Shown: in pieces, positions 1 through 64,000 of the stretch
Numbering within the stretch: position 1 is the stretch's first letter
How the letters are laid out: each line of letters starts with the position of its first letter
Source: an uncultured virus (IMG/VR IMGVR_UViG_3300004481_000138)
Lineage: Duplodnaviria; Heunggongvirae; Uroviricota; Caudoviricetes
IMG/VR virus record: IMGVR_UViG_3300004481_000138
Direction: 5' to 3' (one strand)
Length of the DNA: 64,000 nucleotides
Notes under the pieces: generated by a model
The model's database searches: none
Told to the model about the DNA's origin: nothing
The model's input: the letters and a program-made list of their open reading frames with translations, nothing else
Position numbers and translations under genes: made by a program

Positions 1-159
1 ATAAAAACAATCAACCCAATTGTTACAATCATTACAGTACTCATTACTATCAATGCCAAACTTGGTATATCATTAAACTTTATTATTAAATATACCATAG
101 CACTTAATAAAATAAAAAATAGCACCACACCAAACATTATAATCAAACTTTCCATTTTT

Positions 160-468
160 TCATTCTTGATAAAGTATTTCTTTTTTTAACTTTTTTGCTA
201 ATATTATCTCTCTTTTTGAACCTTTACTATTTTTATAATTATTTAATACATATACTATATCTACTCTTTTTATAAGCACAAAACATTCCTTCATAATTTT
301 TTCATATCCTATCATTTCTTTGTGCCCTAAAAAATTGGTGTGTGGACATATTACCGCATATCCTTTCTTAGCAATCCTTATTCCTTCCTTTTTTGCTTTC
401 TCTATATTTTTCATTATATTATCTTCCTTAGCATCTGTATATTTTCCTATTATATATATTACTTTCAT
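160..468 (-). CDS. DUF4406/nucleoside 2-deoxyribosyltransferase-like small Rossmannoid protein
   Basis: From the likely start MKVIYIIGKYT: CPH motif, D-x-VYVL, SKGSKRE, typical of viral DUF4406/DUF1937-like proteins. Confidence 0.55.
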   Translation of the reverse strand: MKVIYIIGKYTDAKEDNIMKNIEKAKKEGIRIAKKGYAVICPHTNFLGHKEMIGYEKIMKECFVLIKRVDIVYVLNNYKNSKGSKREIILAKKLKKEILYQE

Positions 469-469
469 T

Positions 470-2671
470 CTAATTAAACTCACCACTAGGTAATCCAAAA
501 ATATCATCTCTTGACTTGCTTTCTTCCTCAGTTTTTTGCTGTTCAAAGGTTTTCAGTAAGTCAGGCGGACCTTGTATTTTATAATCATTAGTCTCTGTAA
601 CATCAATTTTTACATTTGTCTTCTCTAAATACCATCTAACTATATCATAATCCATATCTTTATATGTCTCTCTCTGATTTATTATACGTGAAAATCTTAC
701 AAGTGTTTGAAAAAATATTAATGTGCGTGCGTCAAATATAAAGCCATATTCTTTTACTATCTTTCTAACTATTTTGAATGCATCAATATCGTCTTTGCAA
801 TGTTTATATTTTATTAGTGTTTTAAAAAAATTCTCTAACTCTTCAGTATATAATACTCGTAAAATTTCAATATTTTCTGAAATTACTGTACGACTACCGT
901 TCAATGATATTATTTCATCTAATTCAGGATTTGGTTTTTCATTAACTAAATAAAAATAAAATGGTGCACGTTCATGCAAAGCATAATCCATACCGTCTAT
1001 CCACCAAACCATTTTTTGTTTAAATTCTAATCTTTTATCTCTTATAACCTTTCTCAGTTGTGGATTCTCGTATTTGTGTATAGGCAAAAATAAGTCCCAA
1101 CTTTCATCCCAATCCTCTTTTTCTATACCGTCCATAGTCATATTTAAGTCCTTATATGCCTTTCTTACCGCTCCTCTATATTGGCCAACATGCTCATAAT
1201 CTAAGTTTTGGCTAATATTAACATGACTTGTACGTTTATTACTAACTCCAACACTTCCAGCCTTGTCATAACTGTAATTATCTTCTAATAAAAAACTTTT
1301 CAAGTTTTGTATTAACTCCTTGTTCTCTCCAGCCTCGTCAATATGTATTGAACGATAGCTTCCGAGATGCCCAACTGTTATTACTTTAATATCTTTGCCA
1401 AACAAATTTATATTACTTCTTGTGCCCCTCAGTCCAGGAACACTTATAGACAAGCCATTTGAAGAAAGGTTATAGTAATGATTGAGCAAGAACGGGTAAT
1501 ATTTTAATACTAAAGACTTACCAGTACTTGGGTCTCCCACAATCATTACATTTAAAGATAACCTTTCTTTCAAATGACTTGCTAAGGTCTGTAGGATGAG
1601 CGCACACTTGATTGGATTTAATCCATATATTCTTATTCCTGTCTTCTCCTCAACATAATCATCACATACTTTTTGTAATGTATATAAATAATTCTCATTA
1701 GGCTTCAATAGTGGTAGTTTGAAAACGTTTGTTTCCGGCTTCTTTACATCAACTATATGAAACATCATTGTTTTAGTTCCCGAAACTGTATATACAATCG
1801 CCTCATACTTGCCAGGCGGTATGTTCAAAAAACTTATTCCTTGCGCTCCTTTACGTTGTTTGTTTTCCTCATAATTTAGTTCATAAAAAAATGCTGTTTT
1901 ACAATTTTGATTATCGTTATCTGGATATAAAAATGCTTTACACAATCTTGACTTGAGTTCTCCCTCAGCATTTGTATAAGTATAAATTCCAGAACAATTA
2001 ATACCATTACGAGTATTACTTACAACCTCATATGATTTAGCCGTACTCACAGTTCCACACTGTCTACAACTGTAAGTGAACTCCATTGGATAATCAAAAC
2101 TAACAGCACCTGTAACTATATCAATAATTATGTGTTGTATAGTCTTCTTTGCTAATGGCTCAGTTATATCTAAATCAGGATTATCAAAATCATATTTAAC
2201 TATACAATCCCCCATCTCATCAACAATCAACTTTCTATACATTTCATAAGTACTCTCCTTATTAACCCAGTATACTCCTTCTTCCTCTGTTATTTCATCT
2301 TTCTTTAAACCTTGTTTGAATTGTTCTTCTTTATTTAATAAACTTTTAACATAACGAAAAAGTTGTTCTCTCATCTCTTTATATATGTCAGGAAAAATAC
2401 GATACTTATTATCCTTATCAAATTTGCTTCTATTGTATTGTACAAACTTTTTTGACATAGATAAATCATTTCTCCTAAAATATACCTCACCGTCAGGACC
2501 TCTTCCTATCAACAAATATGTTATTAACTTTTTTACATCATCTGTTGATAAGTAACGGAAGAGATGTTTTTTGCAAAAACCTATTATTCTTATATCTTTA
2601 CTGTAACGTTCTATATCTTCTGTTGTTCTAGAAAAATCTAAACCTTCATTAACATTATTATCCTCTTCCAT
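470..2671 (-). CDS. mcm: Divergent MCM-family replicative helicase
   Basis: Zn finger CRQC..C..C, Walker A GDPSTGKS, SVPGL (cf. SxAGL), Walker B IHIDE, arginine-finger region ALHER, sensor-2-like DARTL. Confidence 0.85.
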   Translation of the reverse strand: MEEDNNVNEGLDFSRTTEDIERYSKDIRIIGFCKKHLFRYLSTDDVKKLITYLLIGRGPDGEVYFRRNDLSMSKKFVQYNRSKFDKDNKYRIFPDIYKEMREQLFRYVKSLLNKEEQFKQGLKKDEITEEEGVYWVNKESTYEMYRKLIVDEMGDCIVKYDFDNPDLDITEPLAKKTIQHIIIDIVTGAVSFDYPMEFTYSCRQCGTVSTAKSYEVVSNTRNGINCSGIYTYTNAEGELKSRLCKAFLYPDNDNQNCKTAFFYELNYEENKQRKGAQGISFLNIPPGKYEAIVYTVSGTKTMMFHIVDVKKPETNVFKLPLLKPNENYLYTLQKVCDDYVEEKTGIRIYGLNPIKCALILQTLASHLKERLSLNVMIVGDPSTGKSLVLKYYPFLLNHYYNLSSNGLSISVPGLRGTRSNINLFGKDIKVITVGHLGSYRSIHIDEAGENKELIQNLKSFLLEDNYSYDKAGSVGVSNKRTSHVNISQNLDYEHVGQYRGAVRKAYKDLNMTMDGIEKEDWDESWDLFLPIHKYENPQLRKVIRDKRLEFKQKMVWWIDGMDYALHERAPFYFYLVNEKPNPELDEIISLNGSRTVISENIEILRVLYTEELENFFKTLIKYKHCKDDIDAFKIVRKIVKEYGFIFDARTLIFFQTLVRFSRIINQRETYKDMDYDIVRWYLEKTNVKIDVTETNDYKIQGPPDLLKTFEQQKTEEESKSRDDIFGLPSGEFN

Positions 2672-2843
2672 GTGTTAGAGACCTCAATATAAAAAATATT
2701 GGACAAAATATAGTTATTTATATAAATAGTGAAAAAAGTTTGGCGAAATATTTTTGTTGTGTTAAACAATTTTTAAACAATTGTGTTATATAAATATTTT
2801 GTGGTTACAAAAATTTATATCTTAGAAGAAAAAAAGAAAAAAA

Positions 2844-3083
2844 TCACCGCAAACTGATATGTTTATCATTTTTTGGTTTTATTATTTTTTGTGGATGTAT
2901 TCCACAAGTTAAACACCAAACAGGCATCAAGAAACTAACATACTTTTTCTTGCTATCTTTATAACAATGGCGTTTCAGCCTGTGAGGCGTCTCTTTTCCA
3001 CAATGTACACAAAACTCATACACTTTCCTACTCATATGATTCATACCGTGGCCTTTCAAGGAATATCGCTTGCAAAGCTTCAT
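2844..3083 (-). CDS. Small Zn-ribbon protein
   Basis: CVHCGKETPH and CLTCG motifs; start uncertain. Confidence 0.35.
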   Translation of the reverse strand: MKLCKRYSLKGHGMNHMSRKVYEFCVHCGKETPHRLKRHCYKDSKKKYVSFLMPVWCLTCGIHPQKIIKPKNDKHISLR

Positions 3084-3668
3084 CCCTTGTTCCCCTATTT
3101 GGGGAATGCCTTATGTATGAATCATTTTATTGTCTTCTTGCATAAAGTCTCTTTAATCCTTCCTTGTATTCCATTCCTGTATCTTCACAGTATATTTTTA
3201 TACTGCGCTTGTTTTTCAATAACCACACGATAATTGTGGTTCCGTCTTCAGTTATAAACTCATCTATTTGTTTATAGTCACATTGGACTTTTTTATAGAT
3301 TACCATTTCTTGTATTACTATGTAATACAAATGGTTATGGCTTAATCACCCTTTTAAACTTTTCAACATCTTGAACATAATAATCAAAACTTCCATCATC
3401 TAAAATTCCAATAGTTTGGCCTCGCATGAAATCATCAAATTTCTTCATGTTCTTTTTCCCTATTTGTTTTTCAACATCTTTAATATTCATTCATATGCTA
3501 TAATATTGTATCACTATAAATATTTTGTGGTTACAAACGTTCATTATGCAAACTCTTTATAGGGAAGGATAAAACAGGTCTATATTCCTCACTTCTCTCT
3601 CTTCTTTAATTCATTAAAACATTAAAATAATAATATTATAATAATGTTAATAAGTATAGTTAGTTATG

Positions 3669-3868
3669 CCGTTACGAGGGTTACGATGTGTGAAATTAAG
3701 TATAAAAAAATGTCAATAGTGTGGGTTACGACAAGGGTTACAGGGTTACGACACGGGTACATCATGAATTACAAAAGGGTTACGGCAATAGGGTACCGTA
3801 ACGATATTAATGAAGTCTTAATGACAAAAATTTATACTTAAATTTAGTGGTCGTAACCCTCGTAACGG
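3669..3868. repeat. Iteron cluster bounded by an 18-bp perfect inverted repeat; candidate replication origin
   Basis: CCGTTACGAGGGTTACGA (3669-3686) is the exact reverse complement of 3851-3868; GGGTTAC/GGGTAC copies at ~3723, 3735, 3743, 3754, 3777, 3791; intergenic between divergent arms near mcm. Confidence 0.65.
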
Positions 3869-5566
3869 TATATATATAGAGGCGCTTGGTCTGTACAAAA
3901 AAAATTAATGAAGAAAAAAAGCATATTTTTGTGGTTTTCTTCTTATAAAAAAACGACTTCACTATTATTAACACGTTAAAACATAGACTAAGCAAAAAAA
4001 CACGTTTCTCAAAACAAAACATATTTAGAAATATATTGTAGAATATATTTTACAGAATATAATAGAATAGTATGAGGAAGTAATATGTTTGTTTTTCACA
4101 AAATTTAAATATTTACTTATACAAAAACGTATAAAAAGGTGATGTATAATGACAAAACATAATATAGAAATGATTTGTAATCGATGTGGAGGAACACACT
4201 TACATGAAAAAAACGTAAGTATGCCACACACCAACAGGCATCTACATCAGATAAGATGTTGCCAATGTGGAATGATATTAAAGAGTTAAATCACAACATA
4301 TTTATAGTATAACAAACTTTTTATATTAATTTTAGAGGTGTTACAGTATATATGACTAATGCTGCAGATGCCGAACTTGAGGACTTAATAAAAAAATATG
4401 GCAAGCGTGAAGGCATAGGTATTATTATTGATGACTTTCATATAACATATATGCAATTACAAATGAAAGAGGAAAATCCAAATAAAGTATTAGAAGATAC
4501 TGTTAAAATGTTAAGACGGTTTTATGACCTTCCTGATGATAAACGTGTGAGAGACTGGTGAAACATAAAGATATTGAGATTGGAATATGTCCATTATGTA
4601 ATGTTAAAACAAGATTACGTTATCAGATAGGTAGTAAGAAATGTTTTATTTGTAAAAAATGTAGACCAACGATATGTATTTAAGGAGGCTAAAAATGTCT
4701 AAAACATATCTTGTACAAAAAGAAATACATAATATTTATGGATGGATTCTTGCCTTGTGGATACTTGTTTTTATATCACTTATTGTGGCTTTGTTTGCTC
4801 TATTTAAATAAGGAGGTATATAAAATGGATAAGAAACAAAAAAAGTTTTTGGTAGATAATGGTTGGGAATTTATAAAGAATGGTGTAGCTATTGATGTTG
4901 ACCAATTTGCAGAAGTAGAAGGAGAATGTTTTTTTGCTACACTAAAAGATATTGATTATAGAAAGTGTAATTTTTGGTTTAAAGATGAGTATGCTTCTGA
5001 TAATGAGGATGAAGTATTGGGAATAGCAGGATATGAAGAAGATAAGAAAAGTGATTGTTGAAACCACTAAACAAATTAGGAAACATTCTTGGAAGGATGA
5101 TGATATTGAATGGATACGTTTAGAAGATATACGTTGGTGGGTTAAAGAATATCATAAAAAACATAAAAAATGAAGGAAATATGATGAAAATAGAAACAAT
5201 AATTAGAGATGATAATAAATATGTTAAGGTTGATGAATTAATTAAGGAATATGATAGACTAATAAAAGAAACCAATAAATCAACTAAATATAATGATATG
5301 GAAAAATATCATATAATTACAATATTAATATATTTGAAGGACTTGATATAAATGGGATGGCAAACTATTATATCTGTAATTGCGTGTATTCTTTTTGTTT
5401 ATTTATTGTGGAGTATGTGGAGATATGATATAAAACCATTTATGCCGCCAAAAAATAAAAATGAGTAAAAAAAGAGATGGGTTTGGGTGTATAATTTGTG
5501 GTAGGATAACATATAATCCTAAACATTCTGCACAATCGCCTATGTGTAAAGAATGTTATAATATGT

Positions 5567-5830
5567 ATGCGTCTACTAAAAAGTAATGATATATTTTTTG
5601 AGGTGTTTATGAGAACCAATGTTAATAGATTACATATATTGGTGGAAGAGATGCATAAATTATTTATAGATAACCCTAATCGTATATATAGCATTAAGGA
5701 GTTACGAAGAAACTTTAGAGGTGTATATACCGATAGAGAACATTTTATATCTATTAAAAAATTGGTAAGTAATGGTATAGTTAATAGGCGTGTTATTATG
5801 CACAGTTCATACTATTGGCTACGGCGATGA
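5567..5830 (+). CDS. Possible winged-helix DNA-binding protein
   Basis: YSIKEL..IKKLVSNGIV..YYWL pattern. Confidence 0.3.
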   Translation: MRLLKSNDIFFEVFMRTNVNRLHILVEEMHKLFIDNPNRIYSIKELRRNFRGVYTDREHFISIKKLVSNGIVNRRVIMHSSYYWLRR

Positions 5831-6221
5831 GACAAACCATTTATAATTGTGCTTGTAAACCCTGTTAAACTATTATAATCGGTGAAATTTTAAAATAAAA
5901 ATTTAAAACCTATAAAAGGACTAAATAACAATAATTATGTAATAAACCTTAAATAACCGGCGAAATTTGGGGCTAATCACCCATATTTTTTTGTTGTTAT
6001 GAGGAAAAAACAAATGAATCGTATTATTGTGCTTGAGAAACTTATTAAACAATTAACAACTAAGCGCGAAAATTTGATTAATACTCAAAATATTGATACA
6101 CAAATTGATTTATATAATGCTGAACTGAAAGGGATAAAATATGGTATGGCAATAAATAAATATAATGGTAATTGTGCATCGTGTTATTATTATTATATTT
6201 CTAAGAAAGAAGGAGAATAAA

Positions 6222-6422
6222 ATGAAAACAAAACTAGGAAAGATGATAGAGGAACCAACGCCAAAGTGTAGAGTTTGCAAAACGTATGTCACAAAAGAGT
6301 TAAATTTGATTGGAACAAAGTTTTTGTATAAGTGCCGTAACTGCAATGCTGTTTATGAAATTGTTGGGGAACAAGTTAAAGAGAAGGTAGCATTAAAAAA
6401 TTTGTTACAAAAAAATAGGTGA
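6222..6422 (+). CDS. Small Zn-ribbon protein
   Basis: CRVC..CRNC; GGAG RBS before the ATG at 6222. Confidence 0.4.
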   Translation: MKTKLGKMIEEPTPKCRVCKTYVTKELNLIGTKFLYKCRNCNAVYEIVGEQVKEKVALKNLLQKNR

Positions 6423-7174
6423 AATCATAAATGAATCAAATACCGTTGTGGGTTTATTTTGCTGTACTTCCATCAATAATAGCAATAGGCGTTTTGGATT
6501 ATGTTGTTTTTAATAGATGGAATAAATGTGATAAATGTGGACATCAAAATACCTTATGGTATTATTGGATATTGCCAACTCTTGTTGAAGCATTTTTGTT
6601 TTTTTTAGGAATATTGATAGGATTTAAAATAGGAGTATAAAAGAATGAAAATATTTAAAGATATACATTTGACAAGTAAAGACTTAGCAAGTGTATTTAA
6701 GAAAGATTGGAGTATGCCAAAATGGTTGATGTATCCAATATGGTATTTAGTGTTATTTATTTATTTAGTAATCATAAAGTTTATATTTATTAATAGTTTT
6801 AACTACATAAAACATATAGGCAAAAATGAAAAAACATAAGTGTTATATAAGTGAAGAGGAGATAGGCATTAATTTAGAAACTTTAGAAAAAGATTATTTT
6901 TGTCCTATATGCCAAAAATTAGTAAAAACAGTAAAATTATTAAAAAGGTGATTAAAAATGATAAAAGCAGATGAAAGAGTAAGTTATAATGAAGCAGAAA
7001 AACAAAAATTTACTCATTTTGAGTTGTTAGTTAAAAAGGTTGAGGAATTACAGCGTGTAGTGAACGAGCACGCAGAGATATTAAGACAGAATAGTTTGGT
7101 TAAATTAACAACCGAACAAGCACCAATGTTTGATGATGACAGAGTATATAGTGAACTTGAAGAGGAGGATTAAA

Positions 7175-7774
7175 ATGGGGCTTAAGGATATATGGAACAA
7201 AACATCATTTGCTCGTAAGGCTGCAGAAGAGAAGGCAAAAAAGGAAGAGGATGACAGATTGAGAGAGAAAGTTAGGCAAGAGGTTGCTCCAGAGATAGAA
7301 CGTATTAAAATGGAGAAAATAAGAGATGAGGAGTTAGCAAAGGCAAGAGGTACATTTAAGCCAGAAGAGAAGAAGAAAAATCCTTTGGCAATGCTTGGTG
7401 AGGAGTTCAAACAAAGCAATATTGGAAGCAATGAGCAAATGGATAAGATATTAGGCAAGCAAACAACACAATCAATAGGAAGAGGAAACAGGTTGGATGA
7501 AAATATGCCTAAAGGAAGCATGCTAATGGACACAGGCAGGTTGCTTGATACAGTTACAAGTAGTAAAAGAGTAAATACTGAAAGAGATTTTGGAAGTATG
7601 TTAGGAAGAGATAAACTACAGAAAGATAAGGATTTGCCAGGAATGCTTGACGGGGGGAAATCGTTTAGTGGTGGGGATTTAGAGATGAAAAGGAAGTTGA
7701 TGGCAGAGAAAGTTGGTGGAATGGCAAAAGAGAAGGATGATGAAAGAATAAGAAGGATGTTGGGTAGAAGATGA
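7175..7774 (+). CDS. Charged, Met/Gly-rich hypothetical protein
   Basis: GAGGAGG RBS; N-terminal coiled coil; repeated xxMLG/ILG segments. Confidence 0.5.
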   Translation: MGLKDIWNKTSFARKAAEEKAKKEEDDRLREKVRQEVAPEIERIKMEKIRDEELAKARGTFKPEEKKKNPLAMLGEEFKQSNIGSNEQMDKILGKQTTQSIGRGNRLDENMPKGSMLMDTGRLLDTVTSSKRVNTERDFGSMLGRDKLQKDKDLPGMLDGGKSFSGGDLEMKRKLMAEKVGGMAKEKDDERIRRMLGRR

Positions 7775-8305
7775 ACTGGACCGAATTTAAAAATTTGTCA
7801 GGCGGTTTAAGAATAGTTTTTGTATTATTTTTATTATTTATTGGATATTTTACTGGTGGCATAATAGGAATTATTGTTGCTACACTAATTTCAGTTTATA
7901 TAATATATAGGAGTAGAAAATGAATTGTAAGGCGAAGGTAAGGACCAGCCACAACGGAATATTTAATAATTGTTCGCAGAAGGCAGTAATAATGGGATTA
8001 TGTATAAATCATTATACTATGATGATGTATGGAAAGAAAAATTATAAAAAGAAAGGTGACAAACATGACTGATGTTGGTAAATATAGTATATGGACGTTA
8101 GCACTATATTTTTTAGCATATTTATTATTACATTTATTAATAGTTTGGTTATATATGAATGAAAGTAAGGAATATTCAAAAAAATTATCTATAACACAGA
8201 CCGTTGATAAAAATTTAGAAAAAAAAATTAGGATACTAAAATATTGTGTAAGATGGTTTCCCGCGGTGTATGTGATATTTTTAATATTAGTATTAGCATT
8301 ATAAA

Positions 8306-8749
8306 ATGAGGTATATTTATTATACATGGACACAATTAATGCAGGATTGTAATAGGATAGCAAACGAATTAAAGTTATTAAAAAAACATAAAATTAAATG
8401 GATTTATGGAGTTCCTCGTGGCGGATGTATATTTGCTGTAATACTTTCTCATAAGTTAAATGCAAAATATTTAACAAGTTTAAAAAAGAAACACATTCCT
8501 GAAAATACCTTGATAATTGATGATGTTGCTGACAGTGGGAGAACGTTAAAACGTATAATCAACCACAAAAATTATATATCAGCCACAGCATTTATTAAGT
8601 TAGACACAGATTTTATACCTAATATATATTGCCGCACAGTTTCAAATAAGGTATGGATTGATTATCCATATGAGATAAATGGAAACATTTGGAATACAAA
8701 TAGAGGATGGAAGCGAGCAACTTCCAGAGATAGTAAGAGAGCAAAATGA
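8306..8749 (+). CDS. Type I phosphoribosyltransferase (xanthine/guanine PRT-like)
   Basis: GVPRGG, PRPP-binding LIIDDVADSGRTL, WIDYPYE. Confidence 0.85.
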   Translation: MRYIYYTWTQLMQDCNRIANELKLLKKHKIKWIYGVPRGGCIFAVILSHKLNAKYLTSLKKKHIPENTLIIDDVADSGRTLKRIINHKNYISATAFIKLDTDFIPNIYCRTVSNKVWIDYPYEINGNIWNTNRGWKRATSRDSKRAK

Positions 8750-9962
8750 GAAGGCAGTAGAATTATATGATTGGCAACGACGTGCAATAAACTATTTCTT
8801 CATACATAACAATAAGGCTATATTTGAGGTAACAACCGGTGCAGGAAAAACGTTTTGTGCTATTGAAATTCTTAAGCAAATACATGAAACAGAACCTGAA
8901 CTACGTTGTTTGATTGTTGTTCCAAAAAATGTAATATTAGAAACTGGGTGGTATAAAGAATTATATAATAATGGATATAGTTTAGCAGAGATAGGAGTAT
9001 TTTATGGTATGACTAAGGAATATGGCCGTGTAACTATTACAAATATGCAGTCATTAAGTAAGGTAGCACTTGAGTTATTTGATATAATTATATTTGATGA
9101 GATACATAATTATGGTACATTACGTCTTTTACCATATCTTGAATATAATTTTAAATATAAAATTGGATTAAGTGCTACTGTTGAAAGAATGGATAATGCC
9201 CATTGGAATATATTAAAAGCGTTTGATTATAATGTATTTATATATACACCACATCAAGCAATACAGGAAGGAGTACTTAACCCATTTAAATTTTTTAATG
9301 TTGCTGTTGAGATGGATTTAGAAAGTTATGAAGAATATTTAACTTTGACACAACAATTAAATACATTATTAATGAGTGGTGGCGGGTTCCAAAAACTTAT
9401 GCATTCTAAAAGTGGATTAAAGTTTAAAATGTTAAGTTTGATGAATAAACGTAAACAATTAGTTAATAATTATAGGAGAAAATTTGATGTTGTTAAACTA
9501 ATTTGTGAGAAATATCCTAATGAGAAGACACTTGTTTTTAATCAGTATAATTCACAAACAAATAAATTGTATTGGCATCTTTTAGAGAGCGGAATTAGTG
9601 CTAGAATAATGCATAGTGATATTCATAAAGAAGAAAGAAATAAAACATTAACAGATTTTAAGAATGATAAGTTTCAAGTACTTTTAGCGACAAAAATTCT
9701 CGATGAGGGGTACAACCTACCCGCTATAAGTTGTGGTATAATAATGGCTGGGGATAGTACTGCTAAGCAAACAGTGCAACGTTTGGGGAGGGTACTTAGA
9801 AGAAAGAAGAAAGAGAGTGTATTATTCCAAATATATTGTAAAGGGACGATGGAAGAGGAACAAGCACGTGAAAGAGCAAGACTATTTAAGGAATTAGCAA
9901 GTTATTATAATGATTATGTTTATGAATTAAATAAACCGTTGATGTTAGAAAATGAACAATGA
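8679..9962 (+). CDS. Superfamily II DExH helicase (XPB/Rad25-like)
   Basis: Q-motif LYDWQ, TGAGKT, DEIH, GLSAT, LDEGYNLP, QRLGRVLR. Confidence 0.9.
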   Translation: METFGIQIEDGSEQLPEIVREQNEKAVELYDWQRRAINYFFIHNNKAIFEVTTGAGKTFCAIEILKQIHETEPELRCLIVVPKNVILETGWYKELYNNGYSLAEIGVFYGMTKEYGRVTITNMQSLSKVALELFDIIIFDEIHNYGTLRLLPYLEYNFKYKIGLSATVERMDNAHWNILKAFDYNVFIYTPHQAIQEGVLNPFKFFNVAVEMDLESYEEYLTLTQQLNTLLMSGGGFQKLMHSKSGLKFKMLSLMNKRKQLVNNYRRKFDVVKLICEKYPNEKTLVFNQYNSQTNKLYWHLLESGISARIMHSDIHKEERNKTLTDFKNDKFQVLLATKILDEGYNLPAISCGIIMAGDSTAKQTVQRLGRVLRRKKKESVLFQIYCKGTMEEEQARERARLFKELASYYNDYVYELNKPLMLENEQ

Positions 9963-10164
9963 GGAAAAAAATATAATTGATAAACGTATGGAACAATTAC
10001 GTTTACATTGCGATGCTTTTATTGAATCGCGCGGTGTGCGTATACTTGTTAGATTGCAATGTATTAGATGTGGTGCGTTGTTTGCTGAGGACCAATTAGA
10101 CTTATTAAATCAACATTTGGACATGCATAGTTATGATATGATGGTGAAACAAAATGATGGATAG
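9952..10164 (+). CDS. C2H2 zinc-finger protein
   Basis: CIRCG..F....LLNQHLDMH. Confidence 0.55.
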   Translation: MNNEEKNIIDKRMEQLRLHCDAFIESRGVRILVRLQCIRCGALFAEDQLDLLNQHLDMHSYDMMVKQNDG

Positions 10165-11221
10165 TAGTTTGGGATTTGCAAAAAGGAAATTGATTGGAGA
10201 GATAATCAAGCAAAATTGGGGTGTGGCTAAGCCTGAGGATAAAAAAAGTTTTACACTTAATGATTTATTATATATTATACAAGAAATGACTACTATGGAA
10301 GGTCGTCCATATTTAGAGAGTAAGCAAAGTATTATGTACGGTCATGAGGTATTTAGAAGATTTGTTCAATTGTTGATGTATCGTAACTTAGCAAATTTTG
10401 ATAGTATGATATTAATTACTAGTGAGAAGGGTATGGGTAAGTCATCAGCAGCTATTATGATAGCAAAATATTGGTGCAAGTTGCAAGGAATTCGTTTTGA
10501 CCCAAGTCGTCATATAGCATATAACAATGCAGATTTAATGCAGAAAATAGATAATCTAAACAAGTTTGAACCAATCATTGCTGATGAAGCCATAAGGTTT
10601 GTTTCTTCAGAAGATTGGGCTAAGAAAGAAAACAAGGATTTAAAGAAAAGACTTGCACAAGTTAGGACTAAACACTTACTTTATATACTTTGCTTTCCAC
10701 TAAAAATTTATAAGGTTGAGAAAACCTATCTCGAGAACTATGTAAATTACTGGCTGGATTTGTATGGTAGGGGGGTTGGCGCAATATATGTTAGGGACAA
10801 GAATCCAGTGCAGGATAGTTGGAGGCAAAAAGAGTTTAATTTAGTTGGTAGTTATAATGAGTTTAGTAACCAACAGAAGATTTTGGAGCAGTTAAAAAAA
10901 CATCCTAACTTTTGGATACAAATTAAACTTCCTCGCCCACCTAGATGGCTTTATGAAAAATATTTGAAGGTTAGAGAGAAGAATGTTTATGATGACGAGA
11001 ATGTTTTGATGAATGTTAGTAAGGAAGATATTTGGAAGGCGTTACTTATTATGTCTTTGAGAGATATTATGTTGCACGATACTACATTAACCATGAATCG
11101 TATAATCTTACACATACGTTCTGAGTATGATGTAAATATAACTAAGCAAATGGTGGAAGCAGCGTTGGAAGATTGTAAACAACTGGTTTTAAAAGTTAGA
11201 GAGAAAGCGATAGAGGCTTAA
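10154..11221 (+). CDS. P-loop ATPase, candidate morphogenesis/genome-packaging ATPase
   Basis: Walker A variant SEKGMGKS, Walker B IIADEA, downstream QVR; resembles ATPases of non-tailed archaeal viruses; role inferred. Confidence 0.7.
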   Translation: MMDSSLGFAKRKLIGEIIKQNWGVAKPEDKKSFTLNDLLYIIQEMTTMEGRPYLESKQSIMYGHEVFRRFVQLLMYRNLANFDSMILITSEKGMGKSSAAIMIAKYWCKLQGIRFDPSRHIAYNNADLMQKIDNLNKFEPIIADEAIRFVSSEDWAKKENKDLKKRLAQVRTKHLLYILCFPLKIYKVEKTYLENYVNYWLDLYGRGVGAIYVRDKNPVQDSWRQKEFNLVGSYNEFSNQQKILEQLKKHPNFWIQIKLPRPPRWLYEKYLKVREKNVYDDENVLMNVSKEDIWKALLIMSLRDIMLHDTTLTMNRIILHIRSEYDVNITKQMVEAALEDCKQLVLKVREKAIEA

Positions 11222-11223
11222 GA

Positions 11224-11631
11224 ATGTCCGTAATAGCAGAAAAAATTTATAATATTGATTTGGTTGTGGAAGAGATTAAACTTGCTCCACAAACTTATAA
11301 TACAATATTGAAAGAGGAAGTCTTCAACGCCACCTTTCAGTTTTCTTTACGTCGTAAAATAAATAAGTTATGTCAGCAAGGTATTATCATGAAGACTACA
11401 ATACCTGGAACACGCTTTGGACAGGTTTTACTTTATATTGAACCTCGTAAATATAAAATGTTAGTTGAGGCTACTAGGATTGGTGTTAGTGTTTATTACT
11501 TTTTTGATTATGAGAAAATTAGCAAGTTTTATATTAAATTAGTACACTATTGGGAGCTTGATGGAGTAAATTGGATTGAGAAGAATGAGGAGAAGACTTT
11601 TTTTGAGGGTAAAATATTAAAGTTTATTTAA
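11224..11631 (+). CDS. Hypothetical protein, possible wHTH
   Basis: LRRKINKLCQQGII segment; lies directly after the ATPase. Confidence 0.35.
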   Translation: MSVIAEKIYNIDLVVEEIKLAPQTYNTILKEEVFNATFQFSLRRKINKLCQQGIIMKTTIPGTRFGQVLLYIEPRKYKMLVEATRIGVSVYYFFDYEKISKFYIKLVHYWELDGVNWIEKNEEKTFFEGKILKFI

Positions 11632-11670
11632 TCACAACATTTATATATTTTTACATAATTTAGTATTGAT

Positions 11671-12081
11671 ATGGCCATATGGAATGTAATAATAATTTTT
11701 GTTATGATATATTATACATTCTTTTTTATAGGATTAACATTTAAGAAGAAAAGGATACAATTAAAAAATATAAATACAAAATTGGATAATATGAGGAAGA
11801 TTCCAGTAAAAAATTTGGAGCAGCAAAAAGAATTTATAAATACAAAATATCCTAAACCAGGAAAATTTAAGTTTACGTGGAAGTGGTTAGGAAAAATATT
11901 ATTGATGATATTAATATCAATAGGTTTGTATAGAGGATACAATTCACTATTTAAATATTTAAATTTAGAATTTGCTTTTTGGCACGTGATATTAATCATA
12001 ATTTTGTTTCCTGTGATAGTTAATTTGGTATTACGTTTATTTCATTTGGAAAGAGATGATATAACAATATTTTTTAGGTGA
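11671..12081 (+). CDS. Membrane protein (3 predicted TM)
   Basis: Three hydrophobic stretches; promoter-like ATCACAACATTTATATA upstream. Confidence 0.55.
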   Translation: MAIWNVIIIFVMIYYTFFFIGLTFKKKRIQLKNINTKLDNMRKIPVKNLEQQKEFINTKYPKPGKFKFTWKWLGKILLMILISIGLYRGYNSLFKYLNLEFAFWHVILIIILFPVIVNLVLRLFHLERDDITIFFR

Positions 12082-12369
12082 TATAAATGTTAGGGTTTGA
12101 TTGTGATAAAGATTTAACTTTAGATGATAGTGTCTTTATACAAGTATACTCGGGAGAAGAATTTGTTTTTAGCATGCCTTGTAATATGAGAGAATTGAAA
12201 GATTTAAAAAAGGCTGTTGAGAAAGGAATAGAAAAAATACAAGATGTGAAGGATTGGCGTGTAATAACTAAGACAAAAAAGTTTTGGGATGAATGTAAAA
12301 TTACAAATAATATGCCTGATATGCAAAAATTATTGAAAGAATATAGGGAGAAGAAGAAAACAAAATGAG

Positions 12370-12888
12370 GTGGTCAACATCACAATAGTACTTATGATTG
12401 GACGCAGGACTCCGCGCAGTTGGTTCCGTGCAGGAATAACCAAAGTGCAAGGCATTATAAGTTTTCAAGAACACTTATTTACTATAATCAAACAATCTTT
12501 AAATCTTGCTAAAAAGAAAGCTAATGCAAGTAATACTGGTATAAAGTTTATAATGACTAGAGAAACAGAGAATGAAGATATTAACTATCAGCTGGAGTGG
12601 ATTAAAATTATAATTCAGGGTACTAAAGAACAAGAGGAAGATGAATATAATGATATACAAGGGTTATATTCACCTTTTGGAAAAATTTTGAAGAAGGATA
12701 TGCCAACTGATGAAAGATTGAAGAGGCAGTTTAAAACAAAACTTTTGACTACGGAAAAAGTACAGGAGGCGTATGATAAAGGTTTTGGCAGTGTGAGTGA
12801 TAATAATATTGCTAATAAACTTTTAGAGATGGGAATCCTCACACACGTGGAATTCATTAAAGATTATGATTCGAGGGATATGATATGA
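12370..12888 (+). CDS. Hypothetical protein
   Basis: 172-aa ORF in a tightly packed plus-strand operon. Confidence 0.5.
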   Translation: MVNITIVLMIGRRTPRSWFRAGITKVQGIISFQEHLFTIIKQSLNLAKKKANASNTGIKFIMTRETENEDINYQLEWIKIIIQGTKEQEEDEYNDIQGLYSPFGKILKKDMPTDERLKRQFKTKLLTTEKVQEAYDKGFGSVSDNNIANKLLEMGILTHVEFIKDYDSRDMI

Positions 12889-13142
12889 AGAAAATTTTTA
12901 TTATATATTTATTAATAATTTTTTCTTTATTTTTATTTGGTTGCCAAAAAAAGCCTCCTGAAATAACATCACAAACCTGTTTAGGCATGGGATATATTGC
13001 TCCACAGGATGCTAATGTATTAATAAATCTAACCAATAAACTTGTTGATATTACAAATTATTGTTTTGCAAATCAAAATATTACACCACTTTCTCATCTT
13101 AAATATTGGCCTGATTTGAAGGAAAATATCATTATAGAGTAA
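12885..13142 (+). CDS. Putative lipoprotein/secreted protein
   Basis: MKK + hydrophobic stretch + LFGC lipobox-like motif. Confidence 0.45.
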   Translation: MKKIFIIYLLIIFSLFLFGCQKKPPEITSQTCLGMGYIAPQDANVLINLTNKLVDITNYCFANQNITPLSHLKYWPDLKENIIIE

Positions 13143-13228
13143 ATATATATATAAATAAGTAGATATATGTAACATTATGTTCATGGATAATAGGCTGATT
13201 TTGTCAATATTTCTAATATTATTGGAGG

Positions 13229-16200
13229 ATGAGTAAAATGGCGGCCGCTGCTAGAGGTGGAGTATTATCTCAAGTTGTTACTAAGGTAACAGACCCAAAA
13301 AGAGCTGATTATGGTAAAGAGACAGTTACAACCTATGGTAAGACTAAGTATGGAGCAACTGTTCCAGTAAGTACAACAGTTACAAAACCATCATCGGGTG
13401 GTGGTAGTTCACAAGTAAAAGTAGTAGAAGTATCAACGCCACAGTTGGCAGTTCCACAAGAAACTCGTCCTGTCTCCACGCCAACAGTTTCACCTGTTGA
13501 AACTCCTACTTTAGGAATGTCAATTGCCCCAGCATTAGTTAAAACTGAGGCTAAGCCAACAACTTTTGGAGAGTCAGCATTATCAACAATTTTGAAAGGT
13601 GCTGAACAAACAGCACAAACAGTTACAACTCCTCGTCTTTCTGGATTGGGTGTACCCACAACTCCAACAATTCCAGGTGATACTAAAAGTGTATCAACAC
13701 CAACACCAGGAATAACATCATATAAAGGTTATATGGAACCAACAGGAGGTTTAGCAGAAACATTAGGTGTTTCTAAAATAACTCAACCAAAAATTGAGAA
13801 ACCAGTAGTAATATCTAAATCACTAACTACCGGTTTAAGTTCTGCTTTAGGAATAAAACCAACAACAGTTGAAACAGTTGGTGGTACGGTAAGTACTGCA
13901 TTTCCTGAGAAATATGATGTTACAACATTATTTAAGCCAAGTGTTACAACAACACGTGTGGAGATGCCAACGCAGAGTTTTGTTGGTAGAGTAGACCCAG
14001 AACTTGGTATGAAACAACTGAAACAGTTAGAAACAGAACAACAAGAATTACTTAATGAATATAATAAAGTGACAAGTGCGTTGACTCCTGAAAAAACAGT
14101 TAATATCGAAGTACAGTCTCAAGTACTTAAAAATATTGGTGAAAAATTAGAAAATACAGTAATGGATATTCAGAGAGACGAAGATATACTTAAAACTAGA
14201 TTAAAAAATATTAATTTATATGATAAACAAGATGTTGATAATTATAATACAGATTTAGAAAGATATAGGCAAAGAGTTGAACAGTTTAATAAAGAAATTG
14301 ATGCATATAATAAACAGTATGGCGAGTATACGAAAGAATTTGAAAATTATAATGCAAGAATTAGAGAAGCAACAAGTTTATCAAATGCTATTAATACTAG
14401 AAATGTTATGGCAGAAGATATATTACAAAATGTTAATAGAAGTCTTATACCAGAGGCAATTAGAGCACCAACAGTTGAGGCTCCAAAAAAATATGGACCG
14501 GGAGAAGGAGCTTTTGATTATCCTTTTTTAAGTTGGAAAGGGCAGGCTGAAAGATTTGGTGCAGCAGGTAAAAGTATTTATTTAGGAGCAACAAGTCCAA
14601 TAAGATGGATTTGGGGTGATAAAAATAAAATTAAAGTAACTGAAGGTACGATACATAATCCTTTTGTAAGAGGTTTAGTTGAAGCAGCAGCAAACCAACC
14701 ATATATTGCGGCTTTACCGATTGCTATTGCTGGATTACCAGCAGGCGCAGCAGCAGCAGTTCCTGGATTAGCAACAACTGGAAGTTATATAGGAACAATT
14801 GGAACAACAATAGGATTATCAACAGCAGCAGCTGAAGGATATGGAACACTTGCCGAAAAAGGTAAGATACCGTTTATAACAGGAATTAAAGAACCACTAT
14901 TTAATAAACAATATACACCACAAATGGATAAAGAAGCAAGAACCGTATTATTAGGAAGTATTTCAGAAGCAAGATTACTTCCAACAACATTAACAGGGGC
15001 TACAGGTGAGTGGAATCCAGTAGCGTGGGTGGCAGAAGGTGTTAATTTAGGATTTATGAGTGAAGCTAGAAGACAACAAGGAATTAATGCATTAGTTGAT
15101 TATTATAAACAGCAAGGATTATCTGATACAGAAGCAGACTATCGTATATCAAAAGTTCAGGAAGGAATAAAAATTAGTAATCAAAGAGAATGGGTTGAAT
15201 TGGCATCTGCAGGAATAGGTACAAATATTTTAGGTGCTAAAGGAGTAACAATAGCTCAGAAATTTGTAGCTCCAAAAATTACTAAAGGAGTACCATTATT
15301 ATATGGTGCAAAAAATATACCTTTAGTTGGTAAGACATTCTTAGGTAAAGCATTATCTGAAGCTTCAACAAAAACTGGGGCAAGATATTTGGCAACCAGG
15401 ATTTTGGGAATGGCACCAGCCGGTGCTTTGGAAGGTATGTATTTTACAGGAGCACAACTTGGAGGTAGGTATGGTGCGGAAATGAAACCATCAGATTATG
15501 TTAGAGGTGCGATAATAGGAGGAATATCAGCTCCATTAGCACAAATGTATATTGAGAGAAATTTTCCTAGAACAGCATTTGGTGGTGTAGAAAGACCTGA
15601 GGTTGCATATACAAAAGTTTTTGGAAAAAAGTTAAGTAAACCAACAATAATTGAAAGGCCAACAGCAAGAGAGACAGTTTTATTTGTTAGTGACCCATTA
15701 GAACCGATAAGTGATGCATTAACAAAAATGATACCTGATATAGCTAAGGGAGTAAGAACAACTGTTGCTCCATTTACTACTGCTGTTACACAAGGTTATA
15801 CTTGGACTACTGATAAAGGTGTTTATAAGTTTACACCAGCATGGGCACCAACATATTCACAGGTATTAGCTGAAACAAAAGCACCAAAATCTGTTAAACC
15901 AGTTACAACTGCAGTTACAGATGTAGTGCCACTTGTTAAAGAAATGGAACTTGTTTCTAAAACAAAAACAGTTCCAAGAGGAGCTATACAAACATTAGTA
16001 AGAGAACCAACTTATGTGGCGCCTAGACCATTAACTAGTACAGTTATGGAATTACAAACACAACCTTTAACACAAGTGCTACCGCAAACACAACTACCAG
16101 TACAACCATTGACTAGTACATTGACAAATGTTGAGTTATTAGCAAAAGTGCAACCAACAGTATCGGTTCAGCCCTATGTATATCCAAGTGTCCAGCCACA

Positions 16201-16675
16201 AGTACAAACACAACCAAATGTTATAACTGTTGACAAATTTCCACCAGTTGTAGGTTGGGAAGGAAGTTTAGGTGAGAGTGTTGCTGGGGCATATAAAAAG
16301 AGAGGCTATAAAGAATGGCTAATAGCTAATCCAATAGCACAATATGGTGAAGAATGGATGGCAAGACAACAAGCAAAAGCGGTGGCTGTTGAAGCAGCTA
16401 TTGCAGGAAGACAACAGTTTAGGTTGGCTCCTCAAGGTATGCAAGTTATTAATAGGGTGTTGCCTCAACAGTTTGTGATGCCACAACAACAGCAGTTTTA
16501 TAAGGTTGAGCCTCAAGAGACTACTAGGCAAAGAGCACAAAGAGCTGTTGAGAGAGGTTTTGGTACTTTGACTCCATTAACTTCAAGTAAAGTTTCTGGA
16601 ATGTTCAAATCACGCAAAGCTTATAAAGTTCCAAAAATGCCTAATGTTATAAAGCCTCATAAGGGGTGGATGTAA
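13229..16675 (+). CDS. Large virion-associated protein (Thr/Pro-rich ends, coiled coil, Ala/Gly-rich hydrophobic core)
   Basis: 1148 aa; composition like genome-delivery/tape-like proteins; function inferred from position. Confidence 0.5.
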   Translation: MSKMAAAARGGVLSQVVTKVTDPKRADYGKETVTTYGKTKYGATVPVSTTVTKPSSGGGSSQVKVVEVSTPQLAVPQETRPVSTPTVSPVETPTLGMSIAPALVKTEAKPTTFGESALSTILKGAEQTAQTVTTPRLSGLGVPTTPTIPGDTKSVSTPTPGITSYKGYMEPTGGLAETLGVSKITQPKIEKPVVISKSLTTGLSSALGIKPTTVETVGGTVSTAFPEKYDVTTLFKPSVTTTRVEMPTQSFVGRVDPELGMKQLKQLETEQQELLNEYNKVTSALTPEKTVNIEVQSQVLKNIGEKLENTVMDIQRDEDILKTRLKNINLYDKQDVDNYNTDLERYRQRVEQFNKEIDAYNKQYGEYTKEFENYNARIREATSLSNAINTRNVMAEDILQNVNRSLIPEAIRAPTVEAPKKYGPGEGAFDYPFLSWKGQAERFGAAGKSIYLGATSPIRWIWGDKNKIKVTEGTIHNPFVRGLVEAAANQPYIAALPIAIAGLPAGAAAAVPGLATTGSYIGTIGTTIGLSTAAAEGYGTLAEKGKIPFITGIKEPLFNKQYTPQMDKEARTVLLGSISEARLLPTTLTGATGEWNPVAWVAEGVNLGFMSEARRQQGINALVDYYKQQGLSDTEADYRISKVQEGIKISNQREWVELASAGIGTNILGAKGVTIAQKFVAPKITKGVPLLYGAKNIPLVGKTFLGKALSEASTKTGARYLATRILGMAPAGALEGMYFTGAQLGGRYGAEMKPSDYVRGAIIGGISAPLAQMYIERNFPRTAFGGVERPEVAYTKVFGKKLSKPTIIERPTARETVLFVSDPLEPISDALTKMIPDIAKGVRTTVAPFTTAVTQGYTWTTDKGVYKFTPAWAPTYSQVLAETKAPKSVKPVTTAVTDVVPLVKEMELVSKTKTVPRGAIQTLVREPTYVAPRPLTSTVMELQTQPLTQVLPQTQLPVQPLTSTLTNVELLAKVQPTVSVQPYVYPSVQPQVQTQPNVITVDKFPPVVGWEGSLGESVAGAYKKRGYKEWLIANPIAQYGEEWMARQQAKAVAVEAAIAGRQQFRLAPQGMQVINRVLPQQFVMPQQQQFYKVEPQETTRQRAQRAVERGFGTLTPLTSSKVSGMFKSRKAYKVPKMPNVIKPHKGWM

Positions 16676-16676
16676 A

Positions 16677-16988
16677 ATGTTTCATAAAAATAAGAAAGGT
16701 TATAGCACAGGTTTTGCTTGGATTTTTGGACTAGTTACATTATTTGGATTGGGAATACTTTATGTTGTCTTTAACCAAGTTTTTTTAGGGTATTTGGTTC
16801 CAACTATTAAAATGCAAGTTAATAGTAGCTATCCGCCAATTGATGCTGCTACACAACTTGAAATAAATTCAGGCATAGATAAGTATATGTCTTTTTTTCA
16901 TATTCTTCCGTTTGTATTATTTTTTGTTGTAATAATATATATGATAGTTGTTGCAATTAGGAAGGAAAGAGAAGGAGAATTCCAGTGA
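16677..16988 (+). CDS. Small two-TM membrane protein with basic KKG leader
   Basis: MFHKNKKG followed by a hydrophobic helix (class III signal-like); second TM near the C-terminus. Confidence 0.55.
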   Translation: MFHKNKKGYSTGFAWIFGLVTLFGLGILYVVFNQVFLGYLVPTIKMQVNSSYPPIDAATQLEINSGIDKYMSFFHILPFVLFFVVIIYMIVVAIRKEREGEFQ

Positions 16989-16997
16989 GGTGTTAAA

Positions 16998-18719
16998 ATG
17001 AGTATGTATGGAATGAATAATCTATCTGATGTTTTTGGTGGGAAAATAATGGGATTAAATAAGCCTTTTAATGACGAGGATGTATTAACAAAAGTTAGTG
17101 AGCCAAGTAGTCCTTTTAAAGAACCAAAAATATTAGTTAAAGGAAACAATTTTGAAGGCAATACATTGAAAGGGTTTGGTGGTTCATTATCTTTTTCAAA
17201 AGGCAACGGATTTGAGAATATGGTTATGTCCTTAAGAGGTAAGGGCAATAATAATTTTGGTAAGATTTCATCCTCAGCAATTGAAAATAAAATTTTTGGT
17301 AGTTTCAAAATAGGTAACCAGTTTTTTAACCCTAGAGGACAGGTAAGACAAGCTAGTGGGTTTGAACAAGCATTATATGGTGGTAGAGTAGGCCAAGGTA
17401 AAGTATTTCAAGATTTTATTGCTAGAAATAGGGCAGTAAAAACACCTGTTGGAAAATTACAAGTAGTCAATATTCCAAAATCTTCAAATAAATTACCAGC
17501 AGTGATTCCAAGTGATACAAGTGTTGATACATATCAACAAGAAAGTTTTGAAACGTATGGTGAGAAATATGGCAAGCCCGGTATTATTGAGACTGCTGAG
17601 AAGTTAGGTAGTGGAGTAGTAACTGTTGGTAAGGCAACAGGAAAAGCATTAACAACACTTGGAACCGGGTTGGGCAAGGGATTAAAGGCTTTAGGTGAGG
17701 GTACAGGAGTTATTGATACGCCCGAGCAGGCGGCTTTAAGAATGGAACAACAGAAAGAGATGTTAAAGCTTAGAACTGAAGCAATAAGACAACAGCAACA
17801 ATTATTGACACAACAACAAGCACGTCAAATAGTGCAACCTGGATATAATCCATACGGAATGGTTCCTGGAGCAATTCCATATGGTACTAATTTAGGGTAT
17901 AATCAGCCAATGGATTATGGTATGAGTAGAGGTTTAGGATTAATGGGTCCTCAAGGATGGAATATTATAGGTCCACAAACATCTAGGACGCCACAACAGA
18001 AAGTGATTGAAGGATATGGAATGGGAATAACAGGTGGTGTAGAACCAGAGAATATAAGATTTTTAGCAGGAGTAGCTGGCGGGGGATGGGATAAAATAAG
18101 AGAAGCTGGTTTTGTTCCACAAACTGAACCATATGCCAATAAAGTTATAATGTCATTAGCACCATTAAAAACAGTTGTTCCGTATACTGAAAAGGTTAGA
18201 GAAAGCTTGGCGGGGGCTACACAATTTGGTGGTGAATCAGCAGAGGATAAAATAATGAGATATTTAGGAAGGAAAAAGCCAGAGCAAGAAATAAAAAAAC
18301 AAGCTGCAGTACAACAGCTTGTACAAAGAGCAGTTCCATACCCAAGAGAATATTATAAATATGAAGAACTACCTGGGGGACCAACGTATCCGCGTCCAAC
18401 ACAACTGTCACAGCCAGCACCATTAATGCCTATACCAGAAACAAGACAACAACGCCAATTGAAAGAGCAATTATTGCAGCAACAGTTATTACAACAGCAG
18501 CAACAACAACAATTACAATATATACCACAAAGTCGAGGACAACCAGTTCGAACATCAGAACAGACTGCAACAGGTTTGAAATATAGTCCTTATAGTAAAA
18601 AGTTAGTGACTTATACTAGAGGAGAGTATAGAACAAGAAAACCAAAATATATGCCTTCACCAGAACAATTTCAACCTCAATATGCGCAACAGCCAGCTCC
18701 AGCAGTTTGGCAGTACTAA
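16998..18719 (+). CDS. Gln/Gly/Pro-rich low-complexity protein
   Basis: 573-aa ORF with poly-Q tracts; GAGGTG RBS. Confidence 0.55.
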   Translation: MSMYGMNNLSDVFGGKIMGLNKPFNDEDVLTKVSEPSSPFKEPKILVKGNNFEGNTLKGFGGSLSFSKGNGFENMVMSLRGKGNNNFGKISSSAIENKIFGSFKIGNQFFNPRGQVRQASGFEQALYGGRVGQGKVFQDFIARNRAVKTPVGKLQVVNIPKSSNKLPAVIPSDTSVDTYQQESFETYGEKYGKPGIIETAEKLGSGVVTVGKATGKALTTLGTGLGKGLKALGEGTGVIDTPEQAALRMEQQKEMLKLRTEAIRQQQQLLTQQQARQIVQPGYNPYGMVPGAIPYGTNLGYNQPMDYGMSRGLGLMGPQGWNIIGPQTSRTPQQKVIEGYGMGITGGVEPENIRFLAGVAGGGWDKIREAGFVPQTEPYANKVIMSLAPLKTVVPYTEKVRESLAGATQFGGESAEDKIMRYLGRKKPEQEIKKQAAVQQLVQRAVPYPREYYKYEELPGGPTYPRPTQLSQPAPLMPIPETRQQRQLKEQLLQQQLLQQQQQQQLQYIPQSRGQPVRTSEQTATGLKYSPYSKKLVTYTRGEYRTRKPKYMPSPEQFQPQYAQQPAPAVWQY

Positions 18720-18727
18720 TCGTAGGT

Positions 18728-18740
18728 TATATAAATGACC
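18728..18740 (+). promoter_or_regulatory. TATATAAATGACC promoter motif (putative late class)
   Basis: Same motif at 30869-30881 and 42220-42232, each upstream of a structural or small-protein operon. Confidence 0.6.
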
Positions 18741-18774
18741 GGCGATATTATAATCTTAATGGGAGGGTGCCAGA

Positions 18775-21700
18775 GTGAATAAAAGTATTTTTTTAAAAAA
18801 AATTACTTTGTGGGCTATCATAATACTTATTTTAGTAGTACCAGTATCTGCTGAATATTTTAAGGTAGAGAATGGTTTAGCATTCGCACAGACTGCAAGC
18901 ATATCCACGTATCAATGTATGAAGATAAAGATAAATAATCAGTCAGTAGTATTGATAAATGTTTCTAGAGCTGCTGGTGCTGGCGGCACACAGTTCGTAT
19001 TAAAAGATGCGTCTAAGAATGATATACTTGTTAGTACATGGAATATTGCAGAAAATGGTACTATCGGATATACTTTACTTTCTGAGACAGAATATTTTTT
19101 ATGTGATTATAATGATGGTAATTCGTTCACACTAAAATATAATGATACGAGTAGTTATCCTATAAATACTACATTCGCTAACTGGATTGGGGAAATGGAT
19201 GATGTGAATGAAGGCACAGCATATAGTAGGCAAATAACAGCATTTACAATATCAGATGTACCGCTAGGGACTTTAAATTGTTCTATCCTAAATCAAACTG
19301 CTAAGGTAGAGAATGGTCTAGAATTTACGCAGACTGCAAGCATATCCACGTATCAATGTATGAAGATAAAGATAAATAATCAGTCAGTAGCGTTGGTAAA
19401 TGTTTCTAGAGCTGCTGGTGCTGATGGTACACAGTTCGTATTAAAAGATTCGTTTAAGAATAATGTATATAATGCTACATGGGGTTTTGTAGAGAATGGG
19501 TCTTTATGTTATACTTTATTAAGTGGACAAAATTATTATTTATGTGATTATAATGATGGTAATTCGTTCACACTAAAATATAATGCTACCAGCAGTTATC
19601 CTATAAATACTACATTCGCTAACTGGATTGGAGAGATGGATGATGTAAATGAAGGCACTGCATATAGTAGGCAAATAACAGCATTTACGATAAAACATAA
19701 TATATCTCTACCCACGCCTCCATTTGATACTTCTGCGTATAATGTAACATTCCCTTATGCGGATAATGCTGTAACTAGTAATAATAATTTGACAATAAAT
19801 TTTACAACCACAGACCCATATTATAATCATACAAAATATACATTAATAGATTATCAAAATACTCTAGAAAATGGTCTTATAGCATATTATCCATTTGAGG
19901 AAACATCAGGTAATGCTATAGATGTAAAAGGGGTACATAACCTTACACTAACAGGTACATTAGAAACCATACCATGCATAAAAGGTAGTTGTAGGAATTA
20001 TACTGGTAATGCGAGTAACTATTTTAGTACGTCTTCATGGAATGGGCTATTAAATTTTAGTACTGGCGAATCATTCACGTTTAATGTATGGGCAAATTTT
20101 CAAGACAATGTATCAGTATATAGGGTATGGGGTGGCGGCGGTCAGGGTACATGGGGCGATGAAGATAATAGACAAACATTTTTTGGTGGCGGATATAATG
20201 CAGGATGGGCTGAAGGCACGAGAATAAATTATGGTAGTTGTGTAGGTACTAATTGTGTCGAATCAATACCTTCAGCAAATATTAGTGGATGGAGAATGTA
20301 TACGATTACCAAAAATGCAGCTATTAATGCTAGTCAAATATTATTATATATTGATGGAGTATATTATGATACACAGGAATCAGAGTTAGAATGGGATATT
20401 TTTGCTGACGAATTTTTTGTAGGTGCGAGAAGGAATCTAGAGACTGGTATTGTTGAACCAATGGTAGGATATATAGATGAACTAGGTATATGGGATAGGA
20501 GTTTGACAACTACAGAATTACAAGAATTATACGATTTGTCATCAGTAACTAATGCTACAAATATTGATACAGTAAATACGTCATATACGTTTGCTGAACT
20601 TCTAGACGGAAGATACTATTATGGATTGACAATATATGACGATTATGATAACAGCCAATTCTACGACCCTAATGTAACTATAGATACTACTGCACCTACA
20701 ATAAACTTTACTACAGGCACGACACCAAATGGAAGCTATATTGATGGATTGAGAAATATATTTATAAATATTTCTTATATTGAAGAAAATCCTGCGAATA
20801 TAACATATTATTTGTATAATACTACAGGATTGTATGCTAGTATTATAGAATCACAATATAATGATGTGGTACAATACTTATCATTTGATAATTTACTTAC
20901 TTCTTCCACAGGATTGTATAATGCTACAAATACTAGTGGTGCATGGAGTTATAATAATGTTACAAAAAAAATAGGTAGTTCAATAAATATGGAGACATCA
21001 ACTGCAAGTATTAATTTGAGTGATGCATTATTCAGGCCTACATCATGGACTATTACATTCTGGTTTTATCCAAAAACTGTAGCTACAGGCACAACTACGG
21101 GAGTGTTTTGGAGGCGTAACGATTATGCTTCTACATGGGGTCCTTACTGGATGACATATTATACTGCTTCAGGGATACCTAGGATACAATATGTTACAGA
21201 AGGACATAATGCGTATAGCAATAGTATAACCTCTGTAGGTTATGGGAGTATATCTACAGGTAGCTGGTATTATGTTACTGCAACATACAATAATAATACT
21301 AGGAAAATGAAGTTATATATAAATGCTCAGGAGGTAACTAATTTTACTAAGAGCGGACAGCCAAGCTATGGTAGTAATAATTGGACTACAGATATAGGAG
21401 ACCCAACAACACATTCAGGTACTAGTGCAAACTTTATGATGGACGAATTTGCACATTATGCTAGAGAATTGACTGATGAAGAGATAAAAACATTATATAA
21501 TGGTGGTACTGGAAAAAATTATACACAATTACCACCTATAGCAGGATACCATAATTTTACTAATCTTCCTAATGGACAATATTATTATAATGCTACAGTA
21601 ACAGATTTGGCTGGGCAGTCCGGTAGTACTCCTACATGGCAGGCAGATATTGTTGGAAACTTTACACCAGGATATTATACTGTCACAGCAAAATATGCTC

Positions 21701-24700
21701 CAGGAACTTATACAAACGATAATGATTATTATGTTATAGGAAATACTACTGATATATATTTTGACCATTGGAGTATAGTATTAAATAATTTGAGCTATTA
21801 TGAATGTTATCAAGAAACAGCCAATGATAGTAATGTGTTGGATGGAGAATGTGGGTTGACATATAATGGTGTATATACTGGTACTGGAACCGGCGAAGCA
21901 AGTTTTTATGTTAATTATACTAAACCAATTAAAAATATTAATGGTGTAGTATGGAATATAAAAGCAGGTGTAAATGCAACACCAAATACATATAATATTG
22001 TTTTGCCAGAAATTTGTACAAATCAAACTATTATACAATTATTAGCAATTGATATATCAAATAATATAACTACGAAATGTTATAATGGTATTAATTGGCA
22101 AACATTGTCAAGTTTAGGAATTGCAACAAGTAGTGCTGGCGGTGGTAATACCTATTATGATGCACGAATTGATGGGGATTGGAATACTTGTATGGCAAAT
22201 TATGTTAGTAGTGGTAATGTTTGGAGAAATTCTCCTTTTCCTAATGGAATATTTACTCTTTGTGAGGAATCTATAATATGGAGGTTAGATAATACTAATA
22301 TTAATGTATCAAATATTCGTATGGCTTATTATAATTTGTTGGACGGAATATATTATAATAATATCTCTGCTACTGATAAAGCATTGAGTACATACTTGTG
22401 GCAGAATTATTTTACTATTGATACAATATATCCTACAATAAATTATACAACAGGTACAACACCAAACGGAAGTTATATTAATGGGCAAGGTAGTATTTTT
22501 ATAAATATTACGATAAATGATACTAATGTGAATTATAGTATTATTAGATTATATAATGCTTCAGGAACATTGATTAATAGTACTATAGGATTGTCAGCAA
22601 ATTATACAAACTTTTCTACTGGCATATATTATTATAATGCAACAGTAACAGATTTAACAGGGCAGTCAACATCAACACCAACATATATAGCAATAATTAT
22701 AGATACATTTCAATTACAATATTATAATGTTACATTCCAGTACGAAAATAATTCGTATTCAACAAATAATTCTTTGGCAATGATGTTCACAAGTACAGAC
22801 CCATACTATGATTATGCAGAGTATGAAATAAGAGAACTAAGTTATGGCTATACAACACCAGAGTGTTACCAACAAAATAGTAATGATACAAACTGCGGAA
22901 CAACTGCTGGGTTATATTATATAGTATACGGTGCTCTAAATTCTGCGGATAATGTAAATGGTATAAACCAAATATTTGTGTGGTATAAACCGTATGGTGT
23001 AAACTCTAATACTCGTTTTGAAACAAGGATTGGATTAACAGCTAATCCGGTGATAAATTGGACGATACCAAAAGCGTGTTTGGATTATTCACCATATAAT
23101 GTAACATTTGCATATACAGATAATTGTGGAACATCGTGTGGACCGCGTTATTTGAGATGTTATGCTGGTACCACCGGTAATGCTGAGAGTGGTCCGTGGA
23201 TGCTTATTTCAGCTCCACAATATACATCATCTGGTGGTGGTAATGCTGTGGACCCAACAAATTCAACTCAAAGAATTTTTGATAATGATTATACAACATA
23301 TCTGGTACCAAGATATCTTGGGGCTCCGTCTATTTATTGGGCAACAGTTGATGATGGCGGTAATGTTGGTAATCATAGGATGTATGATAATGCTATGAGA
23401 TGGTATGGTAATACAACAAAGACTGTCACAGTTAATAAAAATATGACGTTTCCAAATCTTGCAAATGGCAGGTACTATTATAGTGTAAGAGTATATGATA
23501 AGGCAGGTAATAGTTACTTGTTTGACCCATATGTTACCATAGATGCTACTCCACCAAATATTACATATTCCCAATATACAACGTTGAATGGTAGTTATGT
23601 TGGTAATTCAAGTAATATATATGTCGACTCCATCATCTTTGAAGAAAATATTAATACCAGTATTATACGTTTATATAATTCTTCTAGTGATTTGATAGAT
23701 AGTGTATCAAGTAATTCTTCATATCAAACTTTTATTTTACCATACTATTTTAATGATACAAGTAATAGTGTGTGGGTGAAGACAAACTTGGTTGAAGGGC
23801 AAACATATTATTTTACTATAAAAGGAGGTAATGTTTCAAAAAATAGCGGCGATGATGTCTTCGAATTTTTTGACGACTTTGAGGGTCCAGCATATTTTAG
23901 TGGTGCTTTTGATTCTAGTAAATGGAATAATCAATATGCTGATTTAAATTCAATATTGGGTAAGATTAATGGTACATATATTATTGGTCAATCAGATAAT
24001 TCGTTGTTGCGTAGGAAGGGTATAAATACCACCCAAACATTTGGACTTGGATATGCCACAGTTTTTAGAGCAAAGGATAATATTGGACAATTATATAGAG
24101 ATGTAATAGGTTTTGGCGGCAGGCTTGGTTCTTTGGGCGACCATTCATCAATTAATGTAACAGGATTTAATGGTTTAACCTCCGGACCAGGTTATTTGTC
24201 TATACAAAATTCTACCGGTTCAGTAAACTATTATTATAGTAATTATACGTCCAACGATGTATTCCATATATACCAGGTTGAGAGGTTTAATAATACACTG
24301 ACAAAGTTTTACCAAGATTATGGTACACTCATAAATGGTACAGTAACAGATGATGCTGGTAACAATTCATTATCTTTCATGTTTGCATCAAAAGTCAATA
24401 ACAGTATAGTCACACTGGATTGGGTTGGTGTATATAAAGTAGATGTAGATGGACCAAGTATAGAATGTAGTAATAATATCTGTAAGGTTATAGTAACAAA
24501 AAATCTTTCAAATTACCAATTAAGAATACCGCTTGCGCCAACTTCGCCAGATATAGATATTCTTGTAACCACTAACAATGTTGTACATAATTTCACATCA
24601 CTCTCTACTGGTAGGTACTATTATAATATGACAGTTACAGATTTGGCCGGTTTTACAACAAATACACCAACATACCAGGCAGATGTTGTTGGACCATTTA

Positions 24701-27700
24701 TGAACGATAGTTATACAATAACATTTCCATATCCAAATAATGCATATACAAATAATAATACATTAACATATGGTTTTACAACAGTAGACCCATATTATAA
24801 TTATACCATCTATAATGTGACAAATTTGATACCTGGCGGTATATTATCTAATGCTTATTTTTGCTATCAAGAATCAACTAATACACCAAATCAAACTGGA
24901 ATAGACGGTGGGTGTGGACTAAATTATACAGGGAACTATTATGCCTCTACAGGATGGTATCTTAGTCAATATCCTAATTTATATGATGGTAATTGGGGTA
25001 CAAGTTCTGGTAGTATTGGTAGTGGTTCAGCATATATTATAATCAATTATACTAAACCTATTTATGCTATAAATACTTCTTTATGGCGGGCAAGTGATGG
25101 GCACGGTCCTCCTGTAAATCGTTCCATACCAAACATTTGCTGGAATGCATTTTCTAATAAAATTTCTTTTAAGATGGTTTCAGATGCAGGTACTTTAGGT
25201 GGTGGTGACGAATGGATTTATTATTATTGTTATAATAGTACTGATTATCAATTAATAGATAGTTATAATTCACCAAGTGCAGCTCAAATTTATGAGGAAG
25301 CAATGTTGTGGAATATGTCGTTAAGTATGATTAATGTGATAACTAATGCAACAAGTTATACAGTAAATTTATTAGACGGTAAATACTATTATGGATTAAC
25401 TATTTATGATAAGGCAGGAAACAATTATTTTTATGACCCTAATATTACTATTGATACTACTCCTCCAATTATTTCATTTGTGTATCCAACACCAAATAAT
25501 ACACAAGTTTTATACTTGCAGGATTATATAAATGTTTCAATGTTGGTTAGCGATGCAAACAATATTACAAATCTGTCCATAATGCTTTATAAAGACGGGG
25601 TGTTATTACAGTCATATATATGGTATAATTTTACAACATCAACACAAAATTATACATTTATGAATTTAACCAAAGGAACATTTTATATAAATGCATCAGC
25701 TTATGATATAGTAAATAATTTAGGTAATAGTGAGACGAGACAGATTATATTGTTTGATTATGTTCCGTATGTGAATGATATTACAATACAGCCAACAGTA
25801 TTATATGGTAATACAACTATAGGTGGATATTGTAACATTACACACGATGATTTAACTCCTGTTAATGTAAGTTATGTATGGTATAATAATGGTATAAATG
25901 TACAGAGTGGTGTTGTAACAAATGTTTTACATAATATAAAAACTTTGATTAATAATTATACTTTATCATTAAGTGATTATGATAATAATATTATATTTGG
26001 CTGTCAACCGTTTGATGTTGACAGTACTGGCAATCAAACTAATACAACAAGCTATAGAGTGAATTATATACCAACATATAATATGTCATTATTTGGTGAT
26101 AACGGTAATAATGTAAGTTTCCCACAAATAGGAGATTATATAACATTGTATGGAGCTGTTACATCATATGATGCTGTTAGTCAGTGTTCATTATTTGTTA
26201 ATGATAATGGAACATATTGGAATTCAAGTTCACAAACAATAAGTAATGGATACGATTATTGTTATCAGGAATCTACAAATACATCTAATCAAGGTGGTGC
26301 AGATGGAAATTGTAGATTAGATTATAGTGGTAGTTATGTACATTCATATCCCGGTGGTCCTGCATTTGTTTATATTAACTATACTAAACCTATTGGTGTT
26401 ACAAATAATAGTAAATGGATAGTTAAAAATGGGGCATTATTAACGAATATTTCATTGCCAAATTCATGCTGGAATGCCTTTTCAAATAAGTTAAGTTTAA
26501 GATTGGAATCAGAACATCATCAAAATAATTTATTATCATATTCTAAGGCAAGTTGTTATAATGGTAGTTGGGTTGATTTAGTTAATTCCTCATCAATTTA
26601 TAGTAGTTATGGTGGTTCACCAACTTCTCCAGATGCCATTTATGATGGTGATTGGGATAGTGGTGTTGGATTTGTTACTTGTAATAGTTGTAGTCCTGGT
26701 GATTGGAGAAGTTGGATAGATATAAATCCATTAAATTCTGTTTTATATGAAGAGGCAATGAATTGGTATGCCCCAGTAATTATTCCAGGAAATGATTATA
26801 ATCTAACATATCTATTCCAAGTACGTCCAGTAAGTACAAACAATAGTAATGTAAGTTGGTATATACAATGTATGGATACTTATAGTACAACATTTGATTC
26901 AGGAATAAGACAATTTACCGTGTTTGATGTTACACACCCAGTAATTACTTTCCCATCAACGGGGACTAATTTTAATCTGTATACTAACACCTCAGTTATA
27001 AGTCATGATAGATATAATGTAACGTATAATATATCATATTTTGATTATAACTTGTTCGCAGCTGAGGTTATATTTACTTGTGATTTAAGTGGTATTATTT
27101 ATAATTGGTCATATATTGGGTTTAATGTTTCAAATTATACACAATATGATACATTTAGTATTGATAGTTATCCATTACAAAGATGCCAGTTTTATACAGG
27201 GGCAACAGATAGCCATACAAATGATGAAATTCCAAAATATCAGAATGCAAAGCTTGATACAGGCATAACATTTTTGACAGAGAATGATAATACTGTACAA
27301 GTTATTGCTAATGAGCAAAGTAATAATGTTCAAGATGTTACAACAAAGAAGATGAGAGATAGGCATACGTTTACTTTTGATTTTGTTGATAGCAAGAATA
27401 CTAGGACGTTCAGGCTGTTGTCAAATAATGTTATATATTATGTGGAAGATAGTATATATCCTGCACATTTTGTGATTTGGAATCCTGAGGAACATAAAGG
27501 TAATTGGATTGATTTTGCTGACGGTGTTAATGTTGGTGATACTTATAATGTAGAGAAAATTAATGATTATGAGTATCATGTTATAATAACAACATTAAAA
27601 CCAACAGATAAGCTATTATTTACATCAATTGGTGGAACACTATTAACTAATTATACATCATATTTTTATATTGGTGGTAGTATATATACAACAGGTGTTA

Positions 27701-29259
27701 ATACTTATAAAAATATAACATTTGGAAATTATTCATATATATTAACACAGAATACAGGATACCCAACAACTAGTACTTCAGGAACTACACTAACAGCAGA
27801 TTTGGTGATAGAAAATTTAACTAATGGTACATATACATATAATTTGAGTCATCCAAACTTTTTCCCAAATAATTTTGTGTTGAATATGACCAACGATAGT
27901 TTGTGGGTGAATTATACTACATCTCAGGCACAGGCTAACTTCCAATTCCAGGCATATTCAAGCGCTTTCTTATTATCTAATGTTACATATACGTTATATG
28001 ATAATTTACAAAATATAACAATAACAGGTAATACAGGGAATAGTACATTGGCAACATTTAATATTGATGCATCAAATTATACATTAAATTATAGTATTCC
28101 TGGATATTATAATGGAAGTTATTCATTTACAATATCTTATCAGCAGATTTATAATTATACTATTGATGTGAGTTATCCTGCTACATTCCAATTATATGAT
28201 GAGAAGACATTAGGAGAATTTAATATAAGCAGTGCAACCGTTGTTAATTTCTTGCTGTTTTGTCCTGGAAGTACATATTATACCGTAGTTAATAGTACCA
28301 ATTTTACTGTTCCTATAACGTGTGACTATCTATCATTTAAGTTTGAGCTTACTTATGGCACGAATAGTTATTATCGTTCATTCATACTTACACCAGATGA
28401 AACAAATAATGTGCCAATATATTTGATAGATGCTTCAAATACAGTATATATTTATAATAGTTTGGTAGCGGATGACCTATTAAAATCATATGTTAATCCT
28501 AGTATATATGTATATAAAAATATAGGTAACAGAACGGTACAAATAACAGCTAATTATGTTGATATAACACAAAAGGTTGGGGCATACTTAATTGCAAATA
28601 ATCAGTATACTGTGGTTATAAAGAGTGATAATAATCCAGATTATAGTGTTGGAATATATGCAGCGGATGCGTCAGGAACAGTAAGTATAAAATTATATTC
28701 AGTATCATTATATTATTCAGAACAAGGAGATAGGAATCCGGTGTTTTATAGTGCTAGGATAGATAATAGTACTGGTGACCATTTAGTTTTAGGAAGTTAT
28801 GTTGATACACAAAATCAGACTGCAAGTGTGCAGTTTAATGTGTATGCTGGAAATTCATTGATAGATTCTCAAGGAGTATTAAATACTAAAAATGCAGTAT
28901 TTACAAGTAATGTTTCAGCATATTATAATATTTCAACAATTTATGGTGAATTTATTATTACTAGAAATACAACCGGAACAATACAACAAAAATCAATATT
29001 ACATGAGGTTACTGAGATATCATTAGGAATACTTAATTATGTAAGTCAGGATACAATAAATTGGATATTGATAATATTGTTAGGAGTATTGGCAATAATA
29101 GCGACAATGCAAACAGCAAATTACGTTTCAATAGCACTAATATTCCTTGCATCATTATTTGTAATATTTGGATGGTTGACAATAAGTGCAAGTGTATTAG
29201 CAATTGCCGGATTTGTAGCGTTAATATCATTATTGAAAGAAGGTGAGCGTAACTCATGA
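18775..29259 (+). CDS. Giant (3494 aa) membrane-anchored adhesin/spike with LamG, DUF2341-like and Ig-like modules
   Basis: Signal peptide; LamG motifs (LIAYYPF..GYIDELGIWDRSL; MDEFAHYARELT); DVFEFFDDFEG; dense NxS/T sequons; C-terminal TM helices. Confidence 0.8.
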   Translation: MNKSIFLKKITLWAIIILILVVPVSAEYFKVENGLAFAQTASISTYQCMKIKINNQSVVLINVSRAAGAGGTQFVLKDASKNDILVSTWNIAENGTIGYTLLSETEYFLCDYNDGNSFTLKYNDTSSYPINTTFANWIGEMDDVNEGTAYSRQITAFTISDVPLGTLNCSILNQTAKVENGLEFTQTASISTYQCMKIKINNQSVALVNVSRAAGADGTQFVLKDSFKNNVYNATWGFVENGSLCYTLLSGQNYYLCDYNDGNSFTLKYNATSSYPINTTFANWIGEMDDVNEGTAYSRQITAFTIKHNISLPTPPFDTSAYNVTFPYADNAVTSNNNLTINFTTTDPYYNHTKYTLIDYQNTLENGLIAYYPFEETSGNAIDVKGVHNLTLTGTLETIPCIKGSCRNYTGNASNYFSTSSWNGLLNFSTGESFTFNVWANFQDNVSVYRVWGGGGQGTWGDEDNRQTFFGGGYNAGWAEGTRINYGSCVGTNCVESIPSANISGWRMYTITKNAAINASQILLYIDGVYYDTQESELEWDIFADEFFVGARRNLETGIVEPMVGYIDELGIWDRSLTTTELQELYDLSSVTNATNIDTVNTSYTFAELLDGRYYYGLTIYDDYDNSQFYDPNVTIDTTAPTINFTTGTTPNGSYIDGLRNIFINISYIEENPANITYYLYNTTGLYASIIESQYNDVVQYLSFDNLLTSSTGLYNATNTSGAWSYNNVTKKIGSSINMETSTASINLSDALFRPTSWTITFWFYPKTVATGTTTGVFWRRNDYASTWGPYWMTYYTASGIPRIQYVTEGHNAYSNSITSVGYGSISTGSWYYVTATYNNNTRKMKLYINAQEVTNFTKSGQPSYGSNNWTTDIGDPTTHSGTSANFMMDEFAHYARELTDEEIKTLYNGGTGKNYTQLPPIAGYHNFTNLPNGQYYYNATVTDLAGQSGSTPTWQADIVGNFTPGYYTVTAKYAPGTYTNDNDYYVIGNTTDIYFDHWSIVLNNLSYYECYQETANDSNVLDGECGLTYNGVYTGTGTGEASFYVNYTKPIKNINGVVWNIKAGVNATPNTYNIVLPEICTNQTIIQLLAIDISNNITTKCYNGINWQTLSSLGIATSSAGGGNTYYDARIDGDWNTCMANYVSSGNVWRNSPFPNGIFTLCEESIIWRLDNTNINVSNIRMAYYNLLDGIYYNNISATDKALSTYLWQNYFTIDTIYPTINYTTGTTPNGSYINGQGSIFINITINDTNVNYSIIRLYNASGTLINSTIGLSANYTNFSTGIYYYNATVTDLTGQSTSTPTYIAIIIDTFQLQYYNVTFQYENNSYSTNNSLAMMFTSTDPYYDYAEYEIRELSYGYTTPECYQQNSNDTNCGTTAGLYYIVYGALNSADNVNGINQIFVWYKPYGVNSNTRFETRIGLTANPVINWTIPKACLDYSPYNVTFAYTDNCGTSCGPRYLRCYAGTTGNAESGPWMLISAPQYTSSGGGNAVDPTNSTQRIFDNDYTTYLVPRYLGAPSIYWATVDDGGNVGNHRMYDNAMRWYGNTTKTVTVNKNMTFPNLANGRYYYSVRVYDKAGNSYLFDPYVTIDATPPNITYSQYTTLNGSYVGNSSNIYVDSIIFEENINTSIIRLYNSSSDLIDSVSSNSSYQTFILPYYFNDTSNSVWVKTNLVEGQTYYFTIKGGNVSKNSGDDVFEFFDDFEGPAYFSGAFDSSKWNNQYADLNSILGKINGTYIIGQSDNSLLRRKGINTTQTFGLGYATVFRAKDNIGQLYRDVIGFGGRLGSLGDHSSINVTGFNGLTSGPGYLSIQNSTGSVNYYYSNYTSNDVFHIYQVERFNNTLTKFYQDYGTLINGTVTDDAGNNSLSFMFASKVNNSIVTLDWVGVYKVDVDGPSIECSNNICKVIVTKNLSNYQLRIPLAPTSPDIDILVTTNNVVHNFTSLSTGRYYYNMTVTDLAGFTTNTPTYQADVVGPFMNDSYTITFPYPNNAYTNNNTLTYGFTTVDPYYNYTIYNVTNLIPGGILSNAYFCYQESTNTPNQTGIDGGCGLNYTGNYYASTGWYLSQYPNLYDGNWGTSSGSIGSGSAYIIINYTKPIYAINTSLWRASDGHGPPVNRSIPNICWNAFSNKISFKMVSDAGTLGGGDEWIYYYCYNSTDYQLIDSYNSPSAAQIYEEAMLWNMSLSMINVITNATSYTVNLLDGKYYYGLTIYDKAGNNYFYDPNITIDTTPPIISFVYPTPNNTQVLYLQDYINVSMLVSDANNITNLSIMLYKDGVLLQSYIWYNFTTSTQNYTFMNLTKGTFYINASAYDIVNNLGNSETRQIILFDYVPYVNDITIQPTVLYGNTTIGGYCNITHDDLTPVNVSYVWYNNGINVQSGVVTNVLHNIKTLINNYTLSLSDYDNNIIFGCQPFDVDSTGNQTNTTSYRVNYIPTYNMSLFGDNGNNVSFPQIGDYITLYGAVTSYDAVSQCSLFVNDNGTYWNSSSQTISNGYDYCYQESTNTSNQGGADGNCRLDYSGSYVHSYPGGPAFVYINYTKPIGVTNNSKWIVKNGALLTNISLPNSCWNAFSNKLSLRLESEHHQNNLLSYSKASCYNGSWVDLVNSSSIYSSYGGSPTSPDAIYDGDWDSGVGFVTCNSCSPGDWRSWIDINPLNSVLYEEAMNWYAPVIIPGNDYNLTYLFQVRPVSTNNSNVSWYIQCMDTYSTTFDSGIRQFTVFDVTHPVITFPSTGTNFNLYTNTSVISHDRYNVTYNISYFDYNLFAAEVIFTCDLSGIIYNWSYIGFNVSNYTQYDTFSIDSYPLQRCQFYTGATDSHTNDEIPKYQNAKLDTGITFLTENDNTVQVIANEQSNNVQDVTTKKMRDRHTFTFDFVDSKNTRTFRLLSNNVIYYVEDSIYPAHFVIWNPEEHKGNWIDFADGVNVGDTYNVEKINDYEYHVIITTLKPTDKLLFTSIGGTLLTNYTSYFYIGGSIYTTGVNTYKNITFGNYSYILTQNTGYPTTSTSGTTLTADLVIENLTNGTYTYNLSHPNFFPNNFVLNMTNDSLWVNYTTSQAQANFQFQAYSSAFLLSNVTYTLYDNLQNITITGNTGNSTLATFNIDASNYTLNYSIPGYYNGSYSFTISYQQIYNYTIDVSYPATFQLYDEKTLGEFNISSATVVNFLLFCPGSTYYTVVNSTNFTVPITCDYLSFKFELTYGTNSYYRSFILTPDETNNVPIYLIDASNTVYIYNSLVADDLLKSYVNPSIYVYKNIGNRTVQITANYVDITQKVGAYLIANNQYTVVIKSDNNPDYSVGIYAADASGTVSIKLYSVSLYYSEQGDRNPVFYSARIDNSTGDHLVLGSYVDTQNQTASVQFNVYAGNSLIDSQGVLNTKNAVFTSNVSAYYNISTIYGEFIITRNTTGTIQQKSILHEVTEISLGILNYVSQDTINWILIILLGVLAIIATMQTANYVSIALIFLASLFVIFGWLTISASVLAIAGFVALISLLKEGERNS
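18862..19691 (+). repeat. Tandem duplication (441-nt period) at the adhesin N-terminus
   Basis: 18862-19250 and 19303-19691 share long identical stretches (e.g. QTASISTYQCMKIKINNQSV, FANWIGEMDDVNEGTAYSRQITAFTI). Confidence 0.9.
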
Positions 29260-29750
29260 TGCGAAACATATTTAAATTGGTTTTGTTTACGTTTATGTTA
29301 AACATAGCTACAGGAATCATGTCAGTTGCTATTACTGATATTGCTGGAAATCAAGTATTTCAATCAGAAGATATGGCAAGAGTGCCTGTATATGATTCAG
29401 CTGGTACTGCAAAATTAACAGGAAGTTATAATGTAGCTAATGGTACATTTAGTGAACAAGACCAGACTATTAATCCTGGTGGTATTGCTGATACTAGTGG
29501 TAATATAGTATTTAGACTTTTAGATTTGATAGGATTAGGGTTTATTAATAATATATTAAAAACTATAGATTATTATTTGTTTGGTTTTGTAAATTTTATG
29601 CATAATATGTTTGGGCAATATATGAATACAGCATTACATGACTTATTATTTCCAACAGATTATTTTCCTGGAATATTAAAAACTTTGATAATGATAGGAT
29701 ATGCATTTGCTGCATTTGAATTATGGACAAATAAAACATTGGTTGACTAA
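29256..29750 (+). CDS. Membrane protein, probable virion component
   Basis: Hydrophobic N- and C-terminal segments; overlaps the adhesin stop. Confidence 0.55.
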   Translation: MMRNIFKLVLFTFMLNIATGIMSVAITDIAGNQVFQSEDMARVPVYDSAGTAKLTGSYNVANGTFSEQDQTINPGGIADTSGNIVFRLLDLIGLGFINNILKTIDYYLFGFVNFMHNMFGQYMNTALHDLLFPTDYFPGILKTLIMIGYAFAAFELWTNKTLVD

Positions 29751-29752
29751 AA

Positions 29753-30118
29753 ATGATTTGGTTATTATTAATGACAGGATTGCTTGTAGGGGCTTGTGGT
29801 AATGAGACAACAGCTTGTGGTTGGAATGAATTATTTGAAGGACATTTGATTACTTCAGCTTTTGTTATGTATGATGCTGCGTTTATGGGATGGACGGTGG
29901 CAATATTATTCGTAATATATCAGTTCATGCTTTTGTTGAAGACAAGAAACCTAACTATTAGCTGGGTTACTGGTGCATTGTTTGCAGCAATGTTTGTATC
30001 AACTAGGATTATGGATGCTACTGGAAATCCAATACTTAAACCAATTAGTATTCAAGTAATATTTGCATTGCTTGTGTTTGAGTTAGGTGCTATTATATAT
30101 TTGTGGTTGTGGAAGTGA
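29753..30118 (+). CDS. Multi-TM membrane protein
   Basis: 3-4 hydrophobic helices. Confidence 0.55.
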   Translation: MIWLLLMTGLLVGACGNETTACGWNELFEGHLITSAFVMYDAAFMGWTVAILFVIYQFMLLLKTRNLTISWVTGALFAAMFVSTRIMDATGNPILKPISIQVIFALLVFELGAIIYLWLWK

Positions 30119-30123
30119 TATAA

Positions 30124-30624
30124 ATGGTGTTTAATTGTAAAGAATATTATGCAACTCATCCAAAAGCATTGGAAAAAAGAAAAGAATATATGAGGAATTA
30201 TAATAAAAAACCTGAGATAAAAAAAAGAATGCAAGAAATTCAAAGAAGATTTAGAGAAAAAAATAAATTAAGAGATGTACAAATACGTGCTGAAAAATAT
30301 AAAAATGATGTAAAATATAAATTGAGTATAACATTGAGAGCTAGGATTGGTAAGGCAATTAAGTACAATTTAAAGGCAAAGCATACATTAGAATTAATTG
30401 GATGTAGTGTAAAAGAACTTAAAGAATATTTAGAAAAACAGTTTAAACCTGGTATGAGTTGGGTAAATCATTCACAATTTGGTTGGCATATAGACCATAA
30501 AATACCTTGTGATGCCTTTGATTTGTCTAAGGAAGAAGAACAATGTAAATGTTTCCATTATACAAATCTTCAACCGTTATGGTGGAATGAAAATTTAAGT
30601 AAAAATAGGAGCGTTGAAGTATGA
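30124..30624 (+). CDS. HNH-type homing endonuclease-like protein
   Basis: WHIDHKIPC..FDL..FHYTNLQPLW..NLSK. Confidence 0.75.
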   Translation: MVFNCKEYYATHPKALEKRKEYMRNYNKKPEIKKRMQEIQRRFREKNKLRDVQIRAEKYKNDVKYKLSITLRARIGKAIKYNLKAKHTLELIGCSVKELKEYLEKQFKPGMSWVNHSQFGWHIDHKIPCDAFDLSKEEEQCKCFHYTNLQPLWWNENLSKNRSVEV

Positions 30625-30861
30625 AAAAGAAAATTATTATTACAAATAATAGAGAAATTTATGAAAAGTTTAATATGCTAAACTTTTCTAATGAGATTAT
30701 ACTTAAAAATGTCAAACCAATACAAATTGAACGTATTGTAGGTAATGTTAATAAGACTGATAAGATATTATATATGGAGAAAATAGGTGATTATTTTTTA
30801 GTAAAGAAGATAGGAAAAGTTAATTATAACATATATTTAAGGTAAATTTTGATTCTGAAAT

Positions 30862-30881
30862 AAATATATATATAAATGACC
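30862..30881 (+). promoter_or_regulatory. TATATAAATGACC promoter upstream of the capsid genes
   Basis: AAATATATATATAAATGACC, identical to 42213-42232. Confidence 0.65.
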
Positions 30882-30970
30882 TGTTGGTATTATACATTAC
30901 ACAAAGGTTAAGAACCAAGTATAGCTTAAAGCGAAAAAATAGAAAAAAAATAAATGGAGAGTGATGTAAA

Positions 30971-31189
30971 ATGTTTATGGAAATTGCCATCGGTGCCATT
31001 GGTATTGGTATAGTATTAATGGTGGGATACCTAGTTGTTGCGCAGGTTAAGGCAGCATTGCCTACAGTTGACGAGAATGTAACTGCTGGGTTGAATGCAA
31101 CACAGTCAACTGTGTTTGCAGGATTTGGTCTAATTGCAGTTGGAATAATCGTCCTGGCTGCATTCGGCTTGATAAATGTCTTCAGATAA
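30971..31189 (+). CDS. Putative major capsid protein, spindle-virus type (SSV1 VP1/His1-like two-helix hairpin)
   Basis: 72 aa; two long hydrophobic helices joined by a polar loop with NVT/NAT sequons; own promoter and T-rich terminator; family call by architecture only. Confidence 0.65.
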   Translation: MFMEIAIGAIGIGIVLMVGYLVVAQVKAALPTVDENVTAGLNATQSTVFAGFGLIAVGIIVLAAFGLINVFR

Positions 31190-31197
31190 ATAAGACA

Positions 31198-31225
31198 AAT
31201 TTTTTTTATTTTTTTTTATTTTTTT
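31198..31225 (+). terminator. Oligo-T archaeal terminator after capsid gene 1
   Basis: Long T runs immediately after the stop; a similar tract follows capsid gene 2 at ~31553-31580. Confidence 0.6.
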
Positions 31226-31246
31226 AAAATATAGGAGGATGATATC

Positions 31247-31543
31247 ATGTTCATGGAGATAGCTATTGGAGCGATAGGAATAGGAATTGTATTAATGGTG
31301 GGCTATCTTGTTGTAGCTCAGGTCAAATCTGCAATGCCAACTTTGTATGTTGATAACCCGTGTTATGGATTACCATTAAATGGTTCATGTACAGGGGGAG
31401 ATAATACCAGCTTATTAATTGCTGATACGACAGTAACAACTGGTTTGAATAGTACTCAAGCAACGGTGTTTGCAGGATTTGGTTTGATTGCTGTGGGTAT
31501 AATTGTACTTGCGGCATTCGGCTTAATAAATGTCTTTAGGTAA
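31247..31543 (+). CDS. Capsid protein paralog with extended loop (minor capsid-like)
   Basis: Both helices essentially identical to 30971..31189; ~26-aa loop insertion with two Cys and NGS/NTS sequons. Confidence 0.65.
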   Translation: MFMEIAIGAIGIGIVLMVGYLVVAQVKSAMPTLYVDNPCYGLPLNGSCTGGDNTSLLIADTTVTTGLNSTQATVFAGFGLIAVGIIVLAAFGLINVFR

Positions 31544-31632
31544 ATAAATACAATTTTTTTCTTTTTTTAGTTATTTTTCTAGAAAACAATCACAAGTTTT
31601 ATATAAGAGTGTTCCTCTTATTATAAATACTG

Positions 31633-31953
31633 GTGAGAAAAATGCTTGTTGAACTATTTGTGTTTTTTGAGATTGTTGCTATTGGTATGTTTATTGCTTC
31701 TTTTTTCACTAAGCAAGAAATACTTTGGGCAGTATCATTAATATTATTTGGTGTTCTGATGTTTACAAGCTATAATGTTGAATATTATGTTTATGAATGG
31801 AATGCCACTATTTCTGCTTATTATCCTGTTGCCATAACACATAGTTATCCTTATTTAATGGGTATTAATAGTTTATTTTTTGTTTTATCATTAATATTAT
31901 TATTATTTGATATATTTGATAAATATGGTAGCAGGTTTGCAGGTAAGGGATGA
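31633..31953 (+). CDS. Three-TM membrane protein
   Basis: Hydrophobic segments. Confidence 0.5.
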   Translation: MRKMLVELFVFFEIVAIGMFIASFFTKQEILWAVSLILFGVLMFTSYNVEYYVYEWNATISAYYPVAITHSYPYLMGINSLFFVLSLILLLFDIFDKYGSRFAGKG

Positions 31954-34748
31954 ATTTAAAATTTTTTATTGGCATTCTAGTATTACTCCTATGCCTTCCA
32001 TTAGTATTAGGAGGTTTATTTAATCCGACACCTCCTCCTCCAATGATAGGTCCAACCGGACCACAAGGACCACAAGGTCCTGCAGGTCCTCCTGGAAATT
32101 ATTCCATAGGAGCAGGTTTGTTATTAGTTAATAATGGTACTGAGATACAAGTTAATTTTTCTATGATAAATGAATTGTATAATGATACTTATTTGATATT
32201 GTTTGTTAATAGTTCTCTTTCTGATAGAATTGATAGTATAGATAATGCTTTGGTAAATATTACTTTAAATATAAGTGAATTATATTCTAATGTTGACTCA
32301 TTAAATTTATCAATACAGGATTTATATGATACAAAACTTAATATTACAGACCAAAGATACAACGAAACATATTTAGTAATATTGGTTAATCAATCTTTAC
32401 AACAAGAAATACAAGATAGAATAAACAATGATACTTATCTTCAATCACAAATTGATTTAAAATTAAATATTGCAGACCAGAGATATAATGATACAATACT
32501 AATATATGCTATTAATCAATCTTTACAACAAGAAATACAAGATAGAATAAACAATGATACTTATCTTCAATCACAAATTGATAGTTTAGGTTTAGAGAAA
32601 TTAAATATTACAGACCAGAGATATAATGATACAGGATATATAAATAGTGTTTTAGGAAACTATTATAATAAAACAGAAAGTGATGGATTATATTATCCTC
32701 TCACCAATCCTGCAGGATATATTAATGAGAGTTTTGCTAACTCAACGTATTACCCCCAAAGTAATCCTGCAGGTTATATTAATAATACCGGGTTGAATGA
32801 GACGCTGAATAATACTTATGGTATATTTGTTCGTGTACCTGGTGATAGTATGACTGGTGACTTGAATATGACTAATAATAGTATTTATGGAGTTGACATT
32901 TTAGAGGTTCATAATATTACTGGCCGTTCACCAATATATGTTGATAGTCCAATTATTTCAAGGGATAGTATTAATGCAACAAATATATATGGTTCATTTT
33001 TTGGTGATATTAATGGACAAAATGGTACAATATTTGGTATGACTATAACTAATGGTACAATAACTAATATGCGTGTTATTGATAGTGCAGTTTTTAATAC
33101 TAGTTTATTACCTGAATTAAATAATACTTGGAGTCTTGGCGAGGGTCCTGATAAGTATTGGAAAAGTTTTTATGTCGGAGAATTATTTGCTGGGAATATT
33201 TCTTCACCTGATATATCTAATTTGTATAATATCACTTATTTGCTTGAACAGAATAAGCTTAATATTACAGACCAGCGTTATAATGATACCTATTATGCTG
33301 ATGAGATATGGATATATCGTATTACTACACCCACGAATATTACTGACTATTATACATTTTATTTTAATGAAACAAGACTTAATATAACTATACAATCTAT
33401 TATTCAAATAAATTATTATAATAAGACAGAGATAGATAATTTACTTAGCAATATTTCTCTAACACCTGGTCCTCCAGGTGCCAATGGTACTGATGGTATG
33501 AATGGAACTTCAGTTAATATTTCTTTAATAGTTGATAATCTTGATGGTACTTATACATGGTATTTTTCAGATGGATACAATTTTACTACATCAAATCTTA
33601 CAGGACCTCAAGGTATTCCAGGGCAGGACGGAGTGAATGGTACTAACGGTATTAATGGTACATCAGTAACAATTTCTAATGTTATAGATAATTTTGATGG
33701 TACATTTATATGGCAATTTAGTGATGGTTATAATTTTACTACTTCTAATCTTACAGGACCTCAAGGAATGCAAGGAATACAAGGTATTAACGGAACAAAT
33801 GGAGTAGATGGATTAAATGGTACTAGTGTAAATATGTCTTCAATAGTTAATAATGGTGATGGTACTTATACTTGGTATTTTTCGGATGGTTATAATTTTA
33901 CTACGAGTAATTTAACTGGTATGCAAGGTGTTCCTGGCGTTAATGGTACCAATGGTATGGATGGATTAAATGGTACTAACGGTATTAATGGTACATCAGT
34001 ATATTTTATCAATATAACTAATAATAATAATGGTACTTATACATGGTATTTTTCAGATGGATATAATTTCACTACTGGAAATCTTACAGGTCCTCAAGGG
34101 GTACAAGGTATACAAGGTGTTAATGGTACCAATGGAATAAACGGTACATCTTTTGATGTATCTGGTCCTTATTTGTATGATAATGGTAGTAATGTGATAT
34201 TTTTTAATGATTCAGCATTACCATATTATAATATTACATATATTGAACAAAATTATTATAATACAACATATATTGAAGTAAATTATTATAATATGACATA
34301 TATAGATGAATTAATAAGTATTTTAAATCAAAGTATTAAGCAACCAACAGGACCTTATTTATCTTGGGATAATACAACATTTTGGATTAATGAAACATAT
34401 TTAAATAGGACTATAAATAATATAAGTAAGATAAGAAAGTTAGTATATAATATGTCTTGTACAACAGTAAGTGGATTATGTTCCAACATATCATCAATAA
34501 ATATATCATATGCCATAATTGAGATTAAAGTTGTTCCAACAACTCTTACAACAAATTATAGGTTTGAAATGACTGAATATCCATATACAACAAATATTAT
34601 AGATAAAAATAGAGTTGCTCATAATGGAATTTGGGATATAGAGAAAAACTATGCAATAAACGGACAAGTACAAGCAAATATAACAAATGCTAATAATGAT
34701 GAATTATTTACTATATCAACAATATACTTATATAATGGGGTAGAATAA
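31950..34748 (+). CDS. Secreted collagen-like fibre protein
   Basis: Signal peptide; Gly-X-Y runs; four GT(Y/F)xW(Y/Q)FSDGYNFTTxNLTG repeats; LNIxDQRYN repeats; 69-nt direct repeat at 32388 and 32514. Confidence 0.75.
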   Translation: MNLKFFIGILVLLLCLPLVLGGLFNPTPPPPMIGPTGPQGPQGPAGPPGNYSIGAGLLLVNNGTEIQVNFSMINELYNDTYLILFVNSSLSDRIDSIDNALVNITLNISELYSNVDSLNLSIQDLYDTKLNITDQRYNETYLVILVNQSLQQEIQDRINNDTYLQSQIDLKLNIADQRYNDTILIYAINQSLQQEIQDRINNDTYLQSQIDSLGLEKLNITDQRYNDTGYINSVLGNYYNKTESDGLYYPLTNPAGYINESFANSTYYPQSNPAGYINNTGLNETLNNTYGIFVRVPGDSMTGDLNMTNNSIYGVDILEVHNITGRSPIYVDSPIISRDSINATNIYGSFFGDINGQNGTIFGMTITNGTITNMRVIDSAVFNTSLLPELNNTWSLGEGPDKYWKSFYVGELFAGNISSPDISNLYNITYLLEQNKLNITDQRYNDTYYADEIWIYRITTPTNITDYYTFYFNETRLNITIQSIIQINYYNKTEIDNLLSNISLTPGPPGANGTDGMNGTSVNISLIVDNLDGTYTWYFSDGYNFTTSNLTGPQGIPGQDGVNGTNGINGTSVTISNVIDNFDGTFIWQFSDGYNFTTSNLTGPQGMQGIQGINGTNGVDGLNGTSVNMSSIVNNGDGTYTWYFSDGYNFTTSNLTGMQGVPGVNGTNGMDGLNGTNGINGTSVYFINITNNNNGTYTWYFSDGYNFTTGNLTGPQGVQGIQGVNGTNGINGTSFDVSGPYLYDNGSNVIFFNDSALPYYNITYIEQNYYNTTYIEVNYYNMTYIDELISILNQSIKQPTGPYLSWDNTTFWINETYLNRTINNISKIRKLVYNMSCTTVSGLCSNISSINISYAIIEIKVVPTTLTTNYRFEMTEYPYTTNIIDKNRVAHNGIWDIEKNYAINGQVQANITNANNDELFTISTIYLYNGVE

Positions 34749-34749
34749 A

Positions 34750-37700
34750 ATGCATAAAATTATTATTGGAATAATATTTTTACTAGCCATGGCTAGCGTA
34801 TATGCAACACAGCCTACACAACAATATAATAAGATATTACTCACCCCATTCTATATTAATGCTATGACGCAGAATATTCAATACAATTATACTGTAAATG
34901 TGAATACTCCTGACGGTATATCACAAGTCAAGACTGCTATATTAACGCTTGATGCATGGATTAATCCTACGAGGACTTTTAATGCATGGATGAATAATAT
35001 CCAATGCAATACTGCAAATTATACTATCTCAACAACGTATGCTTCTGCTGGCCGTGGAGTGGTCACTTTTGACTGTACCAATGCTATACTGCCTAATCAG
35101 GAGAATACTGTAAGGTTTGTAGTTACTGGAGGTAATATTGGTGCTTCTACTGCGTGGCTCGACTTGACTTATATGAATAATCCTCAAGGTACTACAGATA
35201 TCTTTGGTACTGAATATACTGAGGGTGATGATGCAACAATATTCTTGTTATTGAAAGATGCTAGCGGGATTGCTGTTTCTAATGCTACATGCATCGTTGA
35301 CATCTATTACCCGAATATCGCTAACCAGTCGCATCCTGAATGGATAGATAATGCGTTGATGATATATAAGGAGGAAGGATTGTATTATTATGACTTCACT
35401 GTGCCGCTCATTACCGGATTGTATATGGTGAATGCGCAATGTACATATATCACGGAAAACAACCAATATTATACATTAGAGTCTGGTAAGTCGCCTACAA
35501 GGAATGTTACTGCTGGAACTTATGTTGGAGATACTTTTGTGTTGAATGATTACCAAGAATGGCTTTATACACAATGTGATTCTTCTGGCGGTACTAAATT
35601 ATGTGATGCATGGTATCAATGGAATATCACTACATCATCTCTCGGCAATGTCACCAAGCTTTATGTACAATATCTTGGCGAGAATAGTGGCGCAAACCCT
35701 TTGACGCTTTACTGGTGGAATTGGTCTAATAATTCGTGGGTTGCATTACCAAATACTTTGACATTCAAGGCTACAGGTGCTGGTGGCGTACCTAGCGGTG
35801 TGGATGAGTATTTATCTAACGAGATACCAATAGCAGCTATTGGTAATGGAAGCAATACTGGACTTGTGAGAGTGCGTACATATACTACGTCTGGAAGCAC
35901 TTTTAAGCAGTGGGATAACTGGCTGGCACTGCGCACTACACGGTATGCGTCTGTTATTCAAGACCTTAAAGGTAGCGGAGAGGTGCATGTCACGAGTGCG
36001 CCTACTGGCGAGAATCGTTTCTTTAAGGTATTAACATGCGACGGCTTCATAGACGGCCGCTGCGACTTCTTCACAGATGATGCAGAATTCGACCTTCTAG
36101 AGGGTGAGCTTGAAGGCTTCTTAAACATTAGTGCTACATCTACCAAGAGTGATATTTCTATAAGCTTTAATACACCATTCGCTGTTGATTGTACTGCACT
36201 TTATTGGATTAGGGAATGGAACGGTACTGATTGGGTTGATTTTGAAGATTACGACCTTTATTCGCAGCCTGCTTATGAGAATTGTATAATCACGCTGCAT
36301 AAAAATATTGTTTCTGGTACAACATATGATTTCTGGTATAAGATGGATAATTATATGAAGTGGGAGGTTGATTGGACGAAGAAGGTGAGTGATAGTATAA
36401 ATACGAGCGTTGCGCCATTATGTAGTAATAAGAACTTCACTTATGATGTACCAATCACTGAGTCTACACCAACAACTAATGATAGCATCACTGATTTCTG
36501 CTACCAATTCTATGATGACCAGTACTGGATAAATAGCTATTATAGCGATAGCTTGGGCGTAGATATTGCTGGCGAGTATGCATCATATGTGCAGGAAATG
36601 CGCTACTACCGCAACGCCATATTCAATAGGTATATGTTCTTAGTGCTCGGTAACAATACTGGGTTGATGAGCGATTATTATGCTGAGAAAGTATGGAATC
36701 ATCCTGTAAGGAATCTTACATATTACCAAAATTTTAGTGTTGTACAGCAGGACATGACAAATTATACTCGTATTAATGAAGGTGTATGGAATAATAGTAT
36801 CAGGAATTTGACATATTACCCTCCACAGGTAGATATGACTAATTATACTAGGATAGATGAAACAATTTATGCTATTAATCAGAGCATATTCACTAGTATG
36901 TTATCTTATTATATGGATATATTGAACTTTATCCCTGGACTAGTATGGAATTATACTGATAGGAATCTAACATATTATCCTATACAAGTAGACTTGACAA
37001 ATTATACACTAATTAATCAAGGAGTGTGGACTTATAATAATCGTACATTAACATATTATGAACACACGGACATGACTAATTATACACTTATTAATGAGGG
37101 TGTATGGGCATACACTACTAGGAACCTGACATATTATCCCACACAAGAGGATTTAACAAACTATACTAATGTGGCCGTTAATGTATGGACATACATTACA
37201 AGGAATCTAACATATTATCCTCCAGTAAGTAATCTAACTGCACAAGATGTTTGGGAATATAGTAATAGGAACTTAACATATTATCCAGCACAAGTAGACC
37301 TAACAAATTATAGTTTGATTAATGAGGGTGTTTGGACATATGGTATAAGGAATTTAACATATTATGAAGATAAGACAAATTATACACAAATAACAGATAC
37401 AGTACCTACAGCAGTATGGACATATACAACAAGGAATCTAACATACTATCCACCACAAGTTGATTTAACTAATTATACATTAATAAATGAAGGTGTATCA
37501 ATTGCTGTTTGGGTTTATGGAACAAGGAATCTAACATACTATCCAACAGTTAGTAATCTTACAGCTGAAGACGTTTGGACTTATGTAACAAGAAATTTAA
37601 CGTATTACGAAAACTTTACAATATCACAAATAGATTTGACTAATTACAGTAAGATAAGTAATCTTACTGCTTTAGATGTTTGGGAATATATCAATCGTAA

Positions 37701-38436
37701 TTTAACATATTATCCAAACATGACAGTGAATACACAAGTAGTTAATGTTGATAATGTAACTGTGATTACACAAAACGTGACTGTACAGAATGTAACTGTG
37801 ATTACACAAAACGTGACAGTACAAAACGTGACTGTTAATGTACAGAATATAAGTGTTGATTATGGTATAATAGCAAGTAATGTTTGGAATTATACAGATA
37901 GAAACTTAACATACTATCCACAACAACAGGATTTGACTAATTATAGTTTGATATATGAAGGTGTTTGGCTATATAACATAAGGAACTTGACATATTATCC
38001 AGCACAACAGGATTTGACAAATTATAGTTTGATAAATGAGGGTGTTTGGACATACTTTAACAGGAATTTAACGTATTATGAAGCAAATAACATAACACCA
38101 AGTGATGTGTGGAATTATGGAACAAGGAACTTGACGTATTATCCAGTACAAAATGATATGACTAATTACACGTTAATCACCGAAAACGTGTGGAATTACA
38201 ACAACAGGACATTAACATACTACGAGATAAATAACATAACATCTAACGAGATTTGGGGCTATATCAACAGGACATTAACGTATTATGAGGTAAATAATAT
38301 AACAGCACAGGATATATGGGTTTATAACAACCGTACTTTGACATATTATCCAACAACAGATATAAATGATACAGCAATAGCAGAAACCGTATGGAATTAT
38401 ACTGCAAGGTATGCACACGGTATCATTTATTCATAA
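34750..38436 (+). CDS. Secreted repeat glycoprotein (fibre/stalk-like)
   Basis: Signal peptide; 19 copies of (V/I)WxxxxR(N/T)LTYY in the C-terminal half. Confidence 0.7.
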   Translation: MHKIIIGIIFLLAMASVYATQPTQQYNKILLTPFYINAMTQNIQYNYTVNVNTPDGISQVKTAILTLDAWINPTRTFNAWMNNIQCNTANYTISTTYASAGRGVVTFDCTNAILPNQENTVRFVVTGGNIGASTAWLDLTYMNNPQGTTDIFGTEYTEGDDATIFLLLKDASGIAVSNATCIVDIYYPNIANQSHPEWIDNALMIYKEEGLYYYDFTVPLITGLYMVNAQCTYITENNQYYTLESGKSPTRNVTAGTYVGDTFVLNDYQEWLYTQCDSSGGTKLCDAWYQWNITTSSLGNVTKLYVQYLGENSGANPLTLYWWNWSNNSWVALPNTLTFKATGAGGVPSGVDEYLSNEIPIAAIGNGSNTGLVRVRTYTTSGSTFKQWDNWLALRTTRYASVIQDLKGSGEVHVTSAPTGENRFFKVLTCDGFIDGRCDFFTDDAEFDLLEGELEGFLNISATSTKSDISISFNTPFAVDCTALYWIREWNGTDWVDFEDYDLYSQPAYENCIITLHKNIVSGTTYDFWYKMDNYMKWEVDWTKKVSDSINTSVAPLCSNKNFTYDVPITESTPTTNDSITDFCYQFYDDQYWINSYYSDSLGVDIAGEYASYVQEMRYYRNAIFNRYMFLVLGNNTGLMSDYYAEKVWNHPVRNLTYYQNFSVVQQDMTNYTRINEGVWNNSIRNLTYYPPQVDMTNYTRIDETIYAINQSIFTSMLSYYMDILNFIPGLVWNYTDRNLTYYPIQVDLTNYTLINQGVWTYNNRTLTYYEHTDMTNYTLINEGVWAYTTRNLTYYPTQEDLTNYTNVAVNVWTYITRNLTYYPPVSNLTAQDVWEYSNRNLTYYPAQVDLTNYSLINEGVWTYGIRNLTYYEDKTNYTQITDTVPTAVWTYTTRNLTYYPPQVDLTNYTLINEGVSIAVWVYGTRNLTYYPTVSNLTAEDVWTYVTRNLTYYENFTISQIDLTNYSKISNLTALDVWEYINRNLTYYPNMTVNTQVVNVDNVTVITQNVTVQNVTVITQNVTVQNVTVNVQNISVDYGIIASNVWNYTDRNLTYYPQQQDLTNYSLIYEGVWLYNIRNLTYYPAQQDLTNYSLINEGVWTYFNRNLTYYEANNITPSDVWNYGTRNLTYYPVQNDMTNYTLITENVWNYNNRTLTYYEINNITSNEIWGYINRTLTYYEVNNITAQDIWVYNNRTLTYYPTTDINDTAIAETVWNYTARYAHGIIYS

Positions 38437-38480
38437 GTTTTATAAATAATAAGGTTTTTAAGTAGTTTTTAGGACGCCAG

Positions 38481-39080
38481 ATGAGAACTCCAACATTCAG
38501 TGAGTACACGAGACAGAATGAAAAACCACAACAAATAGTGCAACCAATGACAGAAAATATGCCACCAGAGGCACAAATGATGCCAGTACCTATGCAGCCA
38601 GACCCACAAGGTTTGGCTCCTAGGCAGGACAACCCGTTTGCCTTACAACGGTATAATAATGTAATGGTGCCTGATGCGCCATTACAGTTTGGTGGCGGTT
38701 TAACGGAATCCTTATTAAATGATAATGAGGTTCCTGAGGAGACAAGAAAGAAACATTGGTGGGTTTTTCATAAAGATAATACATTAACATTCTTGGATGA
38801 AGAACGTAAACGTATGAAGTTACTAAGTTTTGACATAGCAAAGATTGATATACTAAACACAATGCCATACTATGACTATACCTTTGACGAGGAATTACAA
38901 TTTACTATCCTAAGAAATGTGTTCGAGACGAAACTAGACAGAGCGCTAGGATTCAAGGGAACAGCACAGAAAAATGAGCGTATAGTACTACAAAGTCAAT
39001 TCCAGGAGAGTAGGCAGATTAATGACAATGAAGGTCAAATCAAAGAAGGTTTTTTCAAGCGTCTTTTGGGCAGACGTTAG
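38481..39080 (+). CDS. Hypothetical protein
   Basis: 199-aa ORF behind promoter-like TCATAAGTTTTATAAA. Confidence 0.55.
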   Translation: MRTPTFSEYTRQNEKPQQIVQPMTENMPPEAQMMPVPMQPDPQGLAPRQDNPFALQRYNNVMVPDAPLQFGGGLTESLLNDNEVPEETRKKHWWVFHKDNTLTFLDEERKRMKLLSFDIAKIDILNTMPYYDYTFDEELQFTILRNVFETKLDRALGFKGTAQKNERIVLQSQFQESRQINDNEGQIKEGFFKRLLGRR

Positions 39081-39109
39081 TGCAATAAAGAAATTTTGAG
39101 GGGTAAATA

Positions 39110-39778
39110 ATGGCAGGCACAAGTTTTTTAACTAATATCTACCTATGGATAGGAATTTCATTAGTATTCATACTTCTCTTCTTCTTGTTGCTAATCTTCC
39201 TAATCATCATAGCCAAGAAAACACACGCTATCATTGAACTTAAAGCCTGGTTTAAAGGAAAGCCAATTGCATTGTTCTTCCTTGAGAACAGGTATTGTGA
39301 ATGGAAGCCTGTTGCCGTAGAGGCTGGAATAATACAGGATAAAGATTATGGCGCCTTCATTGTGAATGAAAAAGCCACTTATATTGACAGGAAAACTAAG
39401 GCAGTCTTGCTTCCTTTTGATGCAAGTGTATCACCAGGTATAAATGTTCATGCTGCTAAGTTGATGGACGACCTTGCATATATAATACAGGATGAGGAGG
39501 AGTTTAAGAAGCTGCGTTGGGCGATTGCTAATAATGCGATTGATGAGGCAGAGCCTATTATGGGTTTGAGGACTACGATTAATTTTGGGGCAATAAAAAA
39601 CATGATGTCAGCTTTAGTGCCTCATAATATTAATGCTAAGATTGAAAAAGTTATTGCAGCGAGGCTTAAAAATTATGGTGCGGTTAATATTCCTCAAGTT
39701 GCCTTATTGTTTGCTGCTATCTTTGGTGCTATATTGCTTGGTGCGCTTATTATTAAGTTAGCGTTTCCAAAAAAGTGA
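39110..39778 (+). CDS. Membrane protein with N- and C-terminal TM helices
   Basis: Hydrophobic termini flanking a soluble domain. Confidence 0.55.
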   Translation: MAGTSFLTNIYLWIGISLVFILLFFLLLIFLIIIAKKTHAIIELKAWFKGKPIALFFLENRYCEWKPVAVEAGIIQDKDYGAFIVNEKATYIDRKTKAVLLPFDASVSPGINVHAAKLMDDLAYIIQDEEEFKKLRWAIANNAIDEAEPIMGLRTTINFGAIKNMMSALVPHNINAKIEKVIAARLKNYGAVNIPQVALLFAAIFGAILLGALIIKLAFPKK

Positions 39779-39791
39779 TGAGAGGTAACTA

Positions 39792-40475
39792 ATGGCTATT
39801 AATCAAAATCCGGTACCAGCAGCCGGCTTTCGGTTTAACAGTTTTGAGGAGATAAAAAGTCATTCGTCTATCCTTTACAATGAAAGAATGGCTATTCTCT
39901 TTTATATTTTGGATATGAAATCTATAAGTATGAACACTAATTATAATGTTAATGATATACTTGAAGTTCGTGCAGTACTCAAACAAATTTATAATAATGT
40001 AAGAATGTTAATACGTTTTAATCCAACTTGTCGTGCTACATTAAATCTTGATACCAAGGATGATGGAATATATATTACTGATGTAGCATTAAGTACTATT
40101 GATAGAATGATTGAATATTGTGAGACTGGAGGGTATACTATTAGGAAGGTATATATTATAGTGCAGGAGATTAATCGTGTACAAACACTTTTGCGTGATA
40201 TCCTACAATATTTTCATTATTTTATACGTCCTGATTTCAGACAAAAACCTGATATCGATGTGGCAACATCTCAATACCAACAAATAGCTGATTTAACAAC
40301 TGTTGAAGAATTGCGTGCTTTAGTTGGCAGGAATAATTTAATTGATTTTGAGAGTCTTGGTAGTTCAAGGATTGAACTACAACAAGCTGAGGAATTAGAG
40401 GAAAGTCCTGAAAGTCTTGCAGAGTTAGAAGCCGACAACAACATTGCTGGTGAGACTGATGAAAAGAGTATGTGA
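39792..40475 (+). CDS. Hypothetical helical protein with acidic tail
   Basis: GAGGT RBS, 227 aa. Confidence 0.55.
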   Translation: MAINQNPVPAAGFRFNSFEEIKSHSSILYNERMAILFYILDMKSISMNTNYNVNDILEVRAVLKQIYNNVRMLIRFNPTCRATLNLDTKDDGIYITDVALSTIDRMIEYCETGGYTIRKVYIIVQEINRVQTLLRDILQYFHYFIRPDFRQKPDIDVATSQYQQIADLTTVEELRALVGRNNLIDFESLGSSRIELQQAEELEESPESLAELEADNNIAGETDEKSM

Positions 40476-41310
40476 TATATGTAATAAAGAATTTGAAACA
40501 TCACAATATAATAAAAAACATTGCAGTAAAAAATGTTCTAATATAAATAAACAAGAAAAATTAAAGCAATGGTTTTTAAAAAATAAAAAAGAAGTTTATG
40601 AAAAATTTGAGATTAAATGTGATATATGTAGTAAAATATTTTTTGGTAAAAAAAATCAAAAAAGATGTAGTAATAAATGTGCGCATATAAATAAATTACA
40701 AAATATTAATAAGAAAAGTTATGAAAATAATAAAGAAAAATATTTAAAAAAGAGAATAGAAAAAACGTGTGATATTTGTAATAAATTATTTTTAGGTGAT
40801 TTAACACAAAAAAGGTGTAGTATAAAATGTTCAAAAAAAGCAGGATTAAGGAGAGATTGGAATAGATATTTAGAGAATAAGGAAGAAAATGATAAAAAAA
40901 TAAAAACTAGAAATTTAAAAAATATTGACCATATGAGAAAAGTAAATAGAGAATATGCAAAATTAAAAAGAAAAAATGATGTAAATTTTAAAATTGCACA
41001 TAATTGTAGAATAAGAATAAGAGGAATGTTAAAAGTTAAAAATATAAAAAAATCATTACATAGTAGAGAATTAATTGGATGTTCCCCACAATTTTTTAAA
41101 GAACATTTAGAAAATCAGTTCAAGCCCGGTATGGCTTGGAGTAATTATAATTTTTATGGTTGGCATATTGACCATAAAATACCTTTGTCAAATTTTGATT
41201 TAACTAAAGAAGAGGAACAAAAAAGAGCTTTTCATTATTCTAATTGTCAACCGCTTTGGATGTGTGATAATTTGGTTAAGAGTGATAAATATGAAAGCAC
41301 ACCTAACTGA
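40459..41310 (+). CDS. HNH-type homing endonuclease-like protein with three Cys4 repeats
   Basis: Three CDIC..CSxKC units; C-terminal WHIDHKIP..FHYSNCQPLW..NL, paralogous to 30124..30624. Confidence 0.75.
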   Translation: MKRVCDICNKEFETSQYNKKHCSKKCSNINKQEKLKQWFLKNKKEVYEKFEIKCDICSKIFFGKKNQKRCSNKCAHINKLQNINKKSYENNKEKYLKKRIEKTCDICNKLFLGDLTQKRCSIKCSKKAGLRRDWNRYLENKEENDKKIKTRNLKNIDHMRKVNREYAKLKRKNDVNFKIAHNCRIRIRGMLKVKNIKKSLHSRELIGCSPQFFKEHLENQFKPGMAWSNYNFYGWHIDHKIPLSNFDLTKEEEQKRAFHYSNCQPLWMCDNLVKSDKYESTPN

Positions 41311-42214
41311 TTTGTCAATGTATAAGCTTTGGTTGGGGGAAAAACGTAATCTTTCTGCAAGCAGCATTCATGTTTATTGTGAGGCTGTTGAACGTTTTTT
41401 AAAAACAGACCCCGACATAGATAGTTTAGAATGCTATAATAATTTTATTATTGAGCATGCTATAAAAAAGCGTTGCTATCATTATTATAGTGCGTTGAAA
41501 GCATTTATTGAATACAAAATTGCTGATGCCAACATCCGTGCTAGATTGATTGATAATATGATACGTGCACAAATGAATAGTGATATCAAGATGGAAAGGA
41601 AGTATTTATCTGAGGAAGAAATACTTGAGGTAGTCAACCATATTAAACAGTCTAAGCATAGAGTGATTGCACTGATACAAATGCTTACGGGCGTGCGTGC
41701 TGGCGATGTATTACGTTTAAAGCGTGATAATATTATGCCTGAGGAATATAAGGGGCATCCTGTACTCCGTATTAATATAACTGGTAAGGGTAAAAAACGT
41801 AATGTTATTTTTATTCATGATGAGATTGCTCAAGAAGTTATTATGGATTATATTACACAAATTTATAATCATGATGAATATTATTTTATTGAGCTAGGCA
41901 GGATGAAAGGTAGAAAGGGTGATATTACTAATGAATTTAAATTACAAAAAATGAATTATAATTGGTATTGGGCTGATGTTAAAGAGGCATTACAGAGTTG
42001 TGGTATTAATTTTAAAGACTGGGCAACACACGACTTTCGTAGAGGTTATGCCAGACGTGCATGGGAGAAATGGAAGGATATACATATTTTACAGAGTTTA
42101 TTAAACCATTCCAATCCTGCAGTTACATTAAGATATTTATCACAATCAGGATTACGGAATGTTGACTACCATTATGAGATGCAAATGGGGAATAATAAAG
42201 AAGTAAAACAATAA
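41291..42214 (+). CDS. int: Tyrosine recombinase/integrase
   Basis: TGVRAGD (R), GKGKKR (K), HDFRR (HxxR), LNHSN..T.RY (H, Y). Confidence 0.9.
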   Translation: MKAHLTDLSMYKLWLGEKRNLSASSIHVYCEAVERFLKTDPDIDSLECYNNFIIEHAIKKRCYHYYSALKAFIEYKIADANIRARLIDNMIRAQMNSDIKMERKYLSEEEILEVVNHIKQSKHRVIALIQMLTGVRAGDVLRLKRDNIMPEEYKGHPVLRINITGKGKKRNVIFIHDEIAQEVIMDYITQIYNHDEYYFIELGRMKGRKGDITNEFKLQKMNYNWYWADVKEALQSCGINFKDWATHDFRRGYARRAWEKWKDIHILQSLLNHSNPAVTLRYLSQSGLRNVDYHYEMQMGNNKEVKQ

Positions 42215-42232
42215 ATATATATATAAATGACC
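42213..42232 (+). promoter_or_regulatory. TATATAAATGACC promoter upstream of the small-protein array
   Basis: Identical 20-mer to 30862-30881. Confidence 0.65.
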
Positions 42233-42383
42233 TTATATATTAAATATTAGCGTAGGTGATTTTGTTGAAATTCAAGGATAGATTTACAGATAGAAATATT
42301 AGTTATGAATGGCCGTTGAGAATTGTTGGACATAAGGTAATAATTCCAAAAAATGATAGTTATAAGTTTACAAGGTGATGAAA

Positions 42384-42590
42384 ATGGGTTGTAAAGTAAT
42401 AAGAAATATTTTAGGTAAAGATGTTAGTAAGAATAGAAAAGATAATAATAATTTAGTATGGTCTCCAAAATCAAAAAGATTGGTTAGATATGAGAGACCA
42501 AATTATAAAAAAGATGAAGATTTAGAAGGTAAAGATTTAGAATTAAAATATCCTAGAGGTGTATATAAGAGGCGAATAAAAAATGGTTAG
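42384..42590 (+). CDS. Small basic protein with ILG-x-D N-terminal tag
   Basis: MGCKVIRNILGKDVSKNR; GGTGA RBS. Confidence 0.55.
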   Translation: MGCKVIRNILGKDVSKNRKDNNNLVWSPKSKRLVRYERPNYKKDEDLEGKDLELKYPRGVYKRRIKNG

Positions 42591-42807
42591 AGATATTTCA
42601 TCAAGTGAGGTAACAAGCAGTATTGGCGAGAGCGGAGTTCCTTATTCACAAGAATTCCAATCACGTATTATACGTCATGTGATGGACAAATATAATTTTT
42701 CTAGAGAGGAAGCAAGACAATTTGTTACACGAGCGAGAAGCCAAGGTGCCTATACTGATGCAGACTATCTGCAGTTGGCTAGAAGGCGAAAACAATGGTG
42801 ATTTAAA

Positions 42808-43077
42808 ATGAACCCAATAAAAAAGATATTAGGATACGATGTAGGAAAGAATAGAGTAGGATATACAGTAAAAGGAAAGGCTGTCATTCCAGGAAAAATG
42901 TATGATGAAAATGTAAATTTATTACGTTTACCAGAAGGACACGAATTCAATTCAGAAGGAACAAAATATAAATATTATTCACGTAGTCCTTTACTTTGTC
43001 CAAGTTGTGATAATCCATTAGTTGGTATTAAAACAGGAAAAAATTCATTTAAATTAATTTGTACAAATTGTCAATAG
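42808..43077 (+). CDS. Small basic protein with ILG-x-D tag and C-terminal Zn ribbon
   Basis: MNPIKKILGYDVGKNR; CPSC..CTNC. Confidence 0.6.
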   Translation: MNPIKKILGYDVGKNRVGYTVKGKAVIPGKMYDENVNLLRLPEGHEFNSEGTKYKYYSRSPLLCPSCDNPLVGIKTGKNSFKLICTNCQ

Positions 43078-43089
43078 AGGTAAAAGAAA

Positions 43090-43317
43090 TTGAATCCAGT
43101 TAAAAAAATATTAGGTAAAACAAATAGGAATAAAATATTAGTGTATGATATTATAGGTAAGTCAAGGACTGCTCCTTCATATGAAAGTCCAGAAGAACAT
43201 CTTGAAGCAGTAGAAAGAGCATTTGGTACCAGCGGAAGGAGTACAATGGAAAAAAGTATTCAAGAAGGACGGCTTGTCTGGAGTTCACGTACAGGAAGAT
43301 ATGAAAAAAATTATTAA
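43090..43317 (+). CDS. Small basic protein with ILG tag
   Basis: TTG start, NPVKKILGK; GAGGT RBS. Confidence 0.5.
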   Translation: MNPVKKILGKTNRNKILVYDIIGKSRTAPSYESPEEHLEAVERAFGTSGRSTMEKSIQEGRLVWSSRTGRYEKNY

Positions 43318-43333
43318 ATTAGGGTGATGTAAA

Positions 43334-43525
43334 ATGGGTTGTAGGATTGTTAAAAAAATACTTGGTAAAGATAAAAGTAAAGATAGGACAGAATATGGAG
43401 AAGGATGGGACAAAATTGAATGGAAAGAAAGTCCATATGGTGGTAAGCCAATACTTACAAGGACTAGGCTTAAAAAAAAGACCCCTCAATCAGTTATTGA
43501 TGATATTAATAAAAGATTTAAATAA
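43334..43525 (+). CDS. Small basic protein with ILG-x-D tag
   Basis: MGCRIVKKILGKDKSKDR; GGTGA RBS. Confidence 0.55.
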   Translation: MGCRIVKKILGKDKSKDRTEYGEGWDKIEWKESPYGGKPILTRTRLKKKTPQSVIDDINKRFK

Positions 43526-44071
43526 ACAAAGGTGATGGAAAAATGGTAAAATTGTGGAAAGAACAGACAGATTTGAAGAAGGTTACAGATAGGGTTTATC
43601 CTACTACTGGTAAGGATGAAGTTAGGGAGCAGGTTGATAAAGCAAGAAAAAGTAAGGCTGCAAAAGACCCTAAAGATGTTGTAGAAAATTTGAAACCAAA
43701 AAAGTATCCTAATTATAAAAATTAAAGGCGGTTAGGATGAAGAAGTTGAAGGAATATAAGTTTCATTATAATAATAAAGAAGTTGGTGTTATACTAGCGT
43801 ATGACCGTAATGAAGCTTATGATAAAGCCGAGGCAATTGCTAGGAGGATGGGTGAGGGAAAAACATTTGGTGTAAAAGTAGTGGAGAGGCTGATGTAAAA
43901 TGGTGAAAAACGCAAGGAAAATAATAAAAAAGACATATAGTAGGAGCAGCCAAGGTACAAACAGTTTTGGGCAGGGTGTATCAAGATGAGTAAAGTAAAA
44001 AAGAATGCCTCTAAGAAGGTGTTTAATAATATTAAGAGTGGATGGGGAATGAAATAGGAAGGTGGATTAAA

Positions 44072-44224
44072 ATGGAATTTTATAGCGTAGTGTTGAAGAA
44101 GAAAATAGAGATTCCTGCAAATAAAATAAAGACTGTTGTGAGGAAGGGCAGAAAGTTTGCTGTTGGCAAGTATGAAGCTAAAGGCAAAACTTATGAGGCT
44201 TGGCGAGTGTTAGGGAAGGTGTAA
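44072..44224 (+). CDS. Small basic beta protein resembling archaeal chromatin protein CC1
   Basis: MEFYSVVLKKKIEI..RKGRKFAVG..WRVLGK resembles the recalled CC1 pattern (F..K..RG..FAV..YRLLGK). Confidence 0.45.
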   Translation: MEFYSVVLKKKIEIPANKIKTVVRKGRKFAVGKYEAKGKTYEAWRVLGKV

Positions 44225-44226
44225 AA

Positions 44227-44412
44227 ATGGTATATAAACCAAAAATTACTAGTTGGGGTATAAAGAAAGGAACATCTATTGAGATGGAACATACCAAAAG
44301 TAAAAAGTTTGCTAAAAAGATAGCAATGGACCATTTGCATGAATTTGGTGATGCTTATTATAAAGGGTTAGTAAAACTTGAAAGAAAATTAGCAAAACAA
44401 CAAAAGAAATGA
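44227..44412 (+). CDS. DUF5661-like viral protein
   Basis: G..IEMEHT....A.KIAMDHL.E...YY..L..LE motif. Confidence 0.6.
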   Translation: MVYKPKITSWGIKKGTSIEMEHTKSKKFAKKIAMDHLHEFGDAYYKGLVKLERKLAKQQKK

Positions 44413-44546
44413 TAAGAAAAGTCCGTAATAAACAATTATGGAAGGTAGTGAGTGAGAACACAGGCAGAAGTTTTGGCACTTATAGGAGTAAGAAGAAGGC
44501 GAAAAATCGTCTTCGCGAAATTGAATTTTTTAAACATAAAAGGTGA
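44409..44546 (+). CDS. Small basic viral protein (not in ORF track)
   Basis: MIRKVRNKQLWKVVSENTGRSFGTYRSKKKAKNRLREIEFFKHKR; ATGA overlap with the upstream stop. Confidence 0.5.
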   Translation: MIRKVRNKQLWKVVSENTGRSFGTYRSKKKAKNRLREIEFFKHKR

Positions 44547-44747
44547 TGTAAGATGACAGATGGTGTACCAAACATTGTAGGACCTATAGCAGGTTTAGTA
44601 GGCATTGGTGTTATGGCTGGTGTGGCAAATGAAGTAATTAAAACTGTTGGTGAACAAGGACAGTTTAAGGGAAAGAAGAAGAAGGCTAGATATGTAACTA
44701 AATCTTTCTCTGAAGGAATGGATGAAAGGATTAGAAGGATGATTTAA

Positions 44748-45008
44748 ATGAACCCAGTAAACAAGATATTAGGCGGTTATAAAGACCCAAGTAAAAATAA
44801 AAAAGCAGAATGGGTTACAATCAGTGGGCAAAAATATTTAGTTGAATATAGAAAATTTATATGTCCAAATTGTAATAAAAAAGTTGATGGTGAATTTACT
44901 TGGGAATATATGGGTGGCGGAAATGTAACGTGTCCATTATGTAATGAAAGTTTTGAATATCCAATTAGAGATAGTGATAAATTTGTTGGATTAAAAAAAA
45001 GAGGATGA
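44748..45008 (+). CDS. Small protein with ILG tag and Zn ribbon
   Basis: MNPVNKILGGYKDPSKNK; CPNC..CPLC. Confidence 0.6.
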   Translation: MNPVNKILGGYKDPSKNKKAEWVTISGQKYLVEYRKFICPNCNKKVDGEFTWEYMGGGNVTCPLCNESFEYPIRDSDKFVGLKKRG

Positions 45009-45014
45009 TATAAA

Positions 45015-45362
45015 GTGAATCCAGTTGAAAGGATATTAGGATATGATATAAGTAAAAATAGAGATATTATTGATAAGAAAGGATATTTGCAAGATAGTGA
45101 GAGAGGCACTAAAAAGTTAAGGAAAATATTTGTTAAACGGGCAAAATCCGTTGCTAATCCCTTACCTAACAACCCTTATAATGTTGAAAGACAGGATGAA
45201 TATGTGCCAATATGGGTTCCTTTTGAGGAGAAAGAAAAGATTGATGTTAATAATGAAATATTTAAAATTATTGATAACCCAAAATTAACACAAGTACAAA
45301 AAATAGAAAAACTTAAACCATATGAAACATGGATGAGAAATAAAGGTTGGAGGTATCCATAA
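45015..45362 (+). CDS. Small basic protein with ILG-x-D tag
   Basis: GTG start, NPVERILGYDISKNR. Confidence 0.55.
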   Translation: MNPVERILGYDISKNRDIIDKKGYLQDSERGTKKLRKIFVKRAKSVANPLPNNPYNVERQDEYVPIWVPFEEKEKIDVNNEIFKIIDNPKLTQVQKIEKLKPYETWMRNKGWRYP

Positions 45363-45579
45363 AATGGTTTCACCAATAAAATATTTTAGTAAAGACCCAA
45401 ACGGTTGGGGTCGGGGTCCTGGAGTTTACTATTTAAGAGGTCATGGCAAGTATAGTAAATACAGTAGAGAACGTGATGCTAGGAAGAAGAGTAAAGGCTG
45501 GCAAGTTGATAAGATTGGACTTCCTAAAAAAACTAGGATTCCTCATGTTAGTGATGGGCGCTTGTGGCGGTGAATAAGA

Positions 45580-48237
45580 ATGAAAAAGTTATTATTATTC
45601 ATGATAATATTATTATTGCCATTGTTTGTATCTGCAACACTTACTGATGGACTTGTATCCTATGTACCTTTCAATGATGGAACAATAGGCGCAGCTATAG
45701 ATGTATATGGTATATATGGCATGACAGGCACAGCAGAGCCAGCAAATATTGTTGGCTATGACTGGTTTAATATGGTCAGCAGCTCAGCTAATATGTCTAG
45801 TGCTGTGCCTCTTGATGAAGGCTATACTGTGAGCATGTGGCTTTATGGCTGCTTGGAAGATTATGCTTTTTCTAAAGGCGAAATGGACGGTAGCGGCAAC
45901 GCTATTGCATTCGGGCATCAAGCAGCTCCTGAAGGTTATGAAGAATATAACGGCAGGAATGTATTTTCTGTCTATCTCATCCAAGATACATGGGATGCTT
46001 ATCAAGGTTATTATTTCAAGAATTGGAGCGGAGTATCTAGTGTTGGATGTTCTTTCAATCTTACTGTGCCTACACATTTTATCGTGACGATAGAAAATTT
46101 TAATGCTTCACTATATGTCGATAGCATAAATATCGAACAGATAAACTTTACAGATGATGGCGGTGCAGTAGATAATGTTACTACAGATAATGTTTTCGAG
46201 TTTGCAGGCGTCTTATCCTCCTTTGGCGGAGATTATTATGTGAAAGATTTTGCTGTATGGGATAGGATATTATCAGGAGCAGAAATTTCTGAGCTATACG
46301 CAAATAATGGGAATCCGTTGTTTAATGGTTCTGGAACAGCAGAAGACCCTTACCAAGTGACTAGCTGTACAAACCTGCAAGAGGTGAATAATGATTTATC
46401 AGCATATTATCTTGTCATGAATGACATAAATTGTTCAGATACTGTAAACTGGAATAGCGGTTTAGGATTCATCCCAATAGGGAATGCAACACAAAGCACT
46501 ATGGAAGTTGGTAGGCTCTTTATGGGCGTATTTGATGGGCAAGGCTATACTATTTCAGGATTATTCATAAATCGCACAACGATGCATTCGGGATTGTTTG
46601 GTGCATCTGGTGGCGTGATAAAAAATGTTGTATTGACAGATGCCTATGTCTATGCAGCCAGTAATCAGGTAGGCATCCTTGCAGGTGGCATAAACACTAG
46701 CGGTATAGTATATAATTGTTCTTCGTCAGGATTTGTTTCTGGTGAAGAATATGTCGGTGGGCTAGTGGGTTTTGTGCTTGGCAGCGTATATACTTCTCGC
46801 AGTGATGCGCATGTCGAGTGCATAATTGCTGAATGCGGCGGATTAGTTGGTGGCACATACGATGTTGGAAGCATCTATGATTCATATAGCATGGGTATAT
46901 TGGATGATGAAAGCAAAGATGCTACTGGAGGATTTCTAGGTTATGCTGAAGGCTCAGGCATAATATATCATGTATATACTAATAATTCTATTGAATCATC
47001 TGCTGGTGGCGGGCTGATAGGGTCAAATGAAGGTCTTACTATCGATAATTCTTATTATGATGCAAATACTACTGGTGCTGGAAATGATAATGGCTTAGGG
47101 ACACCAAAATCTACTGCTGAGATGAAGACTCAAGGCACATTTATTGATTGGGATTTCGATAATATATGGCAGATATGTGCCGAAGTTAATGATGGCTATC
47201 CTTCATTGATAGGTGTTGATGATGAATGTGTTGCATGCACATCTAATTGGTCTTGTAGTGGTTATGGTGCCTGTAATATTTCTGATTTGCGTCCTTGTAA
47301 TGAAACTGTTGATTTGAATGTTTGTGGTGAGGAATATTCTGGGGATTATAGTGAGTTTACTCCACAAGCATGTGATTATTGTGCACCTGACTGGTCTCCT
47401 TTTTATCAACCCACTACTTGTCCTAGTAATAGTTTATGGACTAAATTATATACTGACCTAAATAGTTGTGGACAGCCAGCACCAGGAGATAATGGAACAC
47501 TAGTTGGCTGTATATATACACCACCAGTATATGAAAGTCAGACATTTGAAGGCAAGACAACAACAGATTTAAATACTGTAGAAAACATTAGTGCAGTAGA
47601 AAATTTTACAATAGCTTCATCCTCAGGGGTTGTTGAATTTACCAGTACTGTTGATTTATCAAATATTACTAATGTGGAACAGATTATATTAGTAACTTCA
47701 AATTTGATATCAGTTAATGTTACAGCAGTTCCATCACTTAATACATCAGCAGATGTAATATTAGATGTACCAGCACCAAACATATTTAGTTCACCGTGTG
47801 ATGATTTTAATTTATATTATAGTAGTGGTTATTATACCACAGTTGAAGATATAATTGCTAATGGTATTGTTGTTGCAACAAGTGCTAATATAGGAGGAGA
47901 TTGCACAGATAGTAATATATGTACCAATGTCCAATGTATTAATGGTCAATTATCATTTACAGCACAACACTTTGATGGATTTGGTGTGGGATTAGGTACT
48001 CCTGAGGCAGTTGAAAGTTGTAAAAGTACACAAGCAACTATATTTGCGGCATTTAGTATTATTGCATTATTTGTTATAGTAGGGGCGGCGTTTCTTATAA
48101 TAAATATGTTGAAAGGTGGTGATTTTGATAGTGGTTTAATAATTGCTGGTATTATAGGTTTTATTGCTGTTGCAATAGTAGTATTTATTGGATATTTGAT
48201 AATAAGTGAAGTAGCAGCCGGAATATGTCTTATATAA
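45580..48237 (+). CDS. Secreted adhesin (LamG + GLUG/beta-helix + Cys-rich) ending in a permuted capsid-like two-helix module
   Basis: Signal peptide; DFAVWDRILS (LamG); GSGTAEDPYQV, FDGQGYTISGL, VGGLVG (GLUG-type); C-terminal helices match the capsid helices in swapped order. Confidence 0.75.
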   Translation: MKKLLLFMIILLLPLFVSATLTDGLVSYVPFNDGTIGAAIDVYGIYGMTGTAEPANIVGYDWFNMVSSSANMSSAVPLDEGYTVSMWLYGCLEDYAFSKGEMDGSGNAIAFGHQAAPEGYEEYNGRNVFSVYLIQDTWDAYQGYYFKNWSGVSSVGCSFNLTVPTHFIVTIENFNASLYVDSINIEQINFTDDGGAVDNVTTDNVFEFAGVLSSFGGDYYVKDFAVWDRILSGAEISELYANNGNPLFNGSGTAEDPYQVTSCTNLQEVNNDLSAYYLVMNDINCSDTVNWNSGLGFIPIGNATQSTMEVGRLFMGVFDGQGYTISGLFINRTTMHSGLFGASGGVIKNVVLTDAYVYAASNQVGILAGGINTSGIVYNCSSSGFVSGEEYVGGLVGFVLGSVYTSRSDAHVECIIAECGGLVGGTYDVGSIYDSYSMGILDDESKDATGGFLGYAEGSGIIYHVYTNNSIESSAGGGLIGSNEGLTIDNSYYDANTTGAGNDNGLGTPKSTAEMKTQGTFIDWDFDNIWQICAEVNDGYPSLIGVDDECVACTSNWSCSGYGACNISDLRPCNETVDLNVCGEEYSGDYSEFTPQACDYCAPDWSPFYQPTTCPSNSLWTKLYTDLNSCGQPAPGDNGTLVGCIYTPPVYESQTFEGKTTTDLNTVENISAVENFTIASSSGVVEFTSTVDLSNITNVEQIILVTSNLISVNVTAVPSLNTSADVILDVPAPNIFSSPCDDFNLYYSSGYYTTVEDIIANGIVVATSANIGGDCTDSNICTNVQCINGQLSFTAQHFDGFGVGLGTPEAVESCKSTQATIFAAFSIIALFVIVGAAFLIINMLKGGDFDSGLIIAGIIGFIAVAIVVFIGYLIISEVAAGICLI

Positions 48238-48324
48238 TCATATTCTTTTAATGAATATAGAAAATTCATAAACTTTATATATTATATAGTGTTTATTCTA
48301 TTAATGGTAAGTTTAAATAAGTAG

Positions 48325-49047
48325 GTGATGTATATGAAGATTGTTGAAGAGTTTAATTCTTTGCAGGGTGAAGGAAAATATTTAGGTGTACCAAGTTTCT
48401 TCGTTCGTACAACTGTGTGCAATCTTAGATGTGCATGGAAAAATAATGATTATACAATAACCATATGTGATAGTGCATATACTAGTTGGAATCCTGAGAA
48501 AGGTAAGGATGTTGATGGCAAACATATTTATGATAAAGTGAAAGGTACACAAACTAAGCATGTTGTAATCACGGGGGGTGAGCCAACCTTACAGCCTGAC
48601 CTGGCTGATGTGGTAACTTACCTAGTTGAGAATGGGTTGAGTGTAACAATTGAGACTAATGGTACAAAGTATGTTAAACTGCCAAAAAATACTTTTATTA
48701 GTATTTCACCAAAAACCAGTAATAGTTATGCTCAAGAAAAAGGTAGTATTGAGGAAAAAATGCATAAGAAGAATAATGTTTTTATTGATGCTATTAGGCA
48801 ATGGATTGAGAACAATGATTATCAATTAAAGTTTGTTTATAATAGTTTGAGTGATATTAAAGAAATTGAGTATATACAAACAGAATTAAATGTTCCAAAT
48901 AATAAGATATATCTTATGCCTCAAGGTATTAATGTGTTGCAGTTTAAGGATAAACAGAAAGAGTTGTTTGATTTATGTATTAATAAAGGTTGGACTTATA
49001 CTCCTCGTTTACATATTGAGATTTTTGGGAATATTCGTGGCATATGA
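48325..49047 (+). CDS. queE: QueE-like radical SAM (7-carboxy-7-deazaguanine synthase family)
   Basis: SLQGEG, CNLRC..(insert)..CDS, VITGGEPTLQ, IETNGT, SISPK, LMPQG, PRLH. Confidence 0.85.
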   Translation: MMYMKIVEEFNSLQGEGKYLGVPSFFVRTTVCNLRCAWKNNDYTITICDSAYTSWNPEKGKDVDGKHIYDKVKGTQTKHVVITGGEPTLQPDLADVVTYLVENGLSVTIETNGTKYVKLPKNTFISISPKTSNSYAQEKGSIEEKMHKKNNVFIDAIRQWIENNDYQLKFVYNSLSDIKEIEYIQTELNVPNNKIYLMPQGINVLQFKDKQKELFDLCINKGWTYTPRLHIEIFGNIRGI

Positions 49048-49060
49048 TTTATTATAGAGG

Positions 49061-49190
49061 GGGTTGATAGTTTAACATATTTTTCCATCATTTTTCACCA
49101 CCCGTGATTTTTTTTGGAAAACTAAAACATTCCTGGTTTCGACTCACCTCTTTTCCAGGAAAGATGAGAGTTTAAATCTCTCTCAACCTA
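49061..49190 (+). ncRNA. tRNA-shaped RNA with expanded D and anticodon loops
   Basis: Acceptor GGGTTGA/TCAACCT, T8A9, D stem GTTT/AAAC, stem TTCCTGG/CCAGGAA, variable AGAT, T arm GAGAG-TTTAAAT-CTCTC. Confidence 0.65.
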
Positions 49191-49888
49191 TAACAATAAT
49201 AAAATGAAAAAAGATAAATGTGTTAAATGTGGTAAATTTTTTATACATTTGAATAGGATGTTTAAGAGTAAGAAAGGTAGGTTTGTTTGTATGGATTGTG
49301 ATGAGGGAGAAGTATAAAATGATTAGTGTGGTAATATTAATTAATGGTTATCCTGTTATGGCTCGGTCTGCTTTTAGAACTACTGATAATAAAGAGGATG
49401 AAGAAAATGATTATCAAGTAGATACGGGAGAAGTTTTGGTACATATACCGGATAAAGGAGCTATTCCATTATGTAAGGCGTTACTTGATACAATTAAAGA
49501 GAATGAATTAAGTGATTAAAATGGATGTTAATAATTATAATCCCTTCCTTCCATTTAAATGGCTTTTTGATTATTCACATTTTTTATTTTGGCTATGTTT
49601 AGCTATTATATTTTGTGTTATATTTTATATCATATTATTTAAGAGAAGGAGGCAGAATGGTTGATGTTAATATTTGGACTATTATTATGATAGCATTTTT
49701 TACTGGATTAGGCAGTGGTATGGGCGCGCCTATAGGCGCACACATTTATGAAAAATATGTTAAAGATAAATTGATGAAGACTACTTCATCTGCTGATATT
49801 TTAAAAGAAAAATTAAAGAATGAAGTAACTAAAAGCTTAGATGTTGGTAAGAATGTTGAGGAGAAGATATTAGGTAAACAATTATAAA

Positions 49889-50062
49889 ATGTTAGAAAAA
49901 CAGCTTTGTTGGAAGTGTGGCCAATTTACTAATATAACATGGCATCATGCTCTTCCTATGAGGATGCATCCAATGACTAATGTTTTAATTCCTTTATGCC
50001 ATAAATGTCATAATTATATTAATAAAATACCAAATAAAGATTTGATAGAGGAAGTGGAATGA
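49889..50062 (+). CDS. Small HNH-like protein (not in ORF track)
   Basis: CWKC..WHHALP..NVLIPLCHKCH; related to 52015..52317. Confidence 0.5.
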   Translation: MLEKQLCWKCGQFTNITWHHALPMRMHPMTNVLIPLCHKCHNYINKIPNKDLIEEVE

Positions 50063-51290
50063 AATATGTAAAATATTGTAATAATATTGATTGCAAGAAT
50101 AGAATGGAAATTACTTTTAATGGAATAGATAATATTAAAAAAATAGATGTAACTATTATTTGTAAGAATTGTAAAAAAGAAAATATATGGGGGATAAATA
50201 ACTAAAATGATATGTAGTGTTTGTAAAAAGAACTTTAATGCATCGCACGAAGTAAGAGACTTGAATAATAATACATATTGTAGTATTGAATGTCTTGTAA
50301 AAAAAGTGACTAGAAATGAGCAATGAAACCGCCATAGCCTTACAGGTATTGGATTTGTTGAAAGGAACCAATATTGGTGATTTAACTAATCAAATATTGT
50401 TGGCATTTGGTGGTATTGCAAGTGTAACCATAATATATTTTTTGTTGATGATATATTATCAAGTACAAGTTAATAAAAAATTGAAAGAACAAAGGGCAGA
50501 TATAGACTTATTAATTTTATTGGTGCATAGTCAGAAAAAGAAATTGGACGACCTTCACAAAGTATTAATATTAGAAGAGATAAAGGATAGTGGTGGTAAA
50601 CAAAAAGTTAAGAGAGATAATAGTTTGGATAGTGCTAACATTAATTATAATTTTGACAATGATGGGTTTTTTCCTGTAAGAGGTAAAGATGGTCATTGAT
50701 ATGGATTGGGTGTGGATTATTGGGGGTATAGGTTTAGGTGCGTTTGCTACCTATTGGTTATTTAATTGGTTTAGTGGGTAAAAAATGGTAACATATAATC
50801 AGTTAAAGAAAGAGTTTAATAAAAAAGTTGAAAGTTTACAAAGTAGTTGTAAACACAAAAATCTAACCCCTTGGTTAGAAGAATGGTGGGCTCCTGGTCA
50901 TTCCACTGGTAATGTAGTTAAGATATGTAGGAAATGTAATAAGGTTATAAAGAAAACTAATTCTTCTGTTAATCATTAATTTTTTAGTTGTGTTGGGTAC
51001 TTTATATTATAGAGATATTAGTGATATTTGTACATAAAGTATTATTCTGCCAACGGTCACTAGAATTACAAATTGTTGGGGGTTTGTAATTGCCGTTGGC
51101 AGAAGATGTATTAGTGCTATTATATTCTTTGTTAGGTATTATAACTTTATGTTGGTTGGTTTGATTATAAATTATAATTCCAACAGTTGCAGCCATTATA
51201 AATATGAATATTAGTATTAAAATCCATCCAGGGCTTGTTTGTGATTTTTTGTTACCCATTTTAATTAGAATATATTATATAATATAAATG

Positions 51291-51677
51291 TTATGATGTT
51301 TTTTTAGTATATATGATTAGCATGGTCAGTAATGCTATGATTATACCCATTGGATATTGTATTACTTCTGTCAATGTTTGTATTTTTTTTAAATCATATA
51401 TTTCTTGTGTTGATAAATTGTTACAAGTTGCATCAGTATAAAATCCTTCAAAGTCAAATCCGTATGTTATATCTGTACAACCATATTCTTTAAATACCTG
51501 TCCATGTGTCTCTTCATGTACAACAACAAATAATAGTAGGCAGAATGCTACAAGACATAAGCCTATATAATCAAAATTTAGAATTGTATTTTTAATCCAG
51601 TTAAATACTCTTTTAAAGATGTTACCCTTACTTTGATGTTTTCGTCTTTCTTCCAATTCTAATAGTTCGGGTAACAT
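51291..51677 (-). CDS. Membrane HExxH metalloprotease-like protein
   Basis: TM helix ending in VHEETHG; second TM. Confidence 0.5.
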   Translation of the reverse strand: MLPELLELEERRKHQSKGNIFKRVFNWIKNTILNFDYIGLCLVAFCLLLFVVVHEETHGQVFKEYGCTDITYGFDFEGFYTDATCNNLSTQEIYDLKKIQTLTEVIQYPMGIIIALLTMLIIYTKKTS

Positions 51678-52014
51678 TTTTTTATGATGTTAAATTCATA
51701 TCAAGAAATTTGTCATATACATATATGGTTGAGTTGTTGCTAAATTGTATTGTTTCATTTGTTTGATTATAATATATGTATGTTATATTCTTATTTATTG
51801 GAATTTCTTTATATGTTATTATTCCAACAATTATTATACCTACTATCATTAATATTAATATTGTCAATACTCTTAAATTTATTGGTATTATTATTTCATT
51901 ATTTTTCGCCATTTTGATTTACATTCATTACTACAGAAAGTTTTATGTTTATAAATATGTTCAGTCACTGATTTTAATCCTTTACCACAATATCTACAAT
52001 ATGAATAAAATAGT

Positions 52015-52317
52015 TTACTTGTCATTTTTTATTTTTATTATTGTCATCTTACCAAGCATATTATTCAATCCTTCAACAGACCTTGTAAGTGTGTCAACTT
52101 GTTTCTGTAGTTTATATGCATGTGCTGTCAAACTACTAACATCTTGACTGGTAATCTCTTTATGGCATTTTTCATGTATTGGCACAGTGATATTATTAAC
52201 TGGTGAAAGTTGTTGTGGTAGTGTGTGATGTATTGTTCTTGATAGTTCTATATCATCTTGTTTAAATGGCTGGCCACATTTCCAGCATTTATCATCTTGT
52301 ATATTTAGTATGGTCAT
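52015..52317 (-). CDS. Small HNH-like protein with coiled-coil tail
   Basis: CWKC..HHTLP..NNITVPIHEKCH. Confidence 0.5.
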   Translation of the reverse strand: MTILNIQDDKCWKCGQPFKQDDIELSRTIHHTLPQQLSPVNNITVPIHEKCHKEITSQDVSSLTAHAYKLQKQVDTLTRSVEGLNNMLGKMTIIKIKNDK

Positions 52318-53379
52318 GGTTTTGTTTCCTCATGTGTTGGCGGTATTTCTGTTTCTTCTTTTGGTATGGCTGGTGTCTCAGGCTCTTCAGGCATTTCAAC
52401 AATTACCTCAATACGATTAATTGGTATAAATACCTCTTTAGGAAGATTATCAAGTTCCATATATCCGTTTGCCTCTTTACTATATACTAAAGCACGATTT
52501 GGTATCATTCGTATAAATTCTGTTCCAAAAAATACTTCACCAAAATATAGCATACCACTAACTGTTTCAACTCTCATCATTTTGTATCACCTTTAGCTTT
52601 TTTAATGTATTTTATTATGCCCAATTCTTTCTTGAAATGACATTTACCACATTCGTACCTGTAATGTATGTTTTCACTTGCTGATAAAGACTTAACTCTT
52701 ATAGTTTTTGTCATACAATTACAATATTTACATAGGCTTATTTCATCATTCATTTTGTATCTTTCCTTTTTTAGTAATATTTTTCTCCATCTTCCATTCC
52801 CATTCACAATCACAATCATTACAATTATAGGTTTCTAATTCATAATACCCTTGACCATCAGTTTGATGGTTTGTTATTTCAATATTTAGACTTCCACAAT
52901 TTGGGCATACCATTTTTATTATAACCATTTATTTTTATAGTATATCTAGCTTTTGATATACAAAATCACCTGTTATTTAAGGTCTAGTGTATGATTATTG
53001 TTGTTTTGTATGTTTGTATGTTTAAAAATTTGTGGTGATTTCCACTGTTTATGTATGAATATCTCTTTATGGCATAAACAGCAGGTATATATACCGTTAA
53101 TAGATAGTTCAATATTACGGCCTTCCTGTTTACAAGAACAGTAATTTTTCTCTAAATCGTCCAATATAACTCACCGCCTATATGATTATAATTAAAATAA
53201 AAAAAAAGAGAAAGCAGTTTATTCCTCTACTTTCTTTCCTAACATTTTGTTGATTTTTTCATCAACGTTCTCTGTCATTCCAAACTGTTCTCTAATCTTC
53301 TTCATATATTCATTATCTTCGAACATATTATACCACCTCACTTATTATATATAGAATAAAAGTAAACAAATATATAAAC

Positions 53380-55239
53380 TTATTGATTTAGTAAAAGATT
53401 AATAATTGTGTCTTTTTCTAGGCTTTGTGGGGATAAATCAATATCTGCCTCTGTCTTATCTTCTACTATTTTTGCTCCTGCCTGCACTAATAATTCATTC
53501 AAATTTATTGTATTTCTATAATAATCATACAGATAATTCTTACTATGAATAACATAATCACGTCCTGATGATGTAATGTTATTTCCGATATATGTTTCAG
53601 CAAAATAAAATTTGCTTCCTTCACTTGTTACAACTAATAATCCAAGTATTTTCTGTTTTTGATTGATTTTAGTATTAGTTAATGTTAAGATATTGTTTGG
53701 GTTGACTGTATAATTATGTTTGAAATCGTCTGGTTTTTCTTTTGCAACAATTATTTGGAATGGAACCTCAGTCTCTTCTTTATAGTTATAATAATTAAGA
53801 TTTATAATATATGATTTTTCTGTTTGTCTTTTTACATATAAAAATTCACTTGCACCATTAGGTTTTTGAGCATCAGTCATATCACCTGAAAATAATACTG
53901 ATGAATTACTATCTCTCCAATAACCGTCCCAACCAACTTTTCCATCCATATTAATCATTGAAAGGTCTAAGTCAATCCTATTGTGTTTTACATTCTCCCA
54001 ATGCACACCAACAATCATATCATTTGGTATTGTTATGTATGTTCCAGAAGGAAATACTCCTGTGAACTGTTTTTCTGTTGCTGGAAGCGCATAATTTATA
54101 TATTCAGGAATATATATCTTTTTACCTTTTACTTTCAAGTCTTTAACTATTGAGGCAATAACTATCTCATATATTTTTTTAGCATAAGATTGTTTGTCAA
54201 ATTCAAAGCTTGTAGCATAGCTTTTACCATTTCTTATTTTGTATAATATTGAGGATACTTCTCTTGTTCTGAATTTTAAAGCGTATGCTAATCTTATTTT
54301 TCTAAAGATATTAGCTTCATCTAATTCTTTTTGTAGTTCATTTTTGTTTATTCTTGTTATGTTTGCAGTTATATTATTTAAGTAGTCTTCTTTCATTGGT
54401 TTATGATTTTTTACTGCTAATTTTCTTATTTTATTAATTATTTGTGAAAGTTGTGGTTTCTTTTGCTTAAATGCTAAGAATAATGGTTTGTATCTGTAAA
54501 AAATTTCTGAAAGCTTTTCATATCCATATTTTTTGTCATATTTTATTAATAGTGAACCAATATATGCATGTTCTTTGTATTCTTTTATATCATTAATTAT
54601 TTTTTTATTCTTAATAATCAATGTTTTCTTTGTTGATGTATATACTAATAAGCGTAAGAACTCTATCGGATTCTCTGGTATTATATGCAGTTTACTACCT
54701 AATATTATCTTGACCTCCTTATTTTTTATGCTGTCAATCTTGTCTAATTCAACTAATTTAGCTACTTCTACCACGTCATTTATTGTTTCTTCACTCAATG
54801 CAATGCCTGTTTCAAGTAATGCCAATAGTTTTTCTTTCAATTCTTTTTTTGTGTATCCTTTAATAACTATTAGTTCAATATCATTTTTTATGGCATCAAG
54901 TTTTTCAGCTGGGATAAATACTGTATCTTTACTGTATGCATCAACAGATTCTAATCCATATGTTGTGAAATAGTGTATGATTTGCTCTAAGAATAATTGT
55001 TCTATACTACTATTAGCAACTTTTTTCCATGACTTATGGAACGAGTTATTCAATTGTTCTGAGGAACTTCCTAAATCTTTAGCAATCTTTATTAATTCGT
55101 TCTCTTCATAATTGTATATGACTTGTGGTGAGAATACTATGCCATATTTAATAGTTTCTTTTAGAAGATTTTTTGATGGTTGTTTAGTCTTTTTTGACGA
55201 TATTTCTAGTGCTTTGAATAGTTTTATTGTTGCATTCAT
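53380..55239 (-). CDS. Large helical protein with C-terminal TerD-like domain
   Basis: N-terminal FHKSW..EQIIHYFTTYG; C-terminal HW..RIDLDLS..GWDG..FSGDMTDA..GASEF, the TerD-like signature. Confidence 0.6.
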   Translation of the reverse strand: MNATIKLFKALEISSKKTKQPSKNLLKETIKYGIVFSPQVIYNYEENELIKIAKDLGSSSEQLNNSFHKSWKKVANSSIEQLFLEQIIHYFTTYGLESVDAYSKDTVFIPAEKLDAIKNDIELIVIKGYTKKELKEKLLALLETGIALSEETINDVVEVAKLVELDKIDSIKNKEVKIILGSKLHIIPENPIEFLRLLVYTSTKKTLIIKNKKIINDIKEYKEHAYIGSLLIKYDKKYGYEKLSEIFYRYKPLFLAFKQKKPQLSQIINKIRKLAVKNHKPMKEDYLNNITANITRINKNELQKELDEANIFRKIRLAYALKFRTREVSSILYKIRNGKSYATSFEFDKQSYAKKIYEIVIASIVKDLKVKGKKIYIPEYINYALPATEKQFTGVFPSGTYITIPNDMIVGVHWENVKHNRIDLDLSMINMDGKVGWDGYWRDSNSSVLFSGDMTDAQKPNGASEFLYVKRQTEKSYIINLNYYNYKEETEVPFQIIVAKEKPDDFKHNYTVNPNNILTLTNTKINQKQKILGLLVVTSEGSKFYFAETYIGNNITSSGRDYVIHSKNYLYDYYRNTINLNELLVQAGAKIVEDKTEADIDLSPQSLEKDTIINLLLNQ

Positions 55240-55260
55240 TTTTTCACCAACTTTTATGTA

Positions 55261-55321
55261 TCATAGCGGAGAGTAAGTTGAAACCAAATTGATGGATTTT
55301 TAGGAACTCTCTATGCCATGA
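55261..55321 (-). ncRNA. Structured hairpin motif, copy 2 (proximal to the TerD-like gene)
   Basis: UCAUGGC-AUA-GAGAGUUCCUA..UUACUCUC-C-GCUAUGA. Confidence 0.65.
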
Positions 55322-55329
55322 ATGTGAAG

Positions 55330-55392
55330 TGACAAGCGGAAAGTAATTTTTCGTTTGAGTTGAGTTTTTATAGGAACTTTCGTTGCCTGTCA
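55330..55392 (-). ncRNA. Structured hairpin motif, copy 1
   Basis: UGACAGGC-AAC-GAAAGUUCCUA..UUACUUUC-C-GCUUGUCA; covaries with copy 2. Confidence 0.65.
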
Positions 55393-55411
55393 ATAGTATA
55401 ATATTCGTTTA

Positions 55412-55430
55412 ATATATAAAGTTTATGATT
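55412..55430 (-). promoter_or_regulatory. AATCATAAACTTTATATA promoter (BRE/TATA-like)
   Basis: Near-identical copies at 56191-56210 (-), 59395-59414 (-) and 48264-48282 (+). Confidence 0.65.
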
Positions 55431-55505
55431 TTTAAACACCCTGACTGCCTAACTGCAGCAATTACTAAGACTTTACTAATCTTTACTAAATTAGTAATTC
55501 CAAAA

Positions 55506-55588
55506 TACCGGATGCAGGATTCGAACCTGCGGTAGCACTAAGCCATTGGGTCTAGACCAATGCTGGTTGACCTCTGCAGCAATCCGGT
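55506..55588 (-). tRNA. tRNA-Leu(TAG), C33
   Basis: Cloverleaf with long variable arm; loop TC-TAG-AC. Confidence 0.8.
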
Positions 55589-55591
55589 GTA

Positions 55592-55703
55592 TGCGAGGAG
55601 TAGGATTTGCACCCACGGTGTGAAACTTATTCAACCAGATATCTCAGCTAGTCTTGAGTTTAGCCCTTAAGTCTGGCCCCTTCGACTACTCGAGCATCCT
55701 CGC
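55592..55703 (-). tRNA. tRNA-Leu(TAA) with 25-nt BHB intron at 37/38
   Basis: CTTA/TGAG central helix, AGG and ATA bulges, GCTA/TAGC outer helix. Confidence 0.85.
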
Positions 55704-55707
55704 TTTA

Positions 55708-55797
55708 TGGAGCTGTGGGGAATTGAACCCCATGCATCCTCATCTCTTTACCATTATGGTATGCAAGTGAGGCGGTCTACCGATGGCCTACAGTCCC
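55708..55797 (-). tRNA. tRNA-Ala(TGC) with 18-nt intron
   Basis: G3:U70; CCTCA/TGAGG stem; relaxed BHB. Confidence 0.8.
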
Positions 55798-55798
55798 A

Positions 55799-55873
55799 TG
55801 GAGCCACCAGAGGGATTTGAACCCTCACCCAGCTGCTTACAGGGCAGTCGCACGACCGTCGTGCTGTGATGGC
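55799..55873 (-). tRNA. tRNA-Thr(TGT), C33, encoded CCA
   Basis: GCCATCA/TGGTGGC, U73; loop CC-TGT-AA; C8/G14. Confidence 0.75.
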
Positions 55874-55879
55874 GGTTGA

Positions 55880-55950
55880 TGGGGTTACCGTGATTTGCAC
55901 ACGGGCTGACGGTTCTGGAGACCGTTATGCTCCTGCTACATTACAACCCC
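55880..55950 (-). tRNA. tRNA-Trp(CCA)
   Basis: ACGGT-CTCCAGA-ACCGT. Confidence 0.8.
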
Positions 55951-56026
55951 TGGCGTAGCCAAAGAGACTTGCACTCTTACCCTCGTGCTTAACAGGCACG
56001 TGCTCCACTACTTGAGCTATGGCCAC
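55951..56026 (-). tRNA. tRNA-Asn(GTT), encoded CCA
   Basis: CGTGC-CTGTTAA-GCACG, G73. Confidence 0.85.
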
Positions 56027-56215
56027 AGAGTTTATTTAAGCCAGAAAATTCTGGTTTTTTTTTTGAAATGTTTGTTTTAGAATTTTAATGGCTTAAATAA
56101 AACATTTAGTTGGTGAGCGAACTACTCAATAATAGATTCGCCGTCCAATTACATGCTGTTATATATGCCATAGTATAATAAATCGATACTTATATATAAA
56201 GTTTATGATTTTTTA

Positions 56216-56725
56216 TTAGTCGTCGTCCACATCCTCATCTAAGTTTGTCATTAAAAATCTTATAAGTTGCCCAAGTAACTCTAGTGATATTTCTATGCTT
56301 ATTCCTTCCTCTTTAACCAATCTTTTTCTTAATTGCTTGTTCTGTTTTTTCATCACTTTCCAATTTATTTCTTCAATCTTATGTATTTTGTATGTTGCAC
56401 CCCAAAATGTTAATATATTCTTTCCTCTATGATAACCATTATGACAACTTTTGCATAATGTTATACAGTTTTTGATGCTGTCCTTACCATTATTTTTCTG
56501 GAATTTGACATGATGCATTGTTAATGGACTATTAGTATGTTTACAATCTTTATTAATGCATTTAAATCCGTCTCTTTGGAATACCAAGCATTTCAAGATA
56601 TATTTTTCATAAATCCTTATTTTTAGTTCATTATTTAGTTGTGTTAGGCTGTTTTCATCCCATGTGCTAAAATAACTACCTAAGTCCTTTATATTCCTGT
56701 ATATTTCATAATTTTCGTTTTTCAT
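56216..56725 (-). CDS. HNH endonuclease
   Basis: VFQRDGFKC..C..MHHV..NGKDSIKNCITLCKSCH. Confidence 0.8.
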   Translation of the reverse strand: MKNENYEIYRNIKDLGSYFSTWDENSLTQLNNELKIRIYEKYILKCLVFQRDGFKCINKDCKHTNSPLTMHHVKFQKNNGKDSIKNCITLCKSCHNGYHRGKNILTFWGATYKIHKIEEINWKVMKKQNKQLRKRLVKEEGISIEISLELLGQLIRFLMTNLDEDVDDD

Positions 56726-56732
56726 TTTTTAT

Positions 56733-57389
56733 TTACCTTGCTGGAACTTGTATTTTACTCAACCAATACTTTTCAGTATCAACATTCATAATGGCAAGTT
56801 TACCAAGCCAACCTACACCACAGTCCATCATTATAAGTTTTCCAAAACGTATTGGATTATTATATTGATAGGTTTGTGTGGTTGTATGGCCTACAAATAC
56901 ACGTTCATATTCTTTGATTTTTAATCCATTTCTACATCTTTCAATCAAGTCTCTATCCCATGTTAAAGTGTGCCTATCCTGTTTATCTATAGGAAATTTT
57001 GGATTATATCCGCCATGAACAAACAATCTATTGTTTTCTATATAGTAATACACACCGTTATTAAAAAAGTTTTGATGTGTAACTGGTATCATGTATTTAA
57101 ATTGAGCATAAGATTTTATTGTGTTTTTTCCACCTTGTGAAAGCCATATATCTTCACTCCAACCACTTTTCATATAATCCATAAACCATTCATCATGATT
57201 GCCCATTATAAATACTATATTTTTGATTTTAAGTAATTCTTCAACTACTTCATAAGTGTTATATCCACCATCAGTTACATCTCCTAATACTATAAGTTTG
57301 TCCTCATCATAGTTAAATTTACATAAACTTAAAACTTCTTTTAATGCTTCAATTCTTCCGTGGATGTCGCCAATCACAAATGTTGCCAT
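56733..57389 (-). CDS. Calcineurin-like metallophosphoesterase (PPP/ApaH-like)
   Basis: GDIHG, GDVTDGG, GNHD, VHGG, GHT motifs. Confidence 0.9.
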   Translation of the reverse strand: MATFVIGDIHGRIEALKEVLSLCKFNYDEDKLIVLGDVTDGGYNTYEVVEELLKIKNIVFIMGNHDEWFMDYMKSGWSEDIWLSQGGKNTIKSYAQFKYMIPVTHQNFFNNGVYYYIENNRLFVHGGYNPKFPIDKQDRHTLTWDRDLIERCRNGLKIKEYERVFVGHTTTQTYQYNNPIRFGKLIMMDCGVGWLGKLAIMNVDTEKYWLSKIQVPAR

Positions 57390-57393
57390 TGTA

Positions 57394-57465
57394 TGGGAAG
57401 ACAGGGAGTTGCACCCTGATGACTACGGCTTCAGCGTAGCGCATTCCTGGTTCTGCCATCTTCCC
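57394..57465 (-). tRNA. tRNA-Phe(GAA)
   Basis: CTACG-CTGAAGC-CGTAG. Confidence 0.8.
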
Positions 57466-57472
57466 TTGAGAG

Positions 57473-57545
57473 GTTAATAGTTGGGGGTTGAACCCAATCT
57501 TCTGGTGTCACAAACCAGTGTGCAAACCTTTACACCACTATTAAC
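57473..57545 (-). tRNA. tRNA-His(GTG) with encoded G-1:C73
   Basis: CTGGT-TTGTGAC-ACCAG. Confidence 0.85.
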
Positions 57546-57548
57546 ACA

Positions 57549-57622
57549 TGAGCTTGCTGGAATTTGAATCCAGACCCTCTCGTTCGTGGCGAGATATGAT
57601 ATCCTAATTTCACTACAAGCCC
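57549..57622 (-). tRNA. tRNA-Arg(ACG), A34 and C33
   Basis: TCTCG-CCACGAA-CGAGA; A20 present. Confidence 0.8.
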
Positions 57623-57628
57623 TTTAAA

Positions 57629-57703
57629 TGACCTTACTGGGAATTGAACCCAGGTTATTCCTGCTTAGAAGGCAGGTGCCATCATCCATTAGGCGATAAG
57701 GCC
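57629..57703 (-). tRNA. tRNA-Arg(TCT)
   Basis: CCTGC-CTTCTAA-GCAGG. Confidence 0.85.
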
Positions 57704-57708
57704 ATGTA

Positions 57709-57780
57709 TGGAAATACTGAGAGTTGAACTCAGTTTGCCTGCGTATCAGGCAGGTAGCCTAACCGTTAGCTGATATTTCC
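57709..57780 (-). tRNA. tRNA-Ile(GAT)
   Basis: CCTGC-CTGATAC-GCAGG. Confidence 0.85.
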
Positions 57781-57785
57781 ATATA

Positions 57786-57857
57786 TACAGGAACGGAGAA
57801 TTGAACTCCGATAACTGATGCATAAGACCAGCTCACTAACCATTGTGATATTCCTGT
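57786..57857 (-). tRNA. tRNA-Ile(TAT)
   Basis: CTGGT-CTTATGC-ATCAG; G37. Confidence 0.8.
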
Positions 57858-57861
57858 GTAA

Positions 57862-57933
57862 CGATGCCAACGGGATTTGCACCCGTGTCCAAGGATAGAC
57901 AGTCCAAGATGCTAACTTCTACACCATGGCATC
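57862..57933 (-). tRNA. tRNA-Asp(GTC), weak anticodon stem
   Basis: TTGGA-CTGTCTA-TCCTT (two U-U mismatches), G73. Confidence 0.7.
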
Positions 57934-57937
57934 ATAA

Positions 57938-58012
57938 TGGGGCACACGCGATTTGAACGCGCATTCTCTTGGTCCCAGGCCAAGGATGTTTACCAAGTTA
58001 CACTAATGCCCC
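57938..58012 (-). tRNA. tRNA-Pro(TGG), C33
   Basis: CTTGG-CCTGGGA-CCAAG. Confidence 0.8.
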
Positions 58013-58020
58013 TTTACTAA

Positions 58021-58095
58021 TGCTCCCAACGGAATTTGAATCCGTGTTTTCAGATTGAAAGTCTGATGTGATTATCCTGGCTACACCATGGGAGC
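58021..58095 (-). tRNA. tRNA-Glu(TTC)
   Basis: TCAGA-CTTTCAA-TCTGA. Confidence 0.85.
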
Positions 58096-58101
58096 ATTTG
58101 C

Positions 58102-58175
58102 AACGGTGTCAGTTCCAGACCTGACCGTGAACTTCCTTTCAGAAGTCCAGTTGGATTTGAACCAACGTCCCCGTC
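58102..58175 (-). ncRNA. Circularly permuted tRNA-like RNA (T arm, loop-closed acceptor stem, D arm)
   Basis: GACGG-GGAC-GTTGG TTCAAAT CCAAC-TGGACTTC-TGAAAG-GAAGTTCA-CG-GTCA GGTCTGGAAC TGAC-A-CCGTT. Confidence 0.7.
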
Positions 58176-58177
58176 TA

Positions 58178-58252
58178 TGCGGCTACCCAGATTTGAACTG
58201 GGACCGTCATCGGTGTAAACGATGTGCCATGTCCAGATTAGACCATAGCCGC
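58178..58252 (-). tRNA. tRNA-Val(TAC)
   Basis: CATCG-TTTACAC-CGATG. Confidence 0.85.
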
Positions 58253-58357
58253 TTATTTTAATGGCAATTCATTTATTATGCTGTTCTCAGGTAAGGGGTC
58301 TTGCCACCATTTATGTAGTTTAAGTCTGTCATACAATTCATTTATTGTTTCCATGGA

Positions 58358-58428
58358 TGCAGTTGCTGGGATTTGAACCCAAAACACCTCCTTGGTGGAG
58401 AGGTATGATACCATTTCACCACAACTGC
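58358..58428 (-). tRNA. tRNA-Gly(ACC), A34 and C33
   Basis: GCAGTTG/CAACTGC; CCTCT-CCACCAA-GGAGG. Confidence 0.75.
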
Positions 58429-58431
58429 GTA

Positions 58432-58502
58432 TGCGTCAGGCGAGAGTTGAACTCGCGCAGCCTGCTTGGAAGGCAGGAATGCTACCGTAACATTTCTGAC
58501 GC
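58432..58502 (-). tRNA. tRNA-Gly(TCC)
   Basis: CCTGC-CTTCCAA-GCAGG; A8/T14. Confidence 0.8.
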
Positions 58503-58507
58503 ATGAA

Positions 58508-58596
58508 TGCTCCTGGCCAGATTTGAACTGGCGTCTCAAAGTTTCTTCATTATTAATTCCAAAGCCTTGTATGCTTGGCCGCTACACCACAGGAGT
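58508..58596 (-). tRNA. tRNA-Gln(TTG) with 16-nt BHB intron
   Basis: CAAGG/CTTTG stem; CTTT/GAAG helix with GGA and AAA bulges. Confidence 0.8.
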
Positions 58597-58602
58597 ATAT
58601 AA

Positions 58603-58676
58603 TATCCCTGCCAAGATTTGAACTTGGGTTCTTCCGTTCCAGAGACGGATGACTTTAACCACTCGTCTACAGGGAT
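58603..58676 (-). tRNA. tRNA-Gln(CTG)
   Basis: TCCGT-CTCTGGA-ACGGA; A1-U72. Confidence 0.85.
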
Positions 58677-58679
58677 ATA

Positions 58680-58755
58680 TGGCGGGTCTGCACAGATTTT
58701 CACTGTGATTCTCCTGGGTAAGAGCCAGGTATGTTATTATTTACACCACAGACCC
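58680..58755 (-). tRNA. tRNA-Lys(CTT), encoded CCA
   Basis: CCTGG-CTCTTAC-CCAGG, G73. Confidence 0.8.
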
Positions 58756-58834
58756 TTCATGCCAACCTCCTCAGCACCCACAAGCATACAGAGGCAACCA
58801 GTTATTTCAAACCATGGGACGGTTTTAGCATGAA
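58756..58834 (-). ncRNA. Unassigned 79-nt structured spacer RNA
   Basis: Closing stem TTCATGCTAA/TTGGCATGAA exactly fills the gap between two tRNAs; inner hairpins AAACC/GGTTT and CCTC/GAGG. Confidence 0.5.
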
Positions 58835-58969
58835 CGGGTTTGCTGGGTATCGAACCCAGACCTCACTGCTAACTCCAGGATGTACTCACTCCCACATGGT
58901 TTTGCAGTTGTGTAGTCAACCTATCCATCCTTAAAAGGCAGGTGCGCTATGCCATTACGCCACAAACCC
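58835..58969 (-). tRNA. tRNA-Lys(TTT) with ~61-nt intron
   Basis: CT-TTT-A then intron closed by AGGATG/CATCCT; CTTT/GGAG helix and TTA bulge; G73. Confidence 0.75.
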
Positions 58970-59043
58970 TGGTCTGCTTGTTGGAAATCGAATCCAAATA
59001 TGACGGGCTACAGCCGTTTGCATTACCTTTATGCTACAAGCAG
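58970..59043 (-). tRNA. tRNA-Tyr(GTA), archaeal type, encoded CCA
   Basis: C1-G72, A73, short variable loop; loop CT-GTA-GC. Confidence 0.85.
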
Positions 59044-59048
59044 TTATA

Positions 59049-59123
59049 TAGAGATATCCGGATTTGAACCGGAACTCTTCGGCTCATGAGGCCGACGGTT
59101 TAACCAAATTAGCCTATATCTCT
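59049..59123 (-). tRNA. tRNA-Met(CAT)
   Basis: TCGGC-CTCATGA-GCCGA; A1-U72 (initiator-like) but without the three consecutive G-C anticodon pairs. Confidence 0.8.
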
Positions 59124-60528
59124 ATTTATGTATAGAATCTTTTTCTTGTTCCCATAAAGGGAAAGTATAAAAAATTTCTTAGAAAATTTCTCAAAATGGG
59201 AGCAATGAAAGATTTTATGATTGCCTGCCGACTATAAAGTATGCAGGCACAATTCGCTCTCCGTGTTCCATTTTGTCTATCATAAAGTGTGAATGTATTT
59301 TACCTCAAAAAAAATTCATCTGGCGACGTTGACCGTTTTCATTACAGGCATCACCAGGGGTCATTTATTAATTCTATTATAGTAAAACATTACTAATATT
59401 TAAAGTTTATGATTTTAATGATGGTTTAATCAAGTTTTTTGGTATCTTTAAGTCTAGTAAAACACCTGTTATTTTTACTTTCAAACCCATTTTTTCTAGC
59501 TCCTTCTTTATATCATGTGGAGTCCATGGATTATTTTTCGGAATAATTATATCAATAGTGCATTTCATTTTGTTTCAACTCTTTTATCAATTTCCTTCTA
59601 GGACTACAAATATGTGGCAGACTAAGTATATCTCTACCTACTATAAGACCACAATATGGACATTTTTCAATCATTTCACATCAGCCTCTTCTCCTTCAAA
59701 TTTTTCTCTTATATGTTTTACATACCCTTTGAGTTCTTGTCTTAACATTTCTTCAAGTGTTGCTTCTCTCCCATCCAGCCAACGATATGTTTTGGCATAT
59801 TCTTTCTTGATATGGCAGTGTGTGATTTTGTATTCTTCACCAAATCTTTGTCCAATAATAAATCCCAAAACCGCATCATCATTTGATGGAAGATGTTTAA
59901 AATTATGATTTATTAATGATGTGAAGAGAAAGCAACTGCTTCTCAAAGATAATAAAATAATGTCATCTTCTTTAAATATTATCTTTCTTCGAGTATCTTT
60001 CTCGTATTCTTTCTGGAGTTGTAAGAATTTATTGTAGATATCAGAATCCAATTCTTTAATATAGCTATTAATCATTTTGTGTCATTTCCTCTCTTTCACC
60101 TTACTCCTTATGCCCATATATTATCATACGCTCAATACCTGAAAGCTTCACAGCAACAAGTGTGTCTCTAATGGTATTTTTCACCTTAAGATATTGCTGA
60201 TATGCATTATTATACTCACGGGTACGCACATCAGGATTCTCGAAAACATTAGTTCTCACAGCATATACCTTTATCAACATCTTCAACGAATCCACAAGTA
60301 TTTCCATATCATCCATACACATCACCTTTTATATTATTATCCTGTTCGGACTTATTCGTTATTCTCGGGGTTGTTACCCCATTATCCGAACAGGATTGTT
60401 TATTTAATGGACAGTATATATTAAGACATTCTATATTATCACATTCAAACCCTTTAAAATTCAGGCATTGCCTGGCTATCTTAATAAGGTTGGGTCTATC
60501 TTCATCTATTGTTTTAGACATTTTTTCA

Positions 60529-61632
60529 TCAGCTCTCACACAATAATTGGTATTCTCCTGGTTCAAAACCAAAAGTCCATCCGATAGCATCGAGACAGTT
60601 CCCCGTCTCTCTAATACGTGGAACTCCAATAAATGTTTTATGATGTGTAGAATGGCATTCTACTTGTATGACACGTAGACGGATATTTGGTGCAAAATCA
60701 TATTCAAATAATTCATAATTTACTGTTCTTCCAGTAATCTTGCTCGTAGTGGTATGTCTGTCAATAAGTTTAAAATGAGACAAGGCAGACTTGATATACT
60801 CGTACCCATACTCCTCAATCAGTACCGCCTTCTGTTCTGTATTTGGCACTTGTAAAATTTCTTCTCGAAGAAGTGTCTTTGTTTTAAATGCCTTAACAAA
60901 CAAGTCTTCCTCAAATCTTACTCCTCTAACATAATACTTTCCAATACCACCATCCCAATATAATGCATAATCGTTCTTGCAGTCCAACTGTTTTGCCTCG
61001 TTTACACGGACGAATGTTGGAGGCTTGCTTATAAAACATATATTTTCAAGGCATGATATACTGTTAATACCGGCCTCTCTCAGTTCAGGAAAATAAAAAA
61101 CGTTAATATAATGATTAGCAAATACTCTTGTTGTATGTAATAGTGTATCAGTTATCTCTTCTTTAATCACATTTAAATATTCAGGAAGTGTATCATATAC
61201 ATATACAACTGCTTCTTTGCTGTCTCTGTAGACTGCTCCGTTTATGTCCTCACCAAACTCTAATGGTATAATATTTAAATTCATTATTTGTTGTTTGACT
61301 TGTGAGTATACCATATCACAAGTATTATTCCATATCTCATTATTTGTTACTCTAAATCCTGGAAACTTTTTTATCTTCTCCTTTAAATGCACCCAGTTTT
61401 CATCCTTAAACTTCTTCCAACATACTTGTCCGTCAATCTGCCTCAACATTTCCTTCACAAACTTAAAAGCATAATCAAGATAGTATGGCGAATTTAGTAT
61501 GATGACGAATGCTGGCGGTTTAAACTTTGACTGGCCATACATTTTATTTATGGACTGTATTGCTTTAGTATCATTAAAGTCACTATGTAGATAAAAGTTT
61601 TCAAGGCTTTGAATATACTCTTCTTTTGACAT
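60529..61632 (-). CDS. DUF6745-like protein
   Basis: NSPY; C-terminal YYVRGVRF..I...NTEQK..IE..GY..V.CHST....VP...CLDAIGWTF. Confidence 0.6.
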   Translation of the reverse strand: MSKEEYIQSLENFYLHSDFNDTKAIQSINKMYGQSKFKPPAFVIILNSPYYLDYAFKFVKEMLRQIDGQVCWKKFKDENWVHLKEKIKKFPGFRVTNNEIWNNTCDMVYSQVKQQIMNLNIIPLEFGEDINGAVYRDSKEAVVYVYDTLPEYLNVIKEEITDTLLHTTRVFANHYINVFYFPELREAGINSISCLENICFISKPPTFVRVNEAKQLDCKNDYALYWDGGIGKYYVRGVRFEEDLFVKAFKTKTLLREEILQVPNTEQKAVLIEEYGYEYIKSALSHFKLIDRHTTTSKITGRTVNYELFEYDFAPNIRLRVIQVECHSTHHKTFIGVPRIRETGNCLDAIGWTFGFEPGEYQLLCES

Positions 61633-61634
61633 TC

Positions 61635-61943
61635 TTAGTCTCTAACTTGTTCAATACCTTGCTGTATAGTATACTGCCTTTGTAAAACTACTTGATAGAT
61701 ACCTTGTGGAACTGATAACTGTCCGTGCTCGTCATGTATTAGTTGTGCTTGTCCTTCTCCAACTTCAACTAAAACTTGTTTATTATGATTAAAGAATTTT
61801 GTATCACCCTTCAGTATATGCTTATGTCCTGTTACCTCACCATATGCTAATATTTTTTCTCCCTCGCATTCTATCACTCCACTTATTTTACTGATAGGTT
61901 TCAACAATACGTCTCCCTGTCTTATGCTCCTCATGTATACCAC
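61635..61943 (-). CDS. His-rich partner protein typically adjacent to DUF6745 genes
   Basis: RQGDV, LAYGEVTGHKH, HDEH, QRQY. Confidence 0.65.
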   Translation of the reverse strand: MVYMRSIRQGDVLLKPISKISGVIECEGEKILAYGEVTGHKHILKGDTKFFNHNKQVLVEVGEGQAQLIHDEHGQLSVPQGIYQVVLQRQYTIQQGIEQVRD

Positions 61944-61994
61944 CTCATATTGTTCATATTATTTAATTAATACTACTATATAAACGTATTGATT

Positions 61995-62321
61995 TTATTT
62001 TAGTAATCCTATCTTCTTCATCTTTCCAATTCTTGAGCTTATTGCCTTTCTGTTATGTCCAGGAATTTCCTTTTCTAATAATTTATATTCTCTCTTGGTC
62101 AGCCTTATCATGTTCTTTCTATGCTCCCAGACATCTTTTATAATGCCATTTTCTCTTTTAGTGAAACGTTTGTAAAATGCTTGTTTCTTATGTTTCACTG
62201 TTTTTGGTTCTGTTAAAAGATTTGGTGTTTCTTTCCTTCCTAGGAATCCTTTCTCTTTCAGTTCCATTAACTCTTCTGTTGTGCATTCAACAACAATTCC
62301 GTCATTTAATTCTACTTTCAT
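61995..62321 (-). CDS. Possible Myb/HTH-like DNA-binding protein
   Basis: FTKREN.II..IPGHNRKAISSR. Confidence 0.35.
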   Translation of the reverse strand: MKVELNDGIVVECTTEELMELKEKGFLGRKETPNLLTEPKTVKHKKQAFYKRFTKRENGIIKDVWEHRKNMIRLTKREYKLLEKEIPGHNRKAISSRIGKMKKIGLLK

Positions 62322-62527
62322 TGTTTACCACCCGTTCATGTTTTTTTATATTAGTTTGAATTTCAAAGATTTCTTCGAGGTACCAGTCTTCGTGGCACTC
62401 AACTATATCAGCCATCAATGTTTGCGCTGATGCATGTTTTATTTCATCGTTCTCGCCCTGCACTGGCGGGCTTTCTATAATTAGAGTAATTCCTTCCTGC
62501 TCGTGCATACGAAAAACATATTCTTCG

Positions 62528-62941
62528 TTATTCATTATTCCATCCTTCTAACTGTTTTGTCAAAACCTCTATCAAATAGTTTGTGTAACTCTTATGTTGT
62601 GTATCATGATTCCAAAACTTTAAGTGTGCTATTTCGTGTGCTGCTATCTCTATAGCACGTTCTTTGTTTACGTCATGCCATCCTAAGCACTTATATTTGT
62701 TGCCATTCTTATCCCTAAATCTTCCGTTTGTATGTAAAACAAACACTGGCTTTCTGACTGTTATTATAAGCTTGAATTTGTCATGCAGGCTGATACATTT
62801 ACCGCCTGAACGATGCCCACCGCGTGTTGGCTGTCTTATCAGTATACGCAAAGGCATTGGCAAACTCTCATCTTTTATAACCTTATACATAATGTTTATG
62901 AGTGTTTGGCGTGTTTCTAAATCCATTCTTTTTTTCACCAT
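62528..62941 (-). CDS. Zincin-like metalloprotease domain protein
   Basis: AHEIAHLKFWNH. Confidence 0.55.
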   Translation of the reverse strand: MVKKRMDLETRQTLINIMYKVIKDESLPMPLRILIRQPTRGGHRSGGKCISLHDKFKLIITVRKPVFVLHTNGRFRDKNGNKYKCLGWHDVNKERAIEIAAHEIAHLKFWNHDTQHKSYTNYLIEVLTKQLEGWNNE

Positions 62942-62995
62942 ATGGTTTATAATGTTTATCGTCTTTATTATAGTAATTTTTACTACTTTAAAAAG

Positions 62996-63655
62996 TTACT
63001 GTTTTACACTTTCAGTATATGGAACACTATCCTCAACCCATTCATATCTTGTCTTATGTTGTTTGATATTAGGTATGGCCTGTAATATCTTACGTTTGTA
63101 GTTTCTCAAGCTAACACTGGTGATTCCAATAATTCTACAATATTCTTCCTCGGTCACCCTATAATCCTCAATCCTGTCAGCAAGATATGATATAGCTGCG
63201 GCAAGTGATGGTGAATTATCACCAACAACAACATCATGTTTCTTCAAATAATCCAATAAAAAATATGCTCTTGCATAGGATTCTGGCGGCGAATGAACCA
63301 CAGCTTGCACCATATCTATATATTTATCAACAGTTGTTGGCTGGAAATACCTGCCTATAACTTGTGAGATATGTCTTGATGTATTATAGATTATTGAACT
63401 GCCCTTGGCACCTTTTGTATCTAAATCAAGTATATCGTTCATTCTTGTTGGTGTCATAGGTTGATTCCATCTCCTGCATGCCAAATATATTATTGCAGAT
63501 GCATACCGTTCAATGGTTCTGCCACGCAGTTTCTCTTTAGATATATATCTATCAAGTATTTGTATTGCTTCATTCTCTATCTTTCTATCAAGTTTTAATG
63601 CTGAGCAATCTATACCTATCTCTCTCACTATATTATCATAGCTGTTAGTCCTCAT
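62996..63655 (-). CDS. tfb: Transcription factor B (cyclin-repeat core only)
   Basis: LRGRTIERYASAIIYLACRR; second repeat G..P.SLAAAISYLA..T..E....GITSVSLRN; no N-terminal Zn ribbon. Confidence 0.85.
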   Translation of the reverse strand: MRTNSYDNIVREIGIDCSALKLDRKIENEAIQILDRYISKEKLRGRTIERYASAIIYLACRRWNQPMTPTRMNDILDLDTKGAKGSSIIYNTSRHISQVIGRYFQPTTVDKYIDMVQAVVHSPPESYARAYFLLDYLKKHDVVVGDNSPSLAAAISYLADRIEDYRVTEEEYCRIIGITSVSLRNYKRKILQAIPNIKQHKTRYEWVEDSVPYTESVKQ

Positions 63656-64000
63656 TTCCTTATCCTCTTCAAAAAACAGTCAAAACATTCTTTCTCTGTT
63701 GTTAAATTATCCTCATCTTCAGCCCATTGAAGATATGTAGCCATACTTAGAACATCTGAATTCATGAGTATGATACCTTTGGACGTATGTCCACACTTAT
63801 ACTTAATCATTCTTCACCTTCTGCTTGTGTATTACCATATGTTTACTGGTATAAATCCTTATGGTATAATATGTTTCCAACCAATTATATAGGTTGAACA
63901 AGAATATTATTATGGAAAATATTATGTTAAAATAATCTTTTTGTATGAACGTAACATAGATGTTGATGAACATACCAAATGTTAAAATCATGAACACGTT

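Follow-up and report, generated by a model that had tools for sequence, protein, structure and literature searches.

A genome of about 75 kb that points to a widespread uncultured archaeal virus, probably of the spindle type

The DNA analysed here (the window) is a stretch of 64,000 nucleotides that forms part of a contig of 75,254 bp, which bears out the contiguous span of at least 64 kb reported in the initial annotation. Its G+C content is low (0.27-0.39 per 2 kb). The window comprises the signature gene pair of spindle-shaped viruses, three giant sequon-rich secreted proteins, an integrase, a TFB core, an MCM-like helicase and 24 tRNAs. A syntenic relative, G001 (82,649 bp), carries a 104-bp direct terminal repeat and closes on itself at 82.6 kb. 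The annotated features are as follows.

160..546, minus strand: DUF4406/nucleoside 2-deoxyribosyltransferase-like protein, 128 aa (Pfam DUF4406, 2.6e-13; phrog_355, 2.2e-21)
470..2671, minus strand: very divergent MCM-like helicase, 733 aa (Pfam MCM, residues 347-396)
8306..8749, plus strand: phosphoribosyltransferase-domain protein, 147 aa (Pfam Pribosyltran, 3e-9; phrog_8995, 1.2e-12)
8679..9962, plus strand: superfamily 2 DNA helicase, 427 aa (Pfam Helicase_C, 3.1e-22, and ResIII, 2.4e-17; phrog_16, 1.8e-58)
10154..11221, plus strand: P-loop AAA+ ATPase of the SSV1 B251/His1 ORF16 family, 355 aa, the proposed morphogenetic ATPase
11224..13142, plus strand: five small genes 3' of the ATPase, four of which (11224-11631, 11671-12081, 12370-12888 and 12885-13142) are conserved in G001 (34-61% identity)
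13229..18719, plus strand: a 103-aa protein between two Thr/Pro/Gln-rich proteins of low complexity (1148 and 573 aa)
16677..16988, plus strand: this 103-aa protein, with two hydrophobic segments (66% identity to G001; seven ORFs in 86 related loci)
18775..29259, plus strand: giant secreted, membrane-anchored adhesin candidate, 3494 aa
29256..30118, plus strand: small membrane proteins of 164 and 121 aa, both conserved and with hydrophobic segments
30124..30624, plus strand: HNH/endonuclease VII-like gene within the structural block (phrog_1035, 2.8e-12)
30621..30845, plus strand: 74-aa protein, conserved (63% identity to G001) and encoded immediately upstream of the capsid candidates
30971..31189, plus strand: major capsid protein candidate 1, 72 aa, a hydrophobic helical hairpin
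31247..31543, plus strand: major capsid protein candidate 2, a 98-aa paralog with a longer loop
31633..31953, plus strand: conserved protein of 106 aa, three hydrophobic segments (61% identity to G001; 45 ORFs in related loci)
31950..38436, plus strand: two large secreted sequon-rich proteins, one of 932 aa with collagen-like repeats (31950-34748) and one of 1228 aa (34750-38436)
38481..40475, plus strand: three conserved proteins closing the structural block (199, 222 and 227 aa; 62-69% identity to G001)
40444..41310, plus strand: HNH endonuclease with repeated CxxC units (phrog_1271, 2.8e-8; internal repeats)
41264..42214, plus strand: tyrosine recombinase (integrase; Pfam Phage_integrase, 6.2e-15; phrog_216, 8.5e-28)
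48325..49047, plus strand: QueE-like radical SAM enzyme of the 7-deazaguanine pathway (phrog_2076, 3.9e-49)
55506..59124, minus strand: 24 tRNA genes, four with anticodon-loop introns (Rfam, ARAGORN)
56216..56725: HNH endonuclease interrupting the tRNA array (Pfam HNH, 5.2e-8)
56733..57389: metallophosphatase interrupting the tRNA array (Pfam Metallophos, 6.7e-17)
62996..63655, minus strand: TFB/TFIIB core-domain protein, 219 aa, without zinc ribbon (Pfam TFIIB, 1.3e-15; NCBIfam TFB, 6.5e-19)

Among the genes for replication and transcription, the integrase named in the initial annotation is confirmed by both family databases; similarity to the SSV1 integrase was not found, and the enzyme is not of the SSV1 type. 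TFB is equally borne out, yet as a core only: the protein covers positions 130-304 of the 312 of the NCBIfam model, corresponding to the cyclin-fold core, and its structure-based neighbours are TFIIB clusters (TM 0.8). No word-sharing relative of this protein was found among 5.8 billion proteins. The MCM assignment is borderline. Its Pfam match lies just above the cut-off (23.7 versus 23.3 bits, about 50 residues) and its language-model neighbours are MCM clusters (0.92-0.94), but the best solved-structure match, MCM6, has an E-value of 0.19. Identity to the G001 ortholog is 47% for the MCM-like protein and 59% for the superfamily 2 helicase. The QueE-like enzyme matches the NCBIfam QueE models at 1e-20 to 1e-25, every one below its cut-off.

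All 24 tRNA genes counted earlier are recovered on the minus strand, 23 by Rfam at gathering score and tRNA-Leu(UAG) (55506-55588) by ARAGORN, the latter also by Rfam at 41.5 bits. The introns reported in them correspond to anticodon-loop inserts of 16-62 nt in four genes. The archaeal promoters stand in part: TTTATATA shows no enrichment (31 matches, with 23.4 +/- 5.3 expected; 10 of 100 shuffles reach 31), whereas TCACAAS-N1-3-TTTATA, a motif derived post hoc after inspection of the sequence, occurs three times against 0.07 expected, each time upstream of a gene. On the strength of the tRNA introns and TFB, the host is very probably archaeal; none of the results singles out DPANN archaea, the possible host named in the initial annotation. 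The low G+C content, TFB, the MCM-like gene and the near-complete tRNA set would also suit a fragment of a small cellular archaeal chromosome, for example from DPANN archaea. This reading is close to refuted, as neither ribosomal, metabolic or other housekeeping genes (Pfam, NCBIfam) nor rRNA (Rfam) were found in the 64 kb, G001 forms a closed molecule, and TFB lacks word-sharing relatives. Moreover, 24 tRNAs packed into 3.6 kb are a viral pattern.

The signature module of spindle viruses consists of a hydrophobic hairpin capsid protein and an AAA+ ATPase, according to the available text of bioRxiv 10.1101/2025.02.15.638363. The window carries such a pair, as the initial annotation had it, and one half of it is the P-loop ATPase. 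Its sole PHROG match is phrog_5484 (E 7.4e-5, and 7.3e-6 for the G001 ortholog), which includes SSV1 B251 (5e-101) and His1 ORF16 (2.8e-62) and is a broad AAA+ group, since it matches something in nine of 14 cellular control genomes (E up to 0.01). A profile of 28 homologs aligns in hhalign with His1 ORF16 at a probability of 94% (E 1.4e-7, 150 columns) and with SSV1 B251 at 43% (E 2.4e-4). The controls reach 1.7% (HRPV-1 VP8), 3.6% (the MCM-like protein) and 17% (an RFC-like AAA+ protein, with the alignment outside the P-loop). In a Foldseek search against BFVD, the best named match is ORF286 of Acidianus two-tailed virus (ATV; E 7.5e-6). These comparisons place the ATPase in the SSV1 B251/His1 ORF16 family.

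The other half consists of the two tandem paralogs, which agree with the paired two-helix capsid-like genes described before. Both begin with MFMEIAIGAIGIGIVLMVGY, have identical C-terminal ends and contain two hydrophobic segments each; the helices are identical and the loop of candidate 2 is 26 residues longer. AlphaFold2 models the 72-aa protein as a helical hairpin (H2-29 and H35-71; mean pLDDT 81), a fold that is non-discriminating as a search query. Candidate 1 shares 80% identity with G001, the highest value among 28 shared gene pairs (candidate 2: 71%), and by this measure no other gene of the lineage is conserved so well. Its homologs fall into 894 clusters on contigs of up to 99 kb; the lineage is thus abundant. 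Across the 86 related loci, zero, one, two, three and four copies occur in 1, 24, 37, 19 and 5 loci, respectively, and 173 of the 175 copies contain a sequon. Distant relatives carry an N-terminal extension of 65-240 aa before the hairpin, and seven of 42 distant family members match phrog_16261 ('virion structural protein'; best E 6.5e-4), which was not found in His1, SSV1 or PAV1.

With hhalign, no homology between the capsid candidates and SSV1 VP1, SSV1 VP3, His1 VP21 or PAV1 ORF121 was detectable (probabilities of only 0.1-2.2%); hence the comparison with SSV1 VP1 and the His1 capsid protein, proposed earlier as a check, came out negative. A pairwise BLASTP with His1 VP21 gave an E-value of 0.21, and the profile has no match among solved structures at E up to 10. 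The earlier notion of a large spindle-shaped virus therefore retains the signature pair, but not the capsid homology. The likeness is one of build: mature SSV1 VP1 and His1 VP21, as given in public records, equal the candidates in length and architecture, SSV1 VP1 and VP3 are likewise short and long-loop paralogs, and the SSV1 VP1 precursor has an N-terminal extension, as the distant relatives do. Small two-helix membrane proteins can have roles other than capsid, and we infer the capsid role from these architectures and their conservation.

The hairpin genes lie in a structural block of about 30 kb, the gene order of which is kept across the longer loci inspected among the 86 related ones. 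Near the ATPase, the product of 11671-12081 has two hydrophobic segments, and for 12087-12368 no match was found in G001. No family matches were found for the proteins of 13229..18719 and 38481..40475. The latter three keep their order in related loci, usually with the integrase next, and the 222-aa protein has N- and C-terminal hydrophobic segments. The genes of the 164- and 121-aa membrane proteins adjoin the capsid candidates in related loci as well, where the 74-aa protein is represented by 47 ORFs. The intervening HNH gene (30124..30624) is not present at the corresponding place in G001; its product shares a C-terminal motif with that of 40444-41310.

The giant adhesins of the initial annotation are recovered as three sequon-rich secreted proteins. 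The largest (3494 aa) combines Laminin_G_3/ConA-like lectin (5e-21), DUF2341 and Ig-like domains (Pfam) with 164 sequons, an N-terminal signal-like segment and two C-terminal hydrophobic segments, and has homologs in 35 ORFs of the 86 loci. The 932- and 1228-aa proteins have signal-like N-termini, 77 and 68 sequons and only 32-34% identity to G001; the former matches Pfam Collagen (7.8e-12), and its 'tail fiber' PHROG matches fall on the collagen-like repeats. The density of N-X-S/T sequons is 4.7-8.3 per 100 aa in the three giants, compared to 0.9-3.1 in small membrane proteins and one of 885 aa and 0-1.3 in the scanned cytoplasmic-type proteins without hydrophobic segment, which suggests that the giants are glycosylated.

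Membrane and secreted proteins dominate this block, which would also fit an enveloped particle. An archaeal virus with another or undescribed particle, for example a pleomorphic, vesicle-like one in which the two-helix proteins serve as envelope or matrix, would be compatible with the finding that no known spindle capsid protein is detectably homologous to the candidates. The signal-like N-terminus and C-terminal anchor of the 3494-aa protein recall pleolipovirus spikes, and HRPV-1 VP4 is annotated as a precursor with a signal peptide. We nevertheless regard such a particle as rather unlikely, since the ATPase matches the spindle-virus family and is unlike pleolipovirus VP8, which falls in a separate family (phrog_1979), and since the comparison of the capsid-candidate profile with HRPV-1 VP3 gives a probability of only 1.7%. 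Known pleomorphic viruses also have genomes of 7-17 kb.

The genome was previously described as archaeal-type and virus-like without head-tail genes, and the search of the 83 window ORFs agrees: Pfam and PHROGs yield no HK97 capsid, terminase, portal or other head-tail gene. The selected G001 ORFs of at least 100 aa (50 searched with Pfam, 31 with PHROGs) likewise give no hit to terminase, HK97 capsid or portal, and six-frame searches of its whole 82.6 kb with the Terminase_6N and HK97 Phage_capsid models gave no match. A head-tailed or icosahedral jelly-roll virus with a capsid, portal and terminase that are too divergent, or located in the remaining 11 kb of the contig, is on this evidence highly improbable. 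Profile searches normally pick up terminase large subunits, and the conserved unannotated proteins measure 74-227 aa and, judged by sequence, appear helical or membrane-bound. What could speak for such a virus are several proteins of 200-620 aa without annotation, the glycine/alanine-rich hydrophobic stretch of the 1148-aa protein, which we take to resemble tape-measure proteins, and the large tRNA array. Arrays of this kind occur in large tailed viruses of archaea, with 29 tRNAs in DNTV-1 (available text of bioRxiv 10.1101/2025.02.15.638363).

The same text describes small circular elements and plasmids that carry one or both of the spindle ATPase and capsid protein. A large plasmid or an integrative element, non-viral but with genes for membrane proteins, adhesins and a spindle-type ATPase, as in the satellites and plasmids akin to spindle viruses, would also suit the integrase and replication genes, and CheckV assigns G001 a completeness of only 19%. 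We consider this improbable in view of the conserved order of the structural block and of the hairpin protein, which is extremely conserved and multiplied in tandem, as expected of a capsid protein. Conjugation or partition genes were not found in the window (Pfam, PHROGs) or the G001 ORF scan, and tRNA arrays, HNH endonucleases and the 7-deazaguanine pathway are typical of large viruses.

The window thus very probably derives from a double-stranded DNA genome of about 75 kb of an uncultured, widespread archaeal virus. That this virus is of the spindle type, as read here from its genes, is assigned a probability of roughly 0.6. The 72- and 98-aa hairpins would be the major capsid proteins, each with a short, probably N-glycosylated loop between two hydrophobic helices, and would pack side by side into a hydrophobic particle shell, as in spindle-shaped (fusiform) archaeal viruses. 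The ATPase may act in morphogenesis or in delivery of the genome, the giant glycoproteins with their lectin-, Ig- and collagen-like parts and C-terminal hydrophobic anchors may serve as adhesins, and the tyrosine integrase may permit lysogeny. Accessory functions would come from the MCM-like and superfamily 2 helicases, the TFB core, the QueE-like enzyme and 24 tRNAs suited to an AT-rich genome.

If spindle-shaped, the virus probably ranks among those with the largest genomes of its type. The idea of an undescribed large spindle lineage holds insofar as no mention of the present lineage was found in the literature searched, but large predicted spindle viruses are already published. The available text of PMC9894754 lists the tepeuvirus PBV144 of ANME-1 archaea (72.6 kb) and the pletoitzamnaviruses, which are large and carry PolB and Que genes, so that the size of the present genome alone is not unprecedented. 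Nanohaloarchaeal spindle viruses have a pair of paralogous capsid proteins, a tyrosine integrase and, for a proposed adhesin, a gene exceeding 1900 codons (available text of bioRxiv 10.1101/2025.02.15.638363), and paralogous capsid candidates, a tyrosine integrase and a giant adhesin candidate likewise occur here.

The ORFs of the window are arranged in two coding blocks, on the plus strand from ~4.3 to 51 kb and on the minus strand from 0.1 to 4.2 kb and from 51 to 64 kb, at a G+C fraction of 0.27-0.39 per 2 kb. The contig to which the window belongs measures 75,254 bp. The cumulative GC skew is lowest near 4 kb and highest near 50 kb, matching the points at which the coding strand changes, divergently at ~4.2 kb and convergently at ~51 kb. 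Checked with Pfam, PHROGs, Rfam and ARAGORN, the gene content described in the initial annotation, which was made from the sequence alone, is borne out as a whole. The scan of 83 ORFs with Pfam and PHROGs found three HNH-type endonucleases and the genes listed below.

Genes of the window annotated by Pfam and PHROGs
160-546 (-), DUF4406 / deoxyribosyltransferase-like protein
470-2671 (-), borderline MCM-like helicase
8306-8749 (+), phosphoribosyltransferase
8679-9962 (+), SF2 helicase
10154-11221 (+), P-loop ATPase, 355-aa AAA+ protein
18775-29259 (+), 3494-aa protein with ConA-like lectin and Ig-like domains (the giant adhesin)
31950-34748 (+), collagen-repeat protein
41264-42214 (+), tyrosine integrase
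48325-49047 (+), QueE-like radical SAM enzyme
within the tRNA array (-), metallophosphatase
62996-63655 (-), TFIIB-core protein (TFB)

The ATPase connects this genome to the spindle-shaped viruses. Its sole PHROG match is phrog_5484 (E = 7.4e-5), which has SSV1 B251 (5e-101) and His1 ORF16 (2.8e-62) as members and also includes the ortholog in G001, a syntenic IMG/VR relative of 82,649 bp (7.3e-6 in the ORF scan, 1.4e-7 in six frames). Matches to phrog_5484 also occur in 9 of the 14 cellular genomes used as controls, which makes it a broad AAA+ group. A profile of 28 ATPase homologs was additionally compared with individual proteins.

hhalign comparison of the ATPase profile
His1 ORF16: probability 94%, E = 1.4e-7, 150 columns
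SSV1 B251: probability 43%, E = 2.4e-4, 79 columns
HRPV-1 VP8 (pleolipovirus ATPase, control): probability 1.7%
RFC-like AAA+ protein of G001 (control): probability 17%, aligned outside the P-loop
MCM-like protein of the window (control): probability 3.6%

Both phrog_5484 and hhalign thus place the protein in the AAA+ ATPase family of SSV1 B251 and His1 ORF16. For its AlphaFold2 model (pLDDT 78.5), the best match among the named BFVD entries is ORF286 of Acidianus two-tailed virus (E = 7.5e-6, 254 columns), with several nameless entries ranking higher or similarly. This large spindle-shaped virus of the Bicaudaviridae has a genome of comparable size (~63 kb); bicaudavirus capsid proteins are larger and belong to another family. 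The ATPase family comprises 342 clusters at E <= 1e-5 among 1835 candidates, with a member of 82% identity on a contig of 125 kb and one of 67% on a contig of 183 kb, the largest. An intein domain (PF14890) occurs in 15 of the 120 ATPase homologs listed, those being 480-605 aa long, which makes the gene a recurrent intein target in the lineage.

The capsid candidates are two tandem paralogs:

30971-31189 (+), candidate 1, 72 aa
31247-31543 (+), candidate 2, 98 aa

Their helices are identical and their loops differ by 26 residues. Each has two hydrophobic segments, modelled by AlphaFold2 as a helical hairpin (H2-29 / H35-71, mean pLDDT 81), and it is by architecture only that they correspond to the small, highly hydrophobic two-helix capsid proteins of spindle-shaped viruses such as Fuselloviridae, Halspiviridae, Thaspiviridae and Wyrdviridae. 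Candidate 1 is the best conserved of the 28 gene pairs common to the window and G001, with an identity of 80%, whereas the ATPase reaches 67% and the MCM-like gene 47%. Of 907 candidates, 894 clusters fall into the family at E <= 0.01, their contigs reaching 98.9 kb; searches also gave 132 representatives at E <= 0.001 in a 50%-identity library and at least 217 loci in JGI metagenomes. We examined 86 related loci (80 of the at least 217 metagenome loci and six from species-representative genomes), in which zero, one, two, three and four copies occur in 1, 24, 37, 19 and 5 loci, respectively. Nearly all copies (173 of 175) carry an N-X-S/T sequon. The hairpin proteins would form the shell of the particle, with the loop presumably glycosylated and facing outward. 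Distant relatives have a charged N-terminal extension of 65-240 aa ahead of the hairpin, which recalls the SSV1 VP1 precursor (a 144-aa ORF), the N-terminal part of which is cleaved off. Five family members of 209-314 aa (P0134, P0136, P0147, P0149 and P0182) have a long, charged, coiled-coil-like N-terminal part fused before a capsid-type hairpin; these may be precursors or lattice-anchored minor proteins.

Homology to SSV1/His1-type major capsid proteins was not detectable at the sequence level. Narrow (40 sequences) and broad (42 sequences) profiles of the family gave hhalign probabilities of 0.1-2.2% against SSV1 VP1, SSV1 VP3, His1 VP21 and PAV1 ORF121, and a profile search of solved structures returned 0 matches. 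Seven of 42 distant members match phrog_16261, a 'virion structural protein' family (best E = 6.5e-4) that was not found in His1, SSV1 or PAV1. The fold comparison suggested in the initial annotation gives evidence neither way: the best E values for the hairpin model were 0.41 in BFVD and 0.51 in PDB Foldseek, and no spindle capsid protein occurred among the rows shown for BFVD, PDB Foldseek and VIA-align (48,161 chains). We discarded it as a test of capsid identity, as a 72-residue hairpin matches only generic helical hairpins. Hydrophobic hairpins probably pack together whatever their role. A tblastn search of a phage collection with candidate 1 and two distant family members gave no match, nor did the C-terminal anchor of the giant adhesin match the capsid-candidate profile. 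Ten apparent IMG/VR relatives (L002-L011) were rejected as false positives, being a 306-aa phage protein with one 8-residue word in common.

The alternative of a tailed virus was weighed in the window and in G001. Capsid, portal, terminase and tail-tube families have no Pfam or PHROG match among the 83 window ORFs, and the 'tail fiber' PHROG matches of the protein at 31950-34748 fall on its collagen-like repeats. The initial annotation had named HK97 or terminase genes in the flanks as evidence against its reading. G001, standing in for the window's own flanks, has none: terminase, HK97 capsid and portal are absent among its scanned ORFs of at least 100 aa, and six-frame searches detected no Terminase_6N and no HK97 Phage_capsid. 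The HK97-fold capsid, large terminase and portal that characterize Caudoviricetes therefore went undetected in both scans, very divergent forms being possible. For the conserved proteins of 199 and 227 aa, a single jelly-roll fold appears unlikely from sequence. What the analysis shows directly is the gene set, the family of the ATPase, the architecture and conservation of the hairpins and the lack of detectable head-tail genes. The spindle-type interpretation of the initial annotation is partly supported, homology of the candidates to known capsid proteins being undetectable in the profile comparisons.

G001 carries a 104-bp direct terminal repeat. Its synteny with the window extends from the helicase across the structural block and includes the MCM-like gene. 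The other half of G001 encodes a family B polymerase (PF00136), an RFC-like clamp loader, a uracil-DNA glycosylase, a PD-(D/E)XK-helicase fusion, the 7-deazaguanine pathway enzymes FolE, QueD, QueE and a TGT-family enzyme (62205-67526 of the record), ThiF plus a deubiquitinase-like JAB protein (45190-46465 of the record), DUF932, a glycosyltransferase and an integrase. No tRNA genes were found in G001. Of the FolE-QueD-QueE-TGT set of G001, the 64-kb window has a QueE-like gene alone.

The longer related loci inspected share one gene order: a 103-aa protein that has two hydrophobic segments, the giant adhesin, a 164-aa signal-bearing protein, a 121-aa membrane protein, a 74-aa protein, one to four capsid candidates, a 106-aa protein with three hydrophobic segments, variable large glycoproteins, a trio of 199-, 222- and 227-aa proteins and, usually, an integrase. 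The giant proteins may act as adhesins, and the integrase could confer lysogeny. The related loci have a G+C content of 22-40% (mean 30%).

Known spindle-shaped viruses share parts of this module. His1 and SSV1 have the phrog_5484 ATPase, a capsid protein of ~72-73 aa whose two hydrophobic helices are joined by a loop with a sequon (mature SSV1 VP1 and His1 VP21, public records), and membrane proteins and large anchored proteins after the capsid gene; the short-long paralog pair VP1/VP3 of SSV1 resembles candidates 1 and 2. However, their genomes are 14.5 and 15.5 kb, and no sequence similarity of the capsid proteins was detected. The capsid candidates match neither phrog_11172 nor phrog_5402 and the integrase is not of the SSV type (BLASTP against the SSV1 integrase, E = 0.37), which sets the genome apart from Fuselloviridae. 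Halspiviridae are marked by a family B polymerase that is protein-primed and by linear DNA ending in inverted terminal repeats; no polymerase was found in the 64-kb window, and in G001 the polymerase matches PF00136 and the terminal repeat is direct. As for Pleolipoviridae, hhalign gave 1.7% each against the VP8-type ATPase (phrog_1979) and the VP3-type membrane protein (phrog_5900). The record of PAV1 annotates, after a small capsid protein of membrane type, further membrane proteins and two adhesins with ConA-like lectin domains; the giant adhesin of the window has a domain of the same lectin superfamily. PAV1 differs in its 18 kb genome and in capsid proteins without a profile match.

A close likeness in gene set is described for DNSV-1 and DNSV-2, predicted spindle viruses of Nanohaloarchaeota with genomes of 20.8-22.1 kb and a host assigned by CRISPR spacers (bioRxiv 10.1101/2025.02.15.638363). 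By their description, they combine an AAA+ ATPase, two paralogous hydrophobic hairpin capsid proteins, a tyrosine integrase and a very large adhesin gene (>1900 codons, compared to 3494 here). Because this set of ATPase, paralogous capsid proteins, integrase and huge adhesin is also present in our genome, we opt for a spindle-type particle, which we regard as fairly probable. The genomes here are larger, at 75 kb for this contig and 82.6 to ~99 kb in relatives, and the accessible part of the preprint mentions no tRNA array, TFB or replication genes for DNSV-1 and DNSV-2 (bioRxiv 10.1101/2025.02.15.638363).

Large predicted spindle viruses are already in print, among them PBV144 of the Tepeuviridae, an ANME-1 virus of 72.6 kb with one capsid protein, and Pletoitzamnavirus, with an RNA-primed PolB, Que genes, two capsid proteins and a split into structural and enzymatic arms (PMC9894754). 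As described there, these groups share with our lineage a large genome in structural and enzymatic arms, RNA-primed PolB and Que genes, to which correspond the PolB and FolE/QueD/QueE/TGT genes of G001 and the QueE-like gene of the window; the itzamnaviruses also have two capsid-protein genes, comparable to the two candidates here. The ANME-1 viruses differ in environment and host clade, and the available sections of the article mention no tRNA array, TFB or MCM-like gene (PMC9894754). The present lineage reaches at least 98.9 kb in one contig, beyond the size of PBV144. Similar reasoning was applied to the NYMAG-47 group of putative spindle viruses of ammonia-oxidizing archaea (27-38 kb; PMC10866085), in which no capsid gene is recognisable and a small protein of two helices, its turn bearing sequons, is conserved. 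In the excerpted results, the 89-aa NYMAG-47 protein gives an HHpred probability of 75% to SSV19 VP1 (PMC10866085), a signal that is lacking here in the profile search of solved structures.

The tRNA array bears on the host. Its 24 genes, the number stated in the initial annotation, lie within 3.6 kb, all on the minus strand; 23 are found by Rfam at the gathering score, and ARAGORN adds tRNA-Leu(UAG), which scores 41.5 bits in a local Rfam search. Ser and Cys have no tRNA in the array. Four genes have an insertion in the anticodon loop, as aligned (anticodons read by eye):

tRNA-Ala(UGC), 18-20 nt
tRNA-Leu(UAA), 28 nt
tRNA-Gln(UUG), 16-19 nt
tRNA-Lys(UUU), ~59-62 nt

The claim of bulge-helix-bulge introns thus stands for the insertions themselves, whereas the bulge-helix-bulge geometry is putative. 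Introns at this site need an archaeal or eukaryal splicing endonuclease, which, together with TFB, indicates on sequence grounds that the host is archaeal; that this is an archaeal virus we hold to be very probable. An HNH endonuclease and a NinI-like metallophosphatase (phrog_246, 2.7e-52) at 56216-57389 (-) split the array into 5 and 19 tRNA genes. tRNA-Arg(ACG) and tRNA-Gly(ACC), at 57549-57622 and 58358-58428 (-), have the anticodon loop CC-ANN-AA, with C33 and A34. With A34 normally avoided in archaea and U33 nearly universal, both tRNAs may be unusual or non-standard decoders.

The two informational genes proposed alongside the array fared unequally. The TFB core is secure (Pfam 1.3e-15; NCBIfam positions 130-304 of 312; TM 0.8 to TFIIB clusters), but the 219-aa protein lacks the zinc ribbon and the B-reader, leaving the cyclin-fold core. 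For the MCM gene, a borderline Pfam match over ~50 residues around the Walker A motif (23.7 bits, cut-off 23.3) and language-model neighbours in MCM clusters speak in favour; on the other hand, MCM_OB and MCM_lid have no match in the protein, and its ortholog in G001 has no MCM match.

A bacterial host might be read from the six capsid-candidate loci in species-representative genomes, all of which are labelled bacteria. These loci are on contigs of only 2.7-11.9 kb, and TFIIB is absent from five of the genomes, for which reason we take them to be mis-binned viral contigs, uninformative on the host. TFB has no word-sharing relatives among 5.8 billion proteins. Among its neighbours in language-model and structure comparisons, the labels Thermoproteota and Nitrososphaerota prevail, a signal too weak to place the host. 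A tRNA-Ile(UAU) gene is present at 57786-57857 (-). This tRNA is used in Nanoarchaeum and Korarchaeum in place of the agmatidine system and is a possible lead to the host, only a lead because AT-rich viruses may carry one anyway. The DPANN host of the initial annotation is a guess. One cluster member also occurs in a Tara source, as seen in a look-up of 10 homologs.

Taken jointly, we give a probability of roughly 40% to the following reading. The genome would belong to a globally distributed, undescribed group, of family rank or higher, of the largest spindle-shaped viruses, with genomes of 75 to at least 99 kb, possibly >120 kb. Their shells would consist of one to four paralogous hairpins of 72-100 aa unrelated in sequence to VP1. 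They would have replication proteins and a TFB of their own, with 24 tRNAs in this member, and would infect an uncultivated archaeal lineage of low G+C, for instance DPANN. We call the lineage undescribed because a search of the published full-text literature, with supplements and subscription journals outside its coverage, yielded no description of one with these features. New would be the spindle-type module in a 75-99 kb genome and a capsid-protein family of its own, to which this member adds the TFB core, the MCM-like helicase and the tRNA array.

Spindle-shaped viruses are confined to archaea and, to our knowledge, have not been assigned to any virus realm; their capsid is regarded as a lattice of tiny hydrophobic proteins that is able to extend. 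If the joint reading is true, spindle capsids are elastic enough to hold genomes of sizes considered typical of tailed viruses. A widespread 75-99 kb lineage with a tRNA array of tailed-virus size, a transcription factor and a replicative helicase would test the scaling limit of this lattice and would show that large, partly self-sufficient genomes arise outside the head-tailed and giant-virus lineages. The 894 capsid-candidate and 342 ATPase clusters in public data offer a handle on the host, which is apparently abundant. No public sequencing runs, RNA included, were listed as containing 29001-39000.

Several further features of the window were observed. The sequence TCACAAS-N1-3-TTTATA occurs on the plus strand at 4291-4306, 11632-11645 and 31590-31603, ~25-45 nt upstream of the genes starting at 4352, 11671 and 31633, and looks like a BRE-plus-TATA promoter; the three matches compare to 0.07 expected, a statistic inflated because the motif was derived from the very sites counted. 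Upstream of the start codon, at a distance of 5-10 nt, many genes show a motif resembling GGAGG or GGTGA. The HNH-type genes at 30124-30624 and 40444-41310 share the C-terminal motif ..QFKPGM.W.....GWHIDHKIP... The former interrupts the structural block at a place where G001 lacks the gene, which is suggestive of homing-endonuclease-like behaviour. Low-complexity proteins rich in Thr, Pro, Gln and Val are encoded at 13229-16675 (1148 aa, with a Gly/Ala-rich hydrophobic stretch) and 16998-18719 (573 aa); they have no sequence match in G001, where proteins of 1414 and 410 aa hold the same places. The sole match of a 619-aa protein at 53380-55239 (-) is a partial one to the RING-domain family NF041916 (33 bits, cut-off 600). 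Finally, the region 42375-45400 (+) holds small genes with near-identical 5' ends, consisting of a ribosome-binding motif plus ATGAACCCA..AAGATATTAGG in four copies and of a second type in two copies. This run is a tandemly multiplied small-protein family, some members of which have zinc-ribbon matches.

Follow-up and report, generated by a model that had tools for sequence, protein, structure and literature searches.

In the shell of SSV19, the outer surface is made by the loop of the coat protein and the inner surface by its termini (PMC9351363). According to the available text of the same report, coat proteins stack on a hydrophobic helical bundle at the C-terminus of VP4, the tailspike of this virus, and this bundle anchors VP4 (PMC9351363). 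Proteins that combine lectin domains with transmembrane (TM) helices appear as core genes of Thermococcales spindle viruses in the accessible portion of a second source (PMC12934983). Here, we describe a 64,000-nucleotide stretch of DNA from an uncultured virus, called the window throughout, in which an 885-aa protein ends in ~72 residues that are paralogous to the virus's own hairpin protein but circularly permuted.

Hairpin protein genes and their viral context

Two small genes for hydrophobic alpha-hairpin proteins lie in tandem and in frame in the window, 57 nt apart with two stop codons between them:

30971..31189, + strand: hydrophobic alpha-hairpin protein of 72 aa, first copy of the putative major capsid protein (AF2 helices at residues 2-29 and 35-71)
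31247..31543, + strand: 98-aa paralogue in the same frame, second copy of the putative capsid protein

AF2 modelled the 72-aa protein as a helical hairpin (pLDDT 80.2), and the 98-aa paralogue carries a 26-aa loop insert that bears a Cys and a sequon. The original prediction took the helices matched by the tail to be those of a capsid protein. Their size and architecture fit the major capsid protein of spindle viruses (~70-100 aa, two hydrophobic helices, short loop), whereas the same identification drew no significant link from Pfam, PDB or PHROG. In a Pfam scan of 23 hairpin members at E ≤ 10, VP1_VP3 (PF06281) and His1_capsid (PF25665) were unmatched, a PDB profile search with the hairpin proteins gave 0 matches at E ≤ 10, and PHROG yielded weak matches only (phrog_16261, at E 0.0045 and 0.42). 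Taken over the Pfam, NCBIfam, PHROG and PDB profile searches, no significant family was found for either the hairpin proteins or the permuted tail described below. Foldseek gave a best E of 1.8 against the PDB and of 0.27 against BFVD, with SSV19 VP1 (7xdi_A) at rank 12 (E 3.5, TM 0.36), and the wide fold search with VIA retrieved generic helical hairpins only (Z 8-9.7). These fold searches were uninformative, as is expected for helical hairpins. The named ESM Atlas clusters nearest to the 72-aa protein were VP1_VP3 and His1_capsid, with a score of 0.84 that is a lead only.

The hairpin family of the 72-aa protein comprises 894 clusters at 90% identity, and these putative coat proteins flag an abundant, undescribed virus lineage. 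It was unmatched among 50,697 GenBank phage and archaeal-virus records, and the lineage is without an isolate. In genome contigs, the hairpin gene occurred only on 6 short contigs from bacterial MAGs of five unrelated taxa, most likely by mis-binning, and therefore no host can be assigned. Loci L002-L011, which are 39% identical across the loop and helix 2, were set aside as spurious, as the tail HMM did not match them. Native hairpin loops contain sequons and tolerate Cys-rich inserts, the proteins then reaching 127-143 aa, and some relatives have basic N-terminal extensions. Judged by sequence, the family is consistent with an outward-facing, glycosylatable native loop and inward-facing termini, as in SSV19.

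Elsewhere in the window are genes for MCM, TFIIB, a tyrosine integrase, a DnaA-like P-loop ATPase and lectin-like giant proteins. A candidate for the AAA+ morphogenesis ATPase that would accompany a spindle-virus coat protein, a 355-aa P-loop protein (10154..11221), matched phrog_5484 (DnaA-like) at E 7.4e-5, with nSTAND3 under the cut-off. HK97, portal and terminase families had no match among the window proteins scanned. This gene content fits a spindle-type archaeal virus, of which the hairpin protein would be the putative major capsid protein.

The adhesin gene and the parts of its tail

The gene that carries the permuted tail and the hairpin genes are ~14 kb apart, the former located beyond the integrase and a run of small ORFs. 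The features of the gene and its product are:

45580..48237, + strand: gene of the secreted 885-aa glycoprotein ('adhesin') that ends in the permuted hairpin (ORF list)
45580..45636, + strand: signal-peptide-like N-terminus, aa 1-19 (within the hydrophobic segment aa 1-28; cleavage site inferred)
45988..46290, + strand: weak LamG-like stretch, aa 137-237 (Pfam Laminin_G_3)
46360..47199, + strand: GLUG-repeat region, aa 261-540 (Pfam Glug)
48019..48021, + strand: Cys814, directly before helix A (Cys in this column in 75/88 tails)
48022..48114, + strand: aa 815-845, helix A of the tail, homologue of hairpin helix 2 (profiles; AF2 helix)
48115..48135, + strand: seven-residue linker, aa 846-852, standing where the C- and N-termini of the hairpin protein would be joined
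48136..48234, + strand: aa 853-885, helix B of the tail, homologue of hairpin helix 1 (profiles; AF2 helix)
48226..48228, + strand: Cys883, inside helix B

The adhesin contains 23 N-x-S/T sequons and 25 Cys residues. It had been predicted to be an exported LamG/GLUG adhesin with a signal peptide, and the signal peptide was borne out by the hydrophobic N-terminal segment. The GLUG assignment also stood, with Pfam Glug scoring 29.7 bits in 3 stretches (cut-off 20.5), phrog_30905 matching aa 261-398 at E 3.8e-8, and mostly Glug-bearing clusters among the 10 nearest Atlas structure rows. The LamG assignment was only weak, as Laminin_G_3 reached 18.1 bits (E 0.0032), under the Pfam cut-off of 27.6. 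Feature matches of the adhesin to LamG clusters in the ESM Atlas scored 0.77-0.79, as a lead only.

The tail has two hydrophobic helices, not three. AF2 modelled it as a helical hairpin (pLDDT 83.6), with a helix at model positions 13-49 (aa 808-844), a turn at 50-55 and a second helix at 56-89; a two-helix hairpin was obtained for the tail and the 72-aa protein alike, a fold too simple to discriminate. Across 88 tails, the linker columns hold G in 65/88 and D in 45/88, and the linker is predicted to face inward or towards the cytoplasm.

Evidence for circular permutation

The two halves of the tail had been read as hairpin helices in swapped order, and both halves of this reading were upheld by profile comparison. 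Helix A is identical to helix 2 of the 98-aa protein at 17/30 positions and to that of the 72-aa protein at 15/30, and it scored 39.4 bits against the helix-2 profile, a value reached by 0/5000 shuffles (z 10.3). Helix B is identical to helix 1 at 10/27 residues and scored 22.2 bits against the helix-1 profile, with 2/5000 shuffles as high (z 4.7). Neither cross pair was significant: helix A against helix 1 gave 0.1 bits, and helix B against helix 2 gave 11.6 bits, which 399/5000 shuffles reached. Helix B of the window taken alone was not significant in HMMER with composition correction (4.2-5.6 bits, i-E 0.64-1.6).

At the family level, 88 tails were compared with 119 hairpin proteins by hhalign. 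Helix A aligned to helix 2 with a probability of 97.8% (E 6.8e-13, block score 56.7) and helix B to helix 1 with a probability of 95.3% (E 2e-8, block score 40.7), and the cross matches scored 4.3 and 6.2. In 150 column shuffles per block, the mean was 9 (sd 1.8) and the maxima were 16.7 and 15.6, never above 40% of the observed block score, while the reversed blocks scored 8.9 and 12.1. Alignment of the tail to a doubled capsid sequence had been proposed as a check, and a reordered helix 2-helix 1 profile was colinear with tail columns 4-69 (score 85.4, probability 99.1%, E 1.5e-18); the native-order profile broke into two local matches. In the relative G001, the tail could be aligned across the tandem hairpin genes, from helix 2 over the stops and into helix 1 (E 2.4e-8). 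Run in the other direction, the tail HMM found two domains in swapped order in both hairpin proteins of the window (~40 and 31.5 bits), the next best of 536 window ORFs scoring 12.3 bits, and it found two swapped domains in every one of the native hairpin genes of related loci (i-E 4e-7 to 8e-12).

The residues shared by the two families are those of the hairpin core. Among tail columns at least 60% conserved, the hairpin consensus residue is present in 13/15 in helix A and 8/9 in helix B, and the G-Y pair of the hairpin core is kept, with G in 98% and Y in 78% of tails. Several glycines that are invariant in hairpin helix 2 are lost in the tails, which are only 30-50% identical to one another. 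At third codon positions, the tail agrees with the hairpin genes of the window in 8-14 of 27-30 positions, and the tail is therefore an old paralogue rather than one maintained as an exact copy of the coat protein.

The flanking Cys pair

Cys residues had been reported at both new ends of the permuted module, and Cys814 and Cys883 are indeed present there. Of the 88 family tails, 74 have both Cys, 13 have neither and 1 has a single one. They are spaced 65-71 residues apart, mostly 68-69, and in the AF2 model they occupy positions 19 and 88, at 33.5 and 35.5 residues from the turn centre. The pair thus co-occurs at a fixed spacing, with both members on one side of the hairpin. A tree test of co-variation had one supported contrast (best tree, 9 vs 10 changes) and so no power to show that this co-occurrence is phylogenetically independent. 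The two Cys may staple the hairpin by a disulfide.

Distribution of the tail module

The tail module was detected in 90 cluster representatives (E ≤ 1e-3) of 59-1482 aa and ends no more than 8 residues from the C-terminus in 89 of them, so that further helix 2-helix 1 fusions, a search for which the original prediction had suggested, do exist. A signal-like segment is present in 69/82 tail proteins with a complete N-terminus, the median sequon density is 4.5 per 100 aa, and many of the tail-bearing glycoproteins are small, at ~270 aa. The tail is a portable, conserved module that is joined in related viruses to ectodomains of 0 to ~1400 aa.

In three IMG/VR relatives (82.6, 125 and 116 kb) that share the hairpin genes, no permuted-tail gene was seen, and therefore the module is accessory. 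Viral contigs searched with the single tail and with a 12-row tail alignment gave no relative, and a metagenome scan for the tail gave 2 loci. Tail gene and hairpin genes are known on the same contig for the window only.

Proposed role and origin of the tail

We infer a capsid identity for the hairpin proteins and co-assembly of the tail with them, together with the disulfide and the origin discussed here, and we favour, with moderate confidence, a role for the permuted coat-protein paralogue as a shell anchor for adhesin display. In such a scheme, the signal peptide would export the LamG/GLUG ectodomain, and helix A, being helix-2-like, would span from outside to inside. The Gly/Asp linker would then substitute at the inner face for the two termini of the hairpin protein, and helix B, being helix-1-like, would return outward, so that both chain ends of the module would come to lie at the outward-facing loop position of the hairpin, where the conserved Cys pair could staple it. 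Departure of the adhesin at the outer loop position, as first proposed, would agree with the SSV19 shell, in which the loop is outside and the termini are inside (PMC9351363). The module would be able to sit among coat hairpins because the native helix orientation and the conserved packing residues are kept. It would enter the cell membrane first and the virion shell afterwards, displaying the adhesin on the particle, and could be dispersed over the shell or placed at the tip.

The tail might instead be a membrane anchor and nothing else, holding the protein in the host cytoplasmic membrane or a lipid envelope with no specific contact to the hairpin protein. An existing hairpin would simply have been reused, with roles such as lysogenic conversion, superinfection exclusion or cell adhesion. 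Two long hydrophobic helices suffice for membrane anchoring, and the gene is part of a variable region by the integrase, outside the structural block, a position that also fits a membrane protein expressed in lysogeny. The lack of the tail gene in 3/3 IMG/VR relatives points the same way, as does the Thermococcales virus preprint, the available text of which considers viral TM proteins possibly to serve host interaction and superinfection exclusion (PMC12934983). A generic anchor would, however, not be expected to match the hairpin consensus in 21/24 conserved columns, T, F, G-Y and V among them, across tails this divergent, nor would it need the conserved flanking Cys pair, and we consider this reading unlikely, while granting it real weight. 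Because the coat protein of spindle viruses is itself inserted in the membrane before assembly, membrane anchoring and entry into the shell are compatible.

Rather improbable, in our view, is a tail that nucleates or terminates strands at the virion tip, with few copies at one pointed end that start or cap coat strands in the manner of the SSV19 VP4 bundle and do not decorate the shell as a whole. The available text on SSV19 describes VP4 (1236 aa) and B210 as ending in hydrophobic three-helix bundles with VP1 stacked on them (PMC9351363), whereas the tail has two helices where a VP4-type anchor has three. Adhesins of fuselloviruses and halspiviruses are placed at one pointed end in the accessible part of another report (10.1101/2021.07.29.453957). 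Within the window, however, the better VP4-like candidate is a 3494-aa LamG protein encoded directly upstream of the hairpin genes, its ORF having three C-terminal hydrophobic segments, and the many small tail glycoproteins of ~270 aa resemble decoration proteins. Finally, chance or compositional similarity of unrelated TM helices, or an assembly artefact, which the weak single-sequence HMMER scores of helix B and the composition common to hydrophobic helices might suggest, is effectively refuted by shuffle, column-shuffle, reversal and cross-pair controls that never reproduce the scores, by the failure of every other ORF of the 536 in the window to exceed 12.3 bits with the tail HMM, and by the recurrence of this architecture in independent assemblies (89 more cluster representatives).

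For the permuted shell anchor that we favour, the most likely origin would be read-through of in-frame tandem coat genes with trimming afterwards. This origin from tandem coat genes would be a testable model. We extend the proposal only tentatively, at somewhat less than an even chance, to a general plug-in display in uncultivated archaeal viruses of ~80-125 kb. In these viruses, a permuted, disulfide-stapled coat hairpin born by tandem-gene read-through, with both ends exposed at the surface, would let exported domains of <10 to ~1400 residues take the place of a coat subunit in the lattice, and adhesins could be gained, lost or swapped without touching the structural module. If true, this would explain how diverse receptor-binding proteins are attached to the fluid, hydrophobic shell of spindle-type archaeal viruses. 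The order Cys, helix-2-like segment, Gly/Asp turn, helix-1-like segment with the G-Y pair, Cys would provide a simple signature for virion surface proteins of uncultivated archaeal viruses in metagenomes.

Comparison with known systems

Full-text literature searches returned neither a published permuted coat protein or anchor of this kind nor this virus lineage. A close likeness is to VP4 and the adaptor B210 of SSV19 (Fuselloviridae), where, in the available text, C-terminal hydrophobic helices fix a large glycosylated receptor-binding protein in the spindle shell against hairpin coat proteins (PMC9351363); the adhesin of the window would be anchored likewise. The SSV19 element is described there as Z-shaped and made of three helices, with no coat homology reported in that portion of the text (PMC9351363), whereas the window tail consists of two coat-type helices that are permuted and flanked by Cys.

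In spindle viruses, a duplicated hairpin coat copy acts as a second, minor shell component, as with fusellovirus VP3 and the paired major capsid protein paralogues of wyrdviruses and nanohaloarchaeal DNSVs, according to the accessible parts of the respective reports (PMC9351363, 10.1101/2021.07.29.453957, 10.1101/2025.02.15.638363), and the window itself has tandem hairpin paralogues of this type. In those texts, as far as they are available, the paralogues are small, stand-alone proteins in native helix order, and a permuted C-terminal module is not reported. The concanavalin-A/LamG proteins of Thermococcales viruses are likewise similar in their modular lectin ectodomains, their hydrophobic anchor and their variability among close relatives (PMC12934983, available text). 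Their anchor, however, is described in that text as a predicted TM domain only, with neither coat homology nor permutation (PMC12934983).

The permutation itself has a counterpart in engineered virus-like particles (VLPs), in which coat termini were relocated to an exposed site for cargo display, as the available text of that work describes (PMC12259173). If the proposed role is true, a natural circular permutation would have moved capsid termini to the particle surface by the same trick. The VLP permutation is laboratory work on an unrelated coat fold, as far as that text extends (PMC12259173), whereas the case in the window is natural, belongs to an archaeal virus and recurs in ~90 protein clusters.

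The adhesin tail is a circularly permuted hairpin

The C-terminal tail of the adhesin was compared with two small proteins of the same virus, designated capsid proteins in the original prediction, whose genes lie in tandem and in one frame, separated by a 57-nt gap with two stops.

45580..48237, + strand: adhesin ORF, 885 aa
30971..31189, + strand: hairpin gene, copy 1, 72 aa, hydrophobic, two helices
31247..31543, + strand: hairpin gene, copy 2, 98 aa, hydrophobic, two helices
47946..48269, - strand: antisense ORF over the tail, 107 aa, without family evidence

The antisense ORF was taken as non-coding, since such frames are to be expected on the strand facing hydrophobic coding sequence with a GC skew. 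The tail runs from Cys814 through helix A (aa 815-845) and a 7-residue Gly/Asp linker to helix B (aa 853-885), which includes Cys883. Helix A and helix 2 have identical residues at 17/30 positions in the 98-aa protein and 15/30 in the 72-aa protein; helix B and helix 1 do so at 10/27. When the tail helices were scored on per-helix profiles made from 119 hairpin-family members, with 5000 shuffles as the reference, helix A matched helix 2 at 39.4 bits (0/5000 shuffles as high) and helix B matched helix 1 at 22.2 bits (2/5000); the wrong pairings gave 0.1 bits for helix A on helix 1, which is not significant, and 11.6 bits for helix B on helix 2 (399/5000). HMMER with composition correction gave helix B of this one sequence just 4.2-5.6 bits, and the helix-1 half of the window's tail is, taken on its own, suggestive rather than proven.

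With the last 90 residues of the adhesin as query, 90 proteins at E<=1e-3 were recovered from 1.84 billion cluster representatives, the window's own among them, and 88 tails were aligned after omission of P0128, a 59-aa fragment, and P0136, in which the module is N-terminal. By hhalign, tail columns 3-34 matched helix 2 (prob 97.8%, E 6.8e-13) and columns 40-69 matched helix 1 (prob 95.3%, E 2e-8), with no cross match between the 88 tails and the hairpin family. The scores of these helix A and helix B blocks, 56.7 and 40.7, compare with a mean of 9.0-9.1 (sd 1.8, max 16.7 and 15.6) for 150 column shuffles per block and with 12.1 and 8.9 for reversed blocks. A profile reordered as helix 2 plus helix 1 was colinear with the tail over columns 4-69 (score 85.4, prob 99.1%, E 1.5e-18). 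The tail HMM found two domains in swapped order in both window hairpin proteins (40.6+31.6 and 40.1+31.5 bits; next best among 536 window ORFs, 12.3 bits), as well as in all native hairpin genes of related loci, and in the relative G001, where three hairpin genes stand in tandem, the tail aligned straight across a gene junction as helix 2, stops and helix 1 (E 2.4e-8). Where tail columns are at least 60% conserved, the residue is the hairpin consensus at 13/15 positions in helix A and 8/9 in helix B. Some family members are near-intermediates, such as P0241, which was found from the 72-aa query (75% identity, 39% of the query) and whose second helix is nearly hairpin helix 1. The family-level profile matches, the controls and the swapped-order alignments indicate that the circular permutation is real, bearing out the prediction of a helix 2-like segment followed by a helix 1-like one.

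Architecture of the tail proteins and the cysteine pair

In 89/90 representatives the module ends no more than 8 residues before the C-terminus and is preceded by 0 to 1412 aa (median ~220). The exception, P0136 (267 aa), has a signal peptide, the permuted module, and then an ectodomain after the second Cys that ends in a poly-Pro run, indicating that the module is usable at either protein end because both of its ends face the same side. A signal-like N-terminus is present in 69 of the 82 tail proteins with a complete start, and the median sequon density is 4.5 per 100 aa.

Cysteines at both new ends, also predicted originally, proved to be real and conserved as a pair: two flanking Cys, spaced 65-71 residues apart, occur in 74 of 88 tails, none in 13, and one in the apparently truncated P0170. 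A tree test of Cys independence had a single supported contrast and thus no power. AF2 modeled the 90-aa tail as a helix (13-49), a turn and a second helix (56-89) with a pLDDT of 83.6, placing the two Cys at 33.5 and 35.5 residues from the turn centre, an equal level; the 72-aa protein was also modeled as a hairpin (pLDDT 80.2).

Identity of the hairpin protein

The hairpin protein is probably a capsid protein. In favor of this are its size (~72 aa), two hydrophobic helices and tandem paralogues; the sequons and variable Cys-rich inserts in hairpin loops; its very strong conservation and abundance (894 clusters, the 120 listed all at least 77% identical); and the adjoining genes, whose products are small, conserved TM proteins and giant proteins of lectin type. 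Other capsid types were not found among the proteins scanned, and the nearest two named ESM Atlas clusters, as a lead only, were VP1_VP3 and His1_capsid (0.84). Against it, Pfam, PDB and PHROG gave no significant match to the hairpin protein, and fold searches were uninformative.

Tandem same-frame hairpin genes number two in the window (30971..31543, +) and three in G001 (L012 1378..2208). One copy has a 26-aa loop insert holding sequons as well as two Cys. Elsewhere in the family, Cys-rich, sequon-rich loop inserts raise the length to 127-143 aa, and the N-termini of some members are extended by long basic or acidic stretches. Six loci (L028-L033, genome_contigs) have hairpin genes with 69-81% identity to the window's on short contigs in MAGs labeled Bacilli, Thermotogaceae, Rhodobacter, Burkholderiales and Clostridia; mis-binning of viral contigs into bacterial MAGs is almost certainly the cause.

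Viral and genomic setting

The window (G+C ~30%) belongs to a large virus or provirus of archaea, and its products include an MCM helicase, TFIIB, a tyrosine integrase, a DEAD-box helicase and a QueE-like radical-SAM enzyme; HK97, portal and terminase families had no match among the window proteins scanned. Neighbors of tail genes at two metagenome loci resemble the window's small genes at 44042..44747, which ties the tail family to this virus lineage through only two contexts. Upstream of the adhesin are two copies of a small-gene family with a common N-terminal motif starting MNP (44748..45362, +), of which L027, a related contig, has ~10 copies (1181..9261), several with Cys-x-x-Cys pairs.

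Directly upstream of the hairpin-gene block, a giant ORF (18775..29259, +; 3494 aa) has a signal-like N-terminus, LamG (Laminin_G_3, E 5e-21), Big_3_2, DUF2341 and PKD-like matches, and at its C-terminus three hydrophobic segments (aa 3423-3490); its tail is kept in G001 and is not hairpin-like, and the protein is a candidate tailspike of the VP4 type, anchored by three helices. Two further large secreted proteins are encoded a short way downstream of the hairpin genes, both with signal-like N-termini and no C-terminal hydrophobic anchor, one of 932 aa (31950..34748, +) with collagen-like repeats and tail-fibre PHROG matches (E 5.9e-19), the other of 1228 aa (34750..38436, +). An endonuclease VII/HNH-like gene (30124..30624, +; phrog_1035, E 2.8e-12) is flanked by two small genes of the structural module that adjoin each other in G001, and it looks like a homing-endonuclease insertion; more HNH genes are at 40444..41310 and 56216..56725. 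The window also has 23 tRNA genes in close array (55506..59124, -), 19 called by ARAGORN and four more from Rfam matches, whose lengths of 89-135 nt suggest introns. The QueE-like gene directly downstream of the adhesin (48325..49047, +; phrog_2076, E 3.9e-49) and a phosphoribosyltransferase-domain gene (8306..8749, +) are possible 7-deazaguanine nucleic-acid modification genes.

Proposed capsid display and a possible origin of the tail

The adhesin gene lies past the integrase gene, 14 kb away from the hairpin genes, and a permuted-tail gene is missing in three IMG/VR relatives (82.6-125 kb), indicating that the adhesin with its permuted tail is accessory. Both observations favor a purely membrane-anchoring role for the tail, a less likely reading; capsid display by the permuted tail, as inferred here, is the best-supported one. 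In the SSV19 shell, the coat-protein loop is on the outer side and both termini are on the inner side (PMC9351363), and with such an arrangement a large domain on either native hairpin terminus would end up facing the interior. If the loop were opened and the old termini joined, the order would become helix 2, turn, helix 1, with both chain ends outside; a Sec signal peptide could export the N-terminal ectodomain and helix A would then stop transfer. Native-order members have modest loop inserts only, in whole proteins of 127-143 aa, and the permuted form carries cargo of up to ~1400 aa, which fits a division of labor between the two, the search for longer native forms being of limited sensitivity.

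The permuted tail may have originated from in-frame tandem genes by read-through and then trimming, a simple route and an instance of the general model of circular permutation, duplication followed by truncation. Third-codon identity between the tail and the window's hairpin genes is low (8-14 of 27-30 positions), indicating that the tail is an old paralogue.

Full-text literature searches, of incomplete coverage, found neither a permuted coat hairpin as a portable anchor nor a description of this virus lineage, and GenBank phage or archaeal-virus records gave no match. Spindle-virus adhesins with hydrophobic C-terminal anchors are already known, as are paralogous minor coat proteins. In SSV19, VP1 hairpins stack onto a bundle of hydrophobic helices at the C-terminus of the 1236-aa tailspike VP4 (PMC9351363).

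Follow-up and report, generated by a model that had tools for sequence, protein, structure and literature searches.

Phage T4 RNAC and RNAD, the tRNA-like RNAs of gammaherpesvirus 68 and mascRNA are tRNA-shaped, non-decoding RNAs made by tRNA-processing enzymes. To our knowledge, none of them combines a hairpin in the D loop with an enlarged anticodon loop sharing a short motif, and their hosts and architectures differ from those of the element examined here, a tRNA-shaped stretch at positions 49061-49190 on the plus strand of an uncultured virus genome. Three archaeal systems offer further points of comparison. Archaeal tRNA genes with several introns, found in Thermoproteales, Nanoarchaeota and other groups, resemble the element in that a tRNA body is interrupted twice, once in the anticodon loop, and in the domain of the host. 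According to one study, the feature by which introns of archaeal tRNAs are recognised is a bulge-helix-bulge, i.e. a 4-bp helix, to which the first two anticodon bases contribute, between two 3-nt bulges; the introns measure 11-129 nt, many occupy non-canonical sites, and several may occur in one gene (PMC4090602). The inserts of the element (about 40 and 11 nt) lie within that range, but its splice motif is absent in the anticodon loop and weak in the D loop, and its anticodon-type stem after trimming still has 7 bp.

The 't-elements' of Haloferax are likewise tRNA-shaped folds within a longer transcript, beside an RNA whose ends they would define, and RNase P and tRNase Z have been shown to cleave such flanking elements in vivo (PMC4946936). 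In contrast to them, the element is viral, lies between protein genes and has two large loop inserts, and its cleavage is a prediction. Finally, HrrHF2_450 of the halovirus HF2 is a tRNA-like gene with a poor score, in a tailed virus of archaea that has an integrase, and it is read as an attP (PMC8707807); the present element differs in lying away from the integrase gene, in having a complete 5' acceptor strand and a full cloverleaf, and in finding no host tRNA match in the genomes sampled. In the passages retrieved by a full-text literature search on tRNA-like RNAs and archaeal viruses, a scaffold of this kind was not described.

The window, by which we mean the whole stretch of 64,000 nucleotides analysed (IMG/VR record IMGVR_UViG_3300004481_000138), is an AT-rich genome piece (32% G+C) of a tailed archaeal virus. 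Pfam identified an MCM helicase, a TFIIB-repeat protein, an XPB-like helicase and a tyrosine integrase (41264-42214; Phage_integrase, E = 6.2e-15) among its proteins, and it also encodes tail-fibre-like proteins (PHROGs) and a QueE-like radical SAM enzyme (PHROGs and Pfam). The nearest QueE among GTDB species-representative genomes, at 56% identity, is encoded on contigs binned with Pacearchaeota and Woesearchaeota. The virus thus has the look of one that infects tiny archaea of the DPANN type, but such a host should be taken only as a lead. Three bins of the candidate host lineage were searched for a 16S gene, from which the 3' end of its rRNA could have been read, and none was found.

The virus carries about 25 tRNA genes in total, four of them intron-bearing and one circularly permuted. 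Of these, 24 form an array at 55.5-59.1 kb on the minus strand (union of 23 Rfam matches and ARAGORN runs), with ARAGORN scores of 98.1-119.2, a G+C content of 42-61% and a mean pairwise identity of 58% (maximum 76%). Inserts of 16-61 nt interrupt the anticodon loop in 4/24 array genes. As a positive control for our coded geometry, a bulge-helix-bulge was found at the canonical site in all four of these introns, with 4, 4, 4 and 3 of 4 pairs in the central helix, 4-7 in the outer helix and 2-5 in the inner helix; by the same geometry, two genes labelled 'Stop(tta)' by ARAGORN are tRNA-Lys(UUU) and tRNA-Gln(UUG).

The element stands alone on the plus strand, away from this array, as an earlier note on this DNA had described. 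It folds as a cloverleaf whose four stems are all reproduced in the minimum free energy (MFE) structure (-33.3 kcal/mol, z = -3.71), none of 200 shuffled sequences folding equally well. The cloverleaf was retained when 40 nt of flanking sequence were added on each side, and all 23 of the 23 stem pairs are standard at only 38% G+C. The opposite strand folds equally well (-33.2 kcal/mol, z = -3.20); the element is assigned to the plus strand because the tRNA-specific bases fit there, not because of its fold energy.

From the 5' end, the first strand of the acceptor stem (tRNA positions 1-7, 49061-49067) pairs over 7 bp, including one G-U, with 49183-49189. It is followed at 49068-49075 by T8 and A9 (49068-49069), the 5' strand of the D stem (49070-49073), A14 and A15; T8 and A14 are nearly invariant among 20 aligned array tRNAs. 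The D stem (4 bp, 49070-49073 with 49125-49128) encloses a loop of 51 nt (49074-49124), about 40 nt longer than in a normal tRNA. The earlier note had put the insert in this loop at ~45 nt: the insert and the string quoted from it are there, while the excess is the smaller figure. Its boundaries are not fixed, the best-scoring deletion placing it at 49076-49115. In the MFE fold this region forms a hairpin (49081-49087 with 49115-49121) with an inner stem (49095-49098 with 49104-49107) and the apical loop CACCC (49099-49103), and its sequence contains two T5 runs and one T8 run (49108-49115). Two candidates for the insert, a preQ1 riboswitch and a box C/D guide, were considered by eye and dismissed, neither having support from Rfam. 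The segment 49116-49129, delimited from the sequence and from the ARAGORN drawing of the trimmed form, comprises the GG of positions 18-19, the long remainder of the D loop, the 3' strand of the D stem (49125-49128) and position 26 (49129); G18 and G19 count as conserved only with the D insert set aside.

The anticodon-type arm (49130-49161) consists of a 7-bp stem (49130-49136 with 49155-49161) and an 18-nt loop (49137-49154), and so departs as encoded from the tRNA standard of 5 bp and 7 nt. The canonical spacing claimed earlier for the four stems is borne out for their presence and positions, but not for this stem with its seven pairs instead of five. The first seven bases of the loop are tRNA-like (T33, TCG at 49139-49141, A37), and the remaining 11 nt make up a pyrimidine-rich insert that holds TCACCTC at 49144-49150, exactly as the 18-nt loop had been reported to expose it. 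After a variable region of 4 nt (49162-49165), the T arm (49166-49182) is formed by a 5-bp stem (49166-49170 with 49178-49182) and the 7-nt loop TTTAAAT. It keeps G53, T54, T55, A57, A58 and C61. Position 56, where C is nearly invariant in the array tRNAs, is T in the element; this base could weaken the elbow read by RNase P, a point against processing by that enzyme. The 3' strand of the acceptor (49183-49189) and a discriminator A (49190) end the element, and CCA is not encoded.

The origin of this structure was assessed by a two-deletion search, in which every pair of one D-region and one anticodon-region stretch was removed and the products were scored with ARAGORN. The best product, lacking 49076-49115 and 49144-49154, is a tRNA-Arg(TCG) with a score of 117.8, inside the range of the array tRNAs, although the insert boundaries are loose, 2,123 different constructs giving Arg-TCG at a score of at least 98. 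As a control, the same procedure was applied to every place in the whole window, on both strands and with the array excluded, where a perfect 7-bp acceptor abuts a perfect T arm of 5 bp and 7 nt. There were 175 such places including the element, and 3,700,881 two-deletion constructs were scored. The runner-up among the 174 others reached 94.8, and 165 of the 175 yielded no match at the ARAGORN 85% threshold.

The element therefore derives from a tRNA and is not a product of chance, since its two-deletion score lies far above the 174 control places and the plus strand carries the tRNA hallmark bases (T8, A14, the D-loop GG, A21, T33 and A37, besides those of the T arm). This window-wide control also upholds the tRNA scaffold proposed in the earlier note. 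The trimmed element is not specially close to any single array tRNA, the top identity being 68%. When read as a circularly permuted gene it scored 81.1 at best, and this reading was rejected. A covariance model built from 20 array tRNAs was run with filters off over both strands of 40000-55400, and its top match was the T arm of the element (49149-49182), at only 13.5 bits (E about 0.055) and without bridging the inserts. That this model detects the T arm only counts against a processing function.

ARAGORN did not call the element, either by default or with introns allowed; with Rfam RF00005 it stays below the gathering score (29 bits), with no match at E up to 10 in 48950-49300, and other Rfam families gave chance-level matches only. 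At the anticodon-loop insert no bulge-helix-bulge can form: the insert consists almost wholly of pyrimidines, and loop positions 32-35 have no pairing partner. The D insert has only a weak, relaxed motif, with cuts after 49077 and 49119, a helix of 4/4 pairs including two G-U, four outer pairs and one inner pair; comparable chance pairings are numerous in the surrounding T- and A-rich stretch. The product of this weak splice scores 108.7 with ARAGORN. The possibility that the inserts are spliced out to leave an ordinary tRNA, which the earlier note had named as the result that would undo its reading, thus finds no support at the anticodon loop, as far as ordinary archaeal introns are concerned, and has a weak footing in the D loop. 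The same weak bulge-helix-loop (49077/49078 and 49119/49120) would permit removal of the D insert, an observation that tells against the element acting as an intact processed RNA.

Demand for the product is low as well. Of the 13,551 codons in the 24 ORFs that reach 150 aa, those read by a UCG anticodon number 13 (CGA 7, CGG 6), while the array tRNAs serve abundant ones (AGA 232, CGT 94, GGT 406, ATA 580 and AAA 536 in the same set); Ser and Cys codons are frequent in the virus ORFs, and no array tRNA serves either.

A working tRNA-Arg(UCG) gene would require that an intron in the D loop and a second intron after position 37 both be removed by a host endonuclease of broad specificity and a ligase. 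Internal T runs are unexpected within tRNA genes of archaea, and the element has several; moreover, no helix of any kind is possible at the anticodon-loop insert, the anticodon stem would stay at 7 bp after splicing, the trimmed D loop would have 11 nt with six bases between G19 and A21, and demand would be nearly nil when the much more used Ser and Cys codons lack an array tRNA. In its favour are the top ARAGORN score of the trimmed form, T33, A37, the discriminator A and an A after G19, as well as the weak helix-bulge at the D insert with its well-scoring product. The four intron-bearing genes and the circularly permuted one imply that the host handles broken tRNA genes. The insert lengths and non-canonical sites match archaeal introns as described in PMC4090602, and the closest QueE sequences come from DPANN bins, the ultrasmall ARMAN archaea possessing a broad-specificity endonuclease according to PMC3239211. 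We consider such a gene quite improbable. The missing motif at the anticodon insert, the 7-bp stem, the rare codons and the failure of the Rfam tRNA model are the reasons for reading the element as a non-decoder: an ordinary tRNA gene with introns is improbable, and a supplementary decoding tRNA is unlikely.

A copy of the virus's sharply defined consensus promoter (a CAYAA box followed by TTTATATA) lies at 48267-48281 on the plus strand, upstream of the QueE-like radical SAM gene (48325-49047, plus strand; PHROG 2076, E = 3.9e-49; Pfam Radical_SAM), and is the only one on that strand between 41856 and 57107; the window pattern scan found none at or within the element. The element begins 13 nt past the QueE stop codon and is most simply part of the QueE transcript, because the consensus promoter stands at 48267 and there is none at the element. 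A TATA-like string at 49048-49056 was examined as a promoter of its own and rejected, as it lacks a CAYAA box and its start would fall inside the D loop.

Downstream, 13 nt after the element, begins the ATG of a 37-aa ORF with four cysteines, zinc-ribbon-like (49204-49317, plus strand). Unlike most internal genes of the virus, this ORF has no GGTGA-type ribosome-binding site upstream. A direct parallel is seen in the array, where tRNA-Phe (57465-57394, minus strand) is separated by 4 nt from the ATG of the phosphoesterase gene that follows it, and this gene likewise lacks a GGTGA-type site. The T loop was also considered as a TATA box for a leaderless 49204 gene; the spacing fits other leaderless starts, the CAYAA box is missing, and the candidate was set aside.

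By its position the element fits embedding in a longer transcript between other RNAs, and it has the minimal form of a substrate for RNase P and tRNase Z, in which the 7-bp acceptor continues without a gap into a T arm of 5 bp and 7 loop bases. We tentatively favour, with somewhat less than even confidence, the reading that it may be a non-decoding tRNA-like RNA excised by the tRNA-processing enzymes of the host. The element would then be a descendant of a tRNA-Arg(UCG) that lost decoding and kept the acceptor stacked on the T arm together with U8, A14, G18, G19, G53, T54, T55 and A58, presumably the parts that tRNA-processing enzymes recognise. Two expansions would have arisen at tolerated places, a hairpin from the variable part of the D loop and an enlarged anticodon loop whose stem gained two pairs. 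Its transcription, as part of the QueE operon, would begin at the 48267 promoter; host RNase P and tRNase Z would then release it from the polycistronic RNA, and the same cuts would end the QueE message and free a downstream message with a 13-nt leader lacking a ribosome-binding site. In this way it could punctuate the operon. The perfect pairing of the D stem and the anticodon arm is a feature that a pure processing signal does not need, and speaks against punctuation as the sole function; the excised RNA may also act by itself through its two CACC-tipped arms.

The T runs of the D insert introduce a further consideration. Oligo-T is an archaeal termination signal, and these runs resemble a terminator or attenuator placed after QueE, inside the element. 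On the coding strand of the plus-strand gene block (4.3-51 kb) there are four runs of at least 8 T, the three others lying at gene ends or in intergenic sequence. The T8 run resembles an archaeal terminator, oddly placed within an RNA that would have to be whole, an observation adverse to the processed-RNA reading. If the element is a processed RNA as proposed above, the T8 run would probably stop part of the transcripts after QueE, as an attenuator, and the tRNA shape would form only in the read-through RNA.

The same distribution of T8 runs is the first argument for regarding the cloverleaf as a relic, that is, as a dead tRNA-Arg gene broken by expansion of a loop and by an inserted terminator hairpin (T5, T5, T8), at which the QueE message would now stop. 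C56 has been lost, and the G+C content of the trimmed form (38%) is below that of every array tRNA; the element is alone, off the array, its codons are rare, and standard tools do not call it as a tRNA. Free decay, by our inference, should have broken several stem pairs during a drift to the base composition of the genome, but 0 of 23 are broken. Both insertions lie exactly at positions tolerated in tRNAs, and complete termination at T8 would leave about nine small genes, as far as 50979, without a consensus promoter. We regard a dead gene as unlikely, though still to be reckoned with beside the processed RNA.

The earlier note had gone further and had read the loops as antisense to translation-initiation signals. 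The gene starts of the virus do use GGTGA-type ribosome-binding sites, and in 1-51000 the coding strand contains 63 copies of GGTGA and 23 of TCACC, the latter not enriched (about 24 expected from composition). In the MFE fold the unpaired hairpin tips are CACCC (49099-49103) and CUCACC (49143-49148), both with CACC, while the first TCACC, in the D insert, is half paired in a stem. TCACCTC occurs once on the plus strand of the whole window, in the 18-nt loop of the element.

Mean predicted pairing with 75 start regions ranked the D insert 17th of 250 and the loop 5th of 250 relative to random genomic pieces of equal length. Pairing was stronger with start regions than within genes (Mann-Whitney p about 1e-10 and 1e-9), which is a trivial consequence of the motif. 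The start of the ATPase gene at 10154 reads as quoted in the earlier note, and this start region is the best partner of the D insert (-23.5 kcal/mol, the next being -21.9, -21.1 and -20.3). Over all start regions the pairing of the D insert averaged -12.0 kcal/mol (sd 4.6), so that the ATPase start is not an outlier, and the likeness noted earlier is what two start regions would share. The pairing check that had been suggested against viral initiation regions placed both inserts ahead of most random pieces and gave no single outlying target.

A regulator of this sort would be an excised tRNA-shaped RNA whose UCACC/CACC loops control translation by pairing with GGUGA sites or by imitating the end of 16S rRNA on its 3' side. 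The CACC at both predicted tips, the fall of the only TCACCTC of the window's plus strand in the 18-nt loop, the heavy use of GGTGA sites by the virus genes and the pairing ranks count in its favour. Against it, the motifs were selected after being seen, TCACC is at chance level on its strand, no target stands out, the first motif is half buried, and a general sponge for these sites must equal mRNA in amount; the same letters on the minus strand, moreover, make a good site and the start of a 31-codon ORF. Translational control by the loops seems doubtful to us on this modelling, and we would give the same low credence to its decoy form, in which a tRNA-shaped body secures processing and stability in the host and the two CACC arms shift translation during infection.

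The minus-strand alternative takes the last point as the whole signal, with the 31-codon ORF (49091 down to 48996) and its GGTGGTGA site as the real feature and the cloverleaf as incidental. Both the ORF and its site are present in the ORF list and in the sequence, and that strand folds as well as the plus strand. The ORF overlaps the end of QueE in antisense, though, no consensus promoter serves it, and the second GAGGTGA leads only a two-codon frame; the tRNA-specific bases fit the plus strand only, and the control that singled out the element covered both strands. The 31-codon antisense ORF is unlikely to be real, and that the cloverleaf is a by-product of it is very improbable.

The presence of the integrase gene at 41264-42214 invites comparison with HF2, in which a low-scoring tRNA-like gene near the integrase was read as an attP (PMC8707807). 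By analogy, the element could have been copied in part from a host tRNA gene and serve the viral tyrosine integrase as its attP. It lies 6.8 kb from the integrase gene, however, and within an operon. Its 36-nt 3' part, allowing up to 3 mismatches, occurs in none of 401 sampled DPANN genomes, among which the true host may not be included. Short DNA matches in DPANN genomes are off tRNA genes, the 18 loci concerned holding one tRNA gene, not at the match, and the 38% G+C and the T loop are unlike those of cellular archaeal tRNAs. Of all the readings weighed here an attachment site has hardly any probability.

Relatives of the element were sought through its neighbours and through its own sequence. 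In IMG/VR, a search by QueE retrieved two loci at 37-38% identity, neither with a relative of the element, and searches by a 23-nt T-arm pattern, by the 885-aa neighbour and by the MCM protein each retrieved none. GenBank phages gave no match by DNA, and by protein a QueE of at most 33% identity with the 573-aa protein unmatched. Among JGI metagenome contigs, 20 loci were found by QueE (best 54-57% identity), where QueE is followed directly by other genes and the element is absent; it is equally absent downstream of the GTDB QueE relatives (best 56%, in Pacearchaeota and Woesearchaeota bins). The 401 DPANN genomes yielded, by DNA, AT-rich scraps only, of about 18-42 nt, and there is no paralogue of the element within the window.

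With its tRNA genes, the window offers a compact test bed for the origin, spread and repair of broken tRNA genes. Should the excised RNA be a decoy, it would represent a form of translational control not described for archaeal viruses. If the element exists as an RNA, an archaeal virus would be making a tRNA look-alike of its own, an indication that the tRNA body can be put to new use in carrying other RNA modules, and tRNA-type punctuation of viral operons would be a route to leader-poor archaeal messages.

Within the array of 24 tRNA genes encoded on the minus strand, a stretch located between tRNA-Val and tRNA-Glu (58097-58177, minus strand) is apparently a circularly permuted tRNA gene, in which the T arm is followed by the 3' strand of the acceptor, a 7-nt linker, the 5' strand of the acceptor, the D arm (with GG) and the 5' strand of the anticodon stem. 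When rotated, these 81 nt were scored 100.7 by ARAGORN, and none of 60 random 81-nt windows reached 90 (maximum 81.5). The junction and the ends of the neighbouring tRNAs could form a motif resembling a bulge-helix-bulge (3/4, 4 and 3 pairs), the archaeal splice motif, and joining there yields a CAA (Leu) anticodon and a score of 101.2; an alternative junction yields GCA (Cys), with a score of 92.6. Permuted tRNAs have been described from algae and some archaea (PMC3218864, PMC3978253); among the descriptions consulted, none came from a virus.

Bulge-helix-bulge motifs also occur in four tRNA genes of the array carrying inserts (55592-55703, 55707-55798, 58507-58597 and 58835-58969, all on the minus strand), which measure 25, 18, 16 and 61 nt and lie at the canonical site. 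Two of the four are labelled 'Stop(tta)' by ARAGORN, and are identified by splice geometry as Lys(UUU) and Gln(UUG). A 79-nt gap in the array at 58756-58834 (minus strand, 47% G+C), with a predicted fold of -24.9 kcal/mol and a long closing helix, gave no tRNA call, rotated forms included.

An A as the first anticodon base, unusual in archaea, is found in tRNA-Arg(ACG) (57549-57622, minus) and tRNA-Gly(ACC) (58358-58428, minus), which fit the frequent viral codons CGT (94) and GGT (406), respectively. In the array alignment, the ARAGORN calls for Thr (55799-55873), Asn (55951-56026), Lys(CUU) (58680-58755) and Tyr (58970-59043), all on the minus strand, end in CCA, and the other array calls do not.

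Outside the array, the 3,494-aa ORF at 18775-29259, with Laminin_G_3, Ig-like and PKD-like domains, may code for an adhesin or fibre protein of giant size. On a contig binned as Pacearchaeota (locus L023), several hundred bases lacking an obvious gene (1503-1960) lie downstream of a QueE relative, and contain several perfect short hairpins.

Two clusters of T7-T9 runs (31200-31225 and 31554-31568), each preceded by a similar short sequence, flank a 98-aa gene (31247-31543) and look like paired terminators or attenuators bracketing a highly expressed gene. A pattern scan of the window recovered a sharp viral promoter consensus, TTTATATA with a CAYAA box 1-4 nt upstream, exemplified at 2803(-), 3529(-), 4292, 11633, 31591, 48267, 51295(-), 55427(-) and 56207(-). 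Several of the first genes behind such promoters are probably leaderless, since they start 29-33 nt past the start of the TATA element. Back in the array, the 3' end of tRNA-Phe (57394-57465, minus) lies 4 nt upstream of the ATG of a metallophosphoesterase gene (56733-57389, minus) that has no ribosome-binding site, an arrangement which suggests that processing of the tRNA 3' end would yield a nearly leaderless metallophosphoesterase message.

Follow-up and report, generated by a model that had tools for sequence, protein, structure and literature searches.

Few nucleotides in biology are as conserved as the uridine at position 33 of the tRNA anticodon loop, whose U-turn is regarded in textbooks as essential. 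Replacement of U33 by cytidine (U33C) is reported to abolish Elongator activity and mcm5U34 (PMC11096365), and C33 is described as an anti-determinant of t6A37 for Escherichia coli TsaBCDE and yeast KEOPS, including in tRNA-Thr(UGU)-U33C (PMC8887486). According to the same report, human and nematode KEOPS tolerate C33 (PMC8887486), so archaeal KEOPS might do so too. Yeast tRNA-Leu(GAG), which has a natural C33, is reported to perform about equally well when it has U33 instead (bioRxiv 10.64898/2026.02.20.707122). For phage tRNAs with anticodon-loop changes, escape from VapC-type tRNases has been proposed (PMC10264068). For the PARIS nuclease AriB, which cuts at 40|41, tRNA-Thr(UGU) is among the main targets, and U33 is not one of its reported determinants (PMC12409363). 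We found no description in the literature of C33, or of position 33, in viral or phage tRNAs; the supplements of PMC10264068, on phage anticodon loops, may bear on this. The U33C and t6A37 experiments, made in other systems, lend indirect support to the idea, raised in a preliminary description of the DNA studied here, of tRNAs that are independent of modification or that escape nucleases.

The DNA is a 64,000-nucleotide stretch from an uncultured virus (IMGVR_UViG_3300004481_000138), referred to in its entirety as the window. Its minus strand carries 24 tRNA genes between 55506 and 59124, all of which exceed the gathering score of the Rfam RF00005 covariance model (36 to 65 bits; cut-off, 29). 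ARAGORN detected 19 of the tRNAs, and 22 when introns were allowed, and a lowered threshold added the intron-containing Leu(UAA) and Trp(CCA). Two ARAGORN calls of Stop(tta) were rejected, since the loops, read by eye, are those of a Gln(UUG) and a Lys(UUU) gene interrupted by introns at 37/38. Also within the array, at 58097-58177 and 58756-58834, are at least two structured stretches unlike canonical tRNAs. The layout, apart from the C33 genes, includes the following features.

59396..59413, minus strand: copy of a TATA-like promoter motif, about 270 nt upstream of tRNA-Met, which comes first in the array
59124-57394 and 56026-55506, minus strand: the two blocks of the tRNA array, with genes for an HNH endonuclease and a metallophosphatase between them
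58835..58969, minus strand: tRNA-Lys(UUU), interrupted by an intron of about 59 nt (ARAGORN label, Stop(tta); loop CUUUUA|intron|A read by eye)
58507..58597, minus strand: tRNA-Gln(UUG) with a 16-nt intron at 37/38 (ARAGORN label, Stop(tta); loop CUUUGG|intron|A read by eye)
56733..57389, minus strand: calcineurin-like metallophosphatase gene within the array (Pfam PF00149, E=1e-16; NCBIfam ApaH/PrpA-like below cut-off)
56216..56725, minus strand: HNH endonuclease gene within the array (Pfam PF01844, E=5e-8)
56192..56209, minus strand: exact copy of the promoter-like motif, preceding the second tRNA block
55707..55798, minus strand: tRNA-Ala(UGC), a four-box tRNA with U33 and an 18-nt intron (ARAGORN with introns; covariance model alignment)
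55592..55703, minus strand: tRNA-Leu(UAA) with a 25-nt intron, U33 and the T-loop UGCAAAU, which has G55 (RF00005; ARAGORN with lowered threshold)

The window contains archaeal-type transcription and replication genes (a TFIIB repeat, E=1e-15, and an MCM P-loop barely above its cut-off) together with an integrase, HNH, and, as virus-like structural genes, collagen-like tail-fibre PHROGs; no capsid or terminase gene was identified among its ORFs. Type II tRNA-Tyr is the bacterial form, and the tRNA-Tyr of the array is type I, at 74 nt including CCA. Four array tRNAs bear short introns near 37/38, for which a bulge-helix-bulge fold was not demonstrated. Judged by its archaeal-type genes and tRNA genes, the element, with a GC content of 32%, is archaeal virus-like. 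The TATA-like motif occurs in 10 copies in the window versus 1.2 expected, and the five C33 genes are probably transcribed from the element's own promoters. Neither the array nor the window Pro tRNA alone had a blastn match among cultured phages, an exact search of IMG/VR for the 21-nt Arg(ACG) anticodon-arm pattern gave no match, and the metallophosphatase and DUF6745 proteins found no relatives when used as IMG/VR probes. The similarity of the metallophosphatase to that of Bacillus phage PBC2 is at motif level only (E=0.24), and homology was rejected. Assignment of a host by tRNA likeness was also rejected, since the 61-75% identity between window tRNAs and those of the DPANN metagenome-assembled genome (MAG) G003 is generic tRNA similarity.

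Five tRNA genes of the array have C at position 33.

55506..55588, minus strand: tRNA-Leu(UAG), C33, loop UCUAGAC (ARAGORN; covariance model alignment, 41.5 bits)
55799..55873, minus strand: tRNA-Thr(UGU), C33, loop CCUGUAA, CCA encoded (ARAGORN; covariance model alignment, 47.9 bits)
57549..57622, minus strand: tRNA-Arg(ACG), C33 and A34, loop CCACGAA, a paralogue of Gly(ACC) (ARAGORN; covariance model alignment, 51.4 bits)
57938..58012, minus strand: tRNA-Pro(UGG), C33, loop CCUGGGA (ARAGORN; covariance model alignment, 49.8 bits)
58358..58428, minus strand: tRNA-Gly(ACC), C33 and A34, loop CCACCAA (ARAGORN; covariance model alignment, 57.0 bits)

The ARAGORN loops agree with those first described, and the covariance model places C at the consensus U33 with top posterior probability in all five. 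Each sequence folds into a full cloverleaf with a score ordinary for the array (41.5-57 bits against the cut-off of 29) and has a canonical UUC..A T-loop, with U54-U55-C56 and A58 in place. All five thus pass the RF00005 threshold and deviate from a canonical elongator tRNA in lacking U33. The five C33 tRNA genes are intact. The C33 Gly(ACC) gene adjoins a U33 tRNA-Gly(UCC) at 58431-58503, whereas for Thr, Pro, Leu(CUN), and Arg(CGN), the C33 tRNA is the only one that the array offers.

Codons were counted in 37 ORFs (15137 codons). The impression that CGT and GGT are frequent was borne out: CGT makes up 105 of 139 CGN codons (76%), and GGT, at 439 of 1004 GGN codons, is the commonest Gly codon. 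ACA and CCA are the commonest Thr and Pro codons in the same ORFs, and the anticodons of the C33 tRNAs match frequent codons of the element. Among the CTN codons, CTA, which pairs exactly with Leu(UAG), comes behind CTT (107 versus 184). These counts bear on the proposal that the C33 genes stand outside normal decoding, either as decaying pseudogenes or as tRNA-like decoys that tie up a nuclease, synthetase, or modification enzyme of the host. Phage tRNAs that counter defence systems are documented (PMC12409363), and the array holds the noncanonical structured stretches listed above as well as frequent deviant T-loops; however, intact cloverleaves, canonical T-loops, ordinary scores, and anticodons that fit the element's frequent codons, in four cases as the sole array tRNA for their codons, make this explanation improbable.

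Gly(ACC) is a very rare tRNA. Archaea are said to have no A34 tRNA genes at all (PMC7668247). Both A34 tRNAs that had been noted are present, but Arg(ACG) and Gly(ACC) are mutually closest in the array (76% identity), so that as paralogues they do not represent two independent cases, and their C33 probably arose in one event. A34 in the gene is one property of a substrate for A34-to-I34 conversion, and both genes have it. Derivation of the pair from the C33 Thr tRNA of the related loci L018 and L024, considered on account of a shared D-arm, was rejected because this D-arm pattern is common to many unrelated phage Trp and Gln tRNAs.

The distribution of C33 within the window is not even. Of the 24 tRNAs, 8 read four-codon boxes, and every C33 tRNA is one of these 8 (hypergeometric P=56/42504=0.0013; P=0.004 if Arg(ACG) and Gly(ACC) count as one event), and C33 is absent from all 16 split-box tRNAs, as first reported. 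Across 278 unique tRNAs from related loci and the window, rows that are phylogenetically non-independent, 16 of 92 four-box tRNAs carry C33, compared with 4 of 186 split-box tRNAs (Fisher P=1.1e-5). Without the window, the numbers are 11 of 84 and 4 of 171 (P=0.0012), and collapsing the survey outside the window by eye to lineages leaves about 8 four-box versus 4 split-box events (binomial P=0.017). C33 is therefore not randomly distributed across tRNA types in the relatives, the outcome that would have counted against the preliminary description. Its confinement to four-codon boxes, on the other hand, holds for the window but not for the relatives, in which Ile(UAU), Asn(GUU), Gln(UUG), and Cys(GCA) with C33 occur; four-box occurrence is thus a strong tendency and no rule. 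The boxes concerned are ACN, CCN, CUN, CGN, and GGN in the window, with GUN and UCN added by relatives. Among anticodons with one G or C at positions 35-36, C33 was found in 10 of 48 four-box versus 2 of 85 split-box tRNAs (P=6.6e-4), and it is codon-box status, not GC strength, that goes with C33. By the base at position 34, the pooled C33 tRNAs divide into 15 with U, 2 with A, and 3 with G, and none of the 61 C34 tRNAs sampled (58 of them split-box) has C33. Among the survey's ARAGORN calls, a Stop(tta) in L024/L025 was reread as Asn(GUU) with C33, and a Ser(tga) in L088 was reread as Ile(GAU) with U33. Calls of Phe(aaa) with G33 in L084, L097, and L098 and of Lys with A33 in L148 are doubtful.

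Two isoacceptors carry C33 repeatedly in the related viral arrays: Thr(UGU) in 5 of 9 and Pro(UGG) in 4 of 16 unique genes. The Thr(UGU) loop CCUGUAA is found in the window, L018, L024/L025, L102/L153, and L103/L151, and C33 Thr(UGU) belongs to three lineages without sequence relationship. Between L018 and L024, the loop is the same, though the anticodon stem has wholly changed, with compensation. All five Thr(UGU) C33 loops retain C32, A37, and A38, the remaining t6A determinants, which would be consistent with modification still taking place. The sole match of the L151 Thr tRNA among cultured phages is Bacillus phage PBC2, whose 19 tRNAs all have U33. Pro(UGG) with C33 occurs in the window, L018, L045/L075, and L103/L151, as well as in the control-set locus L082; the window loop CCTGGGA recurs in L103/L151, and the 17-nt anticodon arm of the window Pro(UGG) is identical in a C33 Pro(UGG) of IMG/VR record G006. 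Assembly or sequencing error would have to have struck the same structural position at five separate sites and generated identical loops in assemblies made independently (CCTGTAA in other unique Thr genes, CCTGGGA in L103/L151), and we regard it as barely credible. Since the swap recurs in related viral clusters, mostly in tRNAs of four-codon families, C33 looks like a maintained variant rather than an error.

The closest rival to the reading that we prefer is tolerated drift, in which purifying selection, weaker on viral than on cellular tRNAs, lets C33 accumulate and revert with no benefit to the virus; it is a plausible account in its own right. In unsplit boxes, less precise wobble would cost nothing, so a change from U33 to C33 would be nearly neutral there, and drift predicts the four-box bias too. 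Sister arrays differ at Pro(UGG), with C33 in L018 and U33 in L024 and, likewise, C33 in L151 and U33 in L153, an alternation that drift fits as well as does an arms race. Yeast tRNA-Leu(GAG), about equal with either base (bioRxiv 10.64898/2026.02.20.707122), points the same way. Another near-universal position, in the T-loop, has also changed: 6 of the 24 tRNAs in the window and 9 of 109 from relatives have G55, versus 0 of 64 cellular tRNAs, which suggests that constraint is generally relaxed in these arrays. Drift accounts less well for the Thr(UGU) data, since C33 in 5 of 9 unique genes from three unrelated lineages exceeds the expectation for a neutral or slightly harmful state in AT-rich genomes, and the loop was retained despite complete stem turnover. 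Also against drift, C33 and U33 copies with the same anticodon coexist in two arrays (as neighbouring Pro(UGG) genes in L151 and L082), and C33 is missing from all 61 C34 tRNAs, though 58 of these are split-box. The other odd loops reported for the array are present, namely, G37 in Met and Ile(UAU) and U37 in Asp, but G37 in Met is no viral oddity, because the chromosomal tRNA-Met of two DPANN MAGs has it as well.

Dispersed chromosomal tRNAs of two DPANN MAGs served as the cellular control. C33 occurs in 1 of these 64 tRNAs compared with 5 of 24 in the window (P=0.005); the pooled viral arrays, at 20 of 278, do not differ significantly from the control (P=0.14). The cognates in these two MAGs, which may not be the host's, have U33 (Thr, CTTGTAT/CTTGTAC; Pro, TTTGGGA). 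An Elp3 gene scored above the curated cut-off in two of three DPANN MAGs that hold related loci. Editing of C to U, which had been offered as an alternative, would restore U33 in the RNA, and archaea do edit tRNA in this way at position 8 in Methanopyrus; we know of no editing at position 33. Pfam identified no deaminase among 92 window ORFs, a tRNA adenosine deaminase included. Matches of the cytidine deaminase fold in two of the three DPANN MAGs, found in a TadA search with NF008113, are sub-threshold (52-56 bits; cut-off, 150), and control archaea without TadA give such matches as well. An editing system, moreover, would have no need to restrict C33 by codon box. Editing thus finds no support here, and we consider it highly improbable.

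The explanation that we tentatively put first is that C33 hides the five tRNAs from host enzymes that require U33 and survives only where wobble discrimination is not needed. Host enzymes that read U33 would most likely act poorly on an anticodon loop with C in place of the U-turn uridine. Elp3, which modifies the wobble uridine, and the t6A37 machinery are candidates, as perhaps are defence nucleases that attack the anticodon loop. The cost would be that base 34 is held less precisely. This cost would be bearable only without third-base discrimination, which would explain the concentration of C33 in unsplit-box tRNAs. The U34 tRNAs for Thr, Pro, and Leu would decode with hypomodified U34, and the A34 pair, Arg(ACG) and Gly(ACC), would read the preferred CGU and GGU by plain A-U pairing. 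By analogy with the published experiments, we infer that archaeal host enzymes behave like those studied there and that the virus benefits. In a bolder version, which we think unlikely, C33 would be a deliberate anti-determinant that creates a private four-box tRNA set that Elp3, the t6A machinery, and anticodon nucleases cannot modify or cut. Whole boxes, including those of the Arg(ACG)/Gly(ACC) pair, would be decoded with unmodified U34 or A34, the design would have evolved time and again in viruses of archaea and of bacteria, and the G55 T-loops and U37 of Asp would belong to the same enzyme-orthogonal strategy.

Together, the array and the related clusters amount to a natural series: certain isoacceptors retain C33, which is nearly confined to unsplit boxes. 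This series offers a testable rule for why U33 is required, namely, for precise wobble discrimination and for being recognized by modification enzymes. If evasion is correct, the idea that viral tRNAs evolve to avoid host enzymes acting on tRNA would hold for archaea as well as for bacteria, and a single base would provide a route to tRNAs invisible to host modification. If drift is correct, C33 would still map where translation tolerates loss of the U-turn uridine.

Among described systems, the tRNAs of cluster C1 mycobacteriophages, set against VapC-type tRNases (PMC10264068), and the Lys, Thr, and Asn tRNAs of T5, set against AriB (PMC12409363), are likewise reported as virus encoded, organized in large arrays, and deviant at conserved positions of the anticodon arm. 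Both these phage tRNAs and the viral C33 tRNAs include the isoacceptors Thr(UGU) and Asn(GUU). Those cases are bacterial, with reported changes at sites of nuclease cleavage or recognition (e.g., 39, 41, and U16 for AriB), and position 33 is unmentioned in the main texts (PMC10264068, PMC12409363), whereas the window element is of archaeal type. Natural C33 in cells is reported for initiator tRNA-Met of multicellular eukaryotes (PMC8887486), tRNA-Cys(GCA) of Sulfolobales (PMC7668247), and tRNA-Pro(GGG) (PMC11096365). The working cellular C33 tRNAs Leu(GAG) and Pro(GGG) are four-box tRNAs, as in the window array; however, cellular C33 tRNAs are single exceptions per tRNA set, whereas in the window C33 occurs in 5 of 24 tRNAs, including the A34 pair, and the swap is found again in other viral arrays. 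Mitochondria, plastids, and Mycoplasma are known for four-way ("superwobble") decoding, in which U34 or A34 is unmodified. These systems and the window array alike have one tRNA per four-codon box, U34 or A34, an AT-rich genome, and no call for discrimination of the third base, but the window tRNAs, whose wobble base would be unmodified on the reading that we prefer, carry C33 where the superwobble systems keep U33.

Five tRNAs of the array, Leu(UAG), Thr(UGU), Arg(ACG), Pro(UGG) and Gly(ACC), carry C in place of the near-universal U at position 33, the base 5' of the anticodon; their loops (UCUAGAC, CCUGUAA, CCACGAA, CCUGGGA and CCACCAA) are as read in the preliminary description. A covariance model independently placed C opposite the consensus U33 in 5/5, with top posterior probability. 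These genes form complete cloverleaves with canonical UUC T-loops and ordinary scores (41.5-57 bits). The claim that C33 is confined to four-box tRNAs, which serve unsplit four-codon boxes, holds within the window, where they all belong to the 8 four-box tRNAs out of 24 (P=0.0013). Because no two tRNAs of the array are more alike than Arg(ACG) and Gly(ACC) (76% identity), their C33/A34 combination is best counted as one event, and the restriction then has P=0.004.

Codons were counted in 37 ORFs (15137 codons). CGT and GGT, previously judged frequent by eye, make up 105 of 139 CGN codons and 439 of 1004 GGN codons, respectively. The top Thr codon is ACA (673) and the top Pro codon CCA (297), while CTA (107) is less frequent than CTT (184). 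The simplest reading of the C33/A34 Arg(ACG) and Gly(ACC) tRNAs would be that they form Watson-Crick pairs with CGU and GGU, both abundant codons; Pfam found no deaminase among 92 window ORFs. A34 tRNA genes have been reported absent from archaea (PMC7668247). A well-formed A34 tRNA-Leu(AAG) (L062:262-345, loop UUAAGGA), beside Arg(CCU) and Gly(UCC) on a 178-kb contig of the Pacearchaeota-labelled MAG G003, runs counter to that statement.

The array holds 24 tRNA genes on the minus strand at 55506-59124, equal to the number of Rfam tRNA matches (24). Plain ARAGORN gave 19 of the 24; three genes interrupted by introns of 16-59 nt, located at or close to 37/38, bring in Ala(UGC), Gln(UUG) and Lys(UUU), and the last two members are an intron-containing Leu(UAA) and Trp(CCA). 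Gln(UUG) and Lys(UUU), labelled Stop(tta) by ARAGORN, were identified from re-read loops. No Ser or Cys tRNA is among the 24 genes. The tRNA-Tyr is of the short form (74 nt including CCA), which is that of archaea and eukaryotes. In six tRNAs, G replaces the near-universal U55 of the T-loop:

55592-55703, minus strand, G55 tRNA
55880-55950, minus strand, G55 tRNA
55951-56026, minus strand, G55 tRNA
57394-57465, minus strand, G55 tRNA
57861-57934, minus strand, G55 tRNA
58680-58755, minus strand, G55 tRNA

The T-loop has UGC in Leu(UAA), Trp, Asn, Phe and Asp and is UGAAAAU in Lys(CUU). All six are split-box tRNAs, from boxes shared by amino acids, and none has C33; elsewhere G55 was seen in 9/109 related-array tRNAs, 0/64 tRNAs of DPANN MAGs and 1/205 bacterial-phage control calls. 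The U37 described earlier in tRNA-Asp(GUC) (57861-57934, loop CUGUCUA) was also observed, and it recurs in related arrays L028 and L074 and in 5/11 Asp tRNAs of the bacterial-phage control set (L077, L079, L082, L088 and L089); Asp tRNAs of two DPANN MAGs have G37 (loop CUGUCGC). Asp U37 is a second recurrent, isoacceptor-specific loop deviation among viral tRNAs. An 81-nt gap in the array (58097-58177, minus strand) has a predicted fold of three hairpins with a 5-bp closing stem (-27.9 kcal/mol): in the first, the loop UUCAAAU offers CAA as a possible anticodon; a 9-bp arm comes next, and then a hairpin whose loop has 8 nt. This segment, which Rfam did not detect, could represent a tRNA-Leu(CAA) that lacks its D-arm or has decayed. 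A second segment (58756-58834, minus strand, 79 nt, 49% GC), between Lys(UUU) and Lys(CUU), has a closed two-hairpin predicted fold (-24.9 kcal/mol) and matched no tRNA or Rfam family.

The window has a GC content of 32% and includes the following genes:

470-2668, minus strand, MCM-like P-loop protein
62996-63652, minus strand, TFIIB-repeat protein

Its other products include a tyrosine integrase, HNH endonucleases, a collagen-like tail-fibre protein and a 3494-residue Laminin_G_3 protein; no capsid or terminase gene was identified in the window. Because of its MCM-like, TFIIB-repeat, integrase, HNH and tail-fibre genes, the element resembles a virus, or a virus-like mobile element, of archaea. 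The 3494-residue protein is a single ORF (18775-29256, plus strand) with Laminin_G_3, DUF2341, Big_3_2 and PKD-like domains; it and the large ORFs after it, collagen-like among them, are probably adhesion or tail-fibre proteins. A QueE-like radical-SAM protein (48325-49044, plus strand), which in NCBIfam scores highest against QueE models yet falls short of their cut-offs, and a phosphoribosyltransferase gene (8306-8746, plus strand) hint at 7-deazaguanine metabolism. An 18-nt TATA-like motif, ATCATAAACTTTATATAT, occurs with up to 3 mismatches at 10 sites in the window, versus 1.2 expected, most of them immediately 5' of genes. Four of the 10 sites are:

48265-48282, plus strand, motif copy
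55412-55429, minus strand, motif copy
56192-56209, minus strand, motif copy preceding a tRNA block
59396-59413, minus strand, motif copy preceding a tRNA block

The motif probably serves as promoter of the element and contains a TATA box of archaeal type. Since copies precede both tRNA blocks, the array probably has its own promoters.

Related loci were found with the protein that adjoins the array:

53380-55236, minus strand, 618-residue protein

This protein has no Pfam family or PDB relative and gave a weak partial match to the RING-domain family NF041916 (33 bits versus a cut-off of 600). Its relatives comprise 39 metagenome loci, 58 IMG/VR loci and 9 MAG contigs, with MAGs labelled Nanoarchaeota, Pacearchaeota, Woesearchaeota, Asgard groups and two bacteria. 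tRNA arrays accompany many of the relatives, on viral contigs of archaeal and bacterial type; tRNA-Tyr is short, as in the window, in L018 and L024 and of the long, bacterial type in G006-G010. In the related metagenome array L021, ARAGORN called a putative tmRNA between tRNA genes (11603-11991), which may be false. C33 was found in these related loci:

Thr(UGU), loop CCUGUAA: L018, L024/L025, L102/L153, L103/L151
Pro(UGG): L018, L045/L075, L103/L151 (anticodon arm of the L103/L151 gene identical to that of the window gene)
Val(UAC): L151, L153
Val(GAC): L102/L153
Ser(UGA) and Cys(GCA): L130/L156
Ile(UAU) and Asn(GUU): L024
Gln(UUG): L073

The pooled survey covered 278 unique tRNAs of related loci, with the window's five hand-read tRNAs within the total; 3 tRNAs whose stem had under 4 pairs or whose anticodon was odd were left out.

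C33 in the pooled survey, whose rows are phylogenetically non-independent
Four-box: 16/92
Split-box: 4/186 (versus four-box, Fisher P=1.1e-5)
Four-box, without window: 11/84
Split-box, without window: 4/171 (versus four-box, P=0.0012)
Thr(UGU): 5/9
Pro(UGG): 4/16
Val(UAC): 2/9
U34: 15/133
A34: 2/8
G34: 3/76
C34: 0/61
Four-box, one G/C at 35-36: 10/48
Four-box, two G/C at 35-36: 6/44
Split-box, one G/C at 35-36: 2/85
Split-box, no G/C at 35-36: 2/101

Four-box confinement therefore persists as a strong bias in the pool and fails as a strict rule, since relatives have split-box C33 in Ile(UAU), Asn(GUU), Gln(UUG) and Cys(GCA). The random spread among relatives that the preliminary description had set against its own proposal was not seen (11/84 versus 4/171). 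When lineages outside the window were collapsed by eye, about 8 four-box versus 4 split-box events remained (binomial P=0.017). The counts by G/C class at 35-36 indicate that the deciding variable is the split or unsplit state of the box and not the strength of pairing.

C33 may be merely tolerated drift that confers no advantage. Drift would fit the alternation of C33 and U33 in Pro(UGG) among sister arrays and the deviation of further universal positions in the same arrays. Maintenance would fit the high C33 share in Thr(UGU), the occurrence together of Pro(UGG) genes with C33 and with U33, and the persistence of the Thr(UGU) loop through stem turnover: the L018 and L024 genes are clear orthologues in which every anticodon-stem pair has changed, with compensation, around the same loop.

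Isolated natural C33 tRNAs occur in cells. In two DPANN MAGs, the tRNAs that lie dispersed and are presumably chromosomal had C33 in 0/28 and 1/36, the sole case being Gln(UUG). The window (5/24) differs from these MAGs (1/64; P=0.005), whereas the pooled viral set (20/278) shows no significant difference from them (P=0.14). C33 Gln(UUG) lies on a 185-kb contig of the Nanoarchaeota-labelled MAG G004 (L159:7773-7847, loop CCUUGGA) and in a 25-tRNA array binned with the Woesearchaeota MAG G005 (L073:9017-9092, loop CCUUGAA); because of these two genes, some C33 may be host-derived. Bacterial-phage arrays gathered by a generic D-arm pattern (205 calls, 168 unique) contained one well-supported C33, in a Pro(UGG) beside a U33 Pro(UGG), and Bacillus phage PBC2 had none, with U33 in 19/19 tRNAs.

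Experiments described in PMC11096365 and PMC8887486 give U33 uses beyond the U-turn. In the former, human Elongator no longer hydrolyses acetyl-CoA in response to tRNA once U33 is changed to C, and a yeast suppressor tRNA with this change loses mcm5U34. In the latter, C33 blocks t6A37 formation by Escherichia coli TsaBCDE and yeast KEOPS, including on tRNA-Thr(UGU)-U33C, and is tolerated by human and nematode KEOPS. Yeast tRNA-Leu(GAG), a four-box tRNA with natural C33, is described as working nearly like its U33 variant (bioRxiv 10.64898/2026.02.20.707122). An Elp3 gene is present in 2/3 DPANN MAGs with related loci. Together, the published U33C experiments, Elp3 in the MAGs and the box rule suggest that C33 would yield working, hypomodified tRNAs that evade host enzymes reading U33, for which they would be poor substrates. 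The cost would be looser control of the wobble base, which could be borne only where boxes are unsplit. Any advantage could lie in avoiding tRNases that depend on modification or on U33, an idea put forward for bacterial phage tRNAs in PMC10264068 and PMC12409363.

In our literature search, which included the main text of PMC10264068, no account of viral tRNAs with C33 came up. Judged from sequence, C33 in the window is real, non-random and mechanistically suggestive, but not unique. Among described systems, nuclease-insensitive tRNAs of bacterial phages come closest to the C33 tRNAs of the window.
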